From the NCBI GenBank assembly GCA_965228475.1, contig OZ245817.1, forward strand, positions 2,656,001-2,720,000: a DNA stretch of 64,000 nt, given 5' to 3'. The notes under the pieces were generated by a model. The model did not search any database. It was not told the DNA's origin and saw nothing but the letters and a program-made list of their open reading frames with translations. This document shows, piece by piece, positions 1 through 64,000 of this stretch; within the stretch, counting starts at the first letter, position 1, and the number at the start of each line of letters is the position of its first letter. The translations under genes and the position numbers were made by a program. The DNA comes from Myxococcota bacterium (GTDB taxonomy: Bacteria > Myxococcota_A > UBA9160 > JAFDDA01).

Positions 1-1022
1 AATCCGACGTGTTCCGTCTCTACGAAGACCAGCTGCCCGCCGCGTTGCTCACCGGGCCCGGCATCGGCCAATCGATGCTGGTGAAGGACCCGCCGGTCCA
101 CACGCGCCTGCGTGGGCTCGTGAGCCGCGCCTTCACGCCGCGACGGATCGCCGCGCTCGCGCCGCGCATCGAAGAGCAGGTCGACCGCCTCCTCTCGGAG
201 ATGCTGTCGGCGGGGGGCGGCGACTGGATCCACGACCTCGCCGAACCGCTGCCGGCCGTCGTGATCGCGGAGCTCCTCGGCGTCCCGCCCGAGGACCACC
301 GCCAGTTCCGCCTCTGGTCGTCGGAGCTCATCAACGCCCTGCCGAACTTCGGCGAGGGTACGGCGGAGGCGGCGGAATCGGCGGTCGGCGTACTGCTCGA
401 GTACCTGCGTAAGCAGATCGATCATCGCCGCGAGCACCCCGGCGACGACCTGTTGACCGCGCTGATCGAGGCCCGCGACGAACAGGACGCGCTCAACGAG
501 GACGAGCTCGTCTCGACGGCGTTCCTGCTGCTGCTCGCCGGCCACGAGACGACGACCAACCTGATCGGGAACGGCCTTCTCGCCATGATCCGCACGCCCG
601 AGGCCTGGGACCAGCTCCGCGGCCACCCCGAGCGCGCCGAGGCCGCCGTCGAAGAGCTCCTGCGTTTCGACAGCCCGGTCCAGGCCACCGTGCGCGTCGC
701 GATGCGCGACGTCGAACTCGATGGGCACACGATCGGCGCCGGAGCTCTCGTCGTGTGCGGGATCGGCGCGGCCAACCGCGACCCCGAAGCCAACCCGGAG
801 TCCGACCGCGTCGACCTCCTGCGCGAGGAGGTCCGCCACCTCTCCTTCGGCTTCGGGACGCACTTCTGCCTGGGCGCGGCCCTGGCCCGCAGCGAAGGAG
901 CCGCGGTCTTCCGCGCCCTGGCCTCCCGCGTCGAGAAGATCACGCCGAAGACGGAGACCTTCGAGTTCCGCCCGAACCCGGTGCTGCGGGGCCTGCGCAC
1001 GCTGCCGGTCGCGCTCGGCTGA
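1..1022 (+). CDS. Cytochrome P450 (5' end probably truncated by the window edge)
   Basis: I-helix AGHETT, K-helix EELLR (ExxR) and heme-ligand FGFGTHFCLG. The 337-aa ORF is short for a P450 and starts at the window edge. Confidence 0.95.
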   Translation, partial: SDVFRLYEDQLPAALLTGPGIGQSMLVKDPPVHTRLRGLVSRAFTPRRIAALAPRIEEQVDRLLSEMLSAGGGDWIHDLAEPLPAVVIAELLGVPPEDHRQFRLWSSELINALPNFGEGTAEAAESAVGVLLEYLRKQIDHRREHPGDDLLTALIEARDEQDALNEDELVSTAFLLLLAGHETTTNLIGNGLLAMIRTPEAWDQLRGHPERAEAAVEELLRFDSPVQATVRVAMRDVELDGHTIGAGALVVCGIGAANRDPEANPESDRVDLLREEVRHLSFGFGTHFCLGAALARSEGAAVFRALASRVEKITPKTETFEFRPNPVLRGLRTLPVALG

Positions 1023-1078
1023 ATCGAGCGAACGATTCGAGGGGGCACCGCTGCGGGCGGGAACGATAGACTCGGGCC

Positions 1079-1888
1079 ATGCCCGCACGCTTCGAACTCC
1101 CCGCCGACCATCCCCACGTCGCCCTCGTCACGATCGACCGCGCCGAGAAGGCGAACTCCCTCGACCCGGAGACGCTCCGCGACCTCGCCGCCGCCTGGCG
1201 GCGGATCGCCGAGGACGACGCGATCCGCTGCGCGGTGCTGACCGGCGCCGGCGAGCGCGTCTTCTGTTCGGGCATGGACATGACCACCACCATCCCGGCT
1301 TCCCAGCGGCTGGCCCGGGGTGAGCGCGTCGAGCCCGAGGTCTTCGAGGCCCTGCGTGACGTCAGCACGGCCCTGCTCGCCGGCTTCGACCTGGCGACCC
1401 CCCTGGTGTGCGCCGTGAACGGCCACGCGCGAGCGGGCGGCTTCGACCTGATGCTGGCCTCGGAGCTCCGCTTCGCCGTCCCGGACGCCACCTTCGCGCT
1501 CGAGGAGGTCGCGCTCGGTCTCTACCCGACGGGCAACGCGACGGTGATGCTCCCACGCCAGATCGGCTGGACCCACGCGAACGAGCTGCTCCTGACGGCG
1601 AAGCCCGTCGACGCGGAGCACGCGGCCCGCGTCGGGCTCGTGAACCGCATCGTCCCCGCCGAGCGGCTCCTCGAAACGGCGCTCGGCGCGGCCGACGCCA
1701 TCGCGGCGAACGCGCCGCTCGCCGTGCGCGAGACGCGCCGGGGCGTCCGCGAGCTGCTCGCCACGCCCCTGCCCGAAGCCTACGAGCGCCAGGAAGCGCT
1801 CGGCCGCCCCCTGCGCCGGACACGCGACGCCGCGGAGGCCCAGCGGGCCTTCGTCGAGAAGCGCAAGCCGGAGTGGGAGGGCCGCTAG
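1079..1888 (+). CDS. Enoyl-CoA hydratase/isomerase (crotonase) family protein
   Basis: FCSGMD oxyanion motif, AVNGHARAGGFDL, C-terminal AFVEKRKPEWEGR. TAGACT lies 6 nt before the ATG. Confidence 0.93.
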   Translation: MPARFELPADHPHVALVTIDRAEKANSLDPETLRDLAAAWRRIAEDDAIRCAVLTGAGERVFCSGMDMTTTIPASQRLARGERVEPEVFEALRDVSTALLAGFDLATPLVCAVNGHARAGGFDLMLASELRFAVPDATFALEEVALGLYPTGNATVMLPRQIGWTHANELLLTAKPVDAEHAARVGLVNRIVPAERLLETALGAADAIAANAPLAVRETRRGVRELLATPLPEAYERQEALGRPLRRTRDAAEAQRAFVEKRKPEWEGR

Positions 1889-1913
1889 CGCACGCGGGCG
1901 GGCGAGGCGGCGG

Positions 1914-2843
1914 TCAGGCGAACCAGCCGTCGCGGGCCGCGAGCCCTTCGTCGACGAGGCGCCGGATGCGGGCCTTCACGACCTCGACGTGGCCCTCCAT
2001 CACGGAGTCCTCGTCGTTCGGGGCGCCCTCGAAGTAGAGCGGCTCGCCGAAGCGGATGCGGAACTTGGTCGGCAACGGGATGAAGCCCATCGGGCCGAGC
2101 AGCGGCATCGTCCAGGTCAGGGGCAAGGCGGGCGCACCGACCCACTTCGCCACGCTCTCGAGGCGCGCGATGCCGGGTGAGATCTCCTCGGAGCCGACGA
2201 TGCCGATCGGAACGATCGGGGTGCCCGTCTCGAGGGCCAGCCGCACGAAGCCGAGACCGAAGCGCTTGAGTTCGTAGGCCTGGCTGTAGGGCTTGATGAA
2301 GCCCCGCTGGCCTTCCGGGAACACCATCACGGCCTCGTCGTGCTCGAGCAGCTCGACGCAGTTGGCGGGCGTGCCGACGACCGACCCCGCGCGGTGCATC
2401 ATGACGTTGAAGAACGGAATCTGCGGCAGGTAGTACTCGGCCATGCCGCGGACGATGCGCGGCGGCTCGCCTTCGAGGAAGAGCGAGGTCGCGAGCATTG
2501 CCCCGTCCCAGGCGAAGGTGTTGCCGGCGTGGTTCGCGATCAGGAGCACCCGGCCGCTCGGGACGTTCTCGATGCCGTGGGTCTCGACCCGGAACCAGTT
2601 CCGATAGAAGAAGAGCATCGGCAGGATGAACGAGAGCGTCCAGCTCGGGTCGTAGCCGAAGGGGTCGAAGCCGTACTCGTTCAGGCGGGTCGGCAGGCGC
2701 GCGGCGCGGTCGGCCAGGTGGCGCCACTCGGACTGAAGGCCGCTCGGCAGCCACGACGGCGGGTCCGGCAGCGCGGGAGGACCGCCCGGGCGCGGGATCG
2801 GGAACGGAAGCGTTCGCGGGTCGAAGGGTTCTTCGGCGGCCAT
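1914..2843 (-). CDS. Lysophospholipid/glycerol-phosphate acyltransferase (PlsC-like)
   Basis: IANHAG..WDG block I, VFPEG block III, GFVRLAL..GTPIVP. Confidence 0.9.
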   Translation of the reverse strand: MAAEEPFDPRTLPFPIPRPGGPPALPDPPSWLPSGLQSEWRHLADRAARLPTRLNEYGFDPFGYDPSWTLSFILPMLFFYRNWFRVETHGIENVPSGRVLLIANHAGNTFAWDGAMLATSLFLEGEPPRIVRGMAEYYLPQIPFFNVMMHRAGSVVGTPANCVELLEHDEAVMVFPEGQRGFIKPYSQAYELKRFGLGFVRLALETGTPIVPIGIVGSEEISPGIARLESVAKWVGAPALPLTWTMPLLGPMGFIPLPTKFRIRFGEPLYFEGAPNDEDSVMEGHVEVVKARIRRLVDEGLAARDGWFA

Positions 2844-2947
2844 GGGCCGAGTCTATCAAAGCGCCCTGTCAGGACTGGACTCGGTGGGCCCTAGGGTCCG
2901 ACGCTCGCCGACCTGGGCCGTGAACGGCCCGAGGCCGAAGCAGGCGA

Positions 2948-3622
2948 TCAGCGCCTTCGGCCCATCCCAGCGAGGCCGAGCCCGCCGAGCAGGAACAGCA
3001 GCATCGCGGCGGGTTCCGGGACCGTGTGGTTCACCAGCAGCGCGAGGCCCGGGGTCGGGATCACGGTGCCCGCCAGATCGTCCGCGACCACGTGGACGAG
3101 CTCGAAGGTGTGCATTTCGCCCGGAGCGAGTACGGGCAGGAGCACCGCACCGAAGTAGTAGGGCGCGGCGTGGAGGAGCAAGAGGCCGTCGGAATCCAGG
3201 CCGAACTCGTGGGGCTCGATGAAGGGCCACGGGTCCGGCGCGCCGTCGACCGCGCCGAGCGTGAAGACGAGGTACTCGTTGTCGAGCGTCGTTCCGGTGG
3301 TGTTGGTGACCGTGTAGCGGACGTTTCCGAGCAGCGGCGTGGCGAAGCTCGGCGGCATCGGCTCGGAGCCGATCAGTCCGAGCAGCTCGGTCACGACCGA
3401 CAGGCTCGGAGAGAGAGAGGGATCCCCGGCGCTGTCCCAGGTGTAGCTCCCGTCGACGACCAGGTGGATCGGCATTCCTGCAAGGTCCGCCCCGTCGAAG
3501 CCCCAGGCACTCGGGCCCTCGAAGTAGAGCGGCGTCGCGTGGACCGGGGGAGCCATCCAGCAGCCGACCGCCAGCGCCAACGCCGCAGCCAGGCCCTTCG
3601 AGGAAGTGATTCGAGTCTCCAT
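2948..3622 (-). CDS. PEP-CTERM sorting-domain surface protein
   Basis: Signal peptide ending PVHA. C-terminus VPEPAAMLLFLLGGLGLAGMGRRR (PEP + TM helix + basic tail). The start could also be ATG 3640. Confidence 0.88.
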   Translation of the reverse strand: METRITSSKGLAAALALAVGCWMAPPVHATPLYFEGPSAWGFDGADLAGMPIHLVVDGSYTWDSAGDPSLSPSLSVVTELLGLIGSEPMPPSFATPLLGNVRYTVTNTTGTTLDNEYLVFTLGAVDGAPDPWPFIEPHEFGLDSDGLLLLHAAPYYFGAVLLPVLAPGEMHTFELVHVVADDLAGTVIPTPGLALLVNHTVPEPAAMLLFLLGGLGLAGMGRRR

Positions 3623-3801
3623 CGCAGATCCATCCTTCATCCGCCCGAGCCCGCTGCCGCGAAACCCACCGCAGCCTGCAGGGCCGAGCGGTCGTGAGTG
3701 TCCGCCCCCCGTTCCGAGGTGACGATCTGCCACCCGCCTGCGCGCAACGCACACGCACCGGGCTGGCGGTCACGCGGCAACGCAACGGGTAGACTCGCGC
3801 G

Positions 3802-4998
3802 GTGAATCGAGATCCTCGTTCCGACCCCGGCGCCATGGTGCTCCCGGAGGCCGTGCGCACGATCCTCTCGACGCTCGGTGCGAACGGCCATGCCTCGTTC
3901 CTCGTCGGCGGTTGCGTGCGCGACCATCTCTCCGGCGAACCGGTGCGCGACTACGACGTCGCGACGCCCGCGACGCCGCACGAGGTCCTGGCCCTCTTTC
4001 CGTGCGCGATCCCGATCGGCCTGCGACACGGAACGGTGATGGTCCCAACGCCGTGCGGGCCCGTCGACGTGACCTCCTTCCGCGGCGCGGGCGGCCTGCA
4101 TTCCGACCTCGGCCACAGGGACTTCACGATCAACGCCATGGCCTTCGACCCGGCCACGGAATCCTTCGTCGACCCCTTCGAAGGACGGGCGGACCTGCTC
4201 GCGCGGCGGCTGCGGGCCGTCGGGTCCGCCGCCGATCGCCTGGGCGAGGACCCGCTCCGCGCCCTGCGCGCCGTGCGCTTTCTGTCCGAAGGCGGCTTCG
4301 AACCCGATGCGGAGCTCGTAGCGGCCATGGGCGAAACCGCCGCGGCCCTCCCCGGCGTCGCCGGAGAACGGCTGCGCGCGGAACTCGAGCGAACCCTGCT
4401 CGGACGGGGTGTTCGCTCCGCACTCGCCCTGCTCCGCCGAACCGGGCTCGAGGCCGCACTGGCCCCCGGCACCTCCGAGCGAGCCGCCGCGCGCGTCGAA
4501 GCACTCCCTCCGGACCGCGACCTCCGTCTCGCCGGCTGGCTCGCCGGAACGGACCCCGGCCCGGTCCTCGCACGGCTGCGCTGCTCTCGCGCGGTCGCGG
4601 ACCGCGTCGCTCGCTGGCTGCGCGCCCACCCGCTCCGGCCCGAAGGGGACCCCGGCCGGCCGGCGGACGTACGGCGCCTCCTGCAAAAACACGGCGAAGA
4701 CGATCTCGCCGCCCTGCTCGCACTCGCGCGCGCCACCGAACCCGCGGGAGCGCAGCCGCTCCTCGCCGAATGGACGGAGGCGGTGGACGGCCTGGCGGAT
4801 GCGGGCGGACTCGTGATCACCCGCGAGGACCTCGCACTCGATGGGCAGGCCGTGATGGAAGCCGTCGGCGGCGGGCCGGGCCCGGTGGTCGGCGAGGCAT
4901 TGCGCTACCTCCTGGATTGCGTGCTCGAAGAACCGTCGCAGAACACCCCGGAGAATCTCCGCGCACTCCTGGCCGAGTGGCGCGAGGCCCGTCCGTGA
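3802..4998 (+). CDS. Class II tRNA nucleotidyltransferase (CCA/poly(A) polymerase family), probably CC-adding
   Basis: LVGGCVRD..DYD catalytic motif, RDFTINAMA, EDPLR template motif, GERLRAEL. No HD domain and a very short loop after TSFR. Confidence 0.88.
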   Translation: MNRDPRSDPGAMVLPEAVRTILSTLGANGHASFLVGGCVRDHLSGEPVRDYDVATPATPHEVLALFPCAIPIGLRHGTVMVPTPCGPVDVTSFRGAGGLHSDLGHRDFTINAMAFDPATESFVDPFEGRADLLARRLRAVGSAADRLGEDPLRALRAVRFLSEGGFEPDAELVAAMGETAAALPGVAGERLRAELERTLLGRGVRSALALLRRTGLEAALAPGTSERAAARVEALPPDRDLRLAGWLAGTDPGPVLARLRCSRAVADRVARWLRAHPLRPEGDPGRPADVRRLLQKHGEDDLAALLALARATEPAGAQPLLAEWTEAVDGLADAGGLVITREDLALDGQAVMEAVGGGPGPVVGEALRYLLDCVLEEPSQNTPENLRALLAEWREARP

Positions 4999-5615
4999 GC
5001 CCGGCCGGAGCCGCACTGCGTGGCGCGCTCGCGTGCCTCCTGCTCTTCGTCTTCGGGTGCGGCAGTTCGGGCAGCTCGGCCGGCCCCGCTCGCTACCGGC
5101 TGACCGACAGCGGCGAGCAGTGGCACCACGCCGGCAGCGACGCGGTCCAGAGCGATCTCGAGGCCCGCTACCCCGCCTTCTTCCGTCACGTCCTCGATCC
5201 CAACCAGCGCGGCGACCTCGACATCCGCCCCCTCCGGCGCGACCTCGAGCATCGGCCCGTCGACCGGCGGAACTTCGACGCGCTGAACGCCGTCGCCGTG
5301 AGCTACTTCGAGCTGAATCACCGCGCCCAGGCGGACCCGGGCGGACCCGGCTACTTCGACGACTCCTTCCGCGCCGCGAAGCTCCTGGCCCTGCCCTGGA
5401 AGGCCTACGGCCTCGTCGACGACCCGTCCCTGCGCGACGCAATCATCGACTTCTTCGAGGACGCGGGAACGGGGACCAAGCTCGACGCCGCCACGACCGC
5501 GCCGCGGCTCGCCCGGATCGTGGAATCCCTCGCCGCCAAGGAGGACGACCCGGGGCGGCTCGAACGCATCGAAGCGCTCACGCGGCGCCTCGACGAACCT
5601 CCGAGCGGGCCCTAG
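4995..5615 (+). CDS. Hypothetical lipoprotein
   Basis: GTG overlaps the upstream stop (GTGA). Hydrophobic signal ending LFVFGC, then an ordinary globular sequence. It is the real 3' part of ORF 3912..5615. Confidence 0.7.
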   Translation: MSPAGAALRGALACLLLFVFGCGSSGSSAGPARYRLTDSGEQWHHAGSDAVQSDLEARYPAFFRHVLDPNQRGDLDIRPLRRDLEHRPVDRRNFDALNAVAVSYFELNHRAQADPGGPGYFDDSFRAAKLLALPWKAYGLVDDPSLRDAIIDFFEDAGTGTKLDAATTAPRLARIVESLAAKEDDPGRLERIEALTRRLDEPPSGP

Positions 5616-6037
5616 GGCGCCGAGCCTTCCGGGGGCGTCGTGGCCGCGCCTTCGGGCCCGACCCGGACGACGCGCAGCTCGTGGCCCTCGAGCGCCTCGA
5701 CGCGCACGGCCGCTCCGGTCTCGATCTCCCCATGGTCCGCCACCGCGCGCCAGAGTTCGGCGTTCACGCGCACCCAGCCGTGGGGCTTCAGGCCTTCGAC
5801 CACCGTGGCCAGCCGGCCGACGAGATGCTCGCCCGGGTCGGCGCCGACCTTCTCGTAGGCGCGCTTCATCCACGGATAGAGGAGCACGTCCTTGACGGCG
5901 AAGCCGACGGCCCCCGCCACGAGGAGCCACGCCGGCGCCTCGGTGTAGTTGTGGACGCCGAGGAGGATCAGCGCCACGAGCGACCACTCGGGGATCTGGA
6001 AGAGCATGTAGCGAAGAAAGGTGCGTCGCCCGGACAC
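5612..6037 (-). CDS. NfeD-family membrane protein (C-terminal OB fold)
   Basis: Two N-terminal TM segments, then LVGRLATVVEGLKPHGWVRVNAELWRA..G..VRVEALEGHELRV. Confidence 0.8.
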   Translation of the reverse strand: MSGRRTFLRYMLFQIPEWSLVALILLGVHNYTEAPAWLLVAGAVGFAVKDVLLYPWMKRAYEKVGADPGEHLVGRLATVVEGLKPHGWVRVNAELWRAVADHGEIETGAAVRVEALEGHELRVVRVGPEGAATTPPEGSAP

Positions 6038-6087
6038 CCGGGAACACTGCCCGATCCGGGGCCTTGCGGCCAGCGGGTGCGGGAGGG

Positions 6088-8766
6088 TCAGACGCGGAAG
6101 CGGTCGACCGCCTCGCGGAGCCGCTCGGCTTCGCCGCGCATGCCGCCGACCGCGACTTCCATGGCCTCGGCCAGGCCGCCGTGGGCCTGGGTGCGGGCCT
6201 CGAGTTCGCGGACCTCACCCTCGGCCGCGCCGCACGCGACCGACTGCTCGGACAGGGCGGCGCTGATCAGCTGGACGGCCTCACGGACCGCGTCGACGCC
6301 GTCGGCGATGCTCCCGGAGCCCTGGGCCTGCTCCCCGGCCACCGACTTCACCTTCGCAGCGATCTCCCGCATGACCTCGCTCGTGGCGAGAACGGCTTCG
6401 TTGCCCCGGTCCTGCTCCTGGCCCGCCCGCCGAATCTGGTCGACGCCCGCGCGCACGCGCTCCATCAAGGAAACGACGTGGCCCGCCGCCCGCGTCTGTT
6501 CGTTGACCGCGGTCACGATCTCACCGATCCGGCTCCCGCTCGATCGCGCGGCGTCGGTGATCGCGTCGAGAGCTTCGCCGGCATCGACCGCCTGGCGCAC
6601 GCCGCCTTCGACGGCCCGCGAACCGCGCTCGATCGCGCCGACGGCGTTGGCCGCCTCGTTCTGGACCGAGCGGATCACTCCCTCGATCTCCTTCGTGCTG
6701 GTGAGCACGCGGTCCGCGAGCTTCTTGATCTCATCGGCGACGACGGAGAAGGAGCGCCCGTTCTCGCCGGCCTGGGCCGCGATGATCGCAGCGTTCAGGG
6801 CGAGCAGGTTCGTCTCCTCGGCGACGTCGTCGATGACGTTGACGATCTCGCCGATCTCGTGGGTGCGGCGGCCGAGGTCGTTGATCACGCTGCGCGCCGT
6901 CTCGGTGGTCTCGCGGATCTCCTCCATCCCCTTCACCGTCTCGCGCACCTTCGAGCGGCCGCCTTCGGCCTGCTCCACCACGCCCTGGGACAACCGCGCC
7001 GTCTCGACGGCGTTGGCGTCGACCTCGCGCAGGGACGCCGCCATCTCCTCCATGCTGCTCGAGGTATCGACCGCCGCCCCCGAGAGGTGCTCGGCGTTGT
7101 CGAGCACGTCGCGTACGCTGCGGATCAGCTCGTCGATGGCGCTCGAGACCTCTTCGACCTTCTCGTTCAACAGGTTCGCACTCTCGTCGAGGTGCTGGCC
7201 CGAGCCGCGCATCTCGAGAATCGAACGGGAGCCGTCGTCCACGGCCGAGGTGAGCTGCTGGGCCGTCGCGGCGATCCCCTCCACCTGACCCGTCACGCCG
7301 AGCAGCGACGTCCGCAGGGTGTCGGCACCGGTGCGCTGTTCCTCGCTGGTGGTGAGCAGGTCCGCGCTGGCGGCGGCGATCTCGCCGGCCGCGGAATCGA
7401 CGCGATCGGCGGTGCCGCGGACGCCCACGATCATGGCGCCGAGGCTCCGGCCCATGTGCTCGAGACCGCTCGCGAGCTGCCCGAGTTCGTCCTCCCGCAG
7501 CACCGGATCTCCGGCCCGGAGGTCGCCCGAGGCGAGACGCGCGGTCTCCGCGCCGAGCTTGCCGACGGCCCGCTCCATGTCGGACGCCAGCATCCAGGCG
7601 ATCGCCAGGGTCGCGAGCAGGACGAAGGCGAGAAAGAAGCCGACCGCGCCGGACCAGCCCGGCACGAAGGCGCCGTAGGTCTCGGCCCGGGAGATCGCGA
7701 GGGCGAGCCGGCCGTCCGCGAGCGCGCGCCAGGCGAAGTGGTTCGGCGAGTCGAGCCCCCGGCTGTCGCCTCGCTCGAGGCCCGTCTGCCTCAACCACTC
7801 GACCTCGAAGGGCAGCAGCAGGCCGTCGAGCGCCGAGAACCCGGCATTCCCCGCCGGGTCGACGAAGACGATCCGATCGACGAGCCCGAGACGCTTTGCG
7901 ACGTCCCGCGTCACCTGCTCCTCGCTGCGGAAGGGCGCCGGCTCTTCCGCCACCTCGGCGTCGGCATTCTCCTCGACCGCTTCCGCGACCGGCTCGAACG
8001 CCGCCAAGGCCGCGGCGTCCTCGGCGACCCCGTCGAGAACGCGCGCGCCGAGCTGGGTGGCCGCTGCCTCGGCGGTTCGAACGCCCCGCACGTGGGCCAG
8101 CGTCACGCCGTAGAGCATGCTCACGAGGAGCGCGCCCGTGACCCCGACGAGGAGCTTCGCTCGCAGCGGCAGCGGCTGGATCCGCTCGCGGGCGGCGTCG
8201 AGGTCGGGCAGTTCCCGGGCGAGCGAGTCGAGCAGCGGCCGGAAGAACGCCTTCAGCAGGAAGAAGAGCAACGCGGCGTACACGAAGGCGCCGGCCAGGT
8301 TGCCGACCATGCGGATCGCGAGCTGGCCGACCGGGAACATCTCCGGTGCGGACCAGTGGCGATACACCTGGAGCTCGAAGCCGACGAGCACGAACCATCC
8401 GAAGGAGCGCAGGGCCCAGAAGCGGGGCGCGTTGACGACGCGTTCGAAGCCTCGTTCCAACGTGGCGAGATCGACCGGCTCGGCACGCCGCGCCGGGTCG
8501 ATGGCGAGCACGTCCCGGAAGAATCCGGCGTAGAGCCAGAGCACGAGCGCGATGTGGAGGACGGCGAATCCGACGAGGAGCGCCGAACCCTCGGTCACGT
8601 CGCCGGAGCGCGAGAGCGCGTTCACCGAGAGCAGCGTGACGTTCCCCGATGCCACCGCCAGGAGCGTTCCGGGCACGACCGTCCGGACCACCGTCTGTCG
8701 TGCGGTCACGGGCGGCGCGACCTCGTCGCGGGGCGGCGCGTTCTCGGTGCGTTCGGCGTCGGACAT
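6088..8766 (-). CDS. Methyl-accepting chemotaxis protein with multi-TM N-terminus and HAMP domain
   Basis: [13 protein letters not shown] motif and signalling hairpin [40 protein letters not shown]. About 6 hydrophobic segments. Confidence 0.93.
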
Positions 8767-8978
8767 GCGCTCCTCACGGGCCCGGGGCCCCGCTCCCTGA
8801 ATCGGCCGGTTTCAGCTCCGAGTTGAGGCGCAGGAGCGCCGGCCAACCCCGCCGCGCCACGAGTGGTTTTCGCAACGTTCAATCTGAAGCGGCCCCATCG
8901 CTCCTTTCAAGGATGCCGCTCGGCTGCCGATGGAAGAGCCGCAGCCGCGAACCTGCCCGCGACGAAGAGAGCCACCCC

Positions 8979-10970
8979 ATGACGACATCCGCCTGGCAGC
9001 CGGTCCCCCTTTCCGGCCGGCACCGCCCGTCGGTCTACCCGACGCCGGTCTCGTACTTCGCCGAACGCGTGCGGCGCCAGCAGTTCTTCGCCTTCGCGCG
9101 GGCGGGACGCTCCTTCTGGGATGCCTGGCTTCGCCTGCCCAAGGGAACCGCCGCTTCGCTGAGCCCGCACGGCGAGCTGCTGCACGATCTGATCGCGCAG
9201 CTCTCCCTCGCATCGGAAGCCGACCCGAACCGCTTCGTCGCCACCAGCCATCTCCCCTACCCCGAAGCCGATCGCCACCGCGCCGAAGAGCGCGGCGACG
9301 CCGCGGTCCTCACGGCCATCGAGGAGACCCTGCCTCGCGGGTTCGTCGCCCAGGACGCCCAGCTCTGGATGCGGGGAACGATCGACGGCAGCATCCGTGC
9401 GCTCTACGAGGCCCTGCGCCCCTGGAACGTCGTGGCCGTGGGCCCCGAGTGGCTGATCGAGGTCGGCGGACGCCTCAAGCTCCCGCGCTTCGGGCTCACC
9501 CCGGTCTCCGCGAAGACCGACGTGGCCGAACGCGAAGCCCTGGCCGCCCGCATCGAGCGCGAGCACGCCTCCTTCCATGGCGCGCCGGTCGCGTACCTGT
9601 TCCACGCGGGGCTGCTCTCGCCGTGGCTCACCCTCGAGCTCCACGGCCGCCTGCGAAACGCCTTCCTGATCGATCTCGGATCCGCGCTCGACGTCTGCGA
9701 CCCGGCGCGCGCGCAGCAGGCGCCCTGGGGGCGGCTGCACTGGAACCACATCGCGCAGCACCTCGGCTTCGAAGAGCTCACCGCGCGGCACGGCCGCACG
9801 CTCGTCCGCCCTCGGACCATCACGGCCCGCACGGCGCCGGCGCCCGCTCGCACGAAACGGTCGGCCGCCAAGCCCGCCGTCGATCGACGGGGCCCGGTCG
9901 CCTTCGTCGAGAAGAAGGCCGTCGACTTCGGGTTCGTCGAAGGCGCGCTCGGCGCTTCGAAGGAACGCAACCACTGGACGAACTTCGGGCCCGCCTCCGA
10001 GCGCCTCGAAGAGGAGCTCGGCCGGATGCTCGGCCTGCCCTCGTCGCGCCGCGCGGTCGTCTGCGCTTCCGGGACCGCCGCCCTCTTCGGACTCGCGGCG
10101 CTCGCCCAGTATCGGGCCGGCCGGCCCCTCCGGTGGGTCACCTCCGCTTTCGGGTTCCATCCCGCCCGGCAGGGTCCGTTCTCGGAAGCCCGCCTCGTCG
10201 ATTGCGACGCGCGGGCCATGCTCGATCTACGCGCCCTCGAGCGCCTCCCGGAGGACGCCTGGGACGCCGTCCTCGTGACGAACACCTTCGGAGCCCTCGA
10301 AGACCCGGCGCCCTACCAGCGGCTGTGCCGCGAGCGCGGCAAGGTGCTGCTCCTCGACTCGGCCCTCGGCCTCGATGCGCACTACCGCAAGCAGCGGTAC
10401 CCGACCGACGAGATTGTGAGCTTCCATCACACGAAGCCCTGGGGCATGGGCGAAGGCGGTTGCGCCATCGTCGACGCCGCCGACGCCGACGTCCTGCGCT
10501 CGATCTTCAACTTCGGCACCTACCGCGGCCATGCCACGGGCGCCCTCTCGTTCAACGGCAAGATCTCGGACTTCGCCTGCGCCTTCATCCAGCAGCGGCT
10601 GCGGGACTTCGAAGCGCTCTCGCCGCGCTACCACCTCCAGCACGCGCGGATCGCCACGATCGCGCGGCGCCTCGGCTACGAGGTGCTCGGCGGCATCGAT
10701 CGCCGGCGCCAGGCGACGCCCGCCCACGTCCCGCTCCTCGCCCCCCACCCGGTGGGGGAGAAACCGCTCGAGAATCGCTGCGTAACCCTTCGGAAGTACT
10801 ACGAACCTCTCGAGCGCGGACATGCCACGGCCGACGACCTCTACGCGCGCATCGTGAACGTCCCGTGCCACCCGGGGCTCGAAGCGCTCAGCGAAGGGGC
10901 GCTGCGCGATTGCCTGGCGGCGCTGCTCTCGGAGTCACGCCCGGGCCGGCGCTCCTCTTCGTCCGGCTGA
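8979..10970 (+). CDS. DegT/DnrJ/EryC1/StrS PLP aminotransferase fused to an N-terminal possible GT-D-fold domain
   Basis: C-terminal half: WTNFGP, SGTAAL, SFHHTKPWGMGEGG (PLP Lys). The N-terminal ~270 aa end in YLFHAG...FLIDLGSALD and are followed by a Pro/Arg/Ala linker. Confidence 0.75.
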   Translation: MTTSAWQPVPLSGRHRPSVYPTPVSYFAERVRRQQFFAFARAGRSFWDAWLRLPKGTAASLSPHGELLHDLIAQLSLASEADPNRFVATSHLPYPEADRHRAEERGDAAVLTAIEETLPRGFVAQDAQLWMRGTIDGSIRALYEALRPWNVVAVGPEWLIEVGGRLKLPRFGLTPVSAKTDVAEREALAARIEREHASFHGAPVAYLFHAGLLSPWLTLELHGRLRNAFLIDLGSALDVCDPARAQQAPWGRLHWNHIAQHLGFEELTARHGRTLVRPRTITARTAPAPARTKRSAAKPAVDRRGPVAFVEKKAVDFGFVEGALGASKERNHWTNFGPASERLEEELGRMLGLPSSRRAVVCASGTAALFGLAALAQYRAGRPLRWVTSAFGFHPARQGPFSEARLVDCDARAMLDLRALERLPEDAWDAVLVTNTFGALEDPAPYQRLCRERGKVLLLDSALGLDAHYRKQRYPTDEIVSFHHTKPWGMGEGGCAIVDAADADVLRSIFNFGTYRGHATGALSFNGKISDFACAFIQQRLRDFEALSPRYHLQHARIATIARRLGYEVLGGIDRRRQATPAHVPLLAPHPVGEKPLENRCVTLRKYYEPLERGHATADDLYARIVNVPCHPGLEALSEGALRDCLAALLSESRPGRRSSSSG

Positions 10971-10997
10971 ACGCGCGCGGTCGAGGCCCCTCGCGGG

Positions 10998-11828
10998 TTA
11001 GCCGCCGCCGCCGAGCACGTCCCCGCAGATACGGCAGAAGCGTGCATCGCCGTCGTGACCGTCGGCGCCGCAGCTCGGACACGTGCGATGGCGCCGCGCG
11101 GAGTAGGCCATCTCCGCAGACACGATCCCCGTCGGCACGGCGATGATGCTGTAGCCGATCAACATGACGGCGCCGGCCAGGATCTGGCCGAGCGTCGTCT
11201 CGGGCGCGATGTCCCCGTACCCGACCGTCGTCATGGTCACGATCGCCCAGTAGAAGGCGCGCGGGATGCTGGTGAAGCCGTGCTCGGGCCCCTCGATCAG
11301 ATACATCAGCGTGGCCACGATCGTGACGAGCACGAGCACCGTCCCGAGGAAGACGGTGATCTTGTAGCCGCTCGAGCGCAGGGACGTGACGAGCACGTTG
11401 GCCTCACCGAGGTAGCGGGAGAGCTTCAGGACCCGGAACACGCGGAGCAGGCGCAGGGCGCGGATCACGAGGAGCGACTGCGTCCCCGGCAGGAAGAGGC
11501 TCAGGTAGGTCGGCAGGACCGAGAGCAGGTCGACCACGCCGAAGAAGCTGCGCGCATAGTTGAGGCGGCTGCGCGCGACCCAGAGACGCAGGCCGTACTC
11601 GATCGTGAACACGCCCGTGAACATCCACTCGAGCGCCACGAGCAGCGGCCCGTGCTCCTCACGGATCCACTGGACGGTCTCGAGCATCACGAGCAGGACG
11701 CTCGAGAGGATCAGGAAGAGCAGCGCCACGTCGAAGGCGCGGCCCGAGCGGGTCTCGTAGCCGAAGATCACCCGCCCGATGTACTCGCGGCGGCTCTCCT
11801 CGCGCTCTTCCGGCTCCTCGCTGGCCAT
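10998..11828 (-). CDS. Voltage-gated-type potassium channel (ion transporter) with C-terminal zinc ribbon
   Basis: S4 IRALRLLRVFRVLKL, selectivity filter TTVGYGD, C-terminal CPSC...CRIC. Confidence 0.93.
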   Translation of the reverse strand: MASEEPEEREESRREYIGRVIFGYETRSGRAFDVALLFLILSSVLLVMLETVQWIREEHGPLLVALEWMFTGVFTIEYGLRLWVARSRLNYARSFFGVVDLLSVLPTYLSLFLPGTQSLLVIRALRLLRVFRVLKLSRYLGEANVLVTSLRSSGYKITVFLGTVLVLVTIVATLMYLIEGPEHGFTSIPRAFYWAIVTMTTVGYGDIAPETTLGQILAGAVMLIGYSIIAVPTGIVSAEMAYSARRHRTCPSCGADGHDGDARFCRICGDVLGGGG

Positions 11829-11836
11829 GGCCCGAT

Positions 11837-11884
11837 CCTAGGGAATCAAGAGCACGCGGCCCTAGGGAATCAAGAGCACGCGGC
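11837..11884. repeat. Perfect 24-bp tandem duplication covering the stop codon of the oxidoreductase gene
   Basis: cctagggaatcaagagcacgcggc at 11837-11860 and 11861-11884. Confidence 0.95.
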
Positions 11885-12831
11885 CGAAGGCTTTCCGGCT
11901 CTCGATGTAGCGGTGCGCCTCGGCGGCCTCGGAGAGCGGGAGCTTTCGATCGATCACGATCTCGAGGGCTCCGCTCGCGACGTCGGCGATGTGGCGGGCC
12001 ACCATGGGATGCACGCGCTCGGGGTGGGTCATGAGCTCCGCGCCGAAGAAGATGCCGACCAGCGTCTTGTTGGTCGGACGCAGGAGGGTCACGTCCGGGC
12101 GGTGCTCGTCGCGCGCGGCCCCGCCGACGGTCGTGATCCGTCCCCGGTAGCCGGCAGCCTCGATGCTCTTCTCGAGGATCTCGCCGCCCAGGGAATCGAC
12201 GACCAGATCGACGCCGCGGCCGCCGGTGATCTCGCGCACGGCATCGACGAAATCGACCTCGCGGTAGTTGATGCCGTGATCGAGGCCGAGGCCCTTCAGG
12301 CGCCCGAGCTTCTCGTCGCTCGAAGCGGTGGCGAGGACGGTCGCACCGGCCCGCTTCGCGAGCTGGATCGCCCGCCATCCCGACGCCGCCCGCCCCGGCC
12401 TGGACGAGCACCGTCTCGCCGGCCTGGAGGCGCCCGAACTCGAACAGACAATCGTCGGCGGTGCCGACCGGGATCGGCACGCAGGCCGCCGCTTCGAGGT
12501 CGACGTCCTCTCCGACCACCCAGGTCGAACCCGCCGGTACGGCCCGGAGCGCCGCGTGGGAGCCGTGAAGGTTGATGCAGACGACGCGCTGCCCGGGTTC
12601 GCGGTCGGTCACGCCCTCGCCGACCTCGCGCACGATCCCGGCGCACTGGTAGCCGACGATGTGCGGCTTCGCGGCCATCAGCCCGCCCGCGCGGTTCAGG
12701 ACGTCGCCGCCTTCGATGCTGATCGCCTTCACCTCGATCAGCACGCCGCCGGGCGGACACACCGGATCCGGAACGTCCTCGTAGCGGAACACGTCCGGCG
12801 CGCCGGTCTCGTAGTAGACTGCTGCCTTCAT
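11862..12831 (-). pseudogene. MDR-family (quinone oxidoreductase-like) gene with a +1 frameshift, either a true pseudogene or a sequencing error
   Basis: The N-terminal half (MKAAVY...QAGAGGVGMA) and C-terminal half (...AIQLAKRAGA...RKAFGRVLLIP) are in different frames. Removing one base from ccc at 12371-12373 restores GMAAIQLAKRAGATV. Confidence 0.85.
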
Positions 12832-12881
12832 GGCGCGCAGGGTATCAGAGCCCGAGCGCCACTCGCCCGCATGGAGAGCCC

Positions 12882-13586
12882 GTGATCGACCTCTACTACT
12901 GGCCCACCCCGAACGGCTGGAAGGCCTCGATCGCCCTCGAGGAGATGGAGTTCCCCTACCGCGTCGTGCCCGTGAACATCGGCCGCGGCGAGCAGTTCGC
13001 TCCCGAGTTCCTGGCGATCAGCCCGAACAACCGCATGCCGGCGATCGTCGACCACGAACCGGGCGACGGCGGGGAGCCCCTGGCCGTCTTCGAGTCCGGC
13101 GCGATCCTCGTCTACCTGGCCGAGAAGTCGGGCCGCTTCCTTCCCGCGGACGTGCGCGGCCGGAGTGACGTCCTGCAGTGGGTGATGTGGCAGATGGGCG
13201 GCCTCGGCCCGATGCTCGGCCAGCACGGCCACTTCAAGCTCTACGCGCCCGAGAAGGTCCCGTACGCCATCGAGCGCTATCGCAACGAAGCCGAGCGGCT
13301 CTACGGCGTGCTCGACCGCCGCCTCGCCGGACGCGAGTTCATCTGCGACGAGTACAGCATCGCCGACATGATGAGCTGGCCCTGGGTGATCACCTACAAG
13401 AGCCAGGGTCTCGACCTCGACGCCTTCCCGAACGTGCGGCGCTGGTACGACGCCCTGAAGCAGCGCCCGGCCCTGCGCCGCGGCTACGACGTCGGCAAGG
13501 ACACCCGCGGGCCGACCTTCGAGGGTGGACCCGACGAGGAAGCCCGCAAGCACCTGTTCCGGAAGACGCCCGGGCGCGAGAGCTAG
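12882..13586 (+). CDS. Glutathione S-transferase, YfcG/YghU (Nu-class)-like
   Basis: YYWPTPNGWK, ISPNNRMPAI, FESGAIL, WQMGGLGPMLGQ, YSIADM. Confidence 0.92.
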   Translation: MIDLYYWPTPNGWKASIALEEMEFPYRVVPVNIGRGEQFAPEFLAISPNNRMPAIVDHEPGDGGEPLAVFESGAILVYLAEKSGRFLPADVRGRSDVLQWVMWQMGGLGPMLGQHGHFKLYAPEKVPYAIERYRNEAERLYGVLDRRLAGREFICDEYSIADMMSWPWVITYKSQGLDLDAFPNVRRWYDALKQRPALRRGYDVGKDTRGPTFEGGPDEEARKHLFRKTPGRES

Positions 13587-14557
13587 AGACCTTCGAGGAA
13601 CTCGAGCAGGGCCTGGTTCGTGCCCTCGGGGTTTTCCTGCTGGTTCCAGTGGCCGGCGCCCTCGACCATCACGGTGCCGCGCAGGTCGGGGACGAAACTC
13701 GGCATCGCGGCGAGCATGGGGTTGCCCGGGCCGCCCGGCGGGCCGGTCACCACGAGGTCCTTGGCGCCGCCGACGAAGAGCGCCGGGATCTCGACCTTGC
13801 CGCCGAGCCAGGCGCCCATCAGCTCCCAGTTGCGGTCGAGGTTCCGGTAGTAGTTCAGGCCCCCGCGGAACCCGGTTCGCTCGAAGGCTTCGACGTAGAC
13901 GTCGAGATCCGCCTCGGGGAGCCAGCCGGGGAACTTCTCCGGGTCGATCATCGGATCCAGGAAGCCCGAGCTCTTCGGCAGGTTCATGTCGAAGACGTGA
14001 TCCTCCGGGAGCGACCCCGAGGCGGTGTAGTAGATCTTGCGCAGCGCCATACGGACGTCGGCCTCGAACTCCGCTTCGGCCTTGCCGGGCTCCTGGAAGT
14101 AGAGGATGTAGACGAAGCGGTCGCCGGCCATGGCCTTCATCATCTGTGTCGGCGGAAGCGGCATGCGCGGGACGAACGGAACGCTCATGCCGCAGACGCC
14201 GCGGAAGCGGGCCGGCCGGATCTGGGCCGCGCCCCAGGCGATGATCGAACCCCAGTCATGGCCGACGACGACCGCCTGCTCTTCCCGGTAGTGGTCGACG
14301 AGGCCGACCAGATCGCCCACGAGGTGGAAGATCGTGTAGGCATCGATCGCTTCGGGCAGGGCGCTCTTGCCGTAGCCACGCATGTCGGGCGCCACCGCGC
14401 GGTAGCCCGCGTCCGCCAGCGCCACGAGCTGGTGCCGCCAGGAGTGCGCGAGCTCGGGCCAGCCGTGCACGAGCAGGACGAGCGGCCCCTCCCCCGCCTC
14501 GAGCACGTTCAACGAAATCCCGTTGGTGGTGACGGTCTTCTCCTGGATCTCGGACAT
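13583..14557 (-). CDS. Alpha/beta-fold epoxide hydrolase (EphA-like)
   Basis: HGWPE oxyanion motif, GHDWG Asp nucleophile, lid Tyr in YILYFQ and LNYYRN, catalytic His in GAGHWNQQE. Confidence 0.92.
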   Translation of the reverse strand: MSEIQEKTVTTNGISLNVLEAGEGPLVLLVHGWPELAHSWRHQLVALADAGYRAVAPDMRGYGKSALPEAIDAYTIFHLVGDLVGLVDHYREEQAVVVGHDWGSIIAWGAAQIRPARFRGVCGMSVPFVPRMPLPPTQMMKAMAGDRFVYILYFQEPGKAEAEFEADVRMALRKIYYTASGSLPEDHVFDMNLPKSSGFLDPMIDPEKFPGWLPEADLDVYVEAFERTGFRGGLNYYRNLDRNWELMGAWLGGKVEIPALFVGGAKDLVVTGPPGGPGNPMLAAMPSFVPDLRGTVMVEGAGHWNQQENPEGTNQALLEFLEGL

Positions 14558-14579
14558 GGGGCCTCCGGGGCGCTGGAAG

Positions 14580-14593
14580 TAGACTCCAGTCTA
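14580..14593. promoter_or_regulatory. Candidate TetR operator (TAGACT-cc-AGTCTA) in the divergent promoter
   Basis: Inverted repeat with 6-bp arms inside an AT-rich patch between the divergent epoxide hydrolase and TetR genes. Confidence 0.6.
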
Positions 14594-14631
14594 GTCTTAG
14601 ATTAAGCTCCAGGCACCCCTTGGGAGGAGCC

Positions 14632-15312
14632 GTGGGAGCCACCGAACCCACCCAAACGGCCGAGCTGGCCCTCGAACCCGGGTCCGAGCGCGAACCCGAG
14701 CCGACCCGCCGCGAGCGGAAGAAGGCCCGGACGCGGCAGGAGATCTACCGGGCGGCCATGGCGCTCTTCGAGCACCGGGGCTTCGACGCCGTCACCGTGG
14801 AGGCCATCTGTGAGGCGGCGGACGTCGCGCGCGGCACCTTCTTCGCCCACTTCCCGACGAAGGCCGCCCTGCTCTACGAGTTCAGCAACCAGGTCGCGGC
14901 AGACTACGAGGCCAGCCGGGCCGAGGAGCCCGCGAGCGCCCGCGAGGAGCTCTCGAGCCTCGTCGACCTCATGATCGGGCGGCTCGTCGCCCACGCGGGC
15001 GTCACGAGCGCAATGGTCCGCGAGTTCTTCGCGAACCCCCAGGCCATCGCCGTTGCCCACGCCCACGGCCGCGACTTCCCGGACCTGATCGAGACCATCG
15101 TGCGCCGCGGCCAGGCCCGCGGCGAATTCCGCCGCAGCGTCGACCCGCGCCTGGCCGCAGCCGTGCTGCTCTCGACGGCGGGCGCGATCCTCTCCGGCAA
15201 CGTCTTCCCCGAGGGCGAGCTCTCGGTGGACGAGATCCGCAACCAGTTCTTCGACGTGGTCTTCGGCGGCCTGCTCGCCGCCGGGCCCACGAACCCAGGA
15301 GCCCCGAAATGA
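14632..15312 (+). CDS. TetR/AcrR family transcriptional regulator
   Basis: RRERKKARTRQEI..GFDAVTVEAICEAADVARGTFFAHFPTK HTH. Start uncertain (TTG 14620 or GTG 14632). Confidence 0.93.
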   Translation: MGATEPTQTAELALEPGSEREPEPTRRERKKARTRQEIYRAAMALFEHRGFDAVTVEAICEAADVARGTFFAHFPTKAALLYEFSNQVAADYEASRAEEPASAREELSSLVDLMIGRLVAHAGVTSAMVREFFANPQAIAVAHAHGRDFPDLIETIVRRGQARGEFRRSVDPRLAAAVLLSTAGAILSGNVFPEGELSVDEIRNQFFDVVFGGLLAAGPTNPGAPK

Positions 15313-16505
15313 CCGAGCCCAGGACCGAGACCGAACGCCGCCTTCGCTTCGGCACGTTCATCGCGCCCTTCCACCCGCCCCACGAGAATCCGTACCTCGC
15401 CTACCGGCGGGATCTCGAGCTGGTCGAGCATCTCGACCGGCTGGGCTTCGAGGAGGCCTGGATCGGCGAGCATCACTCGGCGGGCTACGAGCTGATCGCC
15501 TCGCCGGAACTCTTCATCGCGGCGGCCGCCGAGCGCACGCGCGACATCCGGCTCGGCACGGGGGTCGTCTCCCTCCCCTACCACCACCCCCTGATGGTCG
15601 CGGACCGCATCAACCAGCTCGACCACATGACCCGCGGCCGGGTGATGTTCGGAGTCGGACCCGGCGCCCTGCCCTCGGACGCGTTCATGATGGGCATCGA
15701 CGTCCAGACCCAGCGCGACCGCATGGACGAGGCGATCGGCGTCCTCGTCCCGCTGCTCTCGGGCGAGACCGTGACCCACGAAGCCGACTGGTTCACCCTG
15801 CGCGACGCGCGGCTCCAGCTGCGCCCGTTCACCGAGCCGCACATCGAGATCGCCGTGGCCTCCCAGGTCTCGCCGGCGGGGGCCCGCGCGGCCGGCAAGC
15901 ACGGACTCTCGCTCCTCTCCATCGGCGCCACCACGACCGGCGGCTTCAACGCCCTGGCAACGAACTACGAGATCTACCAGGGCAAGGCCGACGAGTTCGG
16001 CAAGGCCATCGACCGGCGCAACTGGCGGCTGGTCGGGCCGATGCACATCGCGGAGACCCGCGAGCAGGCGCGCGAGGACGTGCGCTTCGGCCTGCAGGAC
16101 TGGCTCCGCTACTTCCAGGAGGTGGCCGCCCTGCCGCTCGCCCCGGCCGGCGGCGTCGACGATGCCGTCGACGCCCTGAACGAGTCGGGCTTCGCGGTGA
16201 TCGGAGATCCGGACGACGCCGCGGCGCAGCTCGAGAAGTGCTGGGAACAGAGCGGCGGCTTCGGCGCGTTCCTCTTCCTCGCGCACAACTGGGCGAACTT
16301 CGAGAAGACCCAAGCTAGCTACGAGCTGTTCGCCCGCTACGTTGCACCGCAGTTCCAGGGTCTGTGCGAGCCGCGCCGCGCGAGCATGGATTGGGCGGTG
16401 AAGAACCGGCCCGCCTTCATCGGGGCGATGACCCAGGCCATCGGCTCCGAGATGCAGAAGCACAACCAGGAACAGGCGGCCAAGAACGCCAAGAAGTCGT
16501 CCTAG
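15309..16505 (+). CDS. LLM-class flavin-dependent monooxygenase (limonene 1,2-monooxygenase-like)
   Basis: RFGTFIAPFH, EAWIGEHHS, IRLGTGVVSLPYHHP, GVGPGALPSDA. ATGA-coupled to tetR. Confidence 0.88.
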   Translation: MTEPRTETERRLRFGTFIAPFHPPHENPYLAYRRDLELVEHLDRLGFEEAWIGEHHSAGYELIASPELFIAAAAERTRDIRLGTGVVSLPYHHPLMVADRINQLDHMTRGRVMFGVGPGALPSDAFMMGIDVQTQRDRMDEAIGVLVPLLSGETVTHEADWFTLRDARLQLRPFTEPHIEIAVASQVSPAGARAAGKHGLSLLSIGATTTGGFNALATNYEIYQGKADEFGKAIDRRNWRLVGPMHIAETREQAREDVRFGLQDWLRYFQEVAALPLAPAGGVDDAVDALNESGFAVIGDPDDAAAQLEKCWEQSGGFGAFLFLAHNWANFEKTQASYELFARYVAPQFQGLCEPRRASMDWAVKNRPAFIGAMTQAIGSEMQKHNQEQAAKNAKKSS

Positions 16506-16514
16506 GAGCGTCCG

Positions 16515-17999
16515 GTGAGCGAATCGAAACACGTCGTGGTGATCGGCGGCTCCGTCGCGGGGCTCGGTGCGGGCCTCGCCCTCACCGCCGACGGGCACCG
16601 CGTGACCATCCTCGAAGGGGATGCGGCGCCCATGCCGGAGAGCCACGTCGAGGCCTTCGAACAGTGGGAGCGGCGCGGCTCGCCCCAGACGCGCCATAGC
16701 CACGCCCTGCTGGCCCGCCTGCGGAACCTGATCCGGGACAACGCCCCCGACCTGCTCGAGAAGCTCCTCGCCTGCGGCGCCGACGAGCTGCGGCTCACGG
16801 ACATGATCGCGCAGCTCATGCCGGATGCCGCGCTGGAACCCGCGGACGAGGACGTCACCCTGCTCGCCTGCCGGCGCATCACCTTCGAATGGGTCCTGCG
16901 GCGCCACGTACTCGACACGGGGCGCCTCGACTTCCGCGACGGCGCGAGCGTGCTCGGCCTGACCTCCGAGCCCGGCGAACCGCCGCGCATCACGGGCGTG
17001 CGCTTCCACGACGCCGCGGGCGAGCACGAGCTCCCCGCGGACCTCGTGGTCGACGCGAGCGGGCGGCGCTCGAAGCTCCGCCGCTGGCTCGAGGCGGCCG
17101 GGACGCCGCCCGTCCGCGAAGAGTCCGAGCCCTGCGGGATCTTCTACACCTCACGCTTCTACAAGCTGCGGGACGGCGTCGAACCGCCGGTGATGGACGG
17201 CCCGATCGTCGGCGAAGACCTCGGCTACCTGAAGATCGGGCTCTTCCCCGGCGACGCGCGCATCTTCTCCGTGACCCTGGCCGCTTCGCCGGACGACGAT
17301 GCCCTGCGCGCCGTCCTGCACCGGCCGGCCTTCGAGGCCGCCGCCGCGAGCCTGCCGCGCGTGGCCGACTGGGTCTCGCCGGAGATCTCGGAGCCGATCT
17401 CCGACGTCCACGCCATGGCGAACCTCAACAACACGCGGCGCTTCCTCGTCGAGGACGGCAAGCCACTCTGCCATGGACTCGTCGCGATCGGGGATGCCCT
17501 CATCCACACGAACCCGATCACGGGACGGGGCTGCAGCCTGGCCTGGGTGGGCGCCTTCGAGCTCGCGGCAGCGCTGCGTGCCCACGGCGACGACCCGGAA
17601 GCCCTCGTCCTGGCCCAGGACGAAGCCATCGAGCGTGAAGTCGTGCCCTGGTACCGGATGCAGGTGCAGCAGGATCGCGATGCCGTCGAGGTCAACCAGG
17701 CCCAGCGGCGCGGCGAGAACCCCTTCGAGATGGTCCGTCCCGACGGCACGAACAACCCGCGCGCCTTCATGCGGTCCGTTCTGCGGGACGGCCTGCTCCC
17801 TGCCATCCGCACCGACGTCCACGTCCTGCGCCGCTTCATGCGCATCATGAACCTGCTCGATGCACCGGAAGACCTGATGAAGGACCCGATGTTCTTCGGC
17901 CGCGTGGTCGCCTGCTACAACGCGCGCGACGAGCGGGAACCGATGGACCTCGGACCCGGGCGCCAGGAGATGGTCGAGCGCCTCGTGCGCGCCGCCTAG
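16515..17999 (+). CDS. FAD-dependent oxidoreductase
   Basis: VVVIGGSVAGL Rossmann motif, DLVVDASGR, IGDALIHTNPITGRGCS. Confidence 0.85.
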   Translation: MSESKHVVVIGGSVAGLGAGLALTADGHRVTILEGDAAPMPESHVEAFEQWERRGSPQTRHSHALLARLRNLIRDNAPDLLEKLLACGADELRLTDMIAQLMPDAALEPADEDVTLLACRRITFEWVLRRHVLDTGRLDFRDGASVLGLTSEPGEPPRITGVRFHDAAGEHELPADLVVDASGRRSKLRRWLEAAGTPPVREESEPCGIFYTSRFYKLRDGVEPPVMDGPIVGEDLGYLKIGLFPGDARIFSVTLAASPDDDALRAVLHRPAFEAAAASLPRVADWVSPEISEPISDVHAMANLNNTRRFLVEDGKPLCHGLVAIGDALIHTNPITGRGCSLAWVGAFELAAALRAHGDDPEALVLAQDEAIEREVVPWYRMQVQQDRDAVEVNQAQRRGENPFEMVRPDGTNNPRAFMRSVLRDGLLPAIRTDVHVLRRFMRIMNLLDAPEDLMKDPMFFGRVVACYNARDEREPMDLGPGRQEMVERLVRAA

Positions 18000-19813
18000 G
18001 CCCGAGCGCCCGGCGCTTCGGCCGGATCCTTCGGTTCGGGAGGTGCGCCGGGCCCGCCGCGGCCGGCGATGACCGCGCGGTCGCGGCCCTGGTCCTTCGC
18101 CTCGTAGAGCGCGCGGTCCGAGATCTTGAGGAGCTCGTCCCCGCTGATCCCGTGCTCGGGGCGGGCGGCGATCCCGATCGAGACGGTGAACTCCGGCCCG
18201 CTCTGCTCGCACGCCAGCGCCAGCGACTCCCGGATGCGCCCGGCGAGGATCGCCGCGCCGTCGGCGTCGACCCCCGTGGCGATCACCAGGAACTCCTCGC
18301 CGCCCGGCCGGCAGGGAAGATCCGTGTCCCGGCACTGGCCCCGAAGGACGTTGGCGAAGGTCACGAGGCAGCGGTCCCCGGTCTCGTGGCCGTGGACGTC
18401 GTTCAGGCGCTTGAACTTGTCGAGGTCGCAGGCCAGGACGGCGTAGGGCGTGGCCGTCCGGTCGAGCTCCTCGAGCCGCTGCCCCATGGCCCGCCGGTTG
18501 GCGAGGTTCGTGAGCGGGTCCGTGGCCGCCTCCTGCTCGCGCTCGACCAGCGTCCGGACGACGCCGAGCCGGGTGCCGAGCGTCCCGACGAGGGTGGTCA
18601 GATCCGTCTCGAGGATCTCGGTGTCGTCCTTTTCGCTCAGCGAGAGCTGGGCGGCGGCGAACGCCTTCCCGGCCGCGGCCACGGGCGCGCACATGACCCG
18701 GCTGTCTTCGTCCTTCAGGAACGGGCACCGCGCGAGGCCCGCGCTGTCGGTGAAGGAGATGACGCGGCCCTTGCGGATCGCCGGGCAACGGCGCGGCAAC
18801 GGGGCGTCGCAGAGTGCCGGCCCCTCGGCCACGCGTTCTTCGAGGGACGAGCCCGAGTCGTCGGAAACGAGGAGCCGGAAGCTCGAACCCGGAAGGCGCA
18901 GCTTCGCCGCTCGGGCGACGGTCTCGTAGACGTGCTCGGGCGTGTCGTCGAGCTCGAGGGCTTCGATCAGCTCCTGGGCGAAGCGCGCGTGGCGGCGCTC
19001 CTCGGCGCTCGCCTCGATCAGTCCATGGTGCGTCTCGCGCAGCGTCTCGAGCGCCCGGACGACGCGATCCCCGAGCACGGGATCGATCGCGACCGAGGCA
19101 TCGTCCTCGCGCGCGGCATCGAGCGCCACGGCCAGGCCTTCGCGGGCGTTCCGCCAGGTCTCGAGGTGGCGCCGTTCGCGCCGCAGGGCCGTCAGCCCGA
19201 CGATCACGTGCACGAGCGCGAGCCCGGCGAGCACCATGTAGCAGCGCTCCGCGAGCTCCCGCATGCCCTCACGCGACTCCTGGGTGAGCGCCATGTCGAG
19301 CTGTCCGAGCTGTCCATCGAGACCGGCGAGGATCTTCTCGAAGGAGACGAGCTTCGAGCCCCGGGCGTCGGAGGAACTCCACAGCGCCTCGCCCGCCTGG
19401 GCCACGGCGCGCGTATGCTCTTCGGTCCGGGCGATGCTCTCGGACTGCTCGGGCCAGAGCGTCTCGAGGGTCGAGAGCCGGGCCCCAAGGTCCGCGATCG
19501 CGGCGATCGCCTGGTCCCGCGCGCGCCCGGAACCCGAGTGGGCGAAATCCCGGACCGCCAGGGAAAGCTCGGTGGTGTCGATGTGGGCCGCCTGGAGCTG
19601 TTCCTTCCGCGCCGACTCCTTGTGCGCGTGGTCGCGTACGCTCGCGCCGAGGAACGACGCAGCACCCGCGGCCATCAACACCACGATGCCGAGTTCGAGC
19701 ACGGCGCCGCCGCGGAAGGAGCTGGAGGAAGACGCTTCGGTGACTCGCGCCGCGCCCTCCGCATCCACGCTCTCGGCGTCCACGGGTTCGGCGACTTCGG
19801 GGTTCTCATCCAT
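17996..19813 (-). CDS. Membrane-anchored diguanylate cyclase (periplasmic sensor, GAF-like, GGDEF)
   Basis: TDPLTNLANRR, DLDKFKRLND.HGH..GD, RDTD I-site and GGEEF A-site. Two TM helices. Confidence 0.92.
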   Translation of the reverse strand: MDENPEVAEPVDAESVDAEGAARVTEASSSSSFRGGAVLELGIVVLMAAGAASFLGASVRDHAHKESARKEQLQAAHIDTTELSLAVRDFAHSGSGRARDQAIAAIADLGARLSTLETLWPEQSESIARTEEHTRAVAQAGEALWSSSDARGSKLVSFEKILAGLDGQLGQLDMALTQESREGMRELAERCYMVLAGLALVHVIVGLTALRRERRHLETWRNAREGLAVALDAAREDDASVAIDPVLGDRVVRALETLRETHHGLIEASAEERRHARFAQELIEALELDDTPEHVYETVARAAKLRLPGSSFRLLVSDDSGSSLEERVAEGPALCDAPLPRRCPAIRKGRVISFTDSAGLARCPFLKDEDSRVMCAPVAAAGKAFAAAQLSLSEKDDTEILETDLTTLVGTLGTRLGVVRTLVEREQEAATDPLTNLANRRAMGQRLEELDRTATPYAVLACDLDKFKRLNDVHGHETGDRCLVTFANVLRGQCRDTDLPCRPGGEEFLVIATGVDADGAAILAGRIRESLALACEQSGPEFTVSIGIAARPEHGISGDELLKISDRALYEAKDQGRDRAVIAGRGGPGAPPEPKDPAEAPGARA

Positions 19814-20011
19814 GAGAGGGAATTTCTCCAGGCGGTGCTTTCACTGGATCGGCTCGACTGCGCCTCCACTCGATCGGGTCGGGCCCCGAGTCCGCACCGT
19901 GAACGTCGGATTCGGCCGTACGGACAACCCCGGAGGCCGGCTCCGGCGTTCGCCGCCATGGGACCGTGCCGGAGCCGCGCGTGATAGCCTGCCGCCGCCG
20001 ATGGAGGACCG

Positions 20012-20479
20012 ATGCCCCGCTTTTCCCGCGCCGAACTCGAAGAAGCCTTTGCCCACTACGTCGCCGTCAACGACGACGCCTCGCGCCGAAAGGACTGGCA
20101 GGCCTGGGCGGACAAGTTCACCGAGGACGTCCACTACGTGGAGCACGCCTTCGGCGAGTTCCACGGGCGCGATGCCGTGCGCGAGTGGATCACGGGAGTG
20201 ATGGCTCCCTACCCGCAGATGGATTTCCCGATGGACTGGCACGTCGTCGACGAGGAGCGCGGCTGGGTCGTCTTCCAGTGCCAGAACCGGCTCGCCCACC
20301 CGACGGACCCGGACGGGCCGCCCTTCCAGTTCCCGACCTGGTCGAAGATCCACTACGCCGGGGACCATCTGTGGAGCTACGAGGAAGACACCTACAACCC
20401 CGCGCTCGCCGGTAGCGCGATCCAGGCCTGGCGGGAAGCCGGCGGAAGACTGCTCGAACGACAGATGAAGATGAAGTAG
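20012..20479 (+). CDS. NTF2/SnoaL-like protein
   Basis: WADKFTEDVHYVEHAFGEFHGRDAVREW...YEEDTYNP. RBS GGAGG upstream. Confidence 0.8.
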   Translation: MPRFSRAELEEAFAHYVAVNDDASRRKDWQAWADKFTEDVHYVEHAFGEFHGRDAVREWITGVMAPYPQMDFPMDWHVVDEERGWVVFQCQNRLAHPTDPDGPPFQFPTWSKIHYAGDHLWSYEEDTYNPALAGSAIQAWREAGGRLLERQMKMK

Positions 20480-20508
20480 CCCGCCCGTCCGAGCCGACGG
20501 AGCCCGGC

Positions 20509-20985
20509 CTACTCGCGCCGCCGCGGGCGGCCGCGCATGCCGAGCCCGATCCCGACGCCGAAGGCCGCGACGAGCAGGGACATGCGCTTCTCCGAGGTCC
20601 ACTCGGAGGCGTCTCCGGACAGCAGCCGAAGAATCGAGCCCAGGGCCTCGGCGTCGCTCGCGAGGTCCGCCCGGGCCCGGCGCGCCGCCTGCTCCGCTGC
20701 CTCGAGGTCCGAAGAACGCGAAAGCGGCCGCGCGAGAAGCACCAGCACGAGCGCCAGGAAGAACTGCGCGCCCCCGATCATCAAGGCCGCGTTCAGCGAG
20801 CCGTAGGCCTCGGAGAGTGCGAGGAAGCCCGCGACGAGGAGCATGAGCAGGCCGCCGACCGCGAGCAGCACGGCCACGACCTGGAAGAGGCTCTGCTTCA
20901 CCACGGAACGCGCCGAAGCGCGCACCCGGAGGAGCTCTGCCTCGGCGAGGTTCCGCGCGTCGTTGATCGGATCGATGCTGGCCAT
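20509..20985 (-). CDS. YqjE/holin-X-like membrane protein
   Basis: Two TM helices plus a C-terminal hydrophobic/basic tail, directly downstream of a DUF883-like gene (the usual elaB/yqjD-yqjE arrangement). Confidence 0.6.
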   Translation of the reverse strand: MASIDPINDARNLAEAELLRVRASARSVVKQSLFQVVAVLLAVGGLLMLLVAGFLALSEAYGSLNAALMIGGAQFFLALVLVLLARPLSRSSDLEAAEQAARRARADLASDAEALGSILRLLSGDASEWTSEKRMSLLVAAFGVGIGLGMRGRPRRRE

Positions 20986-20993
20986 GGGCCGTG

Positions 20994-21314
20994 CTAGCGC
21001 CCGAGGATCCGGGCGAGGATGAACCCGACGATGAGCGCGATCAGCACGCTCTGCACGGGCTTCTCCTCGATCTGCTGCTCGATCTGATCGAGGCCCGCCT
21101 TGGCCTGATCGATCCCGGCCTTGGCCTGCTCGGTGGCGTCCGCCGCGGCGGTGCGCAGGCGCTCGACCTTTTCGGAACCACTAGAAGCGCCCGAGCCACC
21201 GGAACCCGCGCTCTTGCGGCGCGCGGTCTCCTCGCGGAGCGCCTTGCGAAGGGCCGCTACGTCCTGACGCAGGTCCTTGACTTCCTGCTCCAAGGCATCG
21301 CCACTGGCGCTCAT
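20994..21314 (-). CDS. ElaB/YqjD/DUF883-like tail-anchored protein
   Basis: N-terminal coiled coil and C-terminal IEEKPVQSVLIALIVGFILARILGR. Confidence 0.75.
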   Translation of the reverse strand: MSASGDALEQEVKDLRQDVAALRKALREETARRKSAGSGGSGASSGSEKVERLRTAAADATEQAKAGIDQAKAGLDQIEQQIEEKPVQSVLIALIVGFILARILGR

Positions 21315-21424
21315 CGCTCGTCCTCCGGGCGGCGGCCGAAACGGGCCGGCCGATGACGCATGGTGCATGGATCCCCGGCCCATTTCAATACGGCCCGGGC
21401 ACCGGCCCCGGTATGATGCGCGCC

Positions 21425-22252
21425 ATGACGAGAGCGGAAGGTCCTGCGAACGCCGCCGGCATCGACGCCGGGGCGACCCTCACCAAGCTCGCGCTCCCTT
21501 CCGAGGACGGCTCGGCCCGGCTCGAGGCCCTTCCGAGCGAGCAGACCGAGGCGATCCTCGCGAAGGTCGAGGCGGCCGCCCCGGCCCACGTGGGACTGAC
21601 CGGCGGCGGCGCCAAGCGGCTCCTCGCGCGGATCCCGGCCGGACGGACCGTGGACGAGTTCGATGCCTGGCATGCCGGCGTCCAGGACATCGCCCTCGAG
21701 GTCGGTGAACGGTTCCTGCTCGTCTCGATCGGGACGGGAACTTCCGTCCTGCTCGTCGACGGCCCCAAGGTGCAGCGCCTCGGCGGCACCCCGCTCGGCG
21801 GCGGCACGGTCCTCGGCCTGGGCAAGGTCCTCGCCGGGACGTCGGACTTCGAGGCGCTCTGCGCCATGGCCGAGCGCGGCGACCGGGCGCGCGTCGACCT
21901 CTCCGTCGCCGACGTCTACGCCGGCGGCGACGCTCCCCTCACGACCGACGTCATGGCCTCCTCCTTCGCCCGGCTCGCCGACGGCGCCCACCACGCGAAC
22001 GCCTCGCCCGAAGACTGCGCCCGCTCCCTCATGGCCATGGTCGGCGAGAACGTCGCCCTGCTCGCAGGGAGCCTTTCGCTCGTGGTCGACGCCCCCGCCA
22101 TCGCCTTCGGCGGGTCCACCGTGACCGGCAACCCGGCCCTGGCCGAGGCCCTCCGCGACTACGTCGGCCGCTTCGGCCGCAAGACCCACCTGCTCGATCA
22201 CGGGGGCTTCATCGGCGCCCTCGGCGCGCGGCGCCTCGCGGTAGAGCCCTAG
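21425..22252 (+). CDS. coaW: Type II (fumble/CoaW-like) pantothenate kinase
   Basis: GIDAGATLTK, LTGGGA, VDEF, VSIGTGTS, LGGTPLGGGTVLGL, DLSVADVY, ASSFA, FGGS, GFIGALGA. Confidence 0.8.
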   Translation: MTRAEGPANAAGIDAGATLTKLALPSEDGSARLEALPSEQTEAILAKVEAAAPAHVGLTGGGAKRLLARIPAGRTVDEFDAWHAGVQDIALEVGERFLLVSIGTGTSVLLVDGPKVQRLGGTPLGGGTVLGLGKVLAGTSDFEALCAMAERGDRARVDLSVADVYAGGDAPLTTDVMASSFARLADGAHHANASPEDCARSLMAMVGENVALLAGSLSLVVDAPAIAFGGSTVTGNPALAEALRDYVGRFGRKTHLLDHGGFIGALGARRLAVEP

Positions 22253-22323
22253 CCACCCGCGCTCGACGCGCACGCCACCTTGGTTCAAACTGCGTCCGTT
22301 CGAAACGCACCGGAGGAACCGTC

Positions 22324-23955
22324 TTGGAGTTCAATTTCGCCGACGTCAACGAGGCCGTGGCCGCCGCCGCTCCCGAGCGCGAGGCCCTCGTCTTCCGCGA
22401 CCGCCGCCTCACCCACGCGGAGCTCGCCGAACGCAGCCGGCGCCTGGCGAACTTCCTTCTCTCGCGAGGCGTGAAGGTCCGGAAGGAGCGCTCCGAGCTC
22501 GAGGGTCACGAATCCGGCCAGGACCACATGGCGATCTACCTCTACAACGGCAACGAGTATCTCGAGGGGATGCTCGGCGCCTGGAAGGCCCGCGTCGCGC
22601 CGCTGAACGTGAACTACCGCTACGTCGAGGAAGAGCTCGTCTACCTCTTCCGGAACTCGCGCTCGCGCGCCGTCCTCTACCACGCCGAGTTCGCCCCGCG
22701 CCTCGCGGCGATCCGCGACCAGGTCCCCGATCTCGAGCTCCTGATCCAGGTCGCCGACGGCTCGGGCAACGCGCTCCTGCCCGGGGCCGTGGACTACGAA
22801 GAGGCGCTGGCGAGCGCCTCGGCGGGCACGCCGGACGTCACGCCTTCCGGCGACGACCTCTACATCCTCTACACCGGCGGCACGACGGGCATGCCGAAGG
22901 GCGTGCTCTGGCGCTCGGGCGACATCTTCATCGCGGCCATGGGCGGCCGCCGCGCCGACCGCACCGAGCACGACTCCGTCGAAGCCATCGCCGAGCAGGT
23001 GAAGAACGCGCCGCCCATGCGCACGGTGATCGGGCCGCCCTTCATGCACGGCGCCGCCCAGTGGACGGGCTTCATCATGATGCACGCGGGCATGACCCTC
23101 TGCGTGCCCTCGGTGCCGGAGAAGCTCGACGCCCACGACTTCCTCTCGACCATCGAGCGGGAGAAGGCCTTCTCGTGCAGCATCGTCGGCGACGCCTTCG
23201 CGCGGCCGATCATCGATGCGATCCGCAAGGGCAGCTACGACCTCTCGAGCCTGAAGATGATCGGCTCCGGGGGCGCGCCGCTCTCGACGAACAACAAGCA
23301 GGCGATCCTCGACGCCGTCCCCGGCGTGACGATCCTCGACGCCATCGGTTCGAGTGAGACCGGCGTCCAGGCGAGCAACCCGAGCAACAAGGACACGGGT
23401 GTCAGCACGGGCGACTTCCAGCCGGGCCCGGGCGCCTGCGTCGTGAGCGCCGAGCTCGACCGCAGGCTCGAGCCCGGCGACGACGAGATGGGCTGGTTCG
23501 CCCAGGAGGGCCGCGTCCCGCTCGGCTATCTCGACGACGCGGAGAAGACGGCCCGCACCTTCCCGGTGATCGGCGGCGTGCGCTACTCGGTGCCCGGCGA
23601 CCGCGCGCGCTACCGCGCCGACGGCGGCATCGACGTGCTCGGCCGGGATTCGGTCACGATCAACTCGGGCGGCGAGAAGATCTTCGCCGAGGAGGTCGAG
23701 GGCGCGCTGAAGCAGCACCCCGCGGTCTACGACACCGTGGTCGCCGGACGGGAGAGCGAGCGCTGGGGGCAGGAGGTCGTCGCCGTGGTCCAGCTGCGGG
23801 AAGGCGAGAGCGCGACGCCCGAAGAGCTCGTGGCCGAAGCCGGCAAGCACATCGCCCGCTACAAGCTCCCGAAGGCCTTCGTGTTCCGCGACCACATCGA
23901 GCGCAGCCCGAGCGGCAAGCCCGACTACCGGTGGGCCAAGGCCCAGGTCGGCTGA
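22324..23955 (+). CDS. Acyl-CoA synthetase (FadD19-like)
   Basis: YTGGTTGMPKG AMP-binding motif, GSSETG, YSVPGD, INSGGEKIFAEEVE, RSPSGKPDY. TTG start with RBS GGAGG. Confidence 0.92.
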   Translation: MEFNFADVNEAVAAAAPEREALVFRDRRLTHAELAERSRRLANFLLSRGVKVRKERSELEGHESGQDHMAIYLYNGNEYLEGMLGAWKARVAPLNVNYRYVEEELVYLFRNSRSRAVLYHAEFAPRLAAIRDQVPDLELLIQVADGSGNALLPGAVDYEEALASASAGTPDVTPSGDDLYILYTGGTTGMPKGVLWRSGDIFIAAMGGRRADRTEHDSVEAIAEQVKNAPPMRTVIGPPFMHGAAQWTGFIMMHAGMTLCVPSVPEKLDAHDFLSTIEREKAFSCSIVGDAFARPIIDAIRKGSYDLSSLKMIGSGGAPLSTNNKQAILDAVPGVTILDAIGSSETGVQASNPSNKDTGVSTGDFQPGPGACVVSAELDRRLEPGDDEMGWFAQEGRVPLGYLDDAEKTARTFPVIGGVRYSVPGDRARYRADGGIDVLGRDSVTINSGGEKIFAEEVEGALKQHPAVYDTVVAGRESERWGQEVVAVVQLREGESATPEELVAEAGKHIARYKLPKAFVFRDHIERSPSGKPDYRWAKAQVG

Positions 23956-23994
23956 CCACCGAGGTCGGCTGACCCCCGAGCTCGGCTGACCACG
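23945..23994. repeat. Three imperfect 17-bp tandem copies of the acyl-CoA ligase stop-codon region
   Basis: aggtcggctgaccaccg / aggtcggctgacccccg / agctcggctgaccacg. Confidence 0.85.
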
Positions 23995-24031
23995 AAAAAC
24001 GGGGGCGGCCCATCCGGACCGCCCCCGTCTT
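23995..24031. terminator. Intrinsic terminator between convergent genes
   Basis: Stem acgggggcgg/ccgcccccgt preceded by aaaaa (the U-tract for the minus strand). Confidence 0.75.
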
Positions 24032-24069
24032 CGATTCGATTCCCGGGCGCTGGCCCGGGCTACCGGCCC

Positions 24070-24495
24070 CTACTCGGAACCGAAGCGCGCCTCGAGTTCC
24101 TCTTCCGAGAAGACCACGTCGATCTTGCGCGCGAAGAACTCGCCCTTCTTCTTGTCGTCGGGCACCCAGTACACGTTCACCCGCTTGCCGGCGGGGATGT
24201 CCTTGATGTCGCCCTTCACGCCGTTCACCGCGACGCTCGTTCGCGTGAGCACGCTGCCCTCGGGCTTCACGTTGAAGGTCGCTTCCTTGCCCTTCTTCAG
24301 CGACTTCTTGTTCGGGCCCTTGCTCTTGCGGACCTTCACCACGGCGGTCTTGGAGGCGGCGTCGTACTTGACCCAGTCGGCTTCCGTCTGGGTGCTCTTC
24401 GACTTGGCCTGGGCTTCGGGCGCGACGGCGGCGGCAAGGAACAAAGCGGCGACCACGGCGGCCCCCCGCACGAAGAGAGTCTTGGTTCGGTTCAC
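24070..24495 (-). CDS. Hypothetical secreted, Lys-rich beta-strand protein
   Basis: GTG with a GGAGGA RBS, signal peptide ending AQA, codon pattern typical of real genes. Confidence 0.8.
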   Translation of the reverse strand: MNRTKTLFVRGAAVVAALFLAAAVAPEAQAKSKSTQTEADWVKYDAASKTAVVKVRKSKGPNKKSLKKGKEATFNVKPEGSVLTRTSVAVNGVKGDIKDIPAGKRVNVYWVPDDKKKGEFFARKIDVVFSEEELEARFGSE

Positions 24496-24785
24496 GGCAA
24501 ATCCTCCAGTCCAGAAAAAGGCGTCATCGCTCAAAGGCGTCATCGCTCGGGCGCAACCGAGCCCCCCAGGGAACGCAGAGCCTACACGGTCCCGGAATCG
24601 CCGGGAAGATCCGTTGTGGGCCTCCTGCTCGCCCCGTTGGGCCTTCGACGCGCCCCTCTCCTGAATGATTCATCCCGGGCCCGGGACACATCCCCGGCCC
24701 GGGCGAGGGTACATCCCCGCGGGTATGCGAGGCTTTCCGGGGATCGGGGCCAAGTCCGGGGGCGCGCGCGCCGAAACGGTTGGAC

Positions 24786-26750
24786 ATGGACTTTCTCGAG
24801 GCCGAGCCGGCCCGACTGACGGTCGAGGAGGGGGAATCCGAAGGGGTTTCCTTCCGCCTGGAGCTGACGTCCACGATCGGCCGGGACCCCCAGAACACGA
24901 TCCGGCTGCTCGACGAACTGACCTCCCGCCACCACGCCGTGATCCGCTTCGCCGACGGCGCGTGGACCCTGCAGGATCTCGACAGTGCGAACGGCACCTG
25001 GGTGGGCGACACGCGGCAGGACAAGCCGCTGCGGCTCGAGGGCGGCGAGCGCATCCGGATGGGAAACACCGTCTTCCGGTTCGAAGGGATCGCGGGCCCG
25101 CCGGCGCCGGCGCGGCTCGAGCTGGCCGACCACACCGCCGTGCGCATCGTGAACTCCCACCGTCACGCCGTCGTGCTCGGGCCGGACGAAGCGACCGAGC
25201 CCATCACCGCGGCGGTCACGGCGCCGGCCGCCGCCTCCCCGATCGTGGCGCCGCCGGACAGCCCGCGTTTCCAGGCCCTGCTCCGCATCCAGCGCGCCCT
25301 CGCCGAGCTGCGCGAGATGGACGATCTGGCCGAGGTCCTCCTCGACGAGCTCTTCCGCTGCACCCCGGCCCTGCGCGGCGCGCTGCTCGTCGCGCACAAG
25401 GACCAGACGCTGACGCCGGTCGCCATCCGCCGGCCGGAGGGCGAGCCCCGCTCCCGCATCCCCATGAGCGAACGCCTGCTGCGCCTGGCCCTCGAGGGGC
25501 GCAAGGCCGTCCTGGCCGGCCATGGCGACGCGCCGAGCGCGACCCGGACCCATGGCACCGCCGGCTCCGCGATCACCGCCCCGCTCATCTTCCAGGACCG
25601 CCTGCTCGGCGTCCTCCACCTCGAGAGCGAGACCGGCTTCGAGCCGGACGACCTCGACGTGGTGGCCGGCGCGGCGGCCCAGGGCGCCGTCGCCGTGGCG
25701 AACACCCGCCTCCTCGACCGCATCCGCCGCGAGTCGAAGCACCGGGCCAACCTTCAGCGCTACCTCTCGGCCGGGCTCGTCGAACAGATCCTCGACGGAG
25801 ATCTGAACCTCGACACGGAAGGGACGACCCGCCAGTGCAGCGTCCTGTTCGCGGACCTGCGCGGCTTCACGGCGATGAGCGAGTTCCTCCCGAGCAAGGA
25901 GGTCTTCGCCACCCTGAACGCGTTCTTCGGGCGCATGGTCGAGGTCATCCACGCCCACGGAGGCTCCGTCGACAAGTTCATGGGCGATGCGGTGATGGCG
26001 GTCTGGGGCATCCCGGACCGCACGGAAGAGGACGCCCGGCAGGCCGTCCTGGCCGCCGTCCGCATGCAGCAGGAGCTCGTGCACTTCAACCTCGAGCGCG
26101 AAGCCCAGGGCCGGCCGGGGCTCCGCATGGGGATCGGCGTGCACTCGGGCCCGGTGCTCGCGGGCAACGTCGGCGCACCGCAGCGCATGGAGTACACGGT
26201 GATCGGCGACACGGTGAACCTGGCGAGCCGCATCGAACGCCTCGCTGGGCCGGGCCAGACCCTGGTCTCCGAAGCCACCATGGTCGCGATCCAGGCCCTC
26301 GCCAAGGCGACCGAACGGCCGCCGGTCCACGTGAAGGGCAAGCGCGACCCGGTGAAGACCTACGAGGTACACGGCCTGCGCGACACCGAAGAGGAGACTT
26401 CGGAGCTCGGCCGCACCCACCCGCGCCACAAGACCGCGGCGCGGGTCGCCCTGCTCTCGGAAGGCGATCGGGTCCACGAGGGCCTCCTCGCGGACCTCTC
26501 GGAGACGGGCGCGGGCGTGAAGATTCTCCCGGAGCAGATGCAGGGCCTCGAACCCGGCATGAGCGTTCGCGTGACGCCGGGCCGGCGCGACGGTTCGGAC
26601 GGGTTGGCCATCGAAGCCAGCGTGGTGCGGTTGATCCTCGCCCACGACCACACGGGGCAGGCGCTCTTCAAGGTCGGCGTCCGCTTCCTCGATTCGAGCG
26701 AGCGGGTCCTCGAGAAGACGCGCGACTGGCTCGTGGCACCCGAGGGCTGA
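24786..26750 (+). CDS. Class III adenylate/guanylate cyclase with FHA, GAF and C-terminal PilZ domains
   Basis: FHA (IGR..SRHHA..SANGT), GAF (APL...LGVLHL), cyclase (FADLRGFT, DKFMGDAVM, YTVIGDTVNLASR), PilZ (RTHPR, DLSETG). Confidence 0.9.
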   Translation: MDFLEAEPARLTVEEGESEGVSFRLELTSTIGRDPQNTIRLLDELTSRHHAVIRFADGAWTLQDLDSANGTWVGDTRQDKPLRLEGGERIRMGNTVFRFEGIAGPPAPARLELADHTAVRIVNSHRHAVVLGPDEATEPITAAVTAPAAASPIVAPPDSPRFQALLRIQRALAELREMDDLAEVLLDELFRCTPALRGALLVAHKDQTLTPVAIRRPEGEPRSRIPMSERLLRLALEGRKAVLAGHGDAPSATRTHGTAGSAITAPLIFQDRLLGVLHLESETGFEPDDLDVVAGAAAQGAVAVANTRLLDRIRRESKHRANLQRYLSAGLVEQILDGDLNLDTEGTTRQCSVLFADLRGFTAMSEFLPSKEVFATLNAFFGRMVEVIHAHGGSVDKFMGDAVMAVWGIPDRTEEDARQAVLAAVRMQQELVHFNLEREAQGRPGLRMGIGVHSGPVLAGNVGAPQRMEYTVIGDTVNLASRIERLAGPGQTLVSEATMVAIQALAKATERPPVHVKGKRDPVKTYEVHGLRDTEEETSELGRTHPRHKTAARVALLSEGDRVHEGLLADLSETGAGVKILPEQMQGLEPGMSVRVTPGRRDGSDGLAIEASVVRLILAHDHTGQALFKVGVRFLDSSERVLEKTRDWLVAPEG

Positions 26751-26767
26751 CGCGCGGCCAGCCGCCG

Positions 26768-31297
<4,530 letters not shown>

Positions 31298-31365
31298 GGC
31301 GCCAGTCTAGCCCGGGGCGAAGCCCCACCCTGCCGGCCCGCCGCGGGAGGGGTACGTTCGGCGCC

Positions 31366-32253
31366 ATGCCCGATCACCCGTCCGACACGCCCGACAAGGC
31401 CGGAACCGACGTTCCGGAGAAGCCCCTCGCCATCCTGCTCTCGCGCCTCGATCTCGACACCCTCGACGAAGACCTCTTCCTCGGCCGGCCCGAGCCCGGG
31501 GGAGACGCACCGCTGTTCGGTGGGTTCGTCGCGAGCCAGGCGACGGTGGCCGCGGGCCGCACCGTCGAGCGCGGCTTCCTCCACTCCCTCCACGCCTACT
31601 TCCTGCGGCGCGGGCGCCACGACCTGCCGATCCGCTACGTCGTGCACCGCATCCGGGACGGCCGGACCTTCACCACCCGCCGCGTCGTGGCCTACCAGGG
31701 CGGCGCGGCGATCTTCAACCTGTCCGCGAGCTTCGCCGTGCCCGAGGAGGGCATCGCCCATCAGAGTCCCCCGCCCGAAGCCCCGCCCCCGGAGACCGCG
31801 CCGGATTGGGAGGACGAGCGCGCGCGCATCCTCGGCGACCCGGCCAAGCGGCGCCCCGACGGCCCGATCGAAGTCCGGCTGTGCGACCTCGACGACCCGG
31901 AGCCCGGCATCGCCCGCCCGCCGACCCGGCGGGTCTGGCTGCGCCCCCGCGGCCCGCTCCCGGACGACCCCCTCATCCACGCCGCCGTCCTGGTCTACGC
32001 CACGGATCGCACCCTGCTCGGCACCGCCGCGCGGCCCCACGGCCTGCCCTGGGGCCAGCGGGTCGGCGCGAGCCTCGACCACGCGGTCTGGCTGCATCAC
32101 CCGCCGCGCTTCGACGGTTGGATCCTGTTCGCGAGTCACAGCCCCGTCGCCCACGCAGCGCGCGGCCTGATCTTCGGCGCGATGTACGACGCCGAGGACC
32201 GCTGCATCGCCTCGGTCGCCCAGGAGGGATTGATCCGCATCCCGCGCGACTGA
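31366..32253 (+). CDS. tesB: Acyl-CoA thioesterase II
   Basis: FGGFVASQ, HSLHAYFLR, RDGRTFTTRRV, ASLDHAVWLH, SVAQEGLIR. Confidence 0.9.
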   Translation: MPDHPSDTPDKAGTDVPEKPLAILLSRLDLDTLDEDLFLGRPEPGGDAPLFGGFVASQATVAAGRTVERGFLHSLHAYFLRRGRHDLPIRYVVHRIRDGRTFTTRRVVAYQGGAAIFNLSASFAVPEEGIAHQSPPPEAPPPETAPDWEDERARILGDPAKRRPDGPIEVRLCDLDDPEPGIARPPTRRVWLRPRGPLPDDPLIHAAVLVYATDRTLLGTAARPHGLPWGQRVGASLDHAVWLHHPPRFDGWILFASHSPVAHAARGLIFGAMYDAEDRCIASVAQEGLIRIPRD

Positions 32254-32376
32254 AGCGCGCAGCGTCGCGCAAGCCACGCGCAAGACGGACGCATCGTTTC
32301 GAGCACCACAGAAACCGGCCAAGCCCGGGGCCAGAGTGTACGATCCGGTGCCCATGGCCCACGAGCGCGCGCCCCA

Positions 32377-35274
32377 ATGACGGCTCCGACCCGAACGGAG
32401 ACGAGCCCCAGCTCCGCCCACGCGCCGCGCTACGCGACGGCGTGGTGCGCCGTGGCCTTCGGCTCCGGCGCCGCCGCGTTGATCTTCCAGACGCTCTGGT
32501 TCCGCGCCGCCGGGCTCTCGCTCGGCAACGGCATCTGGGCGAGCAGCGTCGTGCTCTCGGCGTTCATGGCCGGCCTCGCCCTCGGCAACGGACTCGCCGC
32601 CCGGCGCGCGGACGGCGTCGCCCGGCCCGCCCGGCTCTATGCGTGGCTCGAGACGGCCATCGGGGCGAGTGGCTTCCTCGTCGTCGCGGGGCTTCCGTGG
32701 CTGACCGTGCTCCTCGGCCCGGTACTCGCTTCCCTCCGCGACACCCCGGAGCTCTTGAACCCCTTCCGCCTGACGCTCGCCTTCGGCGTGTTGATGATCC
32801 CGGCAACGGCCATGGGCGCCACGCTGCCGGTGCTCGTGAAGGCGCTCTCCCGGCACGACCCGAGCTTCGGCCGGGTGCTCGGCCGCCTCTACGGATGGAA
32901 CACGCTCGGCGCGGTCGCCGGGGCCCTCTCGGGCGAGGCGTTCCTGATCGCCCAGTTCGGCGTGCGCGGAACGGCCGTCGTCGCGCTGGTCGTGAATCTC
33001 CTCTCCGCCGCCGCGGCCCTCGCCCTCGGACGCTCGGCCCACGAGGCCGAGCAGGCGGCACCCGCCGCACGGCCCACGCCTCCCGCGGCCCGGGCCGGCA
33101 TCTCCCGGCTCCTCGTCGCGGCGTTCCTCTCGGGGGCGATCTTCCTCGCGCTCGAGGTCGTGTGGTTCCGCTTCCTCGCGCTCTTCGTGTACGGCACCGG
33201 GCTGGTCTTCACGGTGCTCCTGGCCGTCGTCCTCGCCGGCATCGCGCTCGGCGGGCTGCACGCGGCGCGCTGGCTTCGCGACGGCCGCCGCGCCGCACCG
33301 GCCCTCCCGGCCCTCGCCCTCGCCTCGGCCTGCGCGTCCCTGGCCGGGTACGCGGGATACGGCGCGGTCCTCGACGCGTTCCTCCAACCCGGGCATGCGG
33401 CCGCCGCTCTCTGGCACGTTGCGTTGCTCGCGATCCCCTTGATGGCACCGGCGGCGTGGCTCTCCGGCGTGCTCTTCACCGCGCTCGGTGAGGCCGCCCG
33501 GGAGCGGCTCGGCGGCCAGGCCCGGCCGGCCGGCCTGTTGACCCTCGCCAACACCTTGGGCGGCGCGGTCGGATCCCTCGCCGGAGGATTCCTGCTCCTC
33601 CCCCGCCTCGGCATGGAGGGCTCGATCCTCCTCCTCGCCGGCCTCTACGTGGGCATCGCCGCGCTGACCTTCCCGCAGGCCGGCGAATCGGGCGAACGGG
33701 GGGGCGGACGGCGGCTCGGCGCCGCGGGCGCCCTCGCGTGCGCCCTGCTCGCACTGCTCGCCGTCTTCCCGTACGGCGCGCTGCGCGACCGCCACCTGAT
33801 CCACCCGACGCGCGCCTTCGAGGAGCCGGGCGCGCACATCGCGGCCGTCCGCGAAGGTCTCCTCCAGACGATCGTCCTGGTCGAGACGGAGCGCTTCGGC
33901 CAGCCCCTCCACCATCGGCTGTTCACGGACGGCTTCAGCATGTCGGCGACGACGCCCCACTCGCGGCGCTACATGAAGGCCTACGTCTACCTCCCCGTGG
34001 CACTCCACCCCGCACCGCGCGACGCCCTGCTCATCAGCTACGGCGTCGGCTCGACGGCCAAGGCGCTGACGGACACGCGAGCGCTCGAACGCATCGACGT
34101 GGTCGACATCTCTCCCGACGTCCTGGCGACGAGCGCCCTCATCTTCCCGGAACCCGGGAGCGACCCGCTCGACGACCCGCGCGTGACCGTGCACGTCGAA
34201 GACGGACGTTTCTTTCTGCAGACGACGAGCCGACGCTACGACCTCATCACGAGCGAGCCGCCGCCGCCCAAGTACGCCGGCGTCGTGAACCTCTACAGCC
34301 GCGAGTACTTCGAGCTGATCCGCGAGCGGCTGAACGAGGGCGGGCTCGTGACCTACTGGCTCCCGGTCCACAACCTCTCGGAATCCGACGCCCTGGCGAT
34401 CTCGCGGGCCTTCTGCGACGCCTTCGCCGACTGCACGCTCTGGAGCGGCGCCGGAATGGACTGGATGCTCGTCGGGACCCGCGGCGGGCTCTCACCGGTC
34501 GACGAGGCCCAGTTCGCGCGCCAGTGGCAGGACCCCGTCGTCGGGCCGGAGCTGCGGGCCGTCGGCTTCGAGTCGCCCGAGTTCCTCGGCGCGACGTTCC
34601 TGGCCGGCACCGAGACGCTGCGCGCGTGGACCGCCGACGTGGCGCCGGTCGTCGACGACTTCCCTCTGCGCATCTCCCACGAGCCCGTGACGCCCTCGGA
34701 CACCCATGCCTCCACCTTCTTCCGCGACGTGCTGGCGGTCGGCGCGGCGGCCCGTGAGTTCGACGCCAGCCCCTTCGTCCGTTCGCTCTGGCCGGAGGCG
34801 CTGTTCGAGCGGACGCGGCGCGTCTTCCCCTGGCAGCGAATCGTGAACTCCCGGCTCGTCTACGACGGCGGCGCGGCGACCGAGCGCGACCTGCATGCCG
34901 TCCTCACGGAGACGGAGCTGCGCACCCTTCCGCTCTGGCTCCTCGGAACCGAGGTCGAGGAGGTCGCCTTCGCACGGAAGGCCGCCGCAGGGAACGGAGC
35001 CACCGCGAAGGCAGAGCCGATCCGCGCCTTCGGGAGCCTCGCCGAGCGGGACTACGCCGCCGCCTCCGAATGGCTCGCGCGAGCGCGCCGGAGCGACCCG
35101 GCCGATGCCCGCATCGCGAGCCTCGAGGTCTACGCCCTCTGCCTGGCCGGCGAGACCGAGCGCGCCGGCGAGCGGGCACGCGCCCTCCTGAGCGATCATC
35201 CCGAAGCGGCGGGCAGCGATGCCTACTGGCGCTTCCTCAACGAAACGTTCTCGCTCCCGGACCCTCGCGTATGA
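32377..35274 (+). CDS. Fused MFS-like membrane domain / spermidine-synthase-like SAM-fold protein with C-terminal helical (TPR-like) region
   Basis: Duplicated 6-TM repeat (SG...W.R...; LYGWNTLG and LANTLGG) plus a 13th TM. SAM fold: LLISYGVGST, VVDIS, EDGR.FL, YDLITSEPP. Confidence 0.85.
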   Translation: MTAPTRTETSPSSAHAPRYATAWCAVAFGSGAAALIFQTLWFRAAGLSLGNGIWASSVVLSAFMAGLALGNGLAARRADGVARPARLYAWLETAIGASGFLVVAGLPWLTVLLGPVLASLRDTPELLNPFRLTLAFGVLMIPATAMGATLPVLVKALSRHDPSFGRVLGRLYGWNTLGAVAGALSGEAFLIAQFGVRGTAVVALVVNLLSAAAALALGRSAHEAEQAAPAARPTPPAARAGISRLLVAAFLSGAIFLALEVVWFRFLALFVYGTGLVFTVLLAVVLAGIALGGLHAARWLRDGRRAAPALPALALASACASLAGYAGYGAVLDAFLQPGHAAAALWHVALLAIPLMAPAAWLSGVLFTALGEAARERLGGQARPAGLLTLANTLGGAVGSLAGGFLLLPRLGMEGSILLLAGLYVGIAALTFPQAGESGERGGGRRLGAAGALACALLALLAVFPYGALRDRHLIHPTRAFEEPGAHIAAVREGLLQTIVLVETERFGQPLHHRLFTDGFSMSATTPHSRRYMKAYVYLPVALHPAPRDALLISYGVGSTAKALTDTRALERIDVVDISPDVLATSALIFPEPGSDPLDDPRVTVHVEDGRFFLQTTSRRYDLITSEPPPPKYAGVVNLYSREYFELIRERLNEGGLVTYWLPVHNLSESDALAISRAFCDAFADCTLWSGAGMDWMLVGTRGGLSPVDEAQFARQWQDPVVGPELRAVGFESPEFLGATFLAGTETLRAWTADVAPVVDDFPLRISHEPVTPSDTHASTFFRDVLAVGAAAREFDASPFVRSLWPEALFERTRRVFPWQRIVNSRLVYDGGAATERDLHAVLTETELRTLPLWLLGTEVEEVAFARKAAAGNGATAKAEPIRAFGSLAERDYAAASEWLARARRSDPADARIASLEVYALCLAGETERAGERARALLSDHPEAAGSDAYWRFLNETFSLPDPRV

Positions 35275-36917
35275 ACCAGGAAGCCTCGATCGAAGCCCCG
35301 GAGAGCTGGCCGGCCACGGTCTGGCTGGCGCTCGCCGCCGCCTTCGTCGCGATCTCGCTCGTGATCGTGTGGCCGGCCATCGACGGCGCCTTCCTCTCCG
35401 ACGACTACATCTACATCGTGAACAATCCCTACGTTCACGGCCTGTCCTGGGAGAACGTTCGGGCGATCCTCGACCCCTACGGCGCCCCGACGATCTACAC
35501 GCTGAACTACGCGCCGGTCCACCTGCTCCTCCACGCCGCGCAGTGGGAGCTCGTCGGCGACTCGACGCGCCTCTACCACGTGTGCAACGCCATCGCCCAC
35601 GGCCTGACGTCGCTGCTCCTGATCCCCTTCTTCCTGCGCGCGGGGATTCCGCGCATCCCGGCGGCCCTCGCCGCCGGTCTCTTCCTCGTGCATCCCGCCA
35701 ACCTCGAGACGGTCGCGTGGATCTTCCAGCTGAAGACGATCCTCGCGGTGGCGCTCTCGATCGGTGCCCTCCTGCTCCACGAGCGGCGGCCCGCCATCGC
35801 CGCGCTGCTCTTCGGCGTCGCGCTGCTCACCAAGGTCACGGCCCTCGGCGTGCTCCCGGTCGTCGCCGTCCAGGCCTGGGTCCGGAGCCGCGGCGAGAAC
35901 CCGGTGCCGCCCCACTGGGGCTGGATCGGCGGCTGGGTGCTGATCGCGCTCTCGATCGCGGTGCCGGAGATGACGGCCTTCCAGCGCCAGAGCGATGCGC
36001 GCATCCTGATCGCCGAGGACCCGCTGGCCCACCTGCGCACGATCTTCGCGATCGCCGCCCGCTATCTCTGGATGGCGGTCAGCTCCGCCAACGTGGCCGC
36101 CTTCCACGAACCGCCCGTGGCGGAGTCCTGGTTCGACCCGTGGTGGCTCTTCGGGCTCGTGGCCCTCGTCGGCATCGGCGTGCGCATCCTGGTGACCCTC
36201 TTCCGCGGCGAGGAGGAAGCCTGCCAGTGGCTCTTCGCGGCGGCCGCCTTCGGGCCGGTCTCCCAGATCTTCCCGTTCATCTTCCCGATGGGCGACCGCT
36301 ACCTCTACCCGATCCTCCCGGGCCTGCTCGGCGCCCTGCTCCTGGCGTTCACCCCCCTCGCCCGAACGCTCGCGGCGCGCGCGCCGGACGTCGCGCCGAG
36401 GGTCGCGCTCGGCCTGACCCTCGCGCTCACCGCCGTCTTTGCCGTGCGGTCCTACGCGCGGGCGCCGGTCTTCGTCGACAACCTGAGCATGATGCAGGAC
36501 GCCGCCCTCGCCTACCCGGACGGCATGCAGGCCTGGATCCTGCGCGGCCACCAGGCGGCCTACGAGGGCGACGGCGCCGCGGCAGCCCACGCCTTCCGCA
36601 AGGCCATCGACCTCGGGTTCTCGGATCTCCAGGCGATGGTCCTGAACCCGCAGCTGCGGCCGCTACGCCGGCACCCCGAGTTCGAGGCCACGCTGCGTCA
36701 CCTCGCGACGACGGACATCGAGCGGCTCGAACTCCACGAGGACCCGGAGCAGTCGGAGCTCCTCCGTCTCTCCCTGGCCTACGAAGTCCGGGGTGAGCTC
36801 GACGAGGCGATCGGTGCGGTCGAGCGGGCGCTCACGGTGCCCGGCCCCTTCGCGGACGACGCCCGCGCGCGCCTGGCGATGCTCCGCGAGCAGCGCGCGA
36901 AGTCCACGCCCCGGTAA
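35271..36917 (+). CDS. TMTC-like GT-C protein glycosyltransferase with C-terminal TPR
   Basis: FLSDDYIYIVNNP (DD after TM1), NYAP, HPANLETVAWI, GDRYLYP, about 11 TMs, TPR tail. ATGA-coupled to the upstream gene. Confidence 0.82.
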   Translation: MNQEASIEAPESWPATVWLALAAAFVAISLVIVWPAIDGAFLSDDYIYIVNNPYVHGLSWENVRAILDPYGAPTIYTLNYAPVHLLLHAAQWELVGDSTRLYHVCNAIAHGLTSLLLIPFFLRAGIPRIPAALAAGLFLVHPANLETVAWIFQLKTILAVALSIGALLLHERRPAIAALLFGVALLTKVTALGVLPVVAVQAWVRSRGENPVPPHWGWIGGWVLIALSIAVPEMTAFQRQSDARILIAEDPLAHLRTIFAIAARYLWMAVSSANVAAFHEPPVAESWFDPWWLFGLVALVGIGVRILVTLFRGEEEACQWLFAAAAFGPVSQIFPFIFPMGDRYLYPILPGLLGALLLAFTPLARTLAARAPDVAPRVALGLTLALTAVFAVRSYARAPVFVDNLSMMQDAALAYPDGMQAWILRGHQAAYEGDGAAAAHAFRKAIDLGFSDLQAMVLNPQLRPLRRHPEFEATLRHLATTDIERLELHEDPEQSELLRLSLAYEVRGELDEAIGAVERALTVPGPFADDARARLAMLREQRAKSTPR

Positions 36918-36929
36918 CGGCGGCGCTCC

Positions 36930-39386
36930 TCAGCCGGCTCCGTTGGCCGCCACCGAGGCCTTTGCCTGCTGGGCCGCCTCGTGCTTCGGCTCGATCCGCA
37001 GCGCCTCGCTGAAGGCCTTGCGGGCGTCCTCTTCCCGGCCCTGCGCCTTGAGGGCGAGGCCCAGGTGGTAGTGGTACTCGGCGACCTCGCGGCCGTTCAC
37101 GCGCGCCAGCTCGATGGCCGAGCGGAACTCGAAGGCCGCCGGCTCGAGCAGGCCCTTCTTCAGGTAGACGAAGCCCAGCGTGTCCGCGACGGCATCGTCA
37201 TCCGGGCGGCCCGCCTTCACGGCGCGCGCCAGCTCGACGGCCCGGTCGAGGTCCTGGCCCTCGGTGGCGAGGACGAAGGCGAGGTCGTTCTGGATCGCGA
37301 GTTCGCCCGGCGCGGCCGCGTGCGCCTCTTCGAGTCGCGCGCGTGCCTCGCCGACCTCTCCACGCTCGAGGCGCAGCCGGCCGACCTGCCAGAGCGATGC
37401 CGCTCCGAGCGTCCCGGCCTCGCGCGCCTCCTCGAGGAGCTCGAGCGCTTCGTCCTGCTTGCCGAGCTCCGTGAAGAACGCGACGAGCATTTCCGGTACG
37501 CGGTACGGGCGGGGGTCGAGCGCGAAGGCCTCGCGGATCGAGGCCTCGGCTTCCTTCCTACGATCGAGCGCCCACAGGATCTGTGCCCGAAGGCCCAGCA
37601 TGGTCCGGCGGCCGACCTTCTCGTTGTAGGCGTCGAGACGCGCGAGCGCCGCCTCGCCCCGGCCGGTCTGGAGATCCGAAAAGACGGCGGCATTCACGAC
37701 CCGGAAGTCGTTCGGGTAGAGCTCCACGGCCTTCATCAGGTAGTCGCGGTTTCGCTCCGGGTCCGTCTGCGACTCGTACCGGTTGTAGAGCAGCACGAGG
37801 TTCACGCGCGGCCGCTCGACGTCGAGCAGGCGCCGCACGATCCGCCGCGCCGCCTCGGTGTTCCCGGTCTCGTAGAGCCCGCGCAGGCGATACTGCCGGA
37901 CGTCGGCGGTGATCGGGAGGCCGAGGCGGAGCAACTCCCGGTAGGAGCGGAGCACGCCGGTCCAGTCGTCCTTGCGGGCGAGCATCCGGATCCGGACGCG
38001 GTGCGGAAGGTTCGTCGCGAGCGGCGCCAGTTCGATGGCCCGGTCCGCCGCCGCAATGGCCGCGTCCGCGTTGCCCTGTCGCGCCTCCGCCACGGCGAGC
38101 TGCCGCAGGACGTCGGCCCGCTCCACCTGCCCGGCCAGGGGGCGGAGGACGTCGAGAGCGCCCTCGACATCATCGCGCTGGAGGGCGAGCTTCGCCTTCG
38201 CGAGCTGGGTCAGGGGGCTCTCGGGGTGCTTCGCCTCGAGCTCCGCGAGGACGCCGGCCGCCCCCTCGAGATCCTTCTTCGAGATGAAGAGCTCGACGCG
38301 CAGGGCCGTCAGGTCGGCGGTGTCCCCCACCTCGCTCGGCAAGGAGGCCAGGTGTTCGAGGGCCTTGTCCTGCTCCCCCTTCTCCTCGAGGAACCGGACG
38401 TAGCCAGCCTGGAGGACCAGGTCATCGGTGCGCCCTTCGAGAGCGCGTGCCCAGACGTCTCCCGCCGAGCCTCCCGCCTGCTCTTCGAGGCGCGCCAGCA
38501 GGCGCCACGCGGCGGCGGAACTCGGGTCGGCCTCGACCCAGCTCTCGAGCGTCCAGCGCGTGAACCCCGTCTCGCGCTCGCGGTTCGCCAGCAGCCGCGC
38601 GTCGCGAACGACGGCCAGCATGCCGCCCTCGTCTTCCTTCTCCTTGGCGATCGCGAAGGCCCGCTTGAAAGCCTCCATCGAGTCCTCGGCGCGGCCCTCC
38701 CAATCCGCATAGGCGAGCGCGATGTGGAGCCAGTCGAACCAGGCTCCCTGCCGCTCGTAGTCGGCCGTGAGCTTCGCGGCGCGCCGGTGCGCGGCGATGG
38801 CCGCTTCGTGAATGGCGTCGGGCGTAGCCTGCCCCGTGGCAGCGAGCTCACGATGGCGGGACCGGTGCACCGCGCCGACCACCCGGTGGGCGACGACGTA
38901 CTCGGGGTCGAGCTCGGTCGCCGTGAGCGCCGAAGCCAGCGCACCCTCCGTATCGGCGCTCAGCAGCTTCAGCTCCGCCATTCGCGTATGCGCTTCCGCG
39001 TTCTGGGGCTCGAGCTCGAGGACCTCTTCGATCAGCGCCCGCGCCGCGTCCGGGTCGCTCGCGTAGAAGGCGGGCGCCTGCTTGAGTGCGGCCTCGGTGT
39101 TCGTCGGGTCGAGCCGGTAGGCCTCGCCGTAGTAGAAGGCCGCGCGCTCCGGCTTGTTCAGCTGGGCGAGCAGCTCGGCCAGCTCCATGTTGAGTTCGCC
39201 GCTCTTCGGGCGCACGCGAAGGGCCGACTGCAGCTCGACCAGCGCCGAGCGCAGGTCGCCCTCTTCCTGGTAGCGCTCCGCCTCGGCGACGTGCTTGGCG
39301 ACGGTCTCCTCCTCGGAAGCGCAACCGACTGCGAAGGCGGCGGCCGCGACGGCGATGACGAACAGGCGAATCGGAGACGAGGACAT
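36930..39386 (-). CDS. PrsT-like TPR lipoprotein
   Basis: Lipobox FAVGC, continuous TPR repeats, C-terminal NDLAFVLA...DTLGFVY...YHYHLG. TGATG-coupled to the upstream paralog. Confidence 0.8.
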   Translation of the reverse strand: MSSSPIRLFVIAVAAAAFAVGCASEEETVAKHVAEAERYQEEGDLRSALVELQSALRVRPKSGELNMELAELLAQLNKPERAAFYYGEAYRLDPTNTEAALKQAPAFYASDPDAARALIEEVLELEPQNAEAHTRMAELKLLSADTEGALASALTATELDPEYVVAHRVVGAVHRSRHRELAATGQATPDAIHEAAIAAHRRAAKLTADYERQGAWFDWLHIALAYADWEGRAEDSMEAFKRAFAIAKEKEDEGGMLAVVRDARLLANRERETGFTRWTLESWVEADPSSAAAWRLLARLEEQAGGSAGDVWARALEGRTDDLVLQAGYVRFLEEKGEQDKALEHLASLPSEVGDTADLTALRVELFISKKDLEGAAGVLAELEAKHPESPLTQLAKAKLALQRDDVEGALDVLRPLAGQVERADVLRQLAVAEARQGNADAAIAAADRAIELAPLATNLPHRVRIRMLARKDDWTGVLRSYRELLRLGLPITADVRQYRLRGLYETGNTEAARRIVRRLLDVERPRVNLVLLYNRYESQTDPERNRDYLMKAVELYPNDFRVVNAAVFSDLQTGRGEAALARLDAYNEKVGRRTMLGLRAQILWALDRRKEAEASIREAFALDPRPYRVPEMLVAFFTELGKQDEALELLEEAREAGTLGAASLWQVGRLRLERGEVGEARARLEEAHAAAPGELAIQNDLAFVLATEGQDLDRAVELARAVKAGRPDDDAVADTLGFVYLKKGLLEPAAFEFRSAIELARVNGREVAEYHYHLGLALKAQGREEDARKAFSEALRIEPKHEAAQQAKASVAANGAG

Positions 39387-41806
39387 CAAGAGGCTCCCTG
39401 GTCGAGGCGTGCGAGTTCGGAGCGAGCGGCGTCGGCTTCGGGGAAGGGACCCCCGTCGAGGGCCTGGCGGAACAGGTCCGCCGCTCGAGCCCGGTCTCCG
39501 GTTTCGACGAGCGCGAGGCCCAGGCGGTAGGCGACCGACGGGGACGCATCCTCCTTGGCGAGCGCACGCTCGAAGGTGCTGACGGCGGCGCCGTGCTCGC
39601 CGCGCCGGTACTGGACCCAGCCGAGCGTATCCAGGACCGCAGGGGACGGGTCCGAGGCGCTCGCTCGGGTCGCCAGCGCCAGGGCCCGGTCGAGATCCTC
39701 GCCACGCTCGGCGAGGATCCAGGCGAGGTCGTTGCTCGCGTGGGCGTGCAGGGCGTCGCGCTGGAGCACCTGGGTCAGACGCTTCTCGGCCTCGGCTTCC
39801 CGACCGGCCGCGAGTTCGATCTGCGCGGCCTGATACGGGTAGGCCGCGTTGACCTCGTCGAGCTCGCTGGCCCGGTCGAGCAGCTCACGAGCCGGGCCGG
39901 GCTGACCCGCAGCCATGAGCAGGGCCGCCTTGGCTTCGTGGGCCGGTGCGTAGGTCGGTTCGATCTCGATGGCGCGGTCGAGCACCGCGATGGCCTCGTT
40001 GCCCCGGCCGAGGTTCACGAGGACCCGCCCGCGGATGTCCTGGTAGGCGGCCATCCCGGGATGGGCCGCGGCGGCCGCTTCGGCCCGGGCCAGGGCCTTC
40101 TGCCCCTGACCGTCCTGCACGAGCAGATCGCACAGCAAGCGCAGCGCGGGCTCGTTGGCGGGGTCGTTCCAGTCGAGGCCGGAGGACTCGAGCTCGCGGA
40201 TGGCCGCAGCCGGGCCGCTCTCCTCGAGCGCGAACTGCGCCAGCTCCGTCGAGGCCGCGAGCGTGTTCCCGGTGCTCTTGGCCAGCCGCTCCAGAACGTT
40301 GCGAGCCATGTCGTGGCGACCGGCGGCCCAGTGGCCGCGCGCCAGCAACACGGCGGCGGAATCGATGCGGGGCCCGGTCTTGTCCTCCGCGTTCTCGAGC
40401 ATCATCGCCGCGGTCGCGACCGCCTGGGCCGGGCGGCCGAGCTTCAGGTAGATGAGGGCGAGCTCGAGCGGCGCGTCGGTGCTGTCCATGCCGGAGCGGG
40501 TGGCTTCACGCAGCTCGGAGAGGGCGCGGTCGAGATCGCCCCGCGCCATGGCCGCCTTGGCGGCCAGGTAGCGAGCACCGGCATTGTTCGGCCACTCGTG
40601 GAGACCGGCGTCGAAATGCTCGAGCGCCTTCTCGGGCTCGCCGCGCAGGAAGGCGATCCGGCCGAGGGTGACGTTGCGATAGGCCGCCCCCTCGATCTCC
40701 TCCGCGACCGTCGCCGCCCGGTCGATCTGGCCCGCGTCCGCCAAGGCGCCGGCATGCCGGAAGCGCAGGAGGTCGGTCTCCCCGGGGAGCAGCTCGAGCG
40801 CCCGCTCGAAGGAGGTCAGGGCGTCGTCGAAGCGCTCCTGCCCCCGATAGTAGTCCGAGAGCGTGATCCAGGACTGGGGCGAATCGAAGAGCTCGGTGGC
40901 CTCGAGCAGCACCTTCTCGGCTTCCTCGTTCTTGTCCGACGCGACCAACAGGTCGGCCAGCCGCCCGCGGAGTTCTAGATCGCCCGGGTCGTTCTCGAGG
41001 GCGGTCTGCACCAGCTCCGTGGCCCGCTCGTCGCGGTCGTGCTGCTCGAGGAAGTCGATCACGAAGCCGAGCACGCCGCGGTCGTAGGGAAAGCGTTCGA
41101 GCAGGGCCTCGAGCTGACGATCGGCGGCCTCCATGTCCTCCCGGTGGTAGGCAAACAGCTTGACCAGCGTGATGCCCGCGCGACCGGCGGCGGGCGTCTT
41201 CCCGCGCTCGGGATCGTTCCAGATGCGAAGGATCACCTCCTCGGCTTCGTCGATGCGCTCCGCACCCATGTACGCCCGGGCCATCAGCGCGAGCGCTTCC
41301 GGGTCCTGCTTGTCGAGGGCGAGAAGACGATCGATGTCCTCGAGGGCCGCGTCCCAGTTGCGCGCGTTCAAGTGGGCGGCGCAGCGCAGGCGGAGCGCTC
41401 CGGAGCGGATGACCAGGTCCGAGGGATCGCGAGCCAGCACGCGGTCGGCGGAGGCGATCGACGAGTCGTGCTGGTTGAGCTGAAGGTAGGCGGCACCCAG
41501 GGCCAGGTCGGCATGGTCCGCGAACTCCGGATCGCGGCCCGCGACCTCGAGCGGCCAGATCGCCAGCGCGGGCTCGAGCAACCGGATCTGGGCACTCCCG
41601 AGCAGGAGGTTGGCTTCCGGATGATCCGGCTCGGTCTCGAGCAGGGCCTGGAGGGTCGTGATCGACTCCTTCCACGAGCCGATTTCCTGCTGGAGCTTCG
41701 CGTCCGCGAGCTGGTCTTCCACACTCTTCTGGCAGCCCAGGGCGAGTACCAGGAGAAGGGGCAACGCGAGACAGGAACGGATCCCGACGCGACGGGAGAT
41801 GGTCAT
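39386..41806 (-). CDS. PrsT-like TPR lipoprotein
   Basis: Lipobox LALGC, TPR repeats, C-terminal NDLAWILA...DTLGWVQ...AYRLG. Confidence 0.8.
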   Translation of the reverse strand: MTISRRVGIRSCLALPLLLVLALGCQKSVEDQLADAKLQQEIGSWKESITTLQALLETEPDHPEANLLLGSAQIRLLEPALAIWPLEVAGRDPEFADHADLALGAAYLQLNQHDSSIASADRVLARDPSDLVIRSGALRLRCAAHLNARNWDAALEDIDRLLALDKQDPEALALMARAYMGAERIDEAEEVILRIWNDPERGKTPAAGRAGITLVKLFAYHREDMEAADRQLEALLERFPYDRGVLGFVIDFLEQHDRDERATELVQTALENDPGDLELRGRLADLLVASDKNEEAEKVLLEATELFDSPQSWITLSDYYRGQERFDDALTSFERALELLPGETDLLRFRHAGALADAGQIDRAATVAEEIEGAAYRNVTLGRIAFLRGEPEKALEHFDAGLHEWPNNAGARYLAAKAAMARGDLDRALSELREATRSGMDSTDAPLELALIYLKLGRPAQAVATAAMMLENAEDKTGPRIDSAAVLLARGHWAAGRHDMARNVLERLAKSTGNTLAASTELAQFALEESGPAAAIRELESSGLDWNDPANEPALRLLCDLLVQDGQGQKALARAEAAAAAHPGMAAYQDIRGRVLVNLGRGNEAIAVLDRAIEIEPTYAPAHEAKAALLMAAGQPGPARELLDRASELDEVNAAYPYQAAQIELAAGREAEAEKRLTQVLQRDALHAHASNDLAWILAERGEDLDRALALATRASASDPSPAVLDTLGWVQYRRGEHGAAVSTFERALAKEDASPSVAYRLGLALVETGDRARAADLFRQALDGGPFPEADAARSELARLDQGAS

Positions 41807-42030
41807 GAGGCCTCCGGCGGAAAAAAAAGAACGCGCGAGTATAGCCGCGGAACCCGCGGGGACGAGCGGCTCCCAAGCTTCATCGGCGCCTCGCGGCCAG
41901 GCTGGAGACGCGAGCGGCGAAATCCCACTCTCGAGGGGAGGTTACGACCCTCCCCCGGGCCCGACGACGCGCCGCGGAACGGACCCTGGGTACGTCGAAC
42001 CGGGACGCACAGGGCAATTCCATGCGCCAG

Positions 42031-42066
42031 GGAAATCAATTTCCGTTCGGGGGGAAAGCGTTTTCA
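42031..42066. promoter_or_regulatory. Candidate enhancer: two GGAAA-N4-TTTC(C/A) palindromes 22 bp apart
   Basis: GGAAATCAATTTCC (42031-42044) and GGAAAGCGTTTTCA (42053-42066), 100-135 bp upstream of a sigma54 motif. Confidence 0.55.
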
Positions 42067-42164
42067 TCCCCGGCCGGGTGAGGCCCCTTCCCCGCGGGGC
42101 GTACCAGATGGTTTTATTCAACTACTCCAGCCACTTACAGCATTTTTCAGGGACGGACCAACCC

Positions 42165-42180
42165 TGGCATCGTGATTGCA
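42165..42180 (+). promoter_or_regulatory. Sigma54 (-24/-12) promoter of the PEP-CTERM gene
   Basis: TGGCATCGTGATTGCA matches TGGCAC-N5-TTGCW with exact spacing. Confidence 0.85.
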
Positions 42181-42316
42181 ACTATGCGCCGCAGGCTAGC
42201 TGCTGGAACGTCGCCTCGGAGAAACCGGGACCGGCACCGGCAGGGCCTAGCAGGGGTGCCTGCGCCGTCCGACCTGTGGGGAAGGCGGCCGATCCTGCAA
42301 GAGGAGTGAACTGAAG

Positions 42317-43063
42317 ATGCGCAAGTTGTTTGCAATTATGGCCGCTGGCTCGCTGTTGGTGGGCGGTGCGGTTCAGGCGGCGCCGGTGGCGACGAACATC
42401 ATCGTCACCGTCACCATCCAGGGCCTCGGCCCGATTTCGTTCTCGGGTGCTGGCACGGTTTCCGTGACCGGTAGCACCGTGTCGATCGCTGCTGGCGCCG
42501 TTTCGCTGCCGGCTCCGGTCGTCGTGCCCGTCACGGCCACCACGGCCGTCACGTCCATCACCGCCATGACCGTCAGCAACCAGGCTGGCACGTTCTCGGC
42601 CGGTGGCGTGACTGCCCAGGCTGCTGGCGAAGTTTGCCCCGGTGGCGGCCCCGCGGCTGGCGCGGCGTGCAACGCCGGCGGCGGCGTTGGCGGCATCATG
42701 GGCCTCTCGGGCTTCATCAACGTGGCCGTCATCCCGATGGTCGTCGTGATCCCGGTGGACCTGAACGCTGCTCTGCTCGGTCAGGGTGGTGCCACGGCCT
42801 CGCCGTTCACGATCGACGCCGCCGTGTTCAGCACGGGCGTCGGCTCGGTGAACTCGGGCACGAACATCATCACGTCGGCCGGTTCGTCGGGCCCGCTCAC
42901 GCTGGTCTCGCCGACCTTCGTGTCGGCCCTCGGCAACCTGCTCCCGATCTTCACGGCGATCACGTTCACGAACGTGAGCCTGCCGGTGCCGGAGCCGGGC
43001 AGCCTGCTGCTCATCGGCACGGGCATCGCGGGCCTCGCCCTTCTCGGCAGCCGCCGGAAGTAA
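42317..43063 (+). CDS. PEP-CTERM surface protein, tandem copy 1
   Basis: Signal peptide ending AVQA, mature region rich in G/A/S/T/V with almost no charge, C-terminus VPEPGSLLLIGTGIAGLALLGSRRK. RBS GAGGAG. Confidence 0.93.
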   Translation: MRKLFAIMAAGSLLVGGAVQAAPVATNIIVTVTIQGLGPISFSGAGTVSVTGSTVSIAAGAVSLPAPVVVPVTATTAVTSITAMTVSNQAGTFSAGGVTAQAAGEVCPGGGPAAGAACNAGGGVGGIMGLSGFINVAVIPMVVVIPVDLNAALLGQGGATASPFTIDAAVFSTGVGSVNSGTNIITSAGSSGPLTLVSPTFVSALGNLLPIFTAITFTNVSLPVPEPGSLLLIGTGIAGLALLGSRRK

Positions 43064-43107
43064 GCGGGCTCTTGCCCTCGCTGGCTCTTCGAGCTGGCGG
43101 TGACTCT

Positions 43108-43147
43108 GGAACGGCCATCCCCTTCGGGGGGTGGCCGTTCCCTTTTT
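43108..43147 (+). terminator. Intrinsic terminator after copy 1
   Basis: ggaacggccatcccc-TTCG-gggggtggccgttcc followed by cttttt. Confidence 0.9.
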
Positions 43148-43366
43148 CGGTCAGCCGGACCGAAAGAGCCAGCAGGGAGCGGCTAGCGACGGCCTGATCC
43201 CCGCGGGGCGTCCATGTTGCCAAAAACCCGCTGAATCGAGAAGAAAAGTGCTCCGGTCGGTGACACATCCCGATTCCCAGGGCCACCTACTCCCTGCATA
43301 CCGGTTTCGGTCCGCTGCGCGCCCCGTAGGCGTTCGCGGCCGCCGGTCAGAGGAGTGGAAACTATC

Positions 43367-44110
43367 ATGCGTAAGTTGTTTGCAATCATGGCCGCGGGCT
43401 CGCTCTTGGTGGGCGGCGCGGTTCAGGCGGCGCCGGTGGCGACGAACATCATCGTCACCGTCACCATCCAGGGCCTCGGCCCGATTTCGTTCTCGGGTGC
43501 TGGCACGGTTTCCGTGACCGGTAGCACCGTGTCGATCGCTGCTGGCGCCGTTTCGCTGCCGGCTCCGGTCGTCGTGCCCGTCACGGCCACCACGGCCGTC
43601 ACGTCCATCACCGCCATGACCGTCAGCAACCAGGCTGGCACGTTCTCGGCCGGTGGCGTGACTGCCCAGGCTGCGAGCGAGCTCTGCGGCGGCGGCCCCG
43701 GCGCGGGCGTTGCCTGCAACGCCGGCGGTGGCGTTGGCGGCATCATGGGCCTCTCGGGCTTCATCAACGTGGCCGTCATCCCGATGGTCGTCGTGATCCC
43801 GGTGGATCTGAACGCTGCTCTGCTCGGCCAGGGTGGTGCGACGAACTCCCCGTTCACGATCGACGCCGCCGTGTTCAGCACGGGCGTCGGCTCGGTGAAC
43901 TCGGGCACGAACATCATCACGTCGGCCGGTTCGTCGGGCCCGCTCACGCTGGTCTCGCCGACCTTCGTGTCGGCCCTCGGCAACCTGCTCCCGATCTTCA
44001 CGGCGATCACGTTCACGAACGTGAGCCTGCCGGTGCCGGAGCCGGGCAGCCTGCTGCTCATCGGCACGGGCATCGCGGGCCTCGCCCTTCTCGGCAGCCG
44101 CCGGAAGTAA
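43367..44110 (+). CDS. PEP-CTERM surface protein, tandem copy 2 (near-identical to copy 1)
   Basis: Same protein as 42317..43063 except for the Cys-bounded loop and one A/N change. RBS GAGGAG. Confidence 0.93.
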   Translation: MRKLFAIMAAGSLLVGGAVQAAPVATNIIVTVTIQGLGPISFSGAGTVSVTGSTVSIAAGAVSLPAPVVVPVTATTAVTSITAMTVSNQAGTFSAGGVTAQAASELCGGGPGAGVACNAGGGVGGIMGLSGFINVAVIPMVVVIPVDLNAALLGQGGATNSPFTIDAAVFSTGVGSVNSGTNIITSAGSSGPLTLVSPTFVSALGNLLPIFTAITFTNVSLPVPEPGSLLLIGTGIAGLALLGSRRK

Positions 44111-44155
44111 GCGGGCTCTTGCCCTCGTCGGCTCTTCGAGCCGGCGGTGACTCTG

Positions 44156-44193
44156 GAACGGCCATCCCCTTCGGGGGGTGGCCGTTCTCTTTT
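44156..44193 (+). terminator. Intrinsic terminator after copy 2
   Basis: Same UUCG hairpin as 43108-43147, followed by tctttt. Confidence 0.88.
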
Positions 44194-44360
44194 CCCGGAC
44201 CCGGCGCCCTCGGCAACGCTCAAGGTGACGCGTCTCGCGGCCGAAACTGCCCGAGAAACCGATGGAACCCGCGGGCTTGCCCCGGGCGGGTTTTGGCTAG
44301 ACTGCTCCGTTCGCCAATCCGCGCCGCCTCGTAGCGGCGCCGCCAAAGGAAAGCCGCCTG

Positions 44361-45776
44361 ATGAGTCGCGCCCGGTTGCTGATCGTTCTCGCCTGCGTCG
44401 CCCTGATCGGCTTCGGACTGCTCCGCTCCCTCGAGCTCCGTGGACCCGACCGCCCCGAGGGCACCTTCGAGGACATCGAGTCCCTCCGCGAGCGGGACGA
44501 CCTCAACCTCATCGTGATCCTGATCGATACCCTGCGCGCGGACCGCATGTCGGCCTACGGCTACGAGCGCCCGACGACTCCGGTGCTCTCGGCCATGGCC
44601 CAGTCGGGCGTTCTCTTCGAGCACACCCTGGCCCAGTCCACCTGGACCAAGACGTCCATGGCTTCGCTGCTGACGGCCACCTACCCCTCCACGAACAAGA
44701 TCACCCGCTTCAACCACGGCGTTCCGGATGGCGCGACCCTGCCGACGGAGATGCTGCAGCGCGCCGGGTACCGCACCGTCGGCCTCTGGAGAAACGGCTG
44801 GGTGTCGCCGAACTTCGGCTTCGACCAGGGATACGACGTCTATCTGAAGCCCTTCCCGAAGGACCTCGGGGCAGCCGAGAACCCCTCCGCAGCCGGCCTG
44901 CTCGGGACGGACCAGACGCTGATCGAATCCGCCGCCCAGTTCCTGCGCAACAACCAGGACGAGCGCTTCTACCTCTACCTGCACATGATGGACGTGCACC
45001 AGTACGTGTACGACGGCTCGGTCAACTTCGGGAACACCTACTCGGACATCTACGACCAGTCGATCCGCTTCGTCGACGCCCAGGTCGGGACGCTGATCGC
45101 GCATCTGCAGCAGCTCGGGCTGATGAAGAAGACCGTCATCGCGATCATCTCGGATCACGGGGAGGCCTTCCGTGAACACGGGACCGAAGGCCACGCCCGC
45201 GACCTCTACGAGCCGACGACCCGGGTTCCCTTCATCATCACCCTGCCCTTCCGTCTGAAGGAGCCGCTCGTCGTTCGCACGCCCGCCGAGAACATCGACG
45301 TCTACCCGACCCTGTTCGATCTCATCGGGATGCCTCCGATGAAGGAGGCCGACGGCAAATCGCTCGTGCCCTACATGCTCGCCGCCGCCCGGGGAGAGGA
45401 GGGGGAGCCGCACGAGTACATGGAGCCCCGCTTCTCCTACCTCGACACGCACTGGGCCCGCATGATGCAAGAGCCTGCCCCGCTGATCCTCGTCCAGCAG
45501 GGTCGCTACCGCCTCCATCAGCCTGGCGATGACAAACCCGAGCTCTTCGACGCCCTCGAGGACCCCGGCGAGCAGCGGGACATCGTCCGTCTCAAGCCGG
45601 AACAGGCGGCGGAGCTTCAGCAACTCGCCATCGACTGGGCTGCGGCACCGGACCCGTCCTGGGGGCAGCCCTCGAACGTGACCGTCGACGAGATGGAAGC
45701 CAACCAGCTCCGCGCCCTCGGCTACGTCGTCGACCCGCACGCACCGCGGGACAAGCGCAAGATCGAACGGCAGTGA
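44361..45776 (+). CDS. Membrane-anchored sulfatase-like hydrolase/transferase (alkaline phosphatase superfamily)
   Basis: NLIVILIDTLRAD, QSTWTKTSMASLLT, HMMDVH, SDHGEAF.EHG..GH, C-terminal LRALGY. N-terminal TM helix. Confidence 0.85.
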   Translation: MSRARLLIVLACVALIGFGLLRSLELRGPDRPEGTFEDIESLRERDDLNLIVILIDTLRADRMSAYGYERPTTPVLSAMAQSGVLFEHTLAQSTWTKTSMASLLTATYPSTNKITRFNHGVPDGATLPTEMLQRAGYRTVGLWRNGWVSPNFGFDQGYDVYLKPFPKDLGAAENPSAAGLLGTDQTLIESAAQFLRNNQDERFYLYLHMMDVHQYVYDGSVNFGNTYSDIYDQSIRFVDAQVGTLIAHLQQLGLMKKTVIAIISDHGEAFREHGTEGHARDLYEPTTRVPFIITLPFRLKEPLVVRTPAENIDVYPTLFDLIGMPPMKEADGKSLVPYMLAAARGEEGEPHEYMEPRFSYLDTHWARMMQEPAPLILVQQGRYRLHQPGDDKPELFDALEDPGEQRDIVRLKPEQAAELQQLAIDWAAAPDPSWGQPSNVTVDEMEANQLRALGYVVDPHAPRDKRKIERQ

Positions 45777-45892
45777 ACCCGCGAGGCCGGCGGGCCGGCT
45801 AGCCTACGGACCGGCCGCGGAACGCCCTCCTCGCGCGGAGATCGCACGGGCGGGGCGGGAGCGGCCCGGGCCCCCCGACGAGGTTTCTGCGG

Positions 45893-47338
45893 ATGCGTCG
45901 AGACCGAGCCTGGATCGCCGCCATCGCCTGCGCAGGACTGCTCCGCGTCCTTCTCCTCGCCGCTGCCTTTCCCTACTTCCACCCGATCGACGAACACCAG
46001 CACGTCGAGACGATCCACCGCTGGTCGCGGGGCACGCTTCCCGGCCCCGAGACGAGCCGGCTCGGCGACCCGGTGGTCGACTGGGCCCTCCGCTTCGGAA
46101 CCTTCGAGTACCTCGATCCGAACCCGCCGCCGCCCTACTTCGCACGGCCCGGCTACCGGCCGGGCGTCGCCTGGGAAGGGACGGCGCGGCGCGCTTTCGA
46201 AGCCGTCGTGAACCAGGAAGCCGAGAGCCCGCCCGGCTACTACGCACCGGCGGCCCTCTGGTACCGCGTGGGCGAACTCGTTCTCTCCGATCAGGCCCTG
46301 CTGTTCTGGGTCCGTGCGCTCAACGGGTTCGCGCTCCTCGCGCTGGTCCTCCTGAGCCATGCCTGGCTCCGCCGCCGACACCCGGACGATCCTCTCCTCT
46401 ATCGCGGCGTGCCGGCCTTGATGGCCTTCCTCCCGCAGGACGCCTTCTACGGGATCGGACCGGACGGCGCCTGCGCCCTGCTCGGCGGGCTCGCCTTCAT
46501 GGCGGCCGTCGGCGCGGCAGAGGCCGACGGGACGCGCGACGGCGCGGGCCGGGATGTGCGAGCGGGCCTGCTGGCCGCCGTGGCGTTCCTCGCCAAGTAC
46601 ACGAACCTGCTCTACTTCGGGCTGCTCGGGCTCGCCTACGCCGCCCGAAGCCACGCCCACGGCGCTGCCGCCGCGGCCCGCCGGGCGGCCGCCGCCCTGG
46701 GCGTCGCCGCCCTCGCCGCCGGCGCGTGGATCGCGCGCAACCTCGCGGTCCTCGGAGACCCCTTCGGAACGGCCAGGAAGGTCGAGCACCTCGAGTGGCA
46801 GGCCCGGCCGTGGGGCGAGCTCTTCTCGCACCCGATCTTCACGCCCGCCGGGTTCGCAACCTGGTGGACGGAGACGCTCGTCCACTTCTGGCGCGGGGAG
46901 TTCCGCTGGCTCGGGGAGCCGATGACCTGGCCCGCGCTCGACACCGCGCTCTGGGCCGTGTCCTCGGCCGCCCTCGCGGCGGGGACGGTCTCCGCCTGGC
47001 GGGCCGCCCGGCGGCGGGACCGGCTCGAGCCCTTCGCCGCCCTCGCCGTGGCGGGAGGGTTCGCGACGCTCGCCGTCCTCTCCACGCGCTTCACCTTCGC
47101 GGACTGGGGGAACCCGACGCGCATGCACCCCTACTTCACGGAGGGGCGGCTCATCCTCGGGGTGCTGCTCCCCTTCGCCGTGGTCTTCGTGCGGGGCGTG
47201 GGGACACTGAGCGAACGAGTTCCGAACGGAGACCGCCTGGCAGCCTGCGCGCTCGGCTCCTGGCTCGCACTCGTCACCGCAGCGGATTTCGTGCTCGCGG
47301 CGCCCGCCTTCGCGAGCCCCTGGAACCTCTTCCCCTGA
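45893..47338 (+). CDS. GT-C fold membrane glycosyltransferase (DUF2142/ArnT-PMT-like)
   Basis: PIDEHQH after TM1, ESPPGYY, FLAKYT, EGRLI, about 10-11 TM segments. Confidence 0.7.
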   Translation: MRRDRAWIAAIACAGLLRVLLLAAAFPYFHPIDEHQHVETIHRWSRGTLPGPETSRLGDPVVDWALRFGTFEYLDPNPPPPYFARPGYRPGVAWEGTARRAFEAVVNQEAESPPGYYAPAALWYRVGELVLSDQALLFWVRALNGFALLALVLLSHAWLRRRHPDDPLLYRGVPALMAFLPQDAFYGIGPDGACALLGGLAFMAAVGAAEADGTRDGAGRDVRAGLLAAVAFLAKYTNLLYFGLLGLAYAARSHAHGAAAAARRAAAALGVAALAAGAWIARNLAVLGDPFGTARKVEHLEWQARPWGELFSHPIFTPAGFATWWTETLVHFWRGEFRWLGEPMTWPALDTALWAVSSAALAAGTVSAWRAARRRDRLEPFAALAVAGGFATLAVLSTRFTFADWGNPTRMHPYFTEGRLILGVLLPFAVVFVRGVGTLSERVPNGDRLAACALGSWLALVTAADFVLAAPAFASPWNLFP

Positions 47339-47354
47339 CCCGCCCGCGGGCGTC

Positions 47355-49172
47355 TCAGTTCCCGAGCAGCTTGGCCTGGAGCAGCCGGTTCATCCAATCG
47401 ATGATCGGCGGCACCGACTCGTTCTCCTCGGCGGTCAGCACGTCGAGGTGGGCGTAGCCTTCGACGATCACGACCTCCTGGTCCGTGCTCGCGATCGAGC
47501 CGAGGTAGTTCGCGAAGGAGGCCTCCGTGGTGGCCAGGCCGTTCGAGCCGCCGATGCCGAGCACCGGAACGTCGACGTTGGCGTTCTGGGTCACGTTCAG
47601 GAGCTCCGGTGCCCCGAGCGCGCTCGAGTCGCGGCCGAAAGACAGGTCGAGGTTCACGCGGCCGGAGACGAAGTACCACTCGCTCGAGTTCCCCGTCTCG
47701 TAGAGCGAGCGCAGGAAGACGTCGACGTCCGTGACCTCGCGCTCGACCCCCCAGCGCCCCGTCTCGCCCGGCGGCGGCTTGGGCCCGAGATCCTCGATCG
47801 CGCACCCCGTCAGGCCGAGCACGGCCGGCTGCGGGTCGAGCGGCGGACAGGTCAGCGGATCCGGGTCGCCCGCGTCGAAGCGCGGGCTGTCGTGCGGGAT
47901 CCACGTGCGCGTGACGCCCTCGTCGACGGCCAGGTAGAAGGAGCCGGGGATCAGCCCGCCGATCGGGTTGAAGAGGTTCGAGCCGTTCGCACTGAAGCCG
48001 AAGGAGGCGCTGAAGGCGGCGTTGGTGCTGAACTCGTCGTCGAGGAAGAAGCCGGCGAGCGAGCGGTTCGTCATCGGTGCCTGGAGCAGGATGCTGACGG
48101 GCAGCCCGCCGAAGATCGGCGTCTGCTGCAGGATCGAGTCCGATTCCGGGTCGAAGCTTCCGGCGACGCCGTTCAACTCGCCCGCCGCGCCGATGTCCGT
48201 GGCGTCGACGAAGCCGAACAGATCCGCCAGGAAGACGTCGCTCCCGCCCGGGGTCTCGAGGTCGGTGATGCTGTCCTGGTACGCGGTCAGGTCCGGCGCG
48301 GAAGCGGACGGTCCGCGCGTGCCGCCGCCCTCGAGCAACAGCAGGCCATCGACGAGCTCGTAGCCCGCTTCGACGCCGCCCGGCGTCACGTCGAAGTCGT
48401 AGGCCGCGAAGACGCCGGTCCAGGTCGTGCCCATCGAGTGGCCTCCGAACAGGACGAGGCCGTCCTCGCCGACGATCGCGCGCGCGGCGAGCACGAGCTC
48501 CCGCCAGTCGCGCACGTACGTGTCGACGCCCCAGTGCGCGAAGATGCCGCGCAGGTCGTCTTGCGAGAGCTTCTGGAAGTCCGAGTCGCCGTCGCCGGGG
48601 ACCGCGTCCGGAAGCGTGAACGGGCCATCGGGCCCGGGGACGCCGTCGCGGTCGATCGTGGCGTCCGGGAAGTAGAAGCGGACGCCCTCCGCGATGGCGT
48701 CGCGCATGGCCTCCTCGTCGCTCCCGGCCGCTTCCGCGCCCGCGCGCGCGTAGAGCGCGCCGCGCCGGTCCTCGAGCTGGTTCGTGCGCCGGTCCACGGC
48801 CCAGACCTCGAGATTTCCGTTCTGCTCGCGCACCAGATCCCGCGCGAGCGGGTCGAAGTTCCCGGCTCCGCCGAGGAAGCCCGGGATGAGGATCAGGATC
48901 ACGCGCGGCGGCGCGTCGGCATCGGCGAGGGCGGTGCGCACGTAGGTCACCCGGTTCAGGTCCGGTGCGTCGCCGAGGATCTGGCGGATCGGCGAGTCCG
49001 CCGGGATCGCGTACTCCTCCGCGGCGCCGGAACCCGGCGTGTGGACCTCGTTGAAGCCCGCCATCTCGAGGCGATCCTGCACGATCTCGACGGCGGGGTT
49101 GCACTGGTTCGCCCCCATCGCCGCCAGCCCGAGCACACCGACGAACAGCACGATTCGCGTTCGACCCACCAC
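47355..49172 (-). CDS. Secreted alpha/beta-fold hydrolase (possible lipoprotein)
   Basis: GTG with a GGAGG RBS 2 nt after the PEP-CTERM stop. Signal ending MGANQC, IPGFLGG oxyanion, GHSMG nucleophile, YAHLD catalytic His. Confidence 0.78.
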   Translation of the reverse strand: MVGRTRIVLFVGVLGLAAMGANQCNPAVEIVQDRLEMAGFNEVHTPGSGAAEEYAIPADSPIRQILGDAPDLNRVTYVRTALADADAPPRVILILIPGFLGGAGNFDPLARDLVREQNGNLEVWAVDRRTNQLEDRRGALYARAGAEAAGSDEEAMRDAIAEGVRFYFPDATIDRDGVPGPDGPFTLPDAVPGDGDSDFQKLSQDDLRGIFAHWGVDTYVRDWRELVLAARAIVGEDGLVLFGGHSMGTTWTGVFAAYDFDVTPGGVEAGYELVDGLLLLEGGGTRGPSASAPDLTAYQDSITDLETPGGSDVFLADLFGFVDATDIGAAGELNGVAGSFDPESDSILQQTPIFGGLPVSILLQAPMTNRSLAGFFLDDEFSTNAAFSASFGFSANGSNLFNPIGGLIPGSFYLAVDEGVTRTWIPHDSPRFDAGDPDPLTCPPLDPQPAVLGLTGCAIEDLGPKPPPGETGRWGVEREVTDVDVFLRSLYETGNSSEWYFVSGRVNLDLSFGRDSSALGAPELLNVTQNANVDVPVLGIGGSNGLATTEASFANYLGSIASTDQEVVIVEGYAHLDVLTAEENESVPPIIDWMNRLLQAKLLGN

Positions 49173-49174
49173 GA

Positions 49175-49750
49175 CTACGACCTCCGTCCGGAGGCGGCGG
49201 CCCACGCCAGCCCCGACATCAAGAAAACGGCGAGCCGGCCCGGCTCGGGGACGGCCGCGACGATCGAGACGCCGATCATCCCGCCCGTCGGCGGATCCAC
49301 GGTGAGGTCCGCGAGCAGACAGAGCTCGCCGGCACACGCGGCATCCGGCGCGAGGCTCCCGGCGACGTTCGTGACCGTGAGGTCGGCGCCGTCCACCGAG
49401 AGGTGGAGCGCCGGGATGAGGAAGCTGCCGTCCGGGAAGAGCACGCCCAGGCCCGGGTTCGCGAGGCTGCCGTCGAGGCCGATCGAGAAGCCTCCGCCGG
49501 TCAGCGCGAGGGCGACCACGTCGAGGGCCGTGTTGCTTCCGACCGGCGGCAGGGCGCCGAGCTCGAGGGTGATCGTGCCCGAAAGCGGAGACCCGCCGAT
49601 CGTGCTCTGGGCGTCGTCGACCTCGAGGAAGAGCGGCACGGCGGCGGCGGGCGCGGCGAACGCGAGCCCGAGGGCCAGCGCGGCGGCGAGCACCGTCGGC
49701 CGAGGCCAGGAGTTGGGCGGGAGCGGGAGCCGGGAACGAGCGGCAGGCAT
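49175..49750 (-). CDS. PEP-CTERM sorting-domain surface protein
   Basis: Signal peptide ending APAAA and C-terminus VPEPGRLAVFLMSGLAWAAASGRRS. Confidence 0.82.
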   Translation of the reverse strand: MPAARSRLPLPPNSWPRPTVLAAALALGLAFAAPAAAVPLFLEVDDAQSTIGGSPLSGTITLELGALPPVGSNTALDVVALALTGGGFSIGLDGSLANPGLGVLFPDGSFLIPALHLSVDGADLTVTNVAGSLAPDAACAGELCLLADLTVDPPTGGMIGVSIVAAVPEPGRLAVFLMSGLAWAAASGRRS

Positions 49751-49887
49751 GAAGACCTCTGGGGCTTCCACCTTCCCGGGTGAACGACCGTTATATCACG
49801 CCGGCGGGGCCTTTGCCGGACGGACTGCGGGGCCGCCGGGCCTTGGCCGGTTTGTCCTCTTGCCGGCTCGTTGCTACCGCAGGCCGG

Positions 49888-52689
49888 GTGACGCGCCCGA
49901 CCCCTCGCGCCTTCGCCTCGTCCTCGCCCCGCGCGCTGGCCCTCGCCTGGACCGTGGCGACCGGCTTCTGCGGCCTCGTCGACGAAGTCGTCTGGCAGCG
50001 CGCCCTGTCGGTCCTTCTCGGCTCCCACGCGGAGGCCACCGCGGCGGTGCTCGCCCTCTTTCTCGGCGGACTGGCCGCCGGCTACGCGGGCTTCGGCCGA
50101 CTCTGTCACCGGCACCCCGAGTGGACCCGCGGCGACCTGCTGCGACGCTACGCCGCCGCCGAGGCCGGCATCGGCCTCCACGCCCTCGCCTTCCCGTGGC
50201 TGTTCGCGGCCGTGCGGGATGGCTCGGCGGCGCTCCCGGCGGGAGGCTTCGCGGCCGAGACCGCGCTCTGCGCCCTGCTCGTCGTTCCGCCGGCCTTCCT
50301 GATGGGCGCCACGGTCCCCCTGCTGACGGACGCCCTGGCCCGGGACGCCGACGACGCGACGCGCCTCCACGCCCAGGTCTACGGCTGGAACACCCTCGGC
50401 GCCTTCCTCGGCGCCCTCGGTGCGGGCTTCTTCCTGCTCCCGGCGCTCGGCGTCGTCGGCTCGCTTCGCGTGACCGCGGCCGTGAACTTCGCCGCGGCCC
50501 TCGGCTTCTTGCACCTCGCGCGGCAAGTGGGCGAGGCGCCGCGCGTGGCCTCCGCGCAAGAACCCGATCGCCCGGCGTCCGGCCCGTCGCTCCCTTGGGA
50601 AGCCACGGCCGCCGCGGGCTTCGGCTTCGCGCTGATGACGCTCCAGACCGTGGCCGTCCGGGTCTCGGGCCTCGCCTTCGGCGCTTCGCCCGCCACCTTC
50701 GCGATCGTCGTCGCGACCTTCGTGCTCTGCATCGCCCTCGGGAGCCTGGCCGTCGCACGCTTCGCAGCCGTCCGCTCGCTTCCCGCAGCGCCCGTCGCCC
50801 TCGGCGCCGCCCTCCTGCTCGCAGCGCTCTTCCCCTTCGTCGACGACGCGGCCTTCGTGGCCCATCGCGTCCGCGTCCTCCTCCCGAACGACACGACGGG
50901 GTTCCACCTCTTCCAGGCCGCGACCGCCGGGCTGGTGTTCGCCGCCCTCTGTCTACCGCTCGCCCTCTCGGGCTCCCTCCTGCCGCTGATGTTCGACGAC
51001 CTGCGCCAGCGCCACCGCGAGCTCGGGGCCGCAGCGGGCCGGCTCTACGCCTGGAACACCGTCGGGAGCGTGCTCGGCGCTCTCGTCGGCGGCTACGCGC
51101 TGCTCCGCTTCCTGGACCTGCACGCGGTCTACCGCGTCGGCGTGGGCGCCGTCGCCATCGCCTCGGCGCTGCTCGCGCACCGCTCCCCGCAAGCCCGGCC
51201 CATCGCGCTCGGCGCCGCGAGCCTCGCGCTGGTTCTCGCGTTTCTCCCGGCCTGGACGCCCGAGAAGCTCTCGACGGCCCACCTGCGCCAGCGCCACGGC
51301 GTCGGCACGGTCTTCGAGACGCCTGCGGATCTCGCCGCGTACCAGCACGCCGGCGGGATCCTGTTCGCGACGGACGACCCGACGACGACCGTCCTCGTCA
51401 ACGAACACACGACCGACGACGACCGCTCCTCGCGCGCGCTCTTCACCAACGGAAAGTCCGACGGCTCGCTCTGGCCCGACTACCCGACCATGGCGCTCGC
51501 CGGGCTGATCCCCTGCGCCCTCGCGGACCGCTGCGAGAACGCCTTCGTGATCGGCCTCGGGACGGGGGTGACCGCCGGCGAGCTCGCCGCCCTGGATGGC
51601 GTCGAGCGCGTGGCGGTGGCCGAGATCTCGACGGGCGTGGTCGAAGCCCTTCCCCTCTTCGCGGAGGGGAACCTCGGCCTCGGCGACCGGCCCGCATTCG
51701 AGCTCCGCCGCAGCGACGCCTACCGCTCGCTCCTCCGGGAGCCCGGCCGCTTCGACGTGATCGCCTCCGAGCCGAGCCACCCCTGGGCGATCGGCGTCGA
51801 GAACCTCTTCGCCCTCGAGTTCCTGCGCGCGGCGCGGGACCGGCTCGCGCCCGGCGGCGTCTTCGCCCAGTGGATCCACGCGTATGAGATGGACGACGCG
51901 ACCCTCGCCCTCGTCCTGCGGACCTACGCCGCCGCGTTTCCCGAGGTGGCCGTCTGGTACGCGTCGGGCCCCGATCTCCTGCTGCTCGGCTTCGGCGACG
52001 TGCCCCCTGCGCGCGACCCCGAACGCCTCGCCGCCCGCTTCGCCCGGCCGGACTTCGCCGCGGGCTTCGCGCGGGCCGGCGTCGACTCCCTCTCCGGGCT
52101 CCTCGCGCACGAACTCGTCCCGGGCGGCGTGATCACCCGGGCCGCGCTGCCGGGCCCGATCCACACCCTGCTCCACCCCCGGCTCGCCCACGCGGCGGCG
52201 GCCGCGTTCTTCCGGGACGACCGCGCGCGCCTGCCGAGGCTCGACGGCCCGGATGCCCGAGCCCGGGCCCTCCACGCCCGAGCCCTCGGCCTCGCCATGC
52301 GCGACGGGAAGCTCTCGGAGGACCAGTACGAAGCCGTGGTCCGCCGCCTCTGCGTCTCCCGCGAGTGGGAATGCACGACGGCGCTCGGGAGCTGGCGCCA
52401 CGACTACCCGGACTCGCCTCGCCCCCACGCCGTCCGCGCGGAACTCGCCGAGAGCCAGGAGCCGCACCTGCTCGAATCCCGCATCGACCTCCTCGCCGGG
52501 CTCTTCGGCGACGGACTCGGCCCCCTCGACGCCGAGTCCACCCGGCGCGTCCACGAGCACTACACCGCCTACTATCACCACGCGCTGCCGTTCCGGCCCG
52601 AAGCCATCGCCCGGACGCTCGAGCGCTGCGAAGGCGAAGGCTGCGAGGCGCTGCGGACGGCCGTGCGGAAGGAGGAACCCCATGAGTGA
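49888..52689 (+). CDS. Fused MFS-like / spermidine-synthase-like SAM-fold protein (second paralog)
   Basis: Duplicated 6-TM repeat (VYGWNTLG and LYAWNTVG), LFTNGKSDG, VIGLGTGVT, VAEIS, FDVIASEPSHPW, FAQW. Start uncertain (GTG 49780 or 49888). Confidence 0.85.
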   Translation: MTRPTPRAFASSSPRALALAWTVATGFCGLVDEVVWQRALSVLLGSHAEATAAVLALFLGGLAAGYAGFGRLCHRHPEWTRGDLLRRYAAAEAGIGLHALAFPWLFAAVRDGSAALPAGGFAAETALCALLVVPPAFLMGATVPLLTDALARDADDATRLHAQVYGWNTLGAFLGALGAGFFLLPALGVVGSLRVTAAVNFAAALGFLHLARQVGEAPRVASAQEPDRPASGPSLPWEATAAAGFGFALMTLQTVAVRVSGLAFGASPATFAIVVATFVLCIALGSLAVARFAAVRSLPAAPVALGAALLLAALFPFVDDAAFVAHRVRVLLPNDTTGFHLFQAATAGLVFAALCLPLALSGSLLPLMFDDLRQRHRELGAAAGRLYAWNTVGSVLGALVGGYALLRFLDLHAVYRVGVGAVAIASALLAHRSPQARPIALGAASLALVLAFLPAWTPEKLSTAHLRQRHGVGTVFETPADLAAYQHAGGILFATDDPTTTVLVNEHTTDDDRSSRALFTNGKSDGSLWPDYPTMALAGLIPCALADRCENAFVIGLGTGVTAGELAALDGVERVAVAEISTGVVEALPLFAEGNLGLGDRPAFELRRSDAYRSLLREPGRFDVIASEPSHPWAIGVENLFALEFLRAARDRLAPGGVFAQWIHAYEMDDATLALVLRTYAAAFPEVAVWYASGPDLLLLGFGDVPPARDPERLAARFARPDFAAGFARAGVDSLSGLLAHELVPGGVITRAALPGPIHTLLHPRLAHAAAAAFFRDDRARLPRLDGPDARARALHARALGLAMRDGKLSEDQYEAVVRRLCVSREWECTTALGSWRHDYPDSPRPHAVRAELAESQEPHLLESRIDLLAGLFGDGLGPLDAESTRRVHEHYTAYYHHALPFRPEAIARTLERCEGEGCEALRTAVRKEEPHE

Positions 52690-52891
52690 ACTCTTGCCCA
52701 AGGGAGAGAAGCTGCGCCGCGCGGTGCGCTTCCTCTCCGAGGCCTCCGAAGGCTCCGAAAGCTCCGAAAGCTCCGAAGGCGACGATGCGCCCACCGCCGC
52801 GGCGTTGATCGATCAAGCGACCCTGCGCTTCGACCTCACGCCGCGCGAGGCGGAGCTGCTCGCGGACTTCTGGCGCAACCGCGACTCCTGA
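52682..52891 (+). CDS. Small hypothetical protein (69 aa) with an SEx repeat linker
   Basis: ATG with a GGAGGA RBS overlapping the upstream gene end. Two helical blocks, PKGEKLRRAVRFLSE and LIDQATLRFDLTPREAELL. Confidence 0.7.
   Translation: MSELLPKGEKLRRAVRFLSEASEGSESSESSEGDDAPTAAALIDQATLRFDLTPREAELLADFWRNRDS
52735..52779. repeat. In-frame 9-bp tandem repeat, 5 copies (ctccgaRRS)
   Basis: ctccgaggc ctccgaagg ctccgaaag ctccgaaag ctccgaagg, encoding SEASEGSESSESSEG. Confidence 0.9.
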
Positions 52892-52904
52892 CGCCTGCGG
52901 CGGC

Positions 52905-53876
52905 CTAGCCGTCGAGGTGCCGACGAAGCTCCCGCAGCGCGCCACGGTGGTTGGCGGGAAGCGAACGCAGGGCCGAGCGGGGAGCCCGGCGCGGCGGGAC
53001 GCCGCCCGCGTGCTCGATGAAGCGCACCACCCAGCCCCGGCGGCCGCTGAACGGTGCGAGCAGCTCGAGCATGCGTTCGTCGCCGGCCCGCCGCTCGCCC
53101 GCGAGGTTCCAGGCGACGTGGCTCGGCAGATGGAGGTCTCCGATCGGGAACGCGTCCGGCCGACCGCCCGCGTAGAGTTCGAGCGAGCTCACCGTCCACG
53201 GCCCGATGCCGGGCAGCGCTCGAAGGCGGGAGGTCGCCCCCGGTGCCCCGAGGTGTCCGAATCCGGAGAGGCGCGCGGCCTCCCGTCCGACGTTCCGCAG
53301 CGTTGCGCCGCGCCTGGCATCGAGGCCGAGGGGCGCGAAGGCCCAGTCGGGCAGCCGGGCGACGCGCTCGGGATCGGGCGGCAGCCACAGGGCGGGGAAC
53401 GGGCCCGGCGCGGGCTCGGAGGCGATGCTCACGAGCGCGCGGTGGCTTCGCGCCGCCTCCTTGCCCGAGACCTTCTGCTGGAGAACCAGCAGGAAGAGGA
53501 ACGGCAGCCAATCCTCGAGGCACGAAAGGCGAAGCCCCTCGCAGGCCCGGACCAGCCTGCGAATCCGCGGCGGGAAGCCCTCCGGCCGGGGTGCGTCGCT
53601 GGCCAGCCCGAGCAGGGCCGGCGCGGATTCGAGCGCCGCCTCCGCCCCCGCGCCGTAGGCGACGAGGCGAAGCGAGCCGGGCCGGTGCAGGATGCACAGC
53701 GTCGCCGGCCCGAGAGCGGTCCGCTCCGCGCGCAGCCACCCCACCTCGCCGCCGGCTTCGACCACGCGCTGGGTCGGATCGGCGAAGCCCGAGGAGAGCG
53801 GCCGCGCGATCGCCCGGAGATCGAGGGGGCCCTCGAAGGCGAGGTGCCGCTCGAGCGGGGCCGCGCCGGCGTTCAC
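52905..53876 (-). CDS. AlkA-like HhH-GPD DNA-3-methyladenine glycosylase
   Basis: VLQQKVSG, HhH LRALPGIGPWT, DAFPIGDLHL, LLAPFSGRRG. GTG overlaps the STT3 stop. It is the real part of ORF 52905..56135. Confidence 0.85.
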   Translation of the reverse strand: MNAGAAPLERHLAFEGPLDLRAIARPLSSGFADPTQRVVEAGGEVGWLRAERTALGPATLCILHRPGSLRLVAYGAGAEAALESAPALLGLASDAPRPEGFPPRIRRLVRACEGLRLSCLEDWLPFLFLLVLQQKVSGKEAARSHRALVSIASEPAPGPFPALWLPPDPERVARLPDWAFAPLGLDARRGATLRNVGREAARLSGFGHLGAPGATSRLRALPGIGPWTVSSLELYAGGRPDAFPIGDLHLPSHVAWNLAGERRAGDERMLELLAPFSGRRGWVVRFIEHAGGVPPRRAPRSALRSLPANHRGALRELRRHLDG

Positions 53877-56170
53877 CGGGAGAAGTCCGGGGCCGCGATG
53901 CGGCGGCCTTCGCGGACGTCTTCCTCGCCGACGTCGACCGTGCGCTCGGCACCGCTCGCAAAGACCCCGTACCCGCCGCGGCTTCGAACCCGGCCGTTGG
54001 CTTCCCGCGTCGCGTAGGGAACCCGGAGACGGTAGACGCCGTCGGTGCCCGCCCGGGTGCGGGAGCCCCACGCGAACTCCCGGCCACCGGCCGTTGCCAG
54101 GGCGAGTTCCACCGAGACCTCCGCTCCGGGCGGCGCCCGCCCTTCGAGCTCGGCCCCTCGGACGAACTCGTAGAGCTTGAAGAACGGCTGCTCGGGCGCC
54201 CAGGGCTTCGGCCGGGCCTCGTACACCAGACGGTGACGCTCGAGGGCCGGCACGTCGACGACGACCTCCCGGAACGCCGCGGGCAGGGTGCGCGCCCGGG
54301 AGCGCTGCGCCGCCTGGCCGTCCGCGAAGAAGGCTCGGGCGATCATCGAGCGGGGTCCGAACTCCGCGAGCGCGCCCTGGCGCCGATACTCGAGGACGAC
54401 GTAGCGGACGCCGAAGGCATCGAGGATCTCCGCGGCTTCGGGCTCGCTCGCCGCGAAGTAGCGGGCCATCGCATCCATGCCCTCGGGTCCGAGGTCGTCC
54501 CCGAAGTTCGTGACGACCGCGGGGCGTTCGCCGGCGGTCAGCAGGATGTGCCCGTTCGCCCAGAAACCCAGCACGCCGTACTCCGGCGGCGAGCCGCCGC
54601 GGGCTTCGAAGCCGCTCGTCGGCGGAGAGTTGCCGCGCAGCCAGCTGGCCAGGCGATGCAGCTCGCGCCGCTGGAGCTGGTCCGCGGCGAGCCTCATCGG
54701 CTGGCCCGCACGCAGCGCAGCCCGGCGCTCGAGGGCCGGGGCGAACCCCTGGAGCGTCGGGAGCAGGAGCAGGAGACCGAGCGCCACCGTCCCTCCAGCG
54801 AGCAGCGCGCGGACGAACCGCCCCCGCTCGGCGAGTCGCAGCCGCCGGGGCAGCTCGACGACGAAGGTCCAGCCGAGCAGCAGCGCCAGGAGAACCGAGA
54901 AGGGATTCGCGAAGCGCCGCTGGGCCAGCGTCGCCAGCGCCAGCCCGACCAGCAAGACGAGGAACAGCCACGCGCTCGGATCGAAGGGCCGCTGGCGGAG
55001 TCGGGCGAGGAACGCCCAGGCCAGAACCGGAACGAAGAGGAACCCACCCGAGAGCTGCTGCAGGCCCTCGGCGAGGCGGCCCCGCGGGTCCGGGGCGAAC
55101 AGGGCCTGGGACTCGGCGACCTGACTCTGGAAGGACTCGGTCCGCGCCAGCCAGGACCACATGCGGCCCGGTGCTTCCCCGAGCTCGGGCAGGAGGAGGC
55201 CGCTCCCGAGCGCCAGCGCCGCCGCCGAGCCGAGGGCCACGGCGAGCCGCTGGGCCGGCGGGCGATGGGCCACGCTGGCGAGGGCCGCGAAGCAGAGGCT
55301 CGCGCAGGCGAGCAGCCAGGGCTGGAAGCCGCCGAGCACGACCGGCGCGAAGCCGCCCCAATAGGCGTAGTCGCGGCCGGCGAAGGGCAGGAGGAAGAGG
55401 AGCGAAAGTCCGTGGACCAGGCTGGCTCGCAGGCACAGGGCGCGGGCGAACCTCGCGTCGAGGAAGACGGCCCAGGCCGCGAACGTCGCGGAGACGAGCA
55501 GGAGCTGGAGGAGCGACCCGGGCCAGACGAGGAGCGACCCCGCCTGGGTGGCTGCCAGCGCCCCGACGGCAGCCACGTCCCGGCCAGCCCAGCGCTCGGC
55601 CCCCGACGCCCGGAGGGCGAGTCCGCTCCCGGCGGCGAGGAAGGCCAGGGTCACCAGGGGCTCCGCCGCGTGGTGGTCGAGCATCCCGAAGCGGCTGTAG
55701 ACGGCGTGGGCCGGGAGGATCGCCAGAACGCCGGCGGCGGCGAGGCCCGAACCGGGCCCGAAGCGCCAGGCTCCCCAGGCGAAGCAGCCGAGGATCGCCG
55801 CACCCCCGAGCCAGACCGGGACGGCCATGGCGAAGGCCGCCAGCCGCTCGGGCGGCACGTCCGGCCCGAGCCGGAGCCGCGCCGCCGCCGCCACGCTCCA
55901 ATCGAGGCCCGGAGGCCAGATCACGTCGCCGCCCGTAGGGTGGTTCAGGTAGGGGTCCCGCTCGAGGACCTCGGGGAAGTTCGCGTAGCTGAAGCAAACG
56001 CGGCGCAGGTGGTAGTAGGCATCCGGTCCGACCGGGCGGATCCCCTCGGCGGTCCGGACCGTCGGCGCATCGAGCATGCGCAGGTTCGCCCCGAGGGCGA
56101 GCACACCCAGGAGCAAGAGCCCGGCAACGGCCCACGCGGCCCGATCGCGGCGGTGTTCGGCGTCCCCCAC
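53873..56170 (-). CDS. STT3-family oligosaccharyltransferase, archaeal AglB-like
   Basis: GPDAYYHLRR, DPYLNHPTG..IWPPG, DHHAAE, QVAESQAL (TIxE-like), QRRF, YGVLGFWANGH at the WWDYG position, C-terminal FKLYEFVRGA...RLRVPY. About 13 TMs. Confidence 0.85.
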   Translation of the reverse strand: MGDAEHRRDRAAWAVAGLLLLGVLALGANLRMLDAPTVRTAEGIRPVGPDAYYHLRRVCFSYANFPEVLERDPYLNHPTGGDVIWPPGLDWSVAAAARLRLGPDVPPERLAAFAMAVPVWLGGAAILGCFAWGAWRFGPGSGLAAAGVLAILPAHAVYSRFGMLDHHAAEPLVTLAFLAAGSGLALRASGAERWAGRDVAAVGALAATQAGSLLVWPGSLLQLLLVSATFAAWAVFLDARFARALCLRASLVHGLSLLFLLPFAGRDYAYWGGFAPVVLGGFQPWLLACASLCFAALASVAHRPPAQRLAVALGSAAALALGSGLLLPELGEAPGRMWSWLARTESFQSQVAESQALFAPDPRGRLAEGLQQLSGGFLFVPVLAWAFLARLRQRPFDPSAWLFLVLLVGLALATLAQRRFANPFSVLLALLLGWTFVVELPRRLRLAERGRFVRALLAGGTVALGLLLLLPTLQGFAPALERRAALRAGQPMRLAADQLQRRELHRLASWLRGNSPPTSGFEARGGSPPEYGVLGFWANGHILLTAGERPAVVTNFGDDLGPEGMDAMARYFAASEPEAAEILDAFGVRYVVLEYRRQGALAEFGPRSMIARAFFADGQAAQRSRARTLPAAFREVVVDVPALERHRLVYEARPKPWAPEQPFFKLYEFVRGAELEGRAPPGAEVSVELALATAGGREFAWGSRTRAGTDGVYRLRVPYATREANGRVRSRGGYGVFASGAERTVDVGEEDVREGRRIAAPDFSR

Positions 56171-56241
56171 GCGGCCATTCTAGGCGCGTTCCGGGGGTCG
56201 GCGCGCGCCCCGGAGGCAGATCACCGGCAGAACGAAAAACG

Positions 56242-56271
56242 TTGACTTGTCGAAGGGTTGCCGGTTATGGT
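56242..56271 (+). promoter_or_regulatory. Candidate sigma70 promoter
   Basis: TTGACT-N18-TATGGT, about 50 bp upstream of 56320, preceded by an A-tract. Confidence 0.55.
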
Positions 56272-56319
56272 GCTTCGCTTACCCGCGGTTAAACTGCCTG
56301 CCGGAAACCGTCCTGGAGG

Positions 56320-59300
56320 ATGTCGATGCCCGCCCTGTTTCGCTCGTCCCTTGCACTCGCCGTGTTGCTCGCCGCCGCCGGCTGCTCGCCGAACCCGAAG
56401 GCCCCGGAGGTCGGCGCGCAGCTGTTCCAAAGCCCGCACGTGAACTCGATCGCGCTCGCGCGCGCGGACCGCAAGCTCGTGGTCGCGAACACGACCTCGG
56501 CCACGGTGTCGGTCTTCGAGACGAACCTGCTGCCGCACGATCCCGAAGGCGCGCTGATCGGCGAGATCGCCGTCGGCATCGATCCGGTGAGCGTCGCGAT
56601 CCGGCCGAAGAACGGCCCGAACGACCGCGACCTCGCGCTCGTCGCGAACCACATCTCCGACTCGATCTCGGTCATCGACCTATCGAAGCTCGGTGTCGTG
56701 CAGACCCTCCAGGAGTTCGACGCGGACGGCGTGACCACCACGGATGCCCCGACCGGCATCGTGTTCGCGAGCCCGGACCGCGCCTTCGTCGCACTCGACG
56801 ACCGCGACGAGATCGTGGTGATCGACTTCGACGCGAACGGCCGCGCCAGCATCAACCCGGAGCGGCTGCCGATCACGGCCCAGGCGCCGCGCGCCATGAC
56901 CGTCGTGGGCGACCGGCTGCTCGTCGGGGCCTTCGAGTCCGGCAACCAGACGGAGTTCCCGAACTGCGGCCCCCTCGATACGCCGGCGACCGCCCCCTTC
57001 CTCCCGGGCGACCCCTACGACGAAGGCTGCATGTTCTACAACCGCTTCATCGAGAGCATCACCGTCAACGACATCTTCAACCTCGACCTCGACCTCGAGT
57101 TCGGCGTGATCGTCGACTTCGCCGCGCGCAACCCGAACATCGGCGGCGAGGTCGTGATCGACCGCGACCGGCCCGACCGCGACGTCTTCGTCTTCGACGT
57201 GGCCGCCCTCGGCGCGCCGCTCCAGGTGATCGACGGCGTCAGCACCCTGCTCTACGGCATGGAGAGCAGCGGCAACCGCGTGTTCGTGACGAGCGCCGAC
57301 GGCCGGAACGATCTCGACGGCCTCGACGACCTCGACAACCGGATGTTCGAGAACCGCATCTCCTGGTTCGACTGCGACCCGGACTGCGGCCCGGTCCAGC
57401 ACCGGGACCTCGACCAGAACGCCCACGGCGTGCCGGTGCCGACGCCCTACGGCGTCCGGGCCAGCGCCGACGGCTCGGCCCTGGTCGTCGCCGTCTCCGG
57501 CTCCGACGGGATCCCCGGCCTCGCCGAAGACCCGACGACGGACATCCCCGGCCTCGTCACCCTCGACGCCTCGGGCAACGTGCTCGGCCACGTCCAGACC
57601 GGCGCCATTCCGCAGAGCGTGGCTCTCGCGAGCGACGAAGCCGGCGCGGCCCAGACCGCCTACGTCCTGAACGTCGTCGACAGCACGATCTCCGTCGTGG
57701 ACGTGAGCGACCTCGCGAACCCCCAGATCCTCGGCACGTTCAGCGTCGGCAACGACCCGACGCCGCCCGAGATCCGGGACGGCCGCAGGAACTTCATGTC
57801 GGCCCGCGCTTCGACGAAGGGCACCTTCTCCTGCGAGTCCTGCCACCCGAACGGGAACACGGACCAGCTCATCTGGACGATCAACACGGTCGAGAGCCGC
57901 GAAGACGTGCCGGAGTGCAACCCCTTCGAGGAGAACTGCCCGGAGCCGCGCACCACGATGCCGACCCCGCGCGGCCTGCGGGACACGCTCCCGCTGCACT
58001 GGCTCGGCAACCTCGCCGACCCCTTCCCGGACCACGAAGACCAGCTCTTCCAGCCCGAGGACGACGGCGCGCCGGACTGCGATCTCGAGACCGACGGCGA
58101 GATCGGCTGCGCCCGGCACCTCGTGAACGCGAGCCTCTCGGGCGTCATGTGCGACCAGGCCGGCGGCTGCGCGGTCGGCCCCTCGGGCCTGCCCGGCGCC
58201 TACACGGAGGCCGAGCGCAACGCCATGGCCGCCTTCATGATGTCCGTGAGCTACCCGCCCTCGCCCACCCGCCGCCCGGACGACGCCCTGTCGCCGGTGG
58301 CCATGCAGGGCGTGACGGACTTCTTCACGGACGAAGACGGGCTCGGCGTCGGGAGCGCGGCGGCCGGCGTCGGCGCGGCGGTCGGCTTCTCGCCGATCAC
58401 GTGCGCCGACAACTCCGGCGGCTGCCACGCCCTCCCGCTCACCGTCGACACCAACAGCCTCACGGTCGGCGCCTTCGACGTGCCGACCATGCGTGGCATG
58501 TGGGACCGCCACGTGCAGTTCTCGAACGGCAGCCCGAGCTCGGAAGAGGTGCTCCGCGCCGGCCAGGACTGCGCCGACGGCAACCCGCCCGGCGACCACC
58601 CGAACCTCGGGAACTTCCTCACCGGCGACCCGTGCGCCCTCGCGTCGCCCTTCATCGAGGCGTTCCTGGGCTTCCAGCTCGACCCCTTCCAGGGCGTTCC
58701 GAGCGGCGAGGAGATCTACGACCCGGCGGTCGGCGTGACCGAGCGCGGCGTCTTCCTCTCGACGTTCGAGTCGCTCTTCCAGCTCGCCTACGGCGTGCGG
58801 GGCGCCCCGATGTGGGAGTTCTTCTCGGAGATGGGCGTCGGCTTCGCAGGCGTCTACGGCCGCCAGCTCACCGTCGACGCGAGCGACGCGCAGTCGCCGG
58901 CGACCCAGGACGCGCTGAACCCGCTGGTCGCCGCAGCCGACGAGGGCCGCATCGCCCTGCGCGCGAGCTTCATGGGTGGGGACCGCGACTACTCCTACTC
59001 CGAGGGCCGCTGGCACCTGACCCAGCTCCCCGACGACAAGGAGAGCAACGGCTTCACGACCGAGAAGGTCCTCCAGCAGGTGGTCGACTGGGACCAGGTC
59101 CTGACCTTCACCGCCCACCTCCGCGAGGGCATCAGCATCGGCGGCGCGGATCGCCAGCCGCTGCTCCACGTGGACCCGGAGCGCAAGGAGACCGAGGACT
59201 TCGGCGAGCTGCTCGCCATCCCGCGGCCCGAGCCCCTGCCGAACCAGGCCTTCCGCATCGGCGGCATCTACGTCGACCCGGCGGCCAAGATCCTGGTCAA

Positions 59301-59736
59301 CGGCGCGCTCTGCGAAGACTGCAGCTTCACCATGGGCACGACCGAGTTCGGAACCCACCTCGACGTGACGCTCGTCGACGCGCTCCCGCTCGGCACGCAC
59401 GTCATGCAGGTGATGAACCCGGACGGCTGGATCAGCAACGAGATGCCGCTCCAGGTCGAGTTCCCGCCGCCGCCCTTCGTCCAGGTGCCCGACGAGACGA
59501 TCGAGTGCATGGAAGAGGCCGGCTGCTTCACCGACGCCGATCCGATCGGCTGCGGCGCGCTCGCGGGCTGCACGGATCTGCCGGGCAGCGTGGTCTGCGA
59601 AGAAGCCGGCGGCTTCCTCGACTGCGACAGCTGCGTGGTCGAACCGGACTGCTCCGACGGGAGCTGCACGCCGGTCTCGGACACGCTGCTCGTCCCGACC
59701 GGCCCGGGCAACTGCGGGATCCCGATCGAGCTCTGA
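56320..59736 (+). CDS. Large secreted lipoprotein: YncE-like beta-propeller, c-type heme domain(s), Cys-rich acidic C-terminus
   Basis: Lipobox AAGC, propeller repeats (VANTTSATVSVF, VANHISDSISVID), CESCH, CADNSGGCH, VPTMRG. Confidence 0.78.
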   Translation: MSMPALFRSSLALAVLLAAAGCSPNPKAPEVGAQLFQSPHVNSIALARADRKLVVANTTSATVSVFETNLLPHDPEGALIGEIAVGIDPVSVAIRPKNGPNDRDLALVANHISDSISVIDLSKLGVVQTLQEFDADGVTTTDAPTGIVFASPDRAFVALDDRDEIVVIDFDANGRASINPERLPITAQAPRAMTVVGDRLLVGAFESGNQTEFPNCGPLDTPATAPFLPGDPYDEGCMFYNRFIESITVNDIFNLDLDLEFGVIVDFAARNPNIGGEVVIDRDRPDRDVFVFDVAALGAPLQVIDGVSTLLYGMESSGNRVFVTSADGRNDLDGLDDLDNRMFENRISWFDCDPDCGPVQHRDLDQNAHGVPVPTPYGVRASADGSALVVAVSGSDGIPGLAEDPTTDIPGLVTLDASGNVLGHVQTGAIPQSVALASDEAGAAQTAYVLNVVDSTISVVDVSDLANPQILGTFSVGNDPTPPEIRDGRRNFMSARASTKGTFSCESCHPNGNTDQLIWTINTVESREDVPECNPFEENCPEPRTTMPTPRGLRDTLPLHWLGNLADPFPDHEDQLFQPEDDGAPDCDLETDGEIGCARHLVNASLSGVMCDQAGGCAVGPSGLPGAYTEAERNAMAAFMMSVSYPPSPTRRPDDALSPVAMQGVTDFFTDEDGLGVGSAAAGVGAAVGFSPITCADNSGGCHALPLTVDTNSLTVGAFDVPTMRGMWDRHVQFSNGSPSSEEVLRAGQDCADGNPPGDHPNLGNFLTGDPCALASPFIEAFLGFQLDPFQGVPSGEEIYDPAVGVTERGVFLSTFESLFQLAYGVRGAPMWEFFSEMGVGFAGVYGRQLTVDASDAQSPATQDALNPLVAAADEGRIALRASFMGGDRDYSYSEGRWHLTQLPDDKESNGFTTEKVLQQVVDWDQVLTFTAHLREGISIGGADRQPLLHVDPERKETEDFGELLAIPRPEPLPNQAFRIGGIYVDPAAKILVNGALCEDCSFTMGTTEFGTHLDVTLVDALPLGTHVMQVMNPDGWISNEMPLQVEFPPPPFVQVPDETIECMEEAGCFTDADPIGCGALAGCTDLPGSVVCEEAGGFLDCDSCVVEPDCSDGSCTPVSDTLLVPTGPGNCGIPIEL

Positions 59737-59894
59737 TCGCACGATCCACGCACCGCTCGACGGCGGTCCATTGCGCGTCACCCGAACCGGGTGTCTCCGA
59801 CTGAAGAGTCGGAGGCACCCGGTCGTTTTTTCCGGCCCCGAAGCATTCTTCGGCGGTCCCCCTCCCCTCTTGCCCCCAGGTTGCCCCTCCCGCT

Positions 59895-59910
59895 TGGCAC
59901 GAACGCTGCT
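59895..59910 (+). promoter_or_regulatory. Sigma54 (-24/-12) promoter
   Basis: TGGCACGAACGCTGCT, with GG and GC correctly spaced, about 120 bp before the DUF1800 start. Confidence 0.75.
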
Positions 59911-60028
59911 CTAGCGCCCGCCGACCGGTGCCTGCACGCACACGGCGACGAGACCCGTCGCCGATGAAGGCACTGCGCGCACGGGGTCTTCCGGCACCGT
60001 GCGGGCGATCACAGGGGGGGGAACCATC

Positions 60029-61447
60029 ATGACGCGAGCCGCGCTGGTCTCGACGATCGTATGCAGCCTCATGACCATGGCCTGTTACGACCACGGGGAG
60101 CACACCCTCGCCCGCATGGGGTACGGCCACGACGACTGGAGCCGCGAGCGCTTCGAAACGCTCGGCATCCGCGGCTACATCCTCGAGCAGCTCGACCCGG
60201 AGTCGATCCCGGACGGCACCTACGAGGCCATGGAGTCTGCCTACCCCGTCCTCGACCTCGACTACCGGGGACAGCTCCAGGACGACGTCGATTCCTGGCG
60301 GGCGCGCCAGCAGCTCGCCCGGGCCAAGGTCCTGCGCGCGACCTACAGCCGGCGTCAGCTCGAGGCCGTCCTCCTCGACTTCTGGATGAACCACTTCAAC
60401 GTCTTCGCCGGCGGTGGGCTCGCCTCGGACGCCATCGTGCCCTACGAGCGGCAGCACATCGCCCCGCACGTCCTCGGGCGCTTCGAAGACCTGCTGCGAG
60501 CCATCGCACGCTCGCCGGCCATGCTCGACTACCTCGACAACAACCAGAACAGCCGTTGGGGCCTGAACGAGAACTACGCCCGCGAGCTCATGGAGCTCCA
60601 CACCCTCGGCGTGGACGGGCCGTATACCGAGATCGACGTCGTCGAAGTGGCGCGCGCGCTGACCGGCTGGGCCACGGACCGCGACGCCGAGGAACGGGCC
60701 GACGGCTACCGCTACCGCGACGACTGGCACGATCCGGACGAGAAGACGGTGCTCGGACAGACGATTCCTGCCGGGGGCGGCGAACAGGACGGCTACGACG
60801 TCCTGGCCCTGCTCGCCCGCCACCCCTCGACGGCGCACTACGTCTCCGGGCGGCTCGCGCGGCGCTTCGTCTCGGAAGAACCCTCCGAACGGCTGGTGGA
60901 ACGCATGGCCGAGCGCTGGCTCGAGACCGACGGCGACCTGCGCGAGGTCCTGAAGCTGATGTTCCTCTCCACGGACTTCCGGCTCGCGCGGGACGACAGC
61001 AACCCGCGCGTGAAACGCCCCCTCCACCTGATCGCGAGCACCCTCCGGGCCCTCGACGCCAGCGGCGACGAACTCGCCGAACGCATGGCGAACGAGCTCG
61101 AGAACCTCGGCGAGGACCCCTACATGGCGCGGCCGCCGACGGGGTACCCCGAGGATTCCGCGTCCTGGGCCGGGAACGGGACGATGCTGAACCGCATCAA
61201 CATGCTCGCGAACACCGCGCGCGGCTGGAACGGCATCGAGTTCACGCCGGTCGTGGCCGGGAACCCCGACGATCTGGTCGATGCCTGGCTCGATCGTCTC
61301 TTCATGGGCGACGTCCCGGGCCAGACCCGGAACGCGGCGGTCGCGCACCTGAACTCCCTGCCGAACTACATCCAGAACGACCCGGACCGTGCCTCTCGCG
61401 AGGTCCTGGCGGTGCTCCTCGCGAGCCCCCGCTTCCTCGGCCACTAG
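60029..61447 (+). CDS. DUF1800 family protein
   Basis: FWMNHFNV, SPAMLDYLDN, NENYARELMELHTLG, ARALTGW, HD...KTVLG, HPSTA. Possible lipobox TMAC. Confidence 0.9.
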   Translation: MTRAALVSTIVCSLMTMACYDHGEHTLARMGYGHDDWSRERFETLGIRGYILEQLDPESIPDGTYEAMESAYPVLDLDYRGQLQDDVDSWRARQQLARAKVLRATYSRRQLEAVLLDFWMNHFNVFAGGGLASDAIVPYERQHIAPHVLGRFEDLLRAIARSPAMLDYLDNNQNSRWGLNENYARELMELHTLGVDGPYTEIDVVEVARALTGWATDRDAEERADGYRYRDDWHDPDEKTVLGQTIPAGGGEQDGYDVLALLARHPSTAHYVSGRLARRFVSEEPSERLVERMAERWLETDGDLREVLKLMFLSTDFRLARDDSNPRVKRPLHLIASTLRALDASGDELAERMANELENLGEDPYMARPPTGYPEDSASWAGNGTMLNRINMLANTARGWNGIEFTPVVAGNPDDLVDAWLDRLFMGDVPGQTRNAAVAHLNSLPNYIQNDPDRASREVLAVLLASPRFLGH

Positions 61448-61486
61448 GCACCCCTTCCACCCCACGAGAATCCAGAGGAGACGACG

Positions 61487-62686
61487 ATGATCTCTCGACG
61501 AGACTTCCTGCGCGCCGGCACGGCCGGCCTGGCCCTGCTCGCGATTCCCGGCTCCGGCCGGGTCGCGCGCGCCGCGACCTCACGCAACGTCCTGGTCGTG
61601 GTCTACCTGCGCGGCGGCGCCGACGGCCTCTCGCTGGTCGCGCCCTACGGCGACCCCGAGTACGCCTCCCTGCGGCCCACGCTCTCGCTGCCCCAGAACC
61701 AGCTGAACGTGCTCGACGGGTTCTTCGGGATGCACGGCAACCTCGGCGAGCTCGCGGCGCTCTACGGCTCGAACGAGCTCTCCGTCGTGCACTGCTCGGG
61801 GCTGACCTACGAGACCCGTTCGCACTTCGACGCCCAGGATTTCATGGAGCGGGCGGCCCCGGGCGACAAGTCCGTCACCGACGGCTGGCTGAACCGCTAC
61901 CTCGCGCTTCGGGGGCAGGACTCCGCCCTCGCCGGCGTCAGCATCGGCTGGTCCGACGAGGCGGCCCTGGCCGGCCCGGCGGCCAGCCTCTCGCTGACCT
62001 CGCTCTCGCGCTTCTCGGTCAGCGGACCGTTCCCCGAAGAGCGGAAGGCAACGATGCAGGCGATGCACTCGCAGCATCCGAACAGCCTCCTCTCGACGAA
62101 GTTCTCGGACATGCTGGCGACCGAGGAGCTCCTGACCTCGGTCTCGACGGACACGTCCGTCGAGTACCCCGACAACAGCTTCGGACGGCAGCTGCGGGAT
62201 CTCGCCGCGCTGATCCGCGCCGACGTCGGGCTCCACGTCGGCGCGCTCTCGCTCGGCGGCTGGGATCACCACGACGACCAGACCGGGCAGTTCGAGAACT
62301 CCGCCGCCCGCCTTTCGACGGGCCTCGGCGCCTTCTACCAGGACCTCGGCGGCGACGCGAACCGCGTCCTCACCCTCGTGATGACCGAGTTCGGCCGGAC
62401 GGTCGAGGAGAACGGCACCTTCGGGACCGACCACGGCCGCGGCTCGGCCATGATGGCCCTGGGCGGCGGCGTCGCCGGCGGCAACGTGCTCTTGAAGAAC
62501 GGCACCTGGCCCGGGCTCACGCCCAACCAGGGCTGGCCGCGGCGCGACCTCGACGTGACGACCGACTTCCGGGACGTGTTCGCCGAGGTCCTCGCACGCC
62601 ACCTCGGCCTCGGCGGCGCCCAGCTCTCGAGCATCTTCCCGGACTTCACCCCGGCGGCGCAGAACTACCCGGGGCTGTTCGTCTGA
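61487..62686 (+). CDS. DUF1501 family protein with Tat signal
   Basis: SRRDFL Tat motif, LRGGADGL, RSHFDAQ, GGWDHH, TEFGRT..EN...GTDHG, DFR.V. Confidence 0.9.
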   Translation: MISRRDFLRAGTAGLALLAIPGSGRVARAATSRNVLVVVYLRGGADGLSLVAPYGDPEYASLRPTLSLPQNQLNVLDGFFGMHGNLGELAALYGSNELSVVHCSGLTYETRSHFDAQDFMERAAPGDKSVTDGWLNRYLALRGQDSALAGVSIGWSDEAALAGPAASLSLTSLSRFSVSGPFPEERKATMQAMHSQHPNSLLSTKFSDMLATEELLTSVSTDTSVEYPDNSFGRQLRDLAALIRADVGLHVGALSLGGWDHHDDQTGQFENSAARLSTGLGAFYQDLGGDANRVLTLVMTEFGRTVEENGTFGTDHGRGSAMMALGGGVAGGNVLLKNGTWPGLTPNQGWPRRDLDVTTDFRDVFAEVLARHLGLGGAQLSSIFPDFTPAAQNYPGLFV

Positions 62687-62846
62687 TCGGCCGCGGAGCG
62701 CCGGGCCAGGCGGCCACCCGATCCGCAGGGGTGCGTCGCAAGCAGCCCGCTCCGAGCCGCCCGTCCGCCGGGAAGGAAGCGTCCCCCCTTTCCGGCGGAC
62801 GGGACATCTCCGAGGGGACGCTCGGGGCCGGTCTCTCGGCCCCTGG

Positions 62847-64000
62847 CTAAGGCGCGGAGGGGCCGGGCACGCCGACCTGGAAGCCCGGCAGGAACGCGCT
62901 CGCGTCGTCGACGTTCACGAAGCCGTCGCCGGTCATGTCCGTGCCGAGCGTCGTCTCCTGGCCGCTCGAGAAGTCCGGCATGAACAGGCTGAAGTCGTCG
63001 AGGTTGCAGAAGCCGTCGCCGTTGAAGTCGCAGTCGCACAGGTCGCCGAAGCCGTCGCCGTCGCGGTCGCGCTGGGCCGGGTCCGTCACCGCGGTGCAGA
63101 CGTCGCACGCATCCCCGATGGCGTCCCCGTCGGAATTCGCCTGATCGGCGTTGGAGACGTGGGGGCAGTTGTCGTTCACGTCCGGGTCGCCGTCGCCGTC
63201 GATGTCGGAGTTCGGATCCGGGTCGATGCGGACGATGCGGCCGGTCCCGGACAGCAGGTAGTAGAGCTCGCCGTCCGGGTCCTTGCCGATGCCGGTGATG
63301 AACTCTGCGGGCTTTCCGCCGACCACCAGGATCTCCGAGATCGCACCGGTGTCGGTCTCCATCACCAGGGGCAGGCTCGCCCAGTCCGCGAAGACGTACC
63401 GATCCTGCAGGGCCGCTACCGCATCGCCTGCGTAGACGAAGCCGCCGATCACGGCGAAGCCCTCGGAGTGCGTGTACTCGCCCACCGGCCCGACGGAGAA
63501 GGGCGGCCCGCCGGCACGGTTCACCCGCGTCCCCTCGCGATACGGCCACCCGTGATCCAGGCCGCCCACCACGAGGCTCACCTCCTCGCGGTCGCCTTCT
63601 CCCACGTCGCCGGCCCAGATCCGCCCCAGGCCGTCGACGGAGACGCGATAGGGGTTCCGGAAGCCGAAGGCGAAGAGCTCGGGCAAGCCCGCCGGCACGC
63701 CGTTGCCCGGAAGCCCGTACTGGCCGTTGGCCGAGTCGCTCCCCAGCGGGTCGATCCGCACGATGGAGCCGTAGATGTTGGTGCGATCGTTTCCGTTCCC
63801 GGTGCCGTTGGTGTGGCCGTCGTTCGGGGCGTTGATGCCGCCGTCGTTGTCGTCCGAGCCGCCGCCGTCACCGATCCCGATGTAGAGCAGACCGTCGGGC
63901 GAGAAGGCAAGGCCTCCGCCGTTGTGGTTCGACTGCGGCTGGTCGATCCGCAGGACGACGCGCGAACCCGGCAGGACCACGCCCGGGTCGGTCGGGCTCA
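62847..64000 (-). CDS. PQQ-dependent sugar dehydrogenase (GSDH)-like beta-propeller with TSP3 repeats and dockerin-like C-terminus (5' truncated)
   Basis: NHNGGGLAFSPDGLLYIGIGDGG, GFRNPYR, GDVGE..REE, then DGDGDPD..DNCP..N.DQ repeats and two DxNGDG/DxTGDG Ca-binding loops. Confidence 0.85.
   Translation of the reverse strand, partial: SPTDPGVVLPGSRVVLRIDQPQSNHNGGGLAFSPDGLLYIGIGDGGGSDDNDGGINAPNDGHTNGTGNGNDRTNIYGSIVRIDPLGSDSANGQYGLPGNGVPAGLPELFAFGFRNPYRVSVDGLGRIWAGDVGEGDREEVSLVVGGLDHGWPYREGTRVNRAGGPPFSVGPVGEYTHSEGFAVIGGFVYAGDAVAALQDRYVFADWASLPLVMETDTGAISEILVVGGKPAEFITGIGKDPDGELYYLLSGTGRIVRIDPDPNSDIDGDGDPDVNDNCPHVSNADQANSDGDAIGDACDVCTAVTDPAQRDRDGDGFGDLCDCDFNGDGFCNLDDFSLFMPDFSSGQETTLGTDMTGDGFVNVDDASAFLPGFQVGVPGPSAP

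Follow-up and report, generated by a model that had tools for sequence, protein, structure and literature searches.

A recurrent gene neighbourhood associates PEP-CTERM proteins with GT-C-type and other predicted outward-facing envelope enzymes in a Myxococcota order

Results

Organization of the cluster

A cluster of envelope genes at positions 32377-56170 of the window (the whole analysed stretch of 64,000 nucleotides from a Myxococcota genome) belongs to a neighbourhood that is conserved and recurrent in related genomes. Its tight core is composed of the TPR lipoprotein pair g6/g5 and the GT-C-fold enzyme g4, often joined by a g9-type enzyme and PEP-CTERM genes, while g10, the g13-type fusion and the AglB clade of g15 are more loosely attached. 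The original prediction of conserved linkage in relatives is thereby borne out, though as a single conserved unit only for the core, g9 and the PEP-CTERM genes. It had named missing linkage as a reason to abandon it and, since the genes form a conserved recurrent neighbourhood, this objection falls away. We tentatively propose that the cluster is an order-specific envelope module, whose outward-facing enzymes would act in the periplasm on the co-encoded PEP-CTERM proteins and modify them either ahead of exosortase sorting or in the course of it.

Genes were called by third-position GC, translated and then scanned against Pfam and NCBIfam. The interval contains every gene listed originally (Table 1). 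It also includes g14, absent from that list, whose ortholog in the same-genus genome G001 occupies the same position; g14 is an unrelated HhH-GPD protein that probably does not belong to the system. The scan of 37 ORFs of the window, a set that leaves out uncalled gaps at about 3.8-6.0, 15.3-16.5, 20.5-21.3 and 22.3-24.1 kb, turned up no exosortase, Wzx/Wzy, GT-A or GT-B, in agreement with the originally noted absence of exosortase, Wzx/Wzy and soluble glycosyltransferases. Within the cluster, the ORF scans revealed no gene for synthesis or flipping of a lipid-linked donor, no pgl-like GT-B enzyme, flippase or sugar-modifying gene, and no polysaccharide polymerase. The HMM scans supported the family assignments of g3, g13, g7, g8, g9 and g15 and gave no match for g10 and at best marginal ones for g11 and g12; g4 had no GT-C Pfam match and the TPR proteins stayed below the PrsT cut-off. 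As for the three GT-C-type enzymes predicted, g4 was recovered by AF2/Foldseek, g15 by AglB HMMs and g10 through language-model features only.

Table 1. Features of the cluster, with positions in the window
Feature	Position	Strand	Description	Basis
g3	32377..35274	+	fused MFS/spermidine-synthase-like protein, 965 aa, helical C-terminal domain	NF037959, PF01564
g4	35271..36917	+	GT-C-fold membrane enzyme, C-terminal TPR domain, 548 aa	AF2/Foldseek
g5	36930..39386	-	TPR lipoprotein, ~818 aa	many TPR Pfam matches, AVGC lipobox
g6	39386..41806	-	TPR lipoprotein, 806 aa, upstream partner of g5	LALGC lipobox
site	42165..42179	+	candidate sigma-54-like site, ~140 nt upstream of g7	TGGCATCGTGATTGC
g7	42317..43063	+	PEP-CTERM protein, 248 aa, G/A/V/T/S-rich, almost uncharged	PF07589
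g8	43367..44110 (ORF opens 43355)	+	tandem paralog of g7	PF07589
g9	44361..45776	+	membrane-anchored alkaline-phosphatase/sulfatase-superfamily enzyme	PF00884
g10	45893..47338	+	polytopic membrane protein, DUF2142/PMT_2-like, predicted GT-C	Atlas features
g11	47355..49337 (true start probably ~49160)	-	secreted or anchored serine-hydrolase-like protein	GHSMG motif
g12	49175..49771	-	small protein, PEP-CTERM-like C-terminus, motif level only	VPEPGRLAVFLMSGLAWAAASGRRS
g13	49780..52689	+	second fused MFS/spermidine-synthase-like protein, 969 aa	NF037959, AF2 model
g14	52905..53870	-	HhH-GPD/AlkA-like, downstream of g15	NF007641 E 2e-4
g15	53873..56170	-	AglB/STT3-like oligosaccharyltransferase homolog, FWANG for WWDYG	AglB HMMs

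Recurrence in related genomes

Of 47 further genomes from the order, 31 yielded a g4-family member, against 0/253 sampled outside it. Both halves of the cluster are kept in G001, with 50-67% protein identity. Its contig C101 carries PEP-CTERM, g9, g10, a g11 fragment, g13, a sulfatase, g14 and g15, and contig C168 carries PEP-CTERM, g6, g5, g4 and g3, the latter being 66% identical to our g3 and adjoining the g4 ortholog. The g6-g5 pair is found again beside g4-like genes in relatives. A different arrangement is seen at G029:C25, where the minus strand carries a g9-type and a PEP-CTERM gene, and the plus strand g6, g5, an AglB gene, an MFS/spermidine-synthase (MFS/SpdSyn) fusion and a gene for a 558-aa protein with TPRs, separated by gaps of 7-23 nt. 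Similar loci exist in G030, G011, G019, G021, G022, G024 and G026, and further ones in G036, G040, G146, G175, G254 and G284. At G016:C4 and G033:C218, g13-type fusions, g4, the TPR pair, a g9-type gene and PEP-CTERM genes are gathered within 25-50 kb, together with a g10-like gene at G016:C4; at G012:C47, a g10-like gene stands beside a PEP-CTERM tail and sulfatases.

In a census with flanks clipped at contig ends, non-independent related genomes and loci picked via these same families, the 10 kb around 39 g4-like sites (24 genomes) contained a large TPR lipoprotein at 17 sites, a sulfatase-family gene at 17, an MFS/SpdSyn fusion at 10, a PEP-CTERM motif by strict regex at 9 (a modest enrichment) and an AglB-like gene at 4, and the 10 kb around 27 AglB-like sites (21 genomes) contained TPR proteins at 9, MFS/SpdSyn fusions at 7 and g4-like genes at 5. 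In other genomes of the order, six additional g4 loci were inspected; every one showed g5/g6-like matches (5/6 with at least 150 bits), and an AglB-like gene was present at 3/6. The background in the 5.0-Mb genome itself amounts to one other g5/g6-like locus, 6 MFS/SpdSyn loci, 5 AglB paralogs and one g4; from these numbers, each family would be expected to fall within 22 kb by chance in about 1-3% of cases.

The remaining genes are less constant. Orthologs of g13 are mostly solitary, module genes being found at about 2/20 newly fetched loci, and g10-like genes with 36-39% identity are solitary in 4/4 loci (G017, G031, G030, G024). Among the relatives searched, g10 and g11 accompany the rest of the cluster only in the same-genus genome.

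PEP-CTERM proteins and TPR lipoproteins

Three PEP-CTERM genes had been predicted. Two of them, g7 and g8, which are about 92% identical, match PF07589 with 27.1 bits each (cut-off 20.7), and g12 qualifies by motif only: its C-terminus follows a VPEP...RRS pattern (NF038129, E 0.009), the Pfam scan gave no PEP-CTERM match, and no counterpart was found in G001. The candidate sigma-54-like site upstream of g7 has one mismatch to TGGCAC-N5-TTGC, and the number of such matches in the window is not above chance. The module-linked PEP-CTERM proteins are homologous, with about 250-300 mature residues, 19-33% Ser+Thr, D, E and K at about 1% apiece, and a common tail ...VTLVSP...LPAF...L.FVPEPGTLLLL. 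A single sequon is present in g7, and no conserved sequon was found in a comparison of the family.

The genome has 35 Pfam-level PEP-CTERM matches in 5.0 Mb, corresponding arithmetically to about 0.17 expected per 24 kb; since g7 and g8 are a tandem duplicate, they do not count independently in such an estimate. Paralogs of the g7 family also occur elsewhere in the genome. The search for the missing exosortase located two in this genome, at about 140 and 550 kb from the cluster. Exosortases are present in 40/41 genomes and lie outside the module in all of them, with one near case (G009).

The predicted TPR lipoproteins are confirmed by TPR matches and lipobox cysteines in both g6 and g5, which overlap by TGATG. 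On the other hand, they cannot be equated with PrsT, as had been suggested: the TIGR02917 scores of g6 (215.1 bits) and g5 (131.1 bits) do not reach the equivalog cut-off of 312.2, and no protein of the genome exceeds it.

GT-C-type enzymes and g11

The g3 stop and the g4 start overlap (ATGA), consistent with the anticipated translational coupling of a fusion gene to the TMTC-like gene. The AF2 model of g4 (pLDDT 93.6, pTM 0.92) shows a GT-C fold. Foldseek matched it to AglB, ArnT, Pmt4, STT3, ALG9, DPY19 and AftB, with TM-scores of 0.27-0.45 normalised to the query, and also to EmbB, AftA and AftD; PglB structures are among the fold matches of the GT-C genes. All 35 sequences compared have D44-D45, a pair that follows helix 1 in the first external loop. 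The GT-C Pfam families PF08409, PF02366 and PF13231 gave no match to g4 even at E<=10, and an Atlas cluster with TMTC/DUF1736 (PF08409) appears at rank 7 (score 0.98) for the g4 query.

The profile scores of g15 are above the cut-offs of both AglB_L1 (67.2 versus 23.6 bits) and AglB_core-like (41.5 versus 27 bits), which shows its AglB-type homology at the sequence level; its best NCBIfam match, TIGR04154, is below the curated cut-off (269.8 versus 450 bits). Close homologs of g15 also have PF02516. The FWANG of g15 aligns to the WWDYG of A. fulgidus AglB-S, the motif responsible for reading the sequon's +2 Ser/Thr. When g15 was aligned with its 14 closest relatives, this region read x-W-(A/S/D/T/E)-x-G-H, and D50, D165-H166-H167 and E353, which we take to be the catalytic external-loop acidic motifs and the loop-5 Glu, were invariant in 15/15 sequences. 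With FWANG replacing WWDYG and the PEP-CTERM family lacking a conserved sequon, N-glycosylation should not be assumed, and the proposed N-glycosylating role of the STT3 homolog is not supported. AglB paralogs number five in this genome and differ in their surroundings, two besides g15 having GT2 and methyltransferase neighbours; in a quick tree with SH-aLRT support only, the g15 clade differs from 5/6 AglBs adjoining the TPR pair.

No HMM, DUF2142 (PF09913) included, matched g10 at E<=10. Its assignment comes from Atlas DUF2142 clusters (score 0.99, 233-234/256 features), that is, from language-model features only, and it has nine hydrophobic segments. The secreted alpha/beta hydrolase of the original prediction corresponds to g11, with a GHSMG motif of the G-x-S-x-G type and marginal matches below cut-offs to Hydrolase_4 (E 0.0097) and Abhydrolase_1 (E 0.031).

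MFS/SpdSyn fusions and g9

Both predicted MFS/SAM-fold fusions pass the NF037959 subfamily cut-off of 40 bits (g3 86.8 bits, g13 112.9 bits), and g3 matches PF01564 with 55.1 bits. In the AF2 model of g13 (pLDDT 88.4), the soluble domain resembles SpeE structures, with target-normalised TM-scores of 0.60-0.70. Scores are far below the SpeE equivalog cut-offs (PRK03612, 123.8 versus 472; TIGR00417, 68.4 versus 249.55). Furthermore, profile alignment shows Thr or Ser in place of the GGG(D/E)G acidic residue (GyGtG versus GGGEG) and loss of the second Asp of D-x-x-D-P (sePsnP versus IDLTDP); this acidic residue and both Asp are, presumably, functional residues of aminopropyltransferases. With these cut-offs missed and motif residues missing, g3 and g13 were rejected as SpeE polyamine aminopropyltransferases. 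In 28/28 sequences of the family, a hydrophobic 13th helix follows the 12 MFS helices, and predicted inside loops contain 15.3 K+R versus 2.25 outside; the roughly 2 K+R residues that directly follow TM13 do not settle the topology. Since the SpeE-like domains come after this conserved helix, they are predicted to be periplasmic. We found no paper on the function of the NF037959 family.

The membrane-anchored sulfatase-fold protein is confirmed in g9, with a PF00884 match of 161.5 bits (cut-off 25) and a single N-terminal hydrophobic anchor. Sulfatase chemistry is disfavoured by its sequence: the formylglycine Cys of a choline-sulfatase aligns with a Thr of g9, and the STWTKTSM found at the C/S-x-P-x-R region has this Thr at the Cys position and neither Pro nor Arg. 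All 12 g9-type sequences have S/T at that position and conserve QS(S/T)WTK, as well as the metal-ligand motifs DTLRAD and SDHGE. With the formylglycine motif missing, g9 was discarded as a formylglycine-dependent sulfatase. Partial NCBIfam matches to EptA, CptA, LtaS and YejM were obtained, the best scores being to sulfatases, in the C-terminal half.

Discussion

In the tentatively proposed module, the PEP-CTERM proteins are putative substrates, as suggested by gene adjacency. The predicted outward orientation of the enzymes is supported by the SAM-fold domains placed after 12 MFS helices and a 13th one, the loop charges of the MFS/SpdSyn family, the DD after helix 1 and C-terminal TPR of g4, and the N-terminal anchor of g9. 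According to this model, sugar donors linked to polyprenyl phosphate would be used by g4, g15 and probably g10 to glycosylate the PEP-CTERM proteins, which are rich in Ser/Thr and nearly without charge and would be held by the TPR domains and the g6/g5 lipoproteins. Through a Ser/Thr nucleophile, g9 could attach a phosphoester substituent or take one off. In g3 and g13, the MFS half may move a donor from the cytoplasm (SAM or a related molecule) through the membrane to the periplasmic SpeE-like domain of the same polypeptide. This domain would then alkylate the PEP-CTERM protein or its glycan, and g11 could trim an ester. A periplasmic SAM-fold enzyme would lack the usual cofactor supply, which counts against the modification reading.

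It is rather unlikely, though worth weighing, that what the module remodels is not protein but another part of the envelope (exopolysaccharide, LPS/lipid A or some other glycolipid), with the PEP-CTERM proteins as no more than co-regulated matrix partners. The GT-C enzymes would then act like ArnT or Emb/Aft and g9 like EptA/LtaS, and the TPR lipoproteins would scaffold export as BcsC/PgaA. Such a role would fit the ArnT, EmbB, AftA, AftB and AftD matches of g4, obtained besides those to protein glycosyltransferases, the Ser/Thr replacing formylglycine in g9, and its partial EptA, CptA, LtaS and YejM matches. In addition, 30/39 g4 sites have no PEP-CTERM gene by regex, and the founding paper (PMC1569441) links PEP-CTERM systems with exopolysaccharide loci. 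However, homologous PEP-CTERM genes adjoin a g9-type gene, divergent from the TPR pair, in several families, and the cluster has no polysaccharide polymerase, flippase, GT-A or GT-B. Moreover, the TPR fusion of g4 and AglB-type homology are typical of protein-acting enzymes (TMTC, OGT, STT3), and g9 has one membrane helix versus five in EptA.

The absence of any single pathway also appears unlikely; here a real core g3-g9 would stand beside genus-specific g10-g15 sharing only a general envelope theme, and the predicted 24-kb 'assembly line' would overstate the unit. Such an organization would explain why g10, g11 and g12 accompany the rest at most in the same-genus genome, g12 being missing even there, why g10-like genes of four other genomes have no module neighbours and g13-type orthologs are mostly solitary, the unrelated g14, and the differing contexts of the five AglB paralogs. 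Yet AglB-like and MFS/SpdSyn genes directly adjoin the TPR pair or g4 in other families, and G016:C4, G033:C218 and G012:C47 unite genes of both halves. Mere chance adjacency in an envelope-gene-rich genome is highly improbable. The families are expanded in the order, with up to 21 MFS/SpdSyn, 5 g4-like and 5 AglB-like matches per genome, and this genome has 20 sulfatase-family besides its 35 PEP-CTERM matches; but the same combinations and orders are found in at least 12 genomes of several families, far above the 1-3% expected per family. This recurrence is a stronger argument against chance than the PEP-CTERM count in the window.

Modification of PEP-CTERM proteins by the module would bear on what is, to our knowledge, a standing question since 2006, the modification of PEP-CTERM/exosortase cargo. 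Bacterial protein glycosylation is known mainly via Pgl, PglL and Pmt systems, and we found no literature description of a bacterial pathway of this make-up. The cluster offers a conserved, testable gene set in which bacterial GT-C enzymes are linked with exosortase cargo. It also provides a bacterial AglB family whose acceptor-reading motif is altered, and suggests a rationale for the widespread unexplained MFS/spermidine-synthase fusions, in which the transporter would feed the outward-facing catalytic domain with its donor. Confirmation of even one of the three would represent new enzymology. Periplasmic SpeE-like transfer, if true, would be the first extracytoplasmic SAM-family alkyl transfer. 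The full combination, a surface-protein maturation line with MFS-fed periplasmic SpeE-like alkyl transfer, a TMTC-like O-glycosyltransferase and an AglB without sequon reader acting on exosortase cargo, is quite doubtful.

Comparison with known systems

The cluster is similar to the XrtA/PEP-CTERM system with PrsT (Haft et al. 2006, PMC1569441) in its PEP-CTERM genes beside large TPR lipoproteins and in the candidate sigma-54-like site upstream of g7; here, however, g5 and g6 are below the PrsT cut-off, and the exosortase and exopolysaccharide genes are elsewhere in the genome. The lipid A pair ArnT and EptA likewise combines a GT-C enzyme with a periplasmic phosphatase-superfamily enzyme using a hydroxyl nucleophile, but g4 has a TPR domain, and g9 has one anchor helix and its best scores to sulfatases. 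With the eukaryotic TMTC1-4/PMT O-mannosyltransferases, GT-C enzymes that bear TPR or MIR domains, g4 shares the GT-C fold, the DD after helix 1, the C-terminal TPR and a setting of Ser/Thr-rich neighbouring proteins; unlike them, it has no PF08409, PF02366 or PF13231 match, and O-mannosylation is at most predicted. The g13 soluble domain has the fold of SpeE aminopropyltransferases, while g3 and g13 differ from these in motif residues, cut-offs and the 13th helix. Campylobacter Pgl also relies on an STT3-family enzyme, PglB, whose C-terminal domain is periplasmic, whereas g15 is AglB-type, does not keep the WWD motif and has no pgl-like partner genes. The archaeal AglB/archaeosortase A (PGF-CTERM) pathway differs in its host, in the TIGR04154 cut-off missed by g15, in FWANG and in the distance of the exosortases, and we know of no archaeal counterparts of the GT-C/TPR enzyme, the MFS/SpdSyn fusion or g9. 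Nevertheless, g15 resembles archaeal AglB in its AglB_L1 and core-like domains and in its best NCBIfam match, and both settings combine C-terminal-signal sorting with cargo-like proteins encoded beside the enzyme.

Gene content of the cluster

The host genome (G000) is a single contig of 5.0 Mb with a G+C content of about 72%. Since spurious ORFs abound at such high G+C, genes were called by third-position GC and then translated, which gave 13 genes, g3 to g15, in the region of interest. Among the 37 scanned ORFs of the window, neither an exosortase nor Wzx/Wzy was found, as the original prediction had stated, nor was any GT-A or GT-B enzyme; a donor-making gene of the GT2/methyltransferase kind is likewise absent from the window. 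Two exosortase genes lie elsewhere in the host genome, at distances of about 140 and 550 kb from the cluster, and the genome has 35 Pfam-level PEP-CTERM matches.

Features of the window and of related loci (window positions unless a genome and contig are named)
Feature	Position	Strand	Description
Window	G000:C1:2656001-2720000		
Cluster g3-g15	32377-56170		13 genes
g3			MFS/spermidine-synthase fusion (MFS/SpdSyn; NF037959, 86.8 bits, cut-off 40)
g4			548 aa, about 11 helices and a TPR domain; ATG overlaps the g3 stop as ATGA
g6, g5		opposite to g3/g4	TPR lipoproteins, about 800 aa each; mutual TGATG overlap
Sigma-54-like site	42165-42179	+	TGGCATCGTGATTGC; about 140 nt upstream of g7, one mismatch
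g7, g8			tandem PEP-CTERM genes, about 92% identity
g9			sulfatase fold, one anchor helix
g10			nine hydrophobic segments, no HMM match
g11			GHSMG motif; marginal alpha/beta-hydrolase match
g12			PEP-CTERM-like tail, at motif level only
g13			second MFS/SpdSyn fusion (NF037959, 112.9 bits)
g14	52905-53870	-	HhH-GPD/AlkA-like; directly downstream of g15, a position kept by the G001 ortholog; absent from the original list
g15			AglB/STT3-like
ORF	2951-3769	-	further PEP-CTERM-type tail, VPEPAAMLLFLLGGLGLAGMGRRR; no Pfam domain at E<=1e-5
ORF	8640-10967	+	776 aa; C-terminal half a DegT/DnrJ/EryC1 sugar aminotransferase domain, N-terminal half unassigned; sole sugar-nucleotide-type enzyme seen in the window
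ORF	56320-59736	+	1138 aa, faint beta-propeller matches only; directly right of the cluster
DUF1800 + DUF1501 gene pair	59915-62686	+	follows the 1138-aa protein
Other host AglB paralogs	G000:C1 633940, 676754, 1839977, 2562580		four besides g15
Second HhH-GPD gene	L041:35-820 (G000:C1:2560035-2560820)		about 2 kb from another host AglB paralog, with GT2 and methyltransferase genes in between
Exosortase of locus L153	G009:C4:26570-27277 (locus G009:C4:24001-44000)		no more than about 8 kb from both a g4-like gene and a PEP-CTERM tail; the only such case found

The module recurs across the order

The expectation that the linkage is conserved in relatives was borne out, the cluster recurring across the order. 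In G001, a genome of the same genus, both halves are kept at 50-67% identity: contig C101 carries the PEP-CTERM gene, g9, g10, a g11 fragment, g13, a sulfatase gene, g14 and g15, and contig C168 the PEP-CTERM gene, g6, g5, g4 and g3. To map more distant loci, flanks of family matches were fetched, and the window proteins and a PEP-CTERM regular expression were mapped on them. In the recurring cassette, a g9-type and a PEP-CTERM gene occupy one strand, and g6, g5 and one or two g4-like genes run divergently from them; some cassettes continue directly in line with an AglB-like gene and an MFS/SpdSyn fusion. The clearest example, contig C25 of G029, has g9-type and PEP-CTERM genes on the minus strand, then g6, g5, AglB, MFS/SpdSyn and a 558-aa TPR-bearing protein, with gene spacers of 7-23 nt. 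On contig C89 of G011, two PMT_2 proteins are encoded after the AglB gene; the presence of several GT-C enzymes per module is therefore a recurrent theme.

Family occurrence in 41 genomes of the order (host included) and neighbours within 10 kb in relatives only (39 g4-like sites in 24 genomes, 27 AglB-like sites in 21 genomes); for all linkage counts, contig ends often clipped the flanks, related genomes are not independent samples, the sites were picked via matches to these same families, and gene calling was crude, with tblastn thresholds of 55-150 bits
Family	Genomes	Near g4-like	Near AglB-like
g4-like	32/41		5/27
AglB-like	23/41	4/39	
g10-like	8/41		
MFS/SpdSyn	38/41	10/39	7/27
Large TPR lipoprotein		17/39	9/27
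Sulfatase family		17/39	14/27
PEP-CTERM motif		9/39	5/27

At each of six additional g4 loci, taken from further genomes, there were g5/g6-like matches (five at 150 bits or above), and an AglB-like gene and an MFS/SpdSyn fusion were each present at three. Of 47 non-host genomes of the order, 31 matched the g4 profile (E<=1e-60), compared with none of 253 sampled elsewhere in the phylum, only four candidates being scored per genome. Both the g4-like and the MFS/SpdSyn family have expanded strongly in the order, with as many as 5 and 21 matches per genome, respectively, and tandem g4 pairs are common in relatives.

Two other markers were discarded. Co-occurrence with exosortase is uninformative, because 40 of the 41 genomes carry one. 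AglB alone is a poor anchor for the module, because in a scan of species genomes most of about 28 full-length AglB loci of the Myxococcota type lack module genes within 10 kb; linkage was visible only when anchored on g4 and the TPR pair.

Candidate glycosyltransferases and TPR lipoproteins

The AlphaFold2 model of g4 (35-sequence alignment) reached a pLDDT of 93.6 and a pTM of 0.92. Foldseek searches of the PDB retrieved A. fulgidus AglB, ArnT, Pmt4, yeast and human STT3, ALG9, DPY19 and AftB, with query-normalised TM-scores of 0.27-0.45 against the membrane enzymes, and TPR proteins for the C-terminus. Together with D44-D45, invariant in the alignment just after helix 1, these matches indicate that g4 is, as modelled, a GT-C-fold enzyme with a TPR domain. 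Its original designation as TMTC-like holds for the architecture; no Pfam match to DUF1736, PMT or PMT_2 appeared even at E<=10, and the TMTC cluster ranked only seventh in the language-model feature search (Atlas). For g10, the DUF2142-like assignment was echoed by Atlas features (0.99) but by no HMM. Against the PrsT profile, g5 and g6 scored 131 and 215 bits, below the cut-off of 312, which no protein of the host genome reaches.

In g15, the sequence FWANG stands opposite the WWDYG motif of A. fulgidus AglB-S. In an alignment of g15 with its 14 closest homologs, this site follows the pattern x-W-(A/S/D/T/E)-x-G-H, with D50, D165-H166-H167, E353 and R418-R419 invariant. In a quick maximum-likelihood phylogeny, 26 AglB-like proteins formed two clades, each at an SH-aLRT of 100. 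One clade has no host-genome member and contains five of the six AglBs located beside the TPR pair; in the other, g15 and its G001 ortholog share a long branch, adjacent in the tree to three AglBs that also neighbour g4-like or module genes. AglB thus seems to have been recruited more than once, and as an optional member of the module. The host genome has five AglB paralogs. Two others than g15 are flanked by GT2 and Methyltransf_23 genes, and 4 kb from one of these lies the only other g5/g6-like locus of the genome, encoding a g6-like TPR protein of 904 aa.

The MFS/SpdSyn fusions and g9

The soluble domain of the g13 model (pLDDT 88.4, 28 sequences) resembles spermidine synthases, with target-normalised TM-scores of 0.60-0.70. 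In a profile alignment with T. thermophilus SpeE, GyGtG stands opposite GGGEG, the acidic residue being replaced, and sePsnP opposite IDLTDP, where a Glu preserves the first acidic position and the second Asp is missing. Both the glycine-rich loop and the mid-strand Asp are invariant. Since the acid lost here separates dcSAM-using from SAM-using enzymes, the donor may, judging from these residues, be other than dcSAM.

The model has 12 helices, arranged 6+6 around a central loop, and then a 13th helix. With the N-terminus inside, Lys+Arg averages 15.3 in loops on the predicted inside versus 2.25 outside, an inside excess that every one of the 28 sequences shows; all 28 also have a hydrophobic 13th helix, after which comes a conserved LP(A/R)W motif. 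Charge bias and extra helix predict a periplasmic SpeE-like domain, in line with the outward-facing SAM-fold enzyme first proposed; the residues after the helix give no decisive topology signal. Such a location suggests why a transporter is fused to this domain, namely to deliver a cytoplasmic donor. C858/C865 and C950/C955 in the C-terminal domain, found in 23 of 24 g13-type sequences, were set aside as topology evidence, as they could form either periplasmic disulfides or a cytoplasmic zinc site. The host genome has six MFS/SpdSyn loci; an accompanying sulfatase gene at each paralog was considered and dropped, as Pfam analysis of three loci gave unrelated contexts.

The sulfatase fold and membrane anchor proposed for g9 stood. 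The formylglycine motif is missing: a Thr occupies the position of the choline-sulfatase formylglycine cysteine, and the Pro and Arg of C-x-P-x-R are absent. S/T stands at this position in each of the 12 g9-type sequences, and DTLRAD and SDHGE are conserved throughout. A hydroxyl nucleophile in this superfamily goes with phosphoester, not sulfate, chemistry, and the alignment points to the former for g9.

PEP-CTERM proteins as candidate substrates

The module-adjacent PEP-CTERM proteins are homologous, sharing a signal peptide MRKLF..., a mature length of about 250-300 residues and the tail ...VTLVSP...LPAF...L.FVPEPGTLLLL.SG..GL...GR.R. Ser+Thr make up 19-33% of residues and Asp, Glu and Lys about 1% each; the Ser/Thr richness would fit O-linked modification. 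Full-length proteins hold 1-6 N-x-S/T sequons and one partial ORF none, and no sequon occupies a conserved position in these proteins. Given these varying positions and the lost WWD motif of g15, the N-glycosylation originally predicted is unsupported in its classical form.

Possible functions of the module

Our tentative preference is for a line of enzymes that face the periplasm and act on the PEP-CTERM proteins encoded with them. In such a line, g4, g15 and perhaps g10 would transfer glycosyl groups from lipid-linked donors, TPR domains and the g6/g5 lipoproteins would handle the substrate, g9 would perform phosphoester chemistry, g3 and g13 alkyl transfer and g11 ester trimming, and an unlinked exosortase would sort the product. 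The same module could instead remodel a lipid or polysaccharide in the manner of ArnT/EptA or Emb/Aft; the presence of ArnT and AftB among the structural matches of g4 speaks for this, and that of homologous PEP-CTERM genes in the recurring cassette against it. We consider this main rival rather unlikely.

Less probable still is that only g3-g9 form the unit, g10-g15 being genus-specific neighbours. The tight core is indeed the g6-g5 pair plus g4, usually with a g9-type and a PEP-CTERM gene. Orthologs of g13 (40-57% identity) are mostly solitary, with module genes at 2 of 20 newly fetched loci, and at 4 of 4 more distant loci g10-like genes stood alone. On the other side, g13-type orthologs lie near the module in G016, G027, G033 and G037, and g10-like genes near module genes in G001, G012 and G016. 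That the genes are adjacent by mere chance is highly improbable: the host genome has one g4 and a single g5/g6-like locus elsewhere, and host-genome counts give a chance presence of about 1-3% per family in a 22-kb span.

Relation to known systems

The individual families of the cluster are already known. What is new is variation on them: their conserved association, the change in the AglB motif and a SAM-fold domain predicted to face outward. Search listings returned no paper on such a cluster, on the function of fused MFS/spermidine synthases, on AglB in Myxococcota or on bacterial AglB-family proteins associated with PEP-CTERM genes, and paired PEP-CTERM with oligosaccharyltransferase only in an archaeal review. 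By title and abstract, no work on glycosylated PEP-CTERM proteins and exosortases concerned such a cluster. Sigma-54 matches in the window are not above chance in number; the site upstream of g7 is reminiscent of the sigma-54 motif that Haft et al. 2006 (PMC1569441) describe ahead of PEP-CTERM genes.

Follow-up and report, generated by a model that had tools for sequence, protein, structure and literature searches.

The 64,000-nucleotide window analysed here, a stretch of a Myxococcota genome, carries an intact gene whose product is predicted to keep the catalytic machinery of an AglB-type oligosaccharyltransferase, while the pocket that reads Ser/Thr at position +2 of the sequon appears to be eroded throughout its family. 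We consider it probable that the protein would be an active transferase whose acceptor is not chosen by the N-x-S/T rule.

Fold, ancestry and catalytic residues

The gene and the residues expected to carry its chemistry are as follows.

53873..56170, minus strand: AglB-like (GT66/GT-C) membrane glycosyltransferase gene, GTG start, 765 amino acids
53897..54157, minus strand: C-terminal AglB_L1 peripheral beta domain (Pfam PF18079, E = 1.4e-18)
56021..56023, minus strand: D50, aligned with catalytic D47 of AglB-L and D56 of PglB; Asp in 145/147 homologues, gaps in the other two
55670..55678, minus strand: D165-H166-H167, equivalent to D161-H162-H163 of AglB-L (metal site); kept in 147, 147 and 146 of 147
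55112..55120, minus strand: V-A-E353, TIXE-equivalent motif in loop EL5; Glu in 145/147, Val in 138/147
54911..54922, minus strand: Q-R-R419-F, with R419 equivalent to R426 of AglB-L (lipid-phosphate site); Q417 and R419 invariant in 147

An earlier note on this DNA had described an oligosaccharyltransferase closer to euryarchaeal AglB than to Campylobacter PglB, and both points were borne out. Pfam matches of the protein were AglB_core-like and AglB_L1, and its predicted structure (pLDDT 96) matched Archaeoglobus AglB-L in Foldseek (E = 1e-32) and superposed on it with Z 32.6 over 696 residues (rmsd 2.8 Å). The match to PglB was weaker (Z 22), which places the modelled fold nearer to AglB-L. 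The model has the GT66 architecture, a GT-C membrane domain with a C-terminal core domain in the same fold as AglB-L, and both the DPY..P.G..IWPP and the C-terminal VPY features are found in the protein. The top protein-atlas clusters were AglB/STT3 proteins from Myxococcota and archaea, and a plasmid search returned a single partial haloarchaeal AglB match. In both trees the bacterial family adjoins the Methanotrichaceae AglBs (SH-like 0.999; SH-aLRT 98.8), and sequence comparison supports descent of the family from a euryarchaeal AglB. The focal protein scored 269.8 bits against TIGR04154, below the 450-bit cut-off.

The genome holds four paralogues besides the focal gene, five divergent copies in all, and family matches reach six per genome. 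No canonical oligosaccharyltransferase was found in this genome (96% complete) with PF02516, PF22627 or the PglB core domain PF21436. Database names for the family, such as 'asparagine N-glycosylation enzyme Stt3', are unproven, and searches of open-licence articles found no paper on it.

The catalytic acidic residues that the note had listed (the Asp of GPDAYY, DHH and the Glu of VAE) are all present, as is QRRF, and the residues of catalysis and lipid-phosphate binding hardly vary across 147 close and 47 distant homologues. The GT66 catalytic set, namely the Asp, the DxD/DxH metal motif, the TIXE/SVSE Glu and the phosphate-binding Arg, occurs in 145-147 of the 147. Passages of PMC7226087 describe the catalytic role of the D47/D56 equivalents. 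The V-x-E-x-x-P strand of EL5, which in AglB-L pairs with the acceptor peptide backbone according to passages of PMC8342417 and PMC12229607, is also kept among the 147 homologues. This Glu takes part in the metal site as well, so that keeping it is no proof of a peptide as acceptor.

The acceptor pocket across the family

Three segments correspond to the parts of AglB that surround the +2 residue of the acceptor.

54548..54565, minus strand: FWANGH at the WWDYGH position; the second Trp, the Gly and the His remain, and the first Trp, the Asp and the Tyr have changed
54494..54511, minus strand: TNFGDD loop (family consensus DNFGDD), in which G557 takes the position of AglB-L Q571, a residue next to the peptide site
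54371..54406, minus strand: region after RYVV, the site of the DK motif in AglBs; no conserved Asp/Lys in the family (segments read by eye and consensus)

Bases 54551-54565 of the minus strand read TTC TGG GCG AAC GGG, encoding FWANG (residues 536-540), which aligns to WWDYG of the A. fulgidus AglBs; bases and alignment agree with the reading first given. The WWD(Y)G sequence of GT66 enzymes, part of the +2 Ser/Thr pocket, is thus replaced by FWANG in the focal protein. WWDYG occurs in 37 of the 42 archaeal AglBs in the comparison set. WWD was found in only 1/147 close homologues, 0/47 distant homologues and 0/5 paralogues of this genome, so the possibility raised at the outset, that close homologues would all carry WWD, does not apply.

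Degeneration private to this strain, or an error of sequencing, was also considered. Over the whole gene, contigs of two sequencing runs, possibly the source of this assembly, are identical. A strain contig from another study, 97-98% identical, spans the motif, and of its 47 differences none of the 40 listed falls inside it. The focal gene is under purifying selection, with pN/pS 0.23 between strains and dN/dS about 0.39 against an orthologue. The second-study contig, the homologue-wide loss and the selection together rule out private degeneration or error.

The replacement itself is variable. Among the 147 homologues there are 109 different 5-mers at the motif, only x-W-x-x-G-H being kept, and HWSNG, PWDDG and HWTDG are found in orthologues that are 49-58% identical. 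FWA as a fixed new determinant is therefore ruled out. The erosion also extends beyond the motif. At the G557 position Gly is found in 139/147 homologues versus Gln in 41/42 archaeal AglBs; the corresponding Q571 lies beside the peptide site in passages of PMC8342417. After RYVV most Methanosarcinales AglBs compared have a D..K, read by eye, and no conserved D..K of the DK/MI motif was seen at this site in the family, also by eye in linear segments, for which a displaced equivalent is possible. All four AglB-L pocket positions (W550, D552, Q571 and K618) are thus changed across close and distant homologues, and the motif Tyr, the residue that binds the donor N-acetyl group, is lost too. The whole +2 Ser/Thr pocket, including the DK-motif lysine and Q571 equivalents, appears to be eroded family-wide. 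Since this pocket is gone, the target would not be read by the N-x-S/T rule, which would fit the altered or relaxed acceptor specificity that the note had suggested.

An alternative is that the protein is still an N-x-S/T oligosaccharyltransferase whose +2 pocket was rebuilt from the retained Trp and new acids, either D558/D559 or an Asp at 538/539. W537 is kept in 137/147 homologues, D558 and D559 in 109 and 110, and the motif Asp in 26, one member retaining WWDLG. However, variation of the motif among orthologues looks like relaxed constraint, and 32/147 homologues have neither the Asp nor the DD pair. The DD pair was considered as a substitute for the lost Asp and set aside, as the two are not strictly complementary (DD only in 89, Asp only in 8, both in 18, neither in 32). 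We regard a rebuilt N-x-S/T pocket as improbable.

Even less probable is that the protein transfers to no acceptor, and either hydrolyses lipid-linked sugars, for carrier recycling or release of free glycan, or serves as a binding or scaffold protein. Hydrolysis of the lipid-linked donor is a shared side activity of AglB, PglB and STT3 in passages of PMC8342417; it would be what remains once the acceptor pocket is lost and the donor and metal sites stay intact, and WWD mutants of PglB are transfer-dead in the passages of PMC3527161. Yet hydrolysis alone hardly accounts for five divergent paralogues and for loops that differ by subfamily (DNFGDD, DNFGVY, DNFGPY), and decay is excluded by the purifying selection.

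Candidate acceptors, donors and gene neighbourhood

We looked for sequons and for other motifs in the exported proteins. Exosortase and PEP-CTERM proteins are present in this genome, and the latter contain 50 NxT versus 61.4 expected; this test is weak, for a same-order genome with a WWDYG STT3, used as a bacterial control, also had no excess (10 versus 10.9 expected in 17 proteins), and the sequon statistic is therefore no proof. NxT is enriched in archaeal PGF-CTERM proteins (67 versus 38.0). By the same weak statistic there was no NxT excess in the secreted proteins of this genome. Among 1308 gapped pairs, no convincing alternative Asn-centred motif emerged in PEP-CTERM proteins (best NP, z 3.7, and NxxxQ, z 3.0). 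D-S/T-x, the Bacteroidetes-type motif, was not enriched, nor was the WxxW pattern in exported proteins. PEP-CTERM proteins as the general substrate of the family are unsupported: exosortase occurs in only 1/23 family-bearing genomes outside the class, so the co-occurrence with sortase anchoring known for TIGR04154-type AglBs, here with exosortase/PEP-CTERM as counterpart, does not extend across the family.

A type IV pilin gene lies beside one subclade (4/20 distant loci), a point for an exported protein as acceptor. Towards their C-terminal end all four of these pilins carry a conserved N-E-T sequon (4/4). This sequon fits canonical use as well, and it is a further point for a rebuilt N-x-S/T pocket; against that reading stand the lack of NxT excess in PEP-CTERM or secreted proteins, weak as that test is, and the absence of a sequon from a pilin-like gene of this genome, the one checked of a tandem pair.

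The gene downstream of the focal gene is as follows.

52905..53876, minus strand: AlkA-like downstream gene, overlapping the focal stop codon by 4 bases (GTGA)

This gene, with BLASTP E = 4e-9 to an Ada/AlkA protein and no family match of its own, is probably co-transcribed with the focal gene; a promoter scan gave one weak site, oriented toward the divergent gene. As first noted, no pgl-type genes were found among the scanned neighbours. There are hints at a lipid-monophosphate donor. Euryarchaeal AglBs use monophosphate donors. The genome has 16 AglJ-model matches; the two with the highest scores (227.7 and 124.1 bits, each below cut-off) lie one and two genes from two paralogues. A GT2 gene comes next in 4/20 distant loci, versus 1% of genes in this genome, and is present in 9/61 closer loci, none flanking the focal gene.

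The possibility that the acceptor is not a polypeptide has to be weighed here. A polyprenyl-phosphate sugar would then go to a surface glycan, glycolipid, LPS or protein-bound glycan, as in ArnT-, AglS- or ALG-type enzymes, each paralogue adding a different sugar or linkage; the up to six matches per genome suit this, as does the loss of every peptide-pocket side-chain contact, including the Tyr. LPS and EPS acceptors exist, because the genome encodes LpxC and two phosphoglycosyl transferases. Another PMT_2-like GT-C gene occurs in 28/41 loci of at least 12 kb and a sulfatase-fold gene in 16/41, compared with 2% and 8% when windows were drawn at random from this genome, but these counts come from related genomes, a one-genome background and seeds drawn from the same loci, and with the GT-C seeds the five loci of this genome score 0. 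The protein keeps the complete AglB architecture, moreover, as well as the peptide-pairing EL5 strand, and its match to ArnT-type folds is much poorer (Z 17 versus 32). We consider a non-polypeptide acceptor rather unlikely.

For the sequon-independent transferase that we favour, a fuller account with a little less than an even chance is that of an active periplasmic enzyme using a polyprenyl-monophosphate sugar and an exported-protein acceptor outside N-x-S/T. Polyprenyl monophosphate would be charged by an AglJ-like GT2 with a single sugar or a short glycan, and the loaded lipid would be flipped outward. The AglB-like enzyme, in the inner membrane, would hold the lipid at R419/H166 and a divalent metal by D50, D165, H167 and E353. 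An exported protein would lie along the EL5 strand and receive the sugar on one of its side chains, Asn being the likeliest. The target might be read by another local code, by its fold or by a partner. A point against this account is that single changes in WWDYG of C. jejuni PglB abolish glycosylation, according to passages of PMC3527161, so peptide binding here would need rebuilding in some other way. More tentatively, the family may represent a widespread bacterial protein glycosylation system that came from methanogenic archaea: enzymes derived from AglB would transfer polyprenyl-monophosphate glycans to Asn or another side chain of exported proteins without a +2 Ser/Thr, with several specificities per genome.

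Comparison with known systems

WWDYG and the DK/MI motif are described as conserved throughout the oligosaccharyltransferases, and the need of N-glycosylation for a +2 Ser/Thr is put down to them. By retaining the chemistry and dropping the pocket, this large family, which is under purifying selection, would separate sequon reading from catalysis. With a protein as acceptor, this would mean a new bacterial glycosylation rule and offer natural enzymes from which sequon-free glyco-engineering could start; with a glycan or lipid as acceptor, an oligosaccharyltransferase would have become a surface-decorating GT-C enzyme.

Archaeoglobus fulgidus AglB-L (PDB 3WAK, 7E9S, 3WAJ, 5GMY) shares with the focal protein its fold over the 696 aligned residues, the equivalents of D47, D161-H162-H163, E360, R426 and W215, and the AglB_L1 domain. 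In contrast, the W550, D552, Y553, Q571 and K618 equivalents are unconserved in the family, most members have Tyr for R154 and Ile for H81 (both positions vary among archaeal AglBs too), the host is bacterial and identity is about 20%. The archaeosortase-A-associated AglBs of TIGR04154, of which the nearest are from Methanotrichaceae (L096; P0175, Ca. Methanocrinis alkalitolerans), share GxDxYYHxRR, WPPxFD, DHH and QxRF with the family. Methanotrichaceae AglBs keep WWD (WWDYG, WWDRG) and FQ, whereas the family does not, and P0175 scores 506.7 bits against TIGR04154, passing 450, versus 73-348 for the five bacterial proteins scanned.

Campylobacter and Desulfovibrio PglBs are GT66 enzymes of bacteria that work as single subunits and share the catalytic acids, but they keep WWD (WWDYG, WWDWG); the Desulfovibrio enzymes relax the -2 sequon rule and not the +2 rule, according to passages of PMC12229607. 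GT-C enzymes with monophosphate donors share the fold at a much greater distance than AglB (DPY19 Z 24.8, ArnT Z 16.9), and a PDB profile search gave no sequence match to DPY19- or ArnT-like GT-C proteins. DPY19, a C-mannosyltransferase, is a precedent for an STT3-like fold put to other acceptor chemistry.

The AglB-like gene and its fold

The gene under study lies as follows.
53873-56170, minus strand, AglB-like ORF of 765 aa

Bases 54551-54565 of this ORF encode FWANG, aligned to the WWDYG of Archaeoglobus AglBs, as an earlier note had read it. The protein matched the Pfam models AglB_core-like and AglB_L1, and scored 269.8 bits against TIGR04154, below the cut-off of 450. An AlphaFold2 model built on 147 sequences (pLDDT 96) had as its best structural match AglB-L of Archaeoglobus fulgidus (Foldseek E 1e-32; Z 32.6, 696 residues). 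Other Z scores were 28-29 for human STT3A, 24.8 for DPY19, 22 for PglB and 16.9 for ArnT; the closer likeness to AglB than to PglB that the note had proposed extends to structure.

The gene is present letter for letter in two sequencing runs, possibly its own source. A strain contig from a separate study, spanning 54099-56248, carries 49 differences; the 40 listed (25 synonymous, 15 non-synonymous; pN/pS 0.23) include none within the motif. Against the orthologue in locus L033, dN/dS was approximately 0.39. The focal gene is real and under constraint. An AlkA-like gene (52905-53876) overlaps the focal stop codon by 4 bases; its frame remains open through the full length of the focal gene, as far as 56135, which is probably a high-GC shadow ORF.

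Loss of the acceptor pocket across the family

The window's genome (5.0 Mb, one contig) encodes five paralogues reading FWANG, SWDAG, NWSDG, AWDAG and NWGVG, and profiles PF02516, PF22627 and PF21436 found no canonical OST in this 96% complete assembly. Of 61 genomes from the order, 38 contained family matches, at most six per genome. Where records bear a name, the titles for close homologues are mostly those of Myxococcota or Deltaproteobacteria MAGs, and those for distant members read Thermodesulfobacteriota or Thermoanaerobaculia.

We aligned 147 of 161 proteins, excluding nine fragments and five distant hits; the set was selected by similarity to the query and is without taxonomic labels. 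D50 (145), D165 (147), H166 (147), H167 (146), E353 (145) and R419 (147) are near-fixed, while the WWD site retains its first Trp in 1 sequence, its second in 137 and its Asp in 26. The note had also asked whether close homologues all carry WWD; only 1 of the 147 does. WWD was likewise found in 0 of 47 more distant sequences, which do keep the catalytic residues (this set omits motif-gapped rows, one duplicate and nine sequences whose tree position is among archaeal AglBs), versus WWDYG in 37 of 42 archaeal AglBs. Loss of WWD in the family is real. Since focal orthologues read HWSNG, PWDDG and HWTDG, FWA is just one of the variants found at a relaxed site; with 109 distinct 5-mers among the 147 homologues, the note's view of it as a meaningful motif did not hold.

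A side branch (loci L051, L068 and L100), whose records bear Planctomycetota titles, has WWDLG, FWDLG and TWSRG at the motif together with the NFGDD loop, and may offer useful natural intermediates, by retention or reversion. One genome of the same order encodes a canonical WWDYG STT3 (L186, G013:C1:1864-4377); PF21436 matched only 2 of the 61 genomes.

Excerpts of PMC3703281 and PMC8342417 describe a Ser/Thr pocket formed jointly by WWDYG and the DK/MI motif, including K618 in AglB-L, and the latter places D552, Q571 and K618 near the peptide site. By eye, printed segments showed a D..K after RYVV in most Methanosarcinales AglBs and no conserved one in the family. At the Q571 position, 41 of 42 archaeal sequences have Gln, whereas 139 of 147 family members have Gly; in the family a loop that differs between subfamilies (DNFGDD, DNFGVY or DNFGPY) comes next. 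Also variable is the position of the Tyr that contacts the donor N-acetyl group (PMC7226087, in part). Judged from these alignments, the rest of the pocket beyond WWDYG is also lost. The EL5 strand V-x-E-x-x-P, which in AglB-L pairs with the acceptor backbone (excerpts of PMC8342417 and PMC12229607), is retained. A rebuilt canonical pocket seems improbable.

In C. jejuni PglB, single WWDYG substitutions inactivate the enzyme (PMC3527161, in part), and Desulfovibrio PglBs still carry WWD despite relaxed rules (PMC12229607, in part). The former might suggest a hydrolase or non-transferring protein here; we regard this as very unlikely. We consider it probable that the focal protein is instead an active, metal-dependent periplasmic transferase, which would use a polyprenyl-phosphate sugar and select its acceptor by a rule other than N-x-S/T.

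Trees with motif columns masked (FastTree, n=135, its closer loci 22 sampled at random plus 12 chosen; IQ-TREE, n=51) placed the bacterial sequences beside Methanotrichaceae AglBs (0.999; SH-aLRT 98.8), with bacterial monophyly weakly supported (0.66; 72.7) and long branches. As the archaeal sample came from one phylum and the trees had neither a PglB or STT3 outgroup nor a topology test, transfer from a methanogen is put forward as an inference.

Candidate donor and acceptor

AglJ reportedly attaches the first sugar in Haloferax. Euryarchaeal AglBs use monophosphate donors. Haloferax AglJ is one of the enzymes loading sugars onto dolichol phosphate (PMC3871713, in part). Among 16 AglJ-model matches in the window's genome, the best two are found at a distance of one and two genes from two of the paralogues; a methyltransferase gene accompanies each GT2.
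L103:7773-8738, AglJ-like GT2 near the NWSDG paralogue
L102:5839-7575, AglJ-like GT2 near the SWDAG paralogue

AglJ was the best model for 8 of 10 neighbouring GT2s tested, all below its cut-off. The adjacent gene is a GT2 in 4 of 20 distant loci (1% of genes genome-wide); among 61 closer loci just 9 contain a GT2, and none lies beside the focal gene. A polyprenyl-monophosphate is the likely donor. Long loci held another PMT_2-like GT-C in 28 of 41 (2% of random windows) and a sulfatase-fold gene in 16 of 41 (8%), counts in which kin loci are not independent and the background is the window's genome alone; that genome's five loci gave 0 GT-C seeds and 1 sulfatase. Window positions 56320-59736 encode a 1138-aa beta-propeller lipoprotein with CxxCH motifs that matches hydrazine synthase beta weakly (E 4e-7); it has a paralogue in the neighbourhood of the SWDAG copy (L102:16268 onward).

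One subclade, making up 4 of 20 distant loci, has the WWD-less gene in divergent orientation to a type IV pilin gene, with GH4, DegT aminotransferase and Gfo/Idh oxidoreductase genes downstream.
L151:7751-8323, type IV pilin gene
L152:5489-6142, type IV pilin gene
L153:5507-6079, type IV pilin gene
L155:5165-5737, type IV pilin gene

The four pilins share the C-terminal sequence VDNETE, a sequon, and the arrangement is probably a single ancestral one. This linkage is a lead that may point to a protein acceptor; canonical use fits too. An exported protein as acceptor of the predicted transferase has somewhat less than an even chance, and a glycan or lipid is a less likely substrate still.

PEP-CTERM proteins number about 86 in the window's genome, which also encodes two exosortases. 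NxT was not in excess in the PEP-CTERM proteins (48 vs 60.5 expected; 50 vs 61.4 with near-duplicates removed) or in 371 predicted secreted proteins, while archaeal PGF-CTERM proteins were enriched (153 vs 66.5, n=30; 67 vs 38.0, n=19 with near-duplicates removed). The statistic is not usable as proof, since a same-order genome with a WWDYG STT3 also gave no excess (10 vs 10.9, n=17 proteins). We rejected a tie of the family to PEP-CTERM because only 1 of 23 family-bearing genomes outside the class (matches at E <1e-30) has an exosortase.

Near-identical PEP-CTERM genes stand in tandem at 42317-43063 and 43355-44110, with similar copies at C1 2505291 and 3284145. An EPS locus typical for PEP-CTERM systems (G000:C1:2100000-2138000) holds exosortase, phosphoglycosyl transferase, Wzx/Wzy-like and Wzc-like genes. 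The cluster at 32452-52689 contains two MFS/spermidine-synthase-like fusions, a TPR-bearing membrane protein, two PrsT-like TPR proteins, PEP-CTERM genes, a sulfatase-fold protein and a 481-aa membrane protein (45893-47338). The last had no match in Pfam or NCBIfam; it looks GT-C-like by a motif alone.

Relation to known oligosaccharyltransferases

Among open-licence texts, none turned up that treats AglB-like enzymes of bacteria lacking WWD; PMC5131992, in part, mentions variation only inside WWDXG, among archaeal paralogues, and PMC11284389 and bioRxiv 10.64898/2026.10.06.756670 had no bearing on the family. The donor side of the focal enzyme most likely works as in AglB. WWD and DK/MI, which define the N-OST family, are both missing, and the protein should not be classed with the canonical OSTs.
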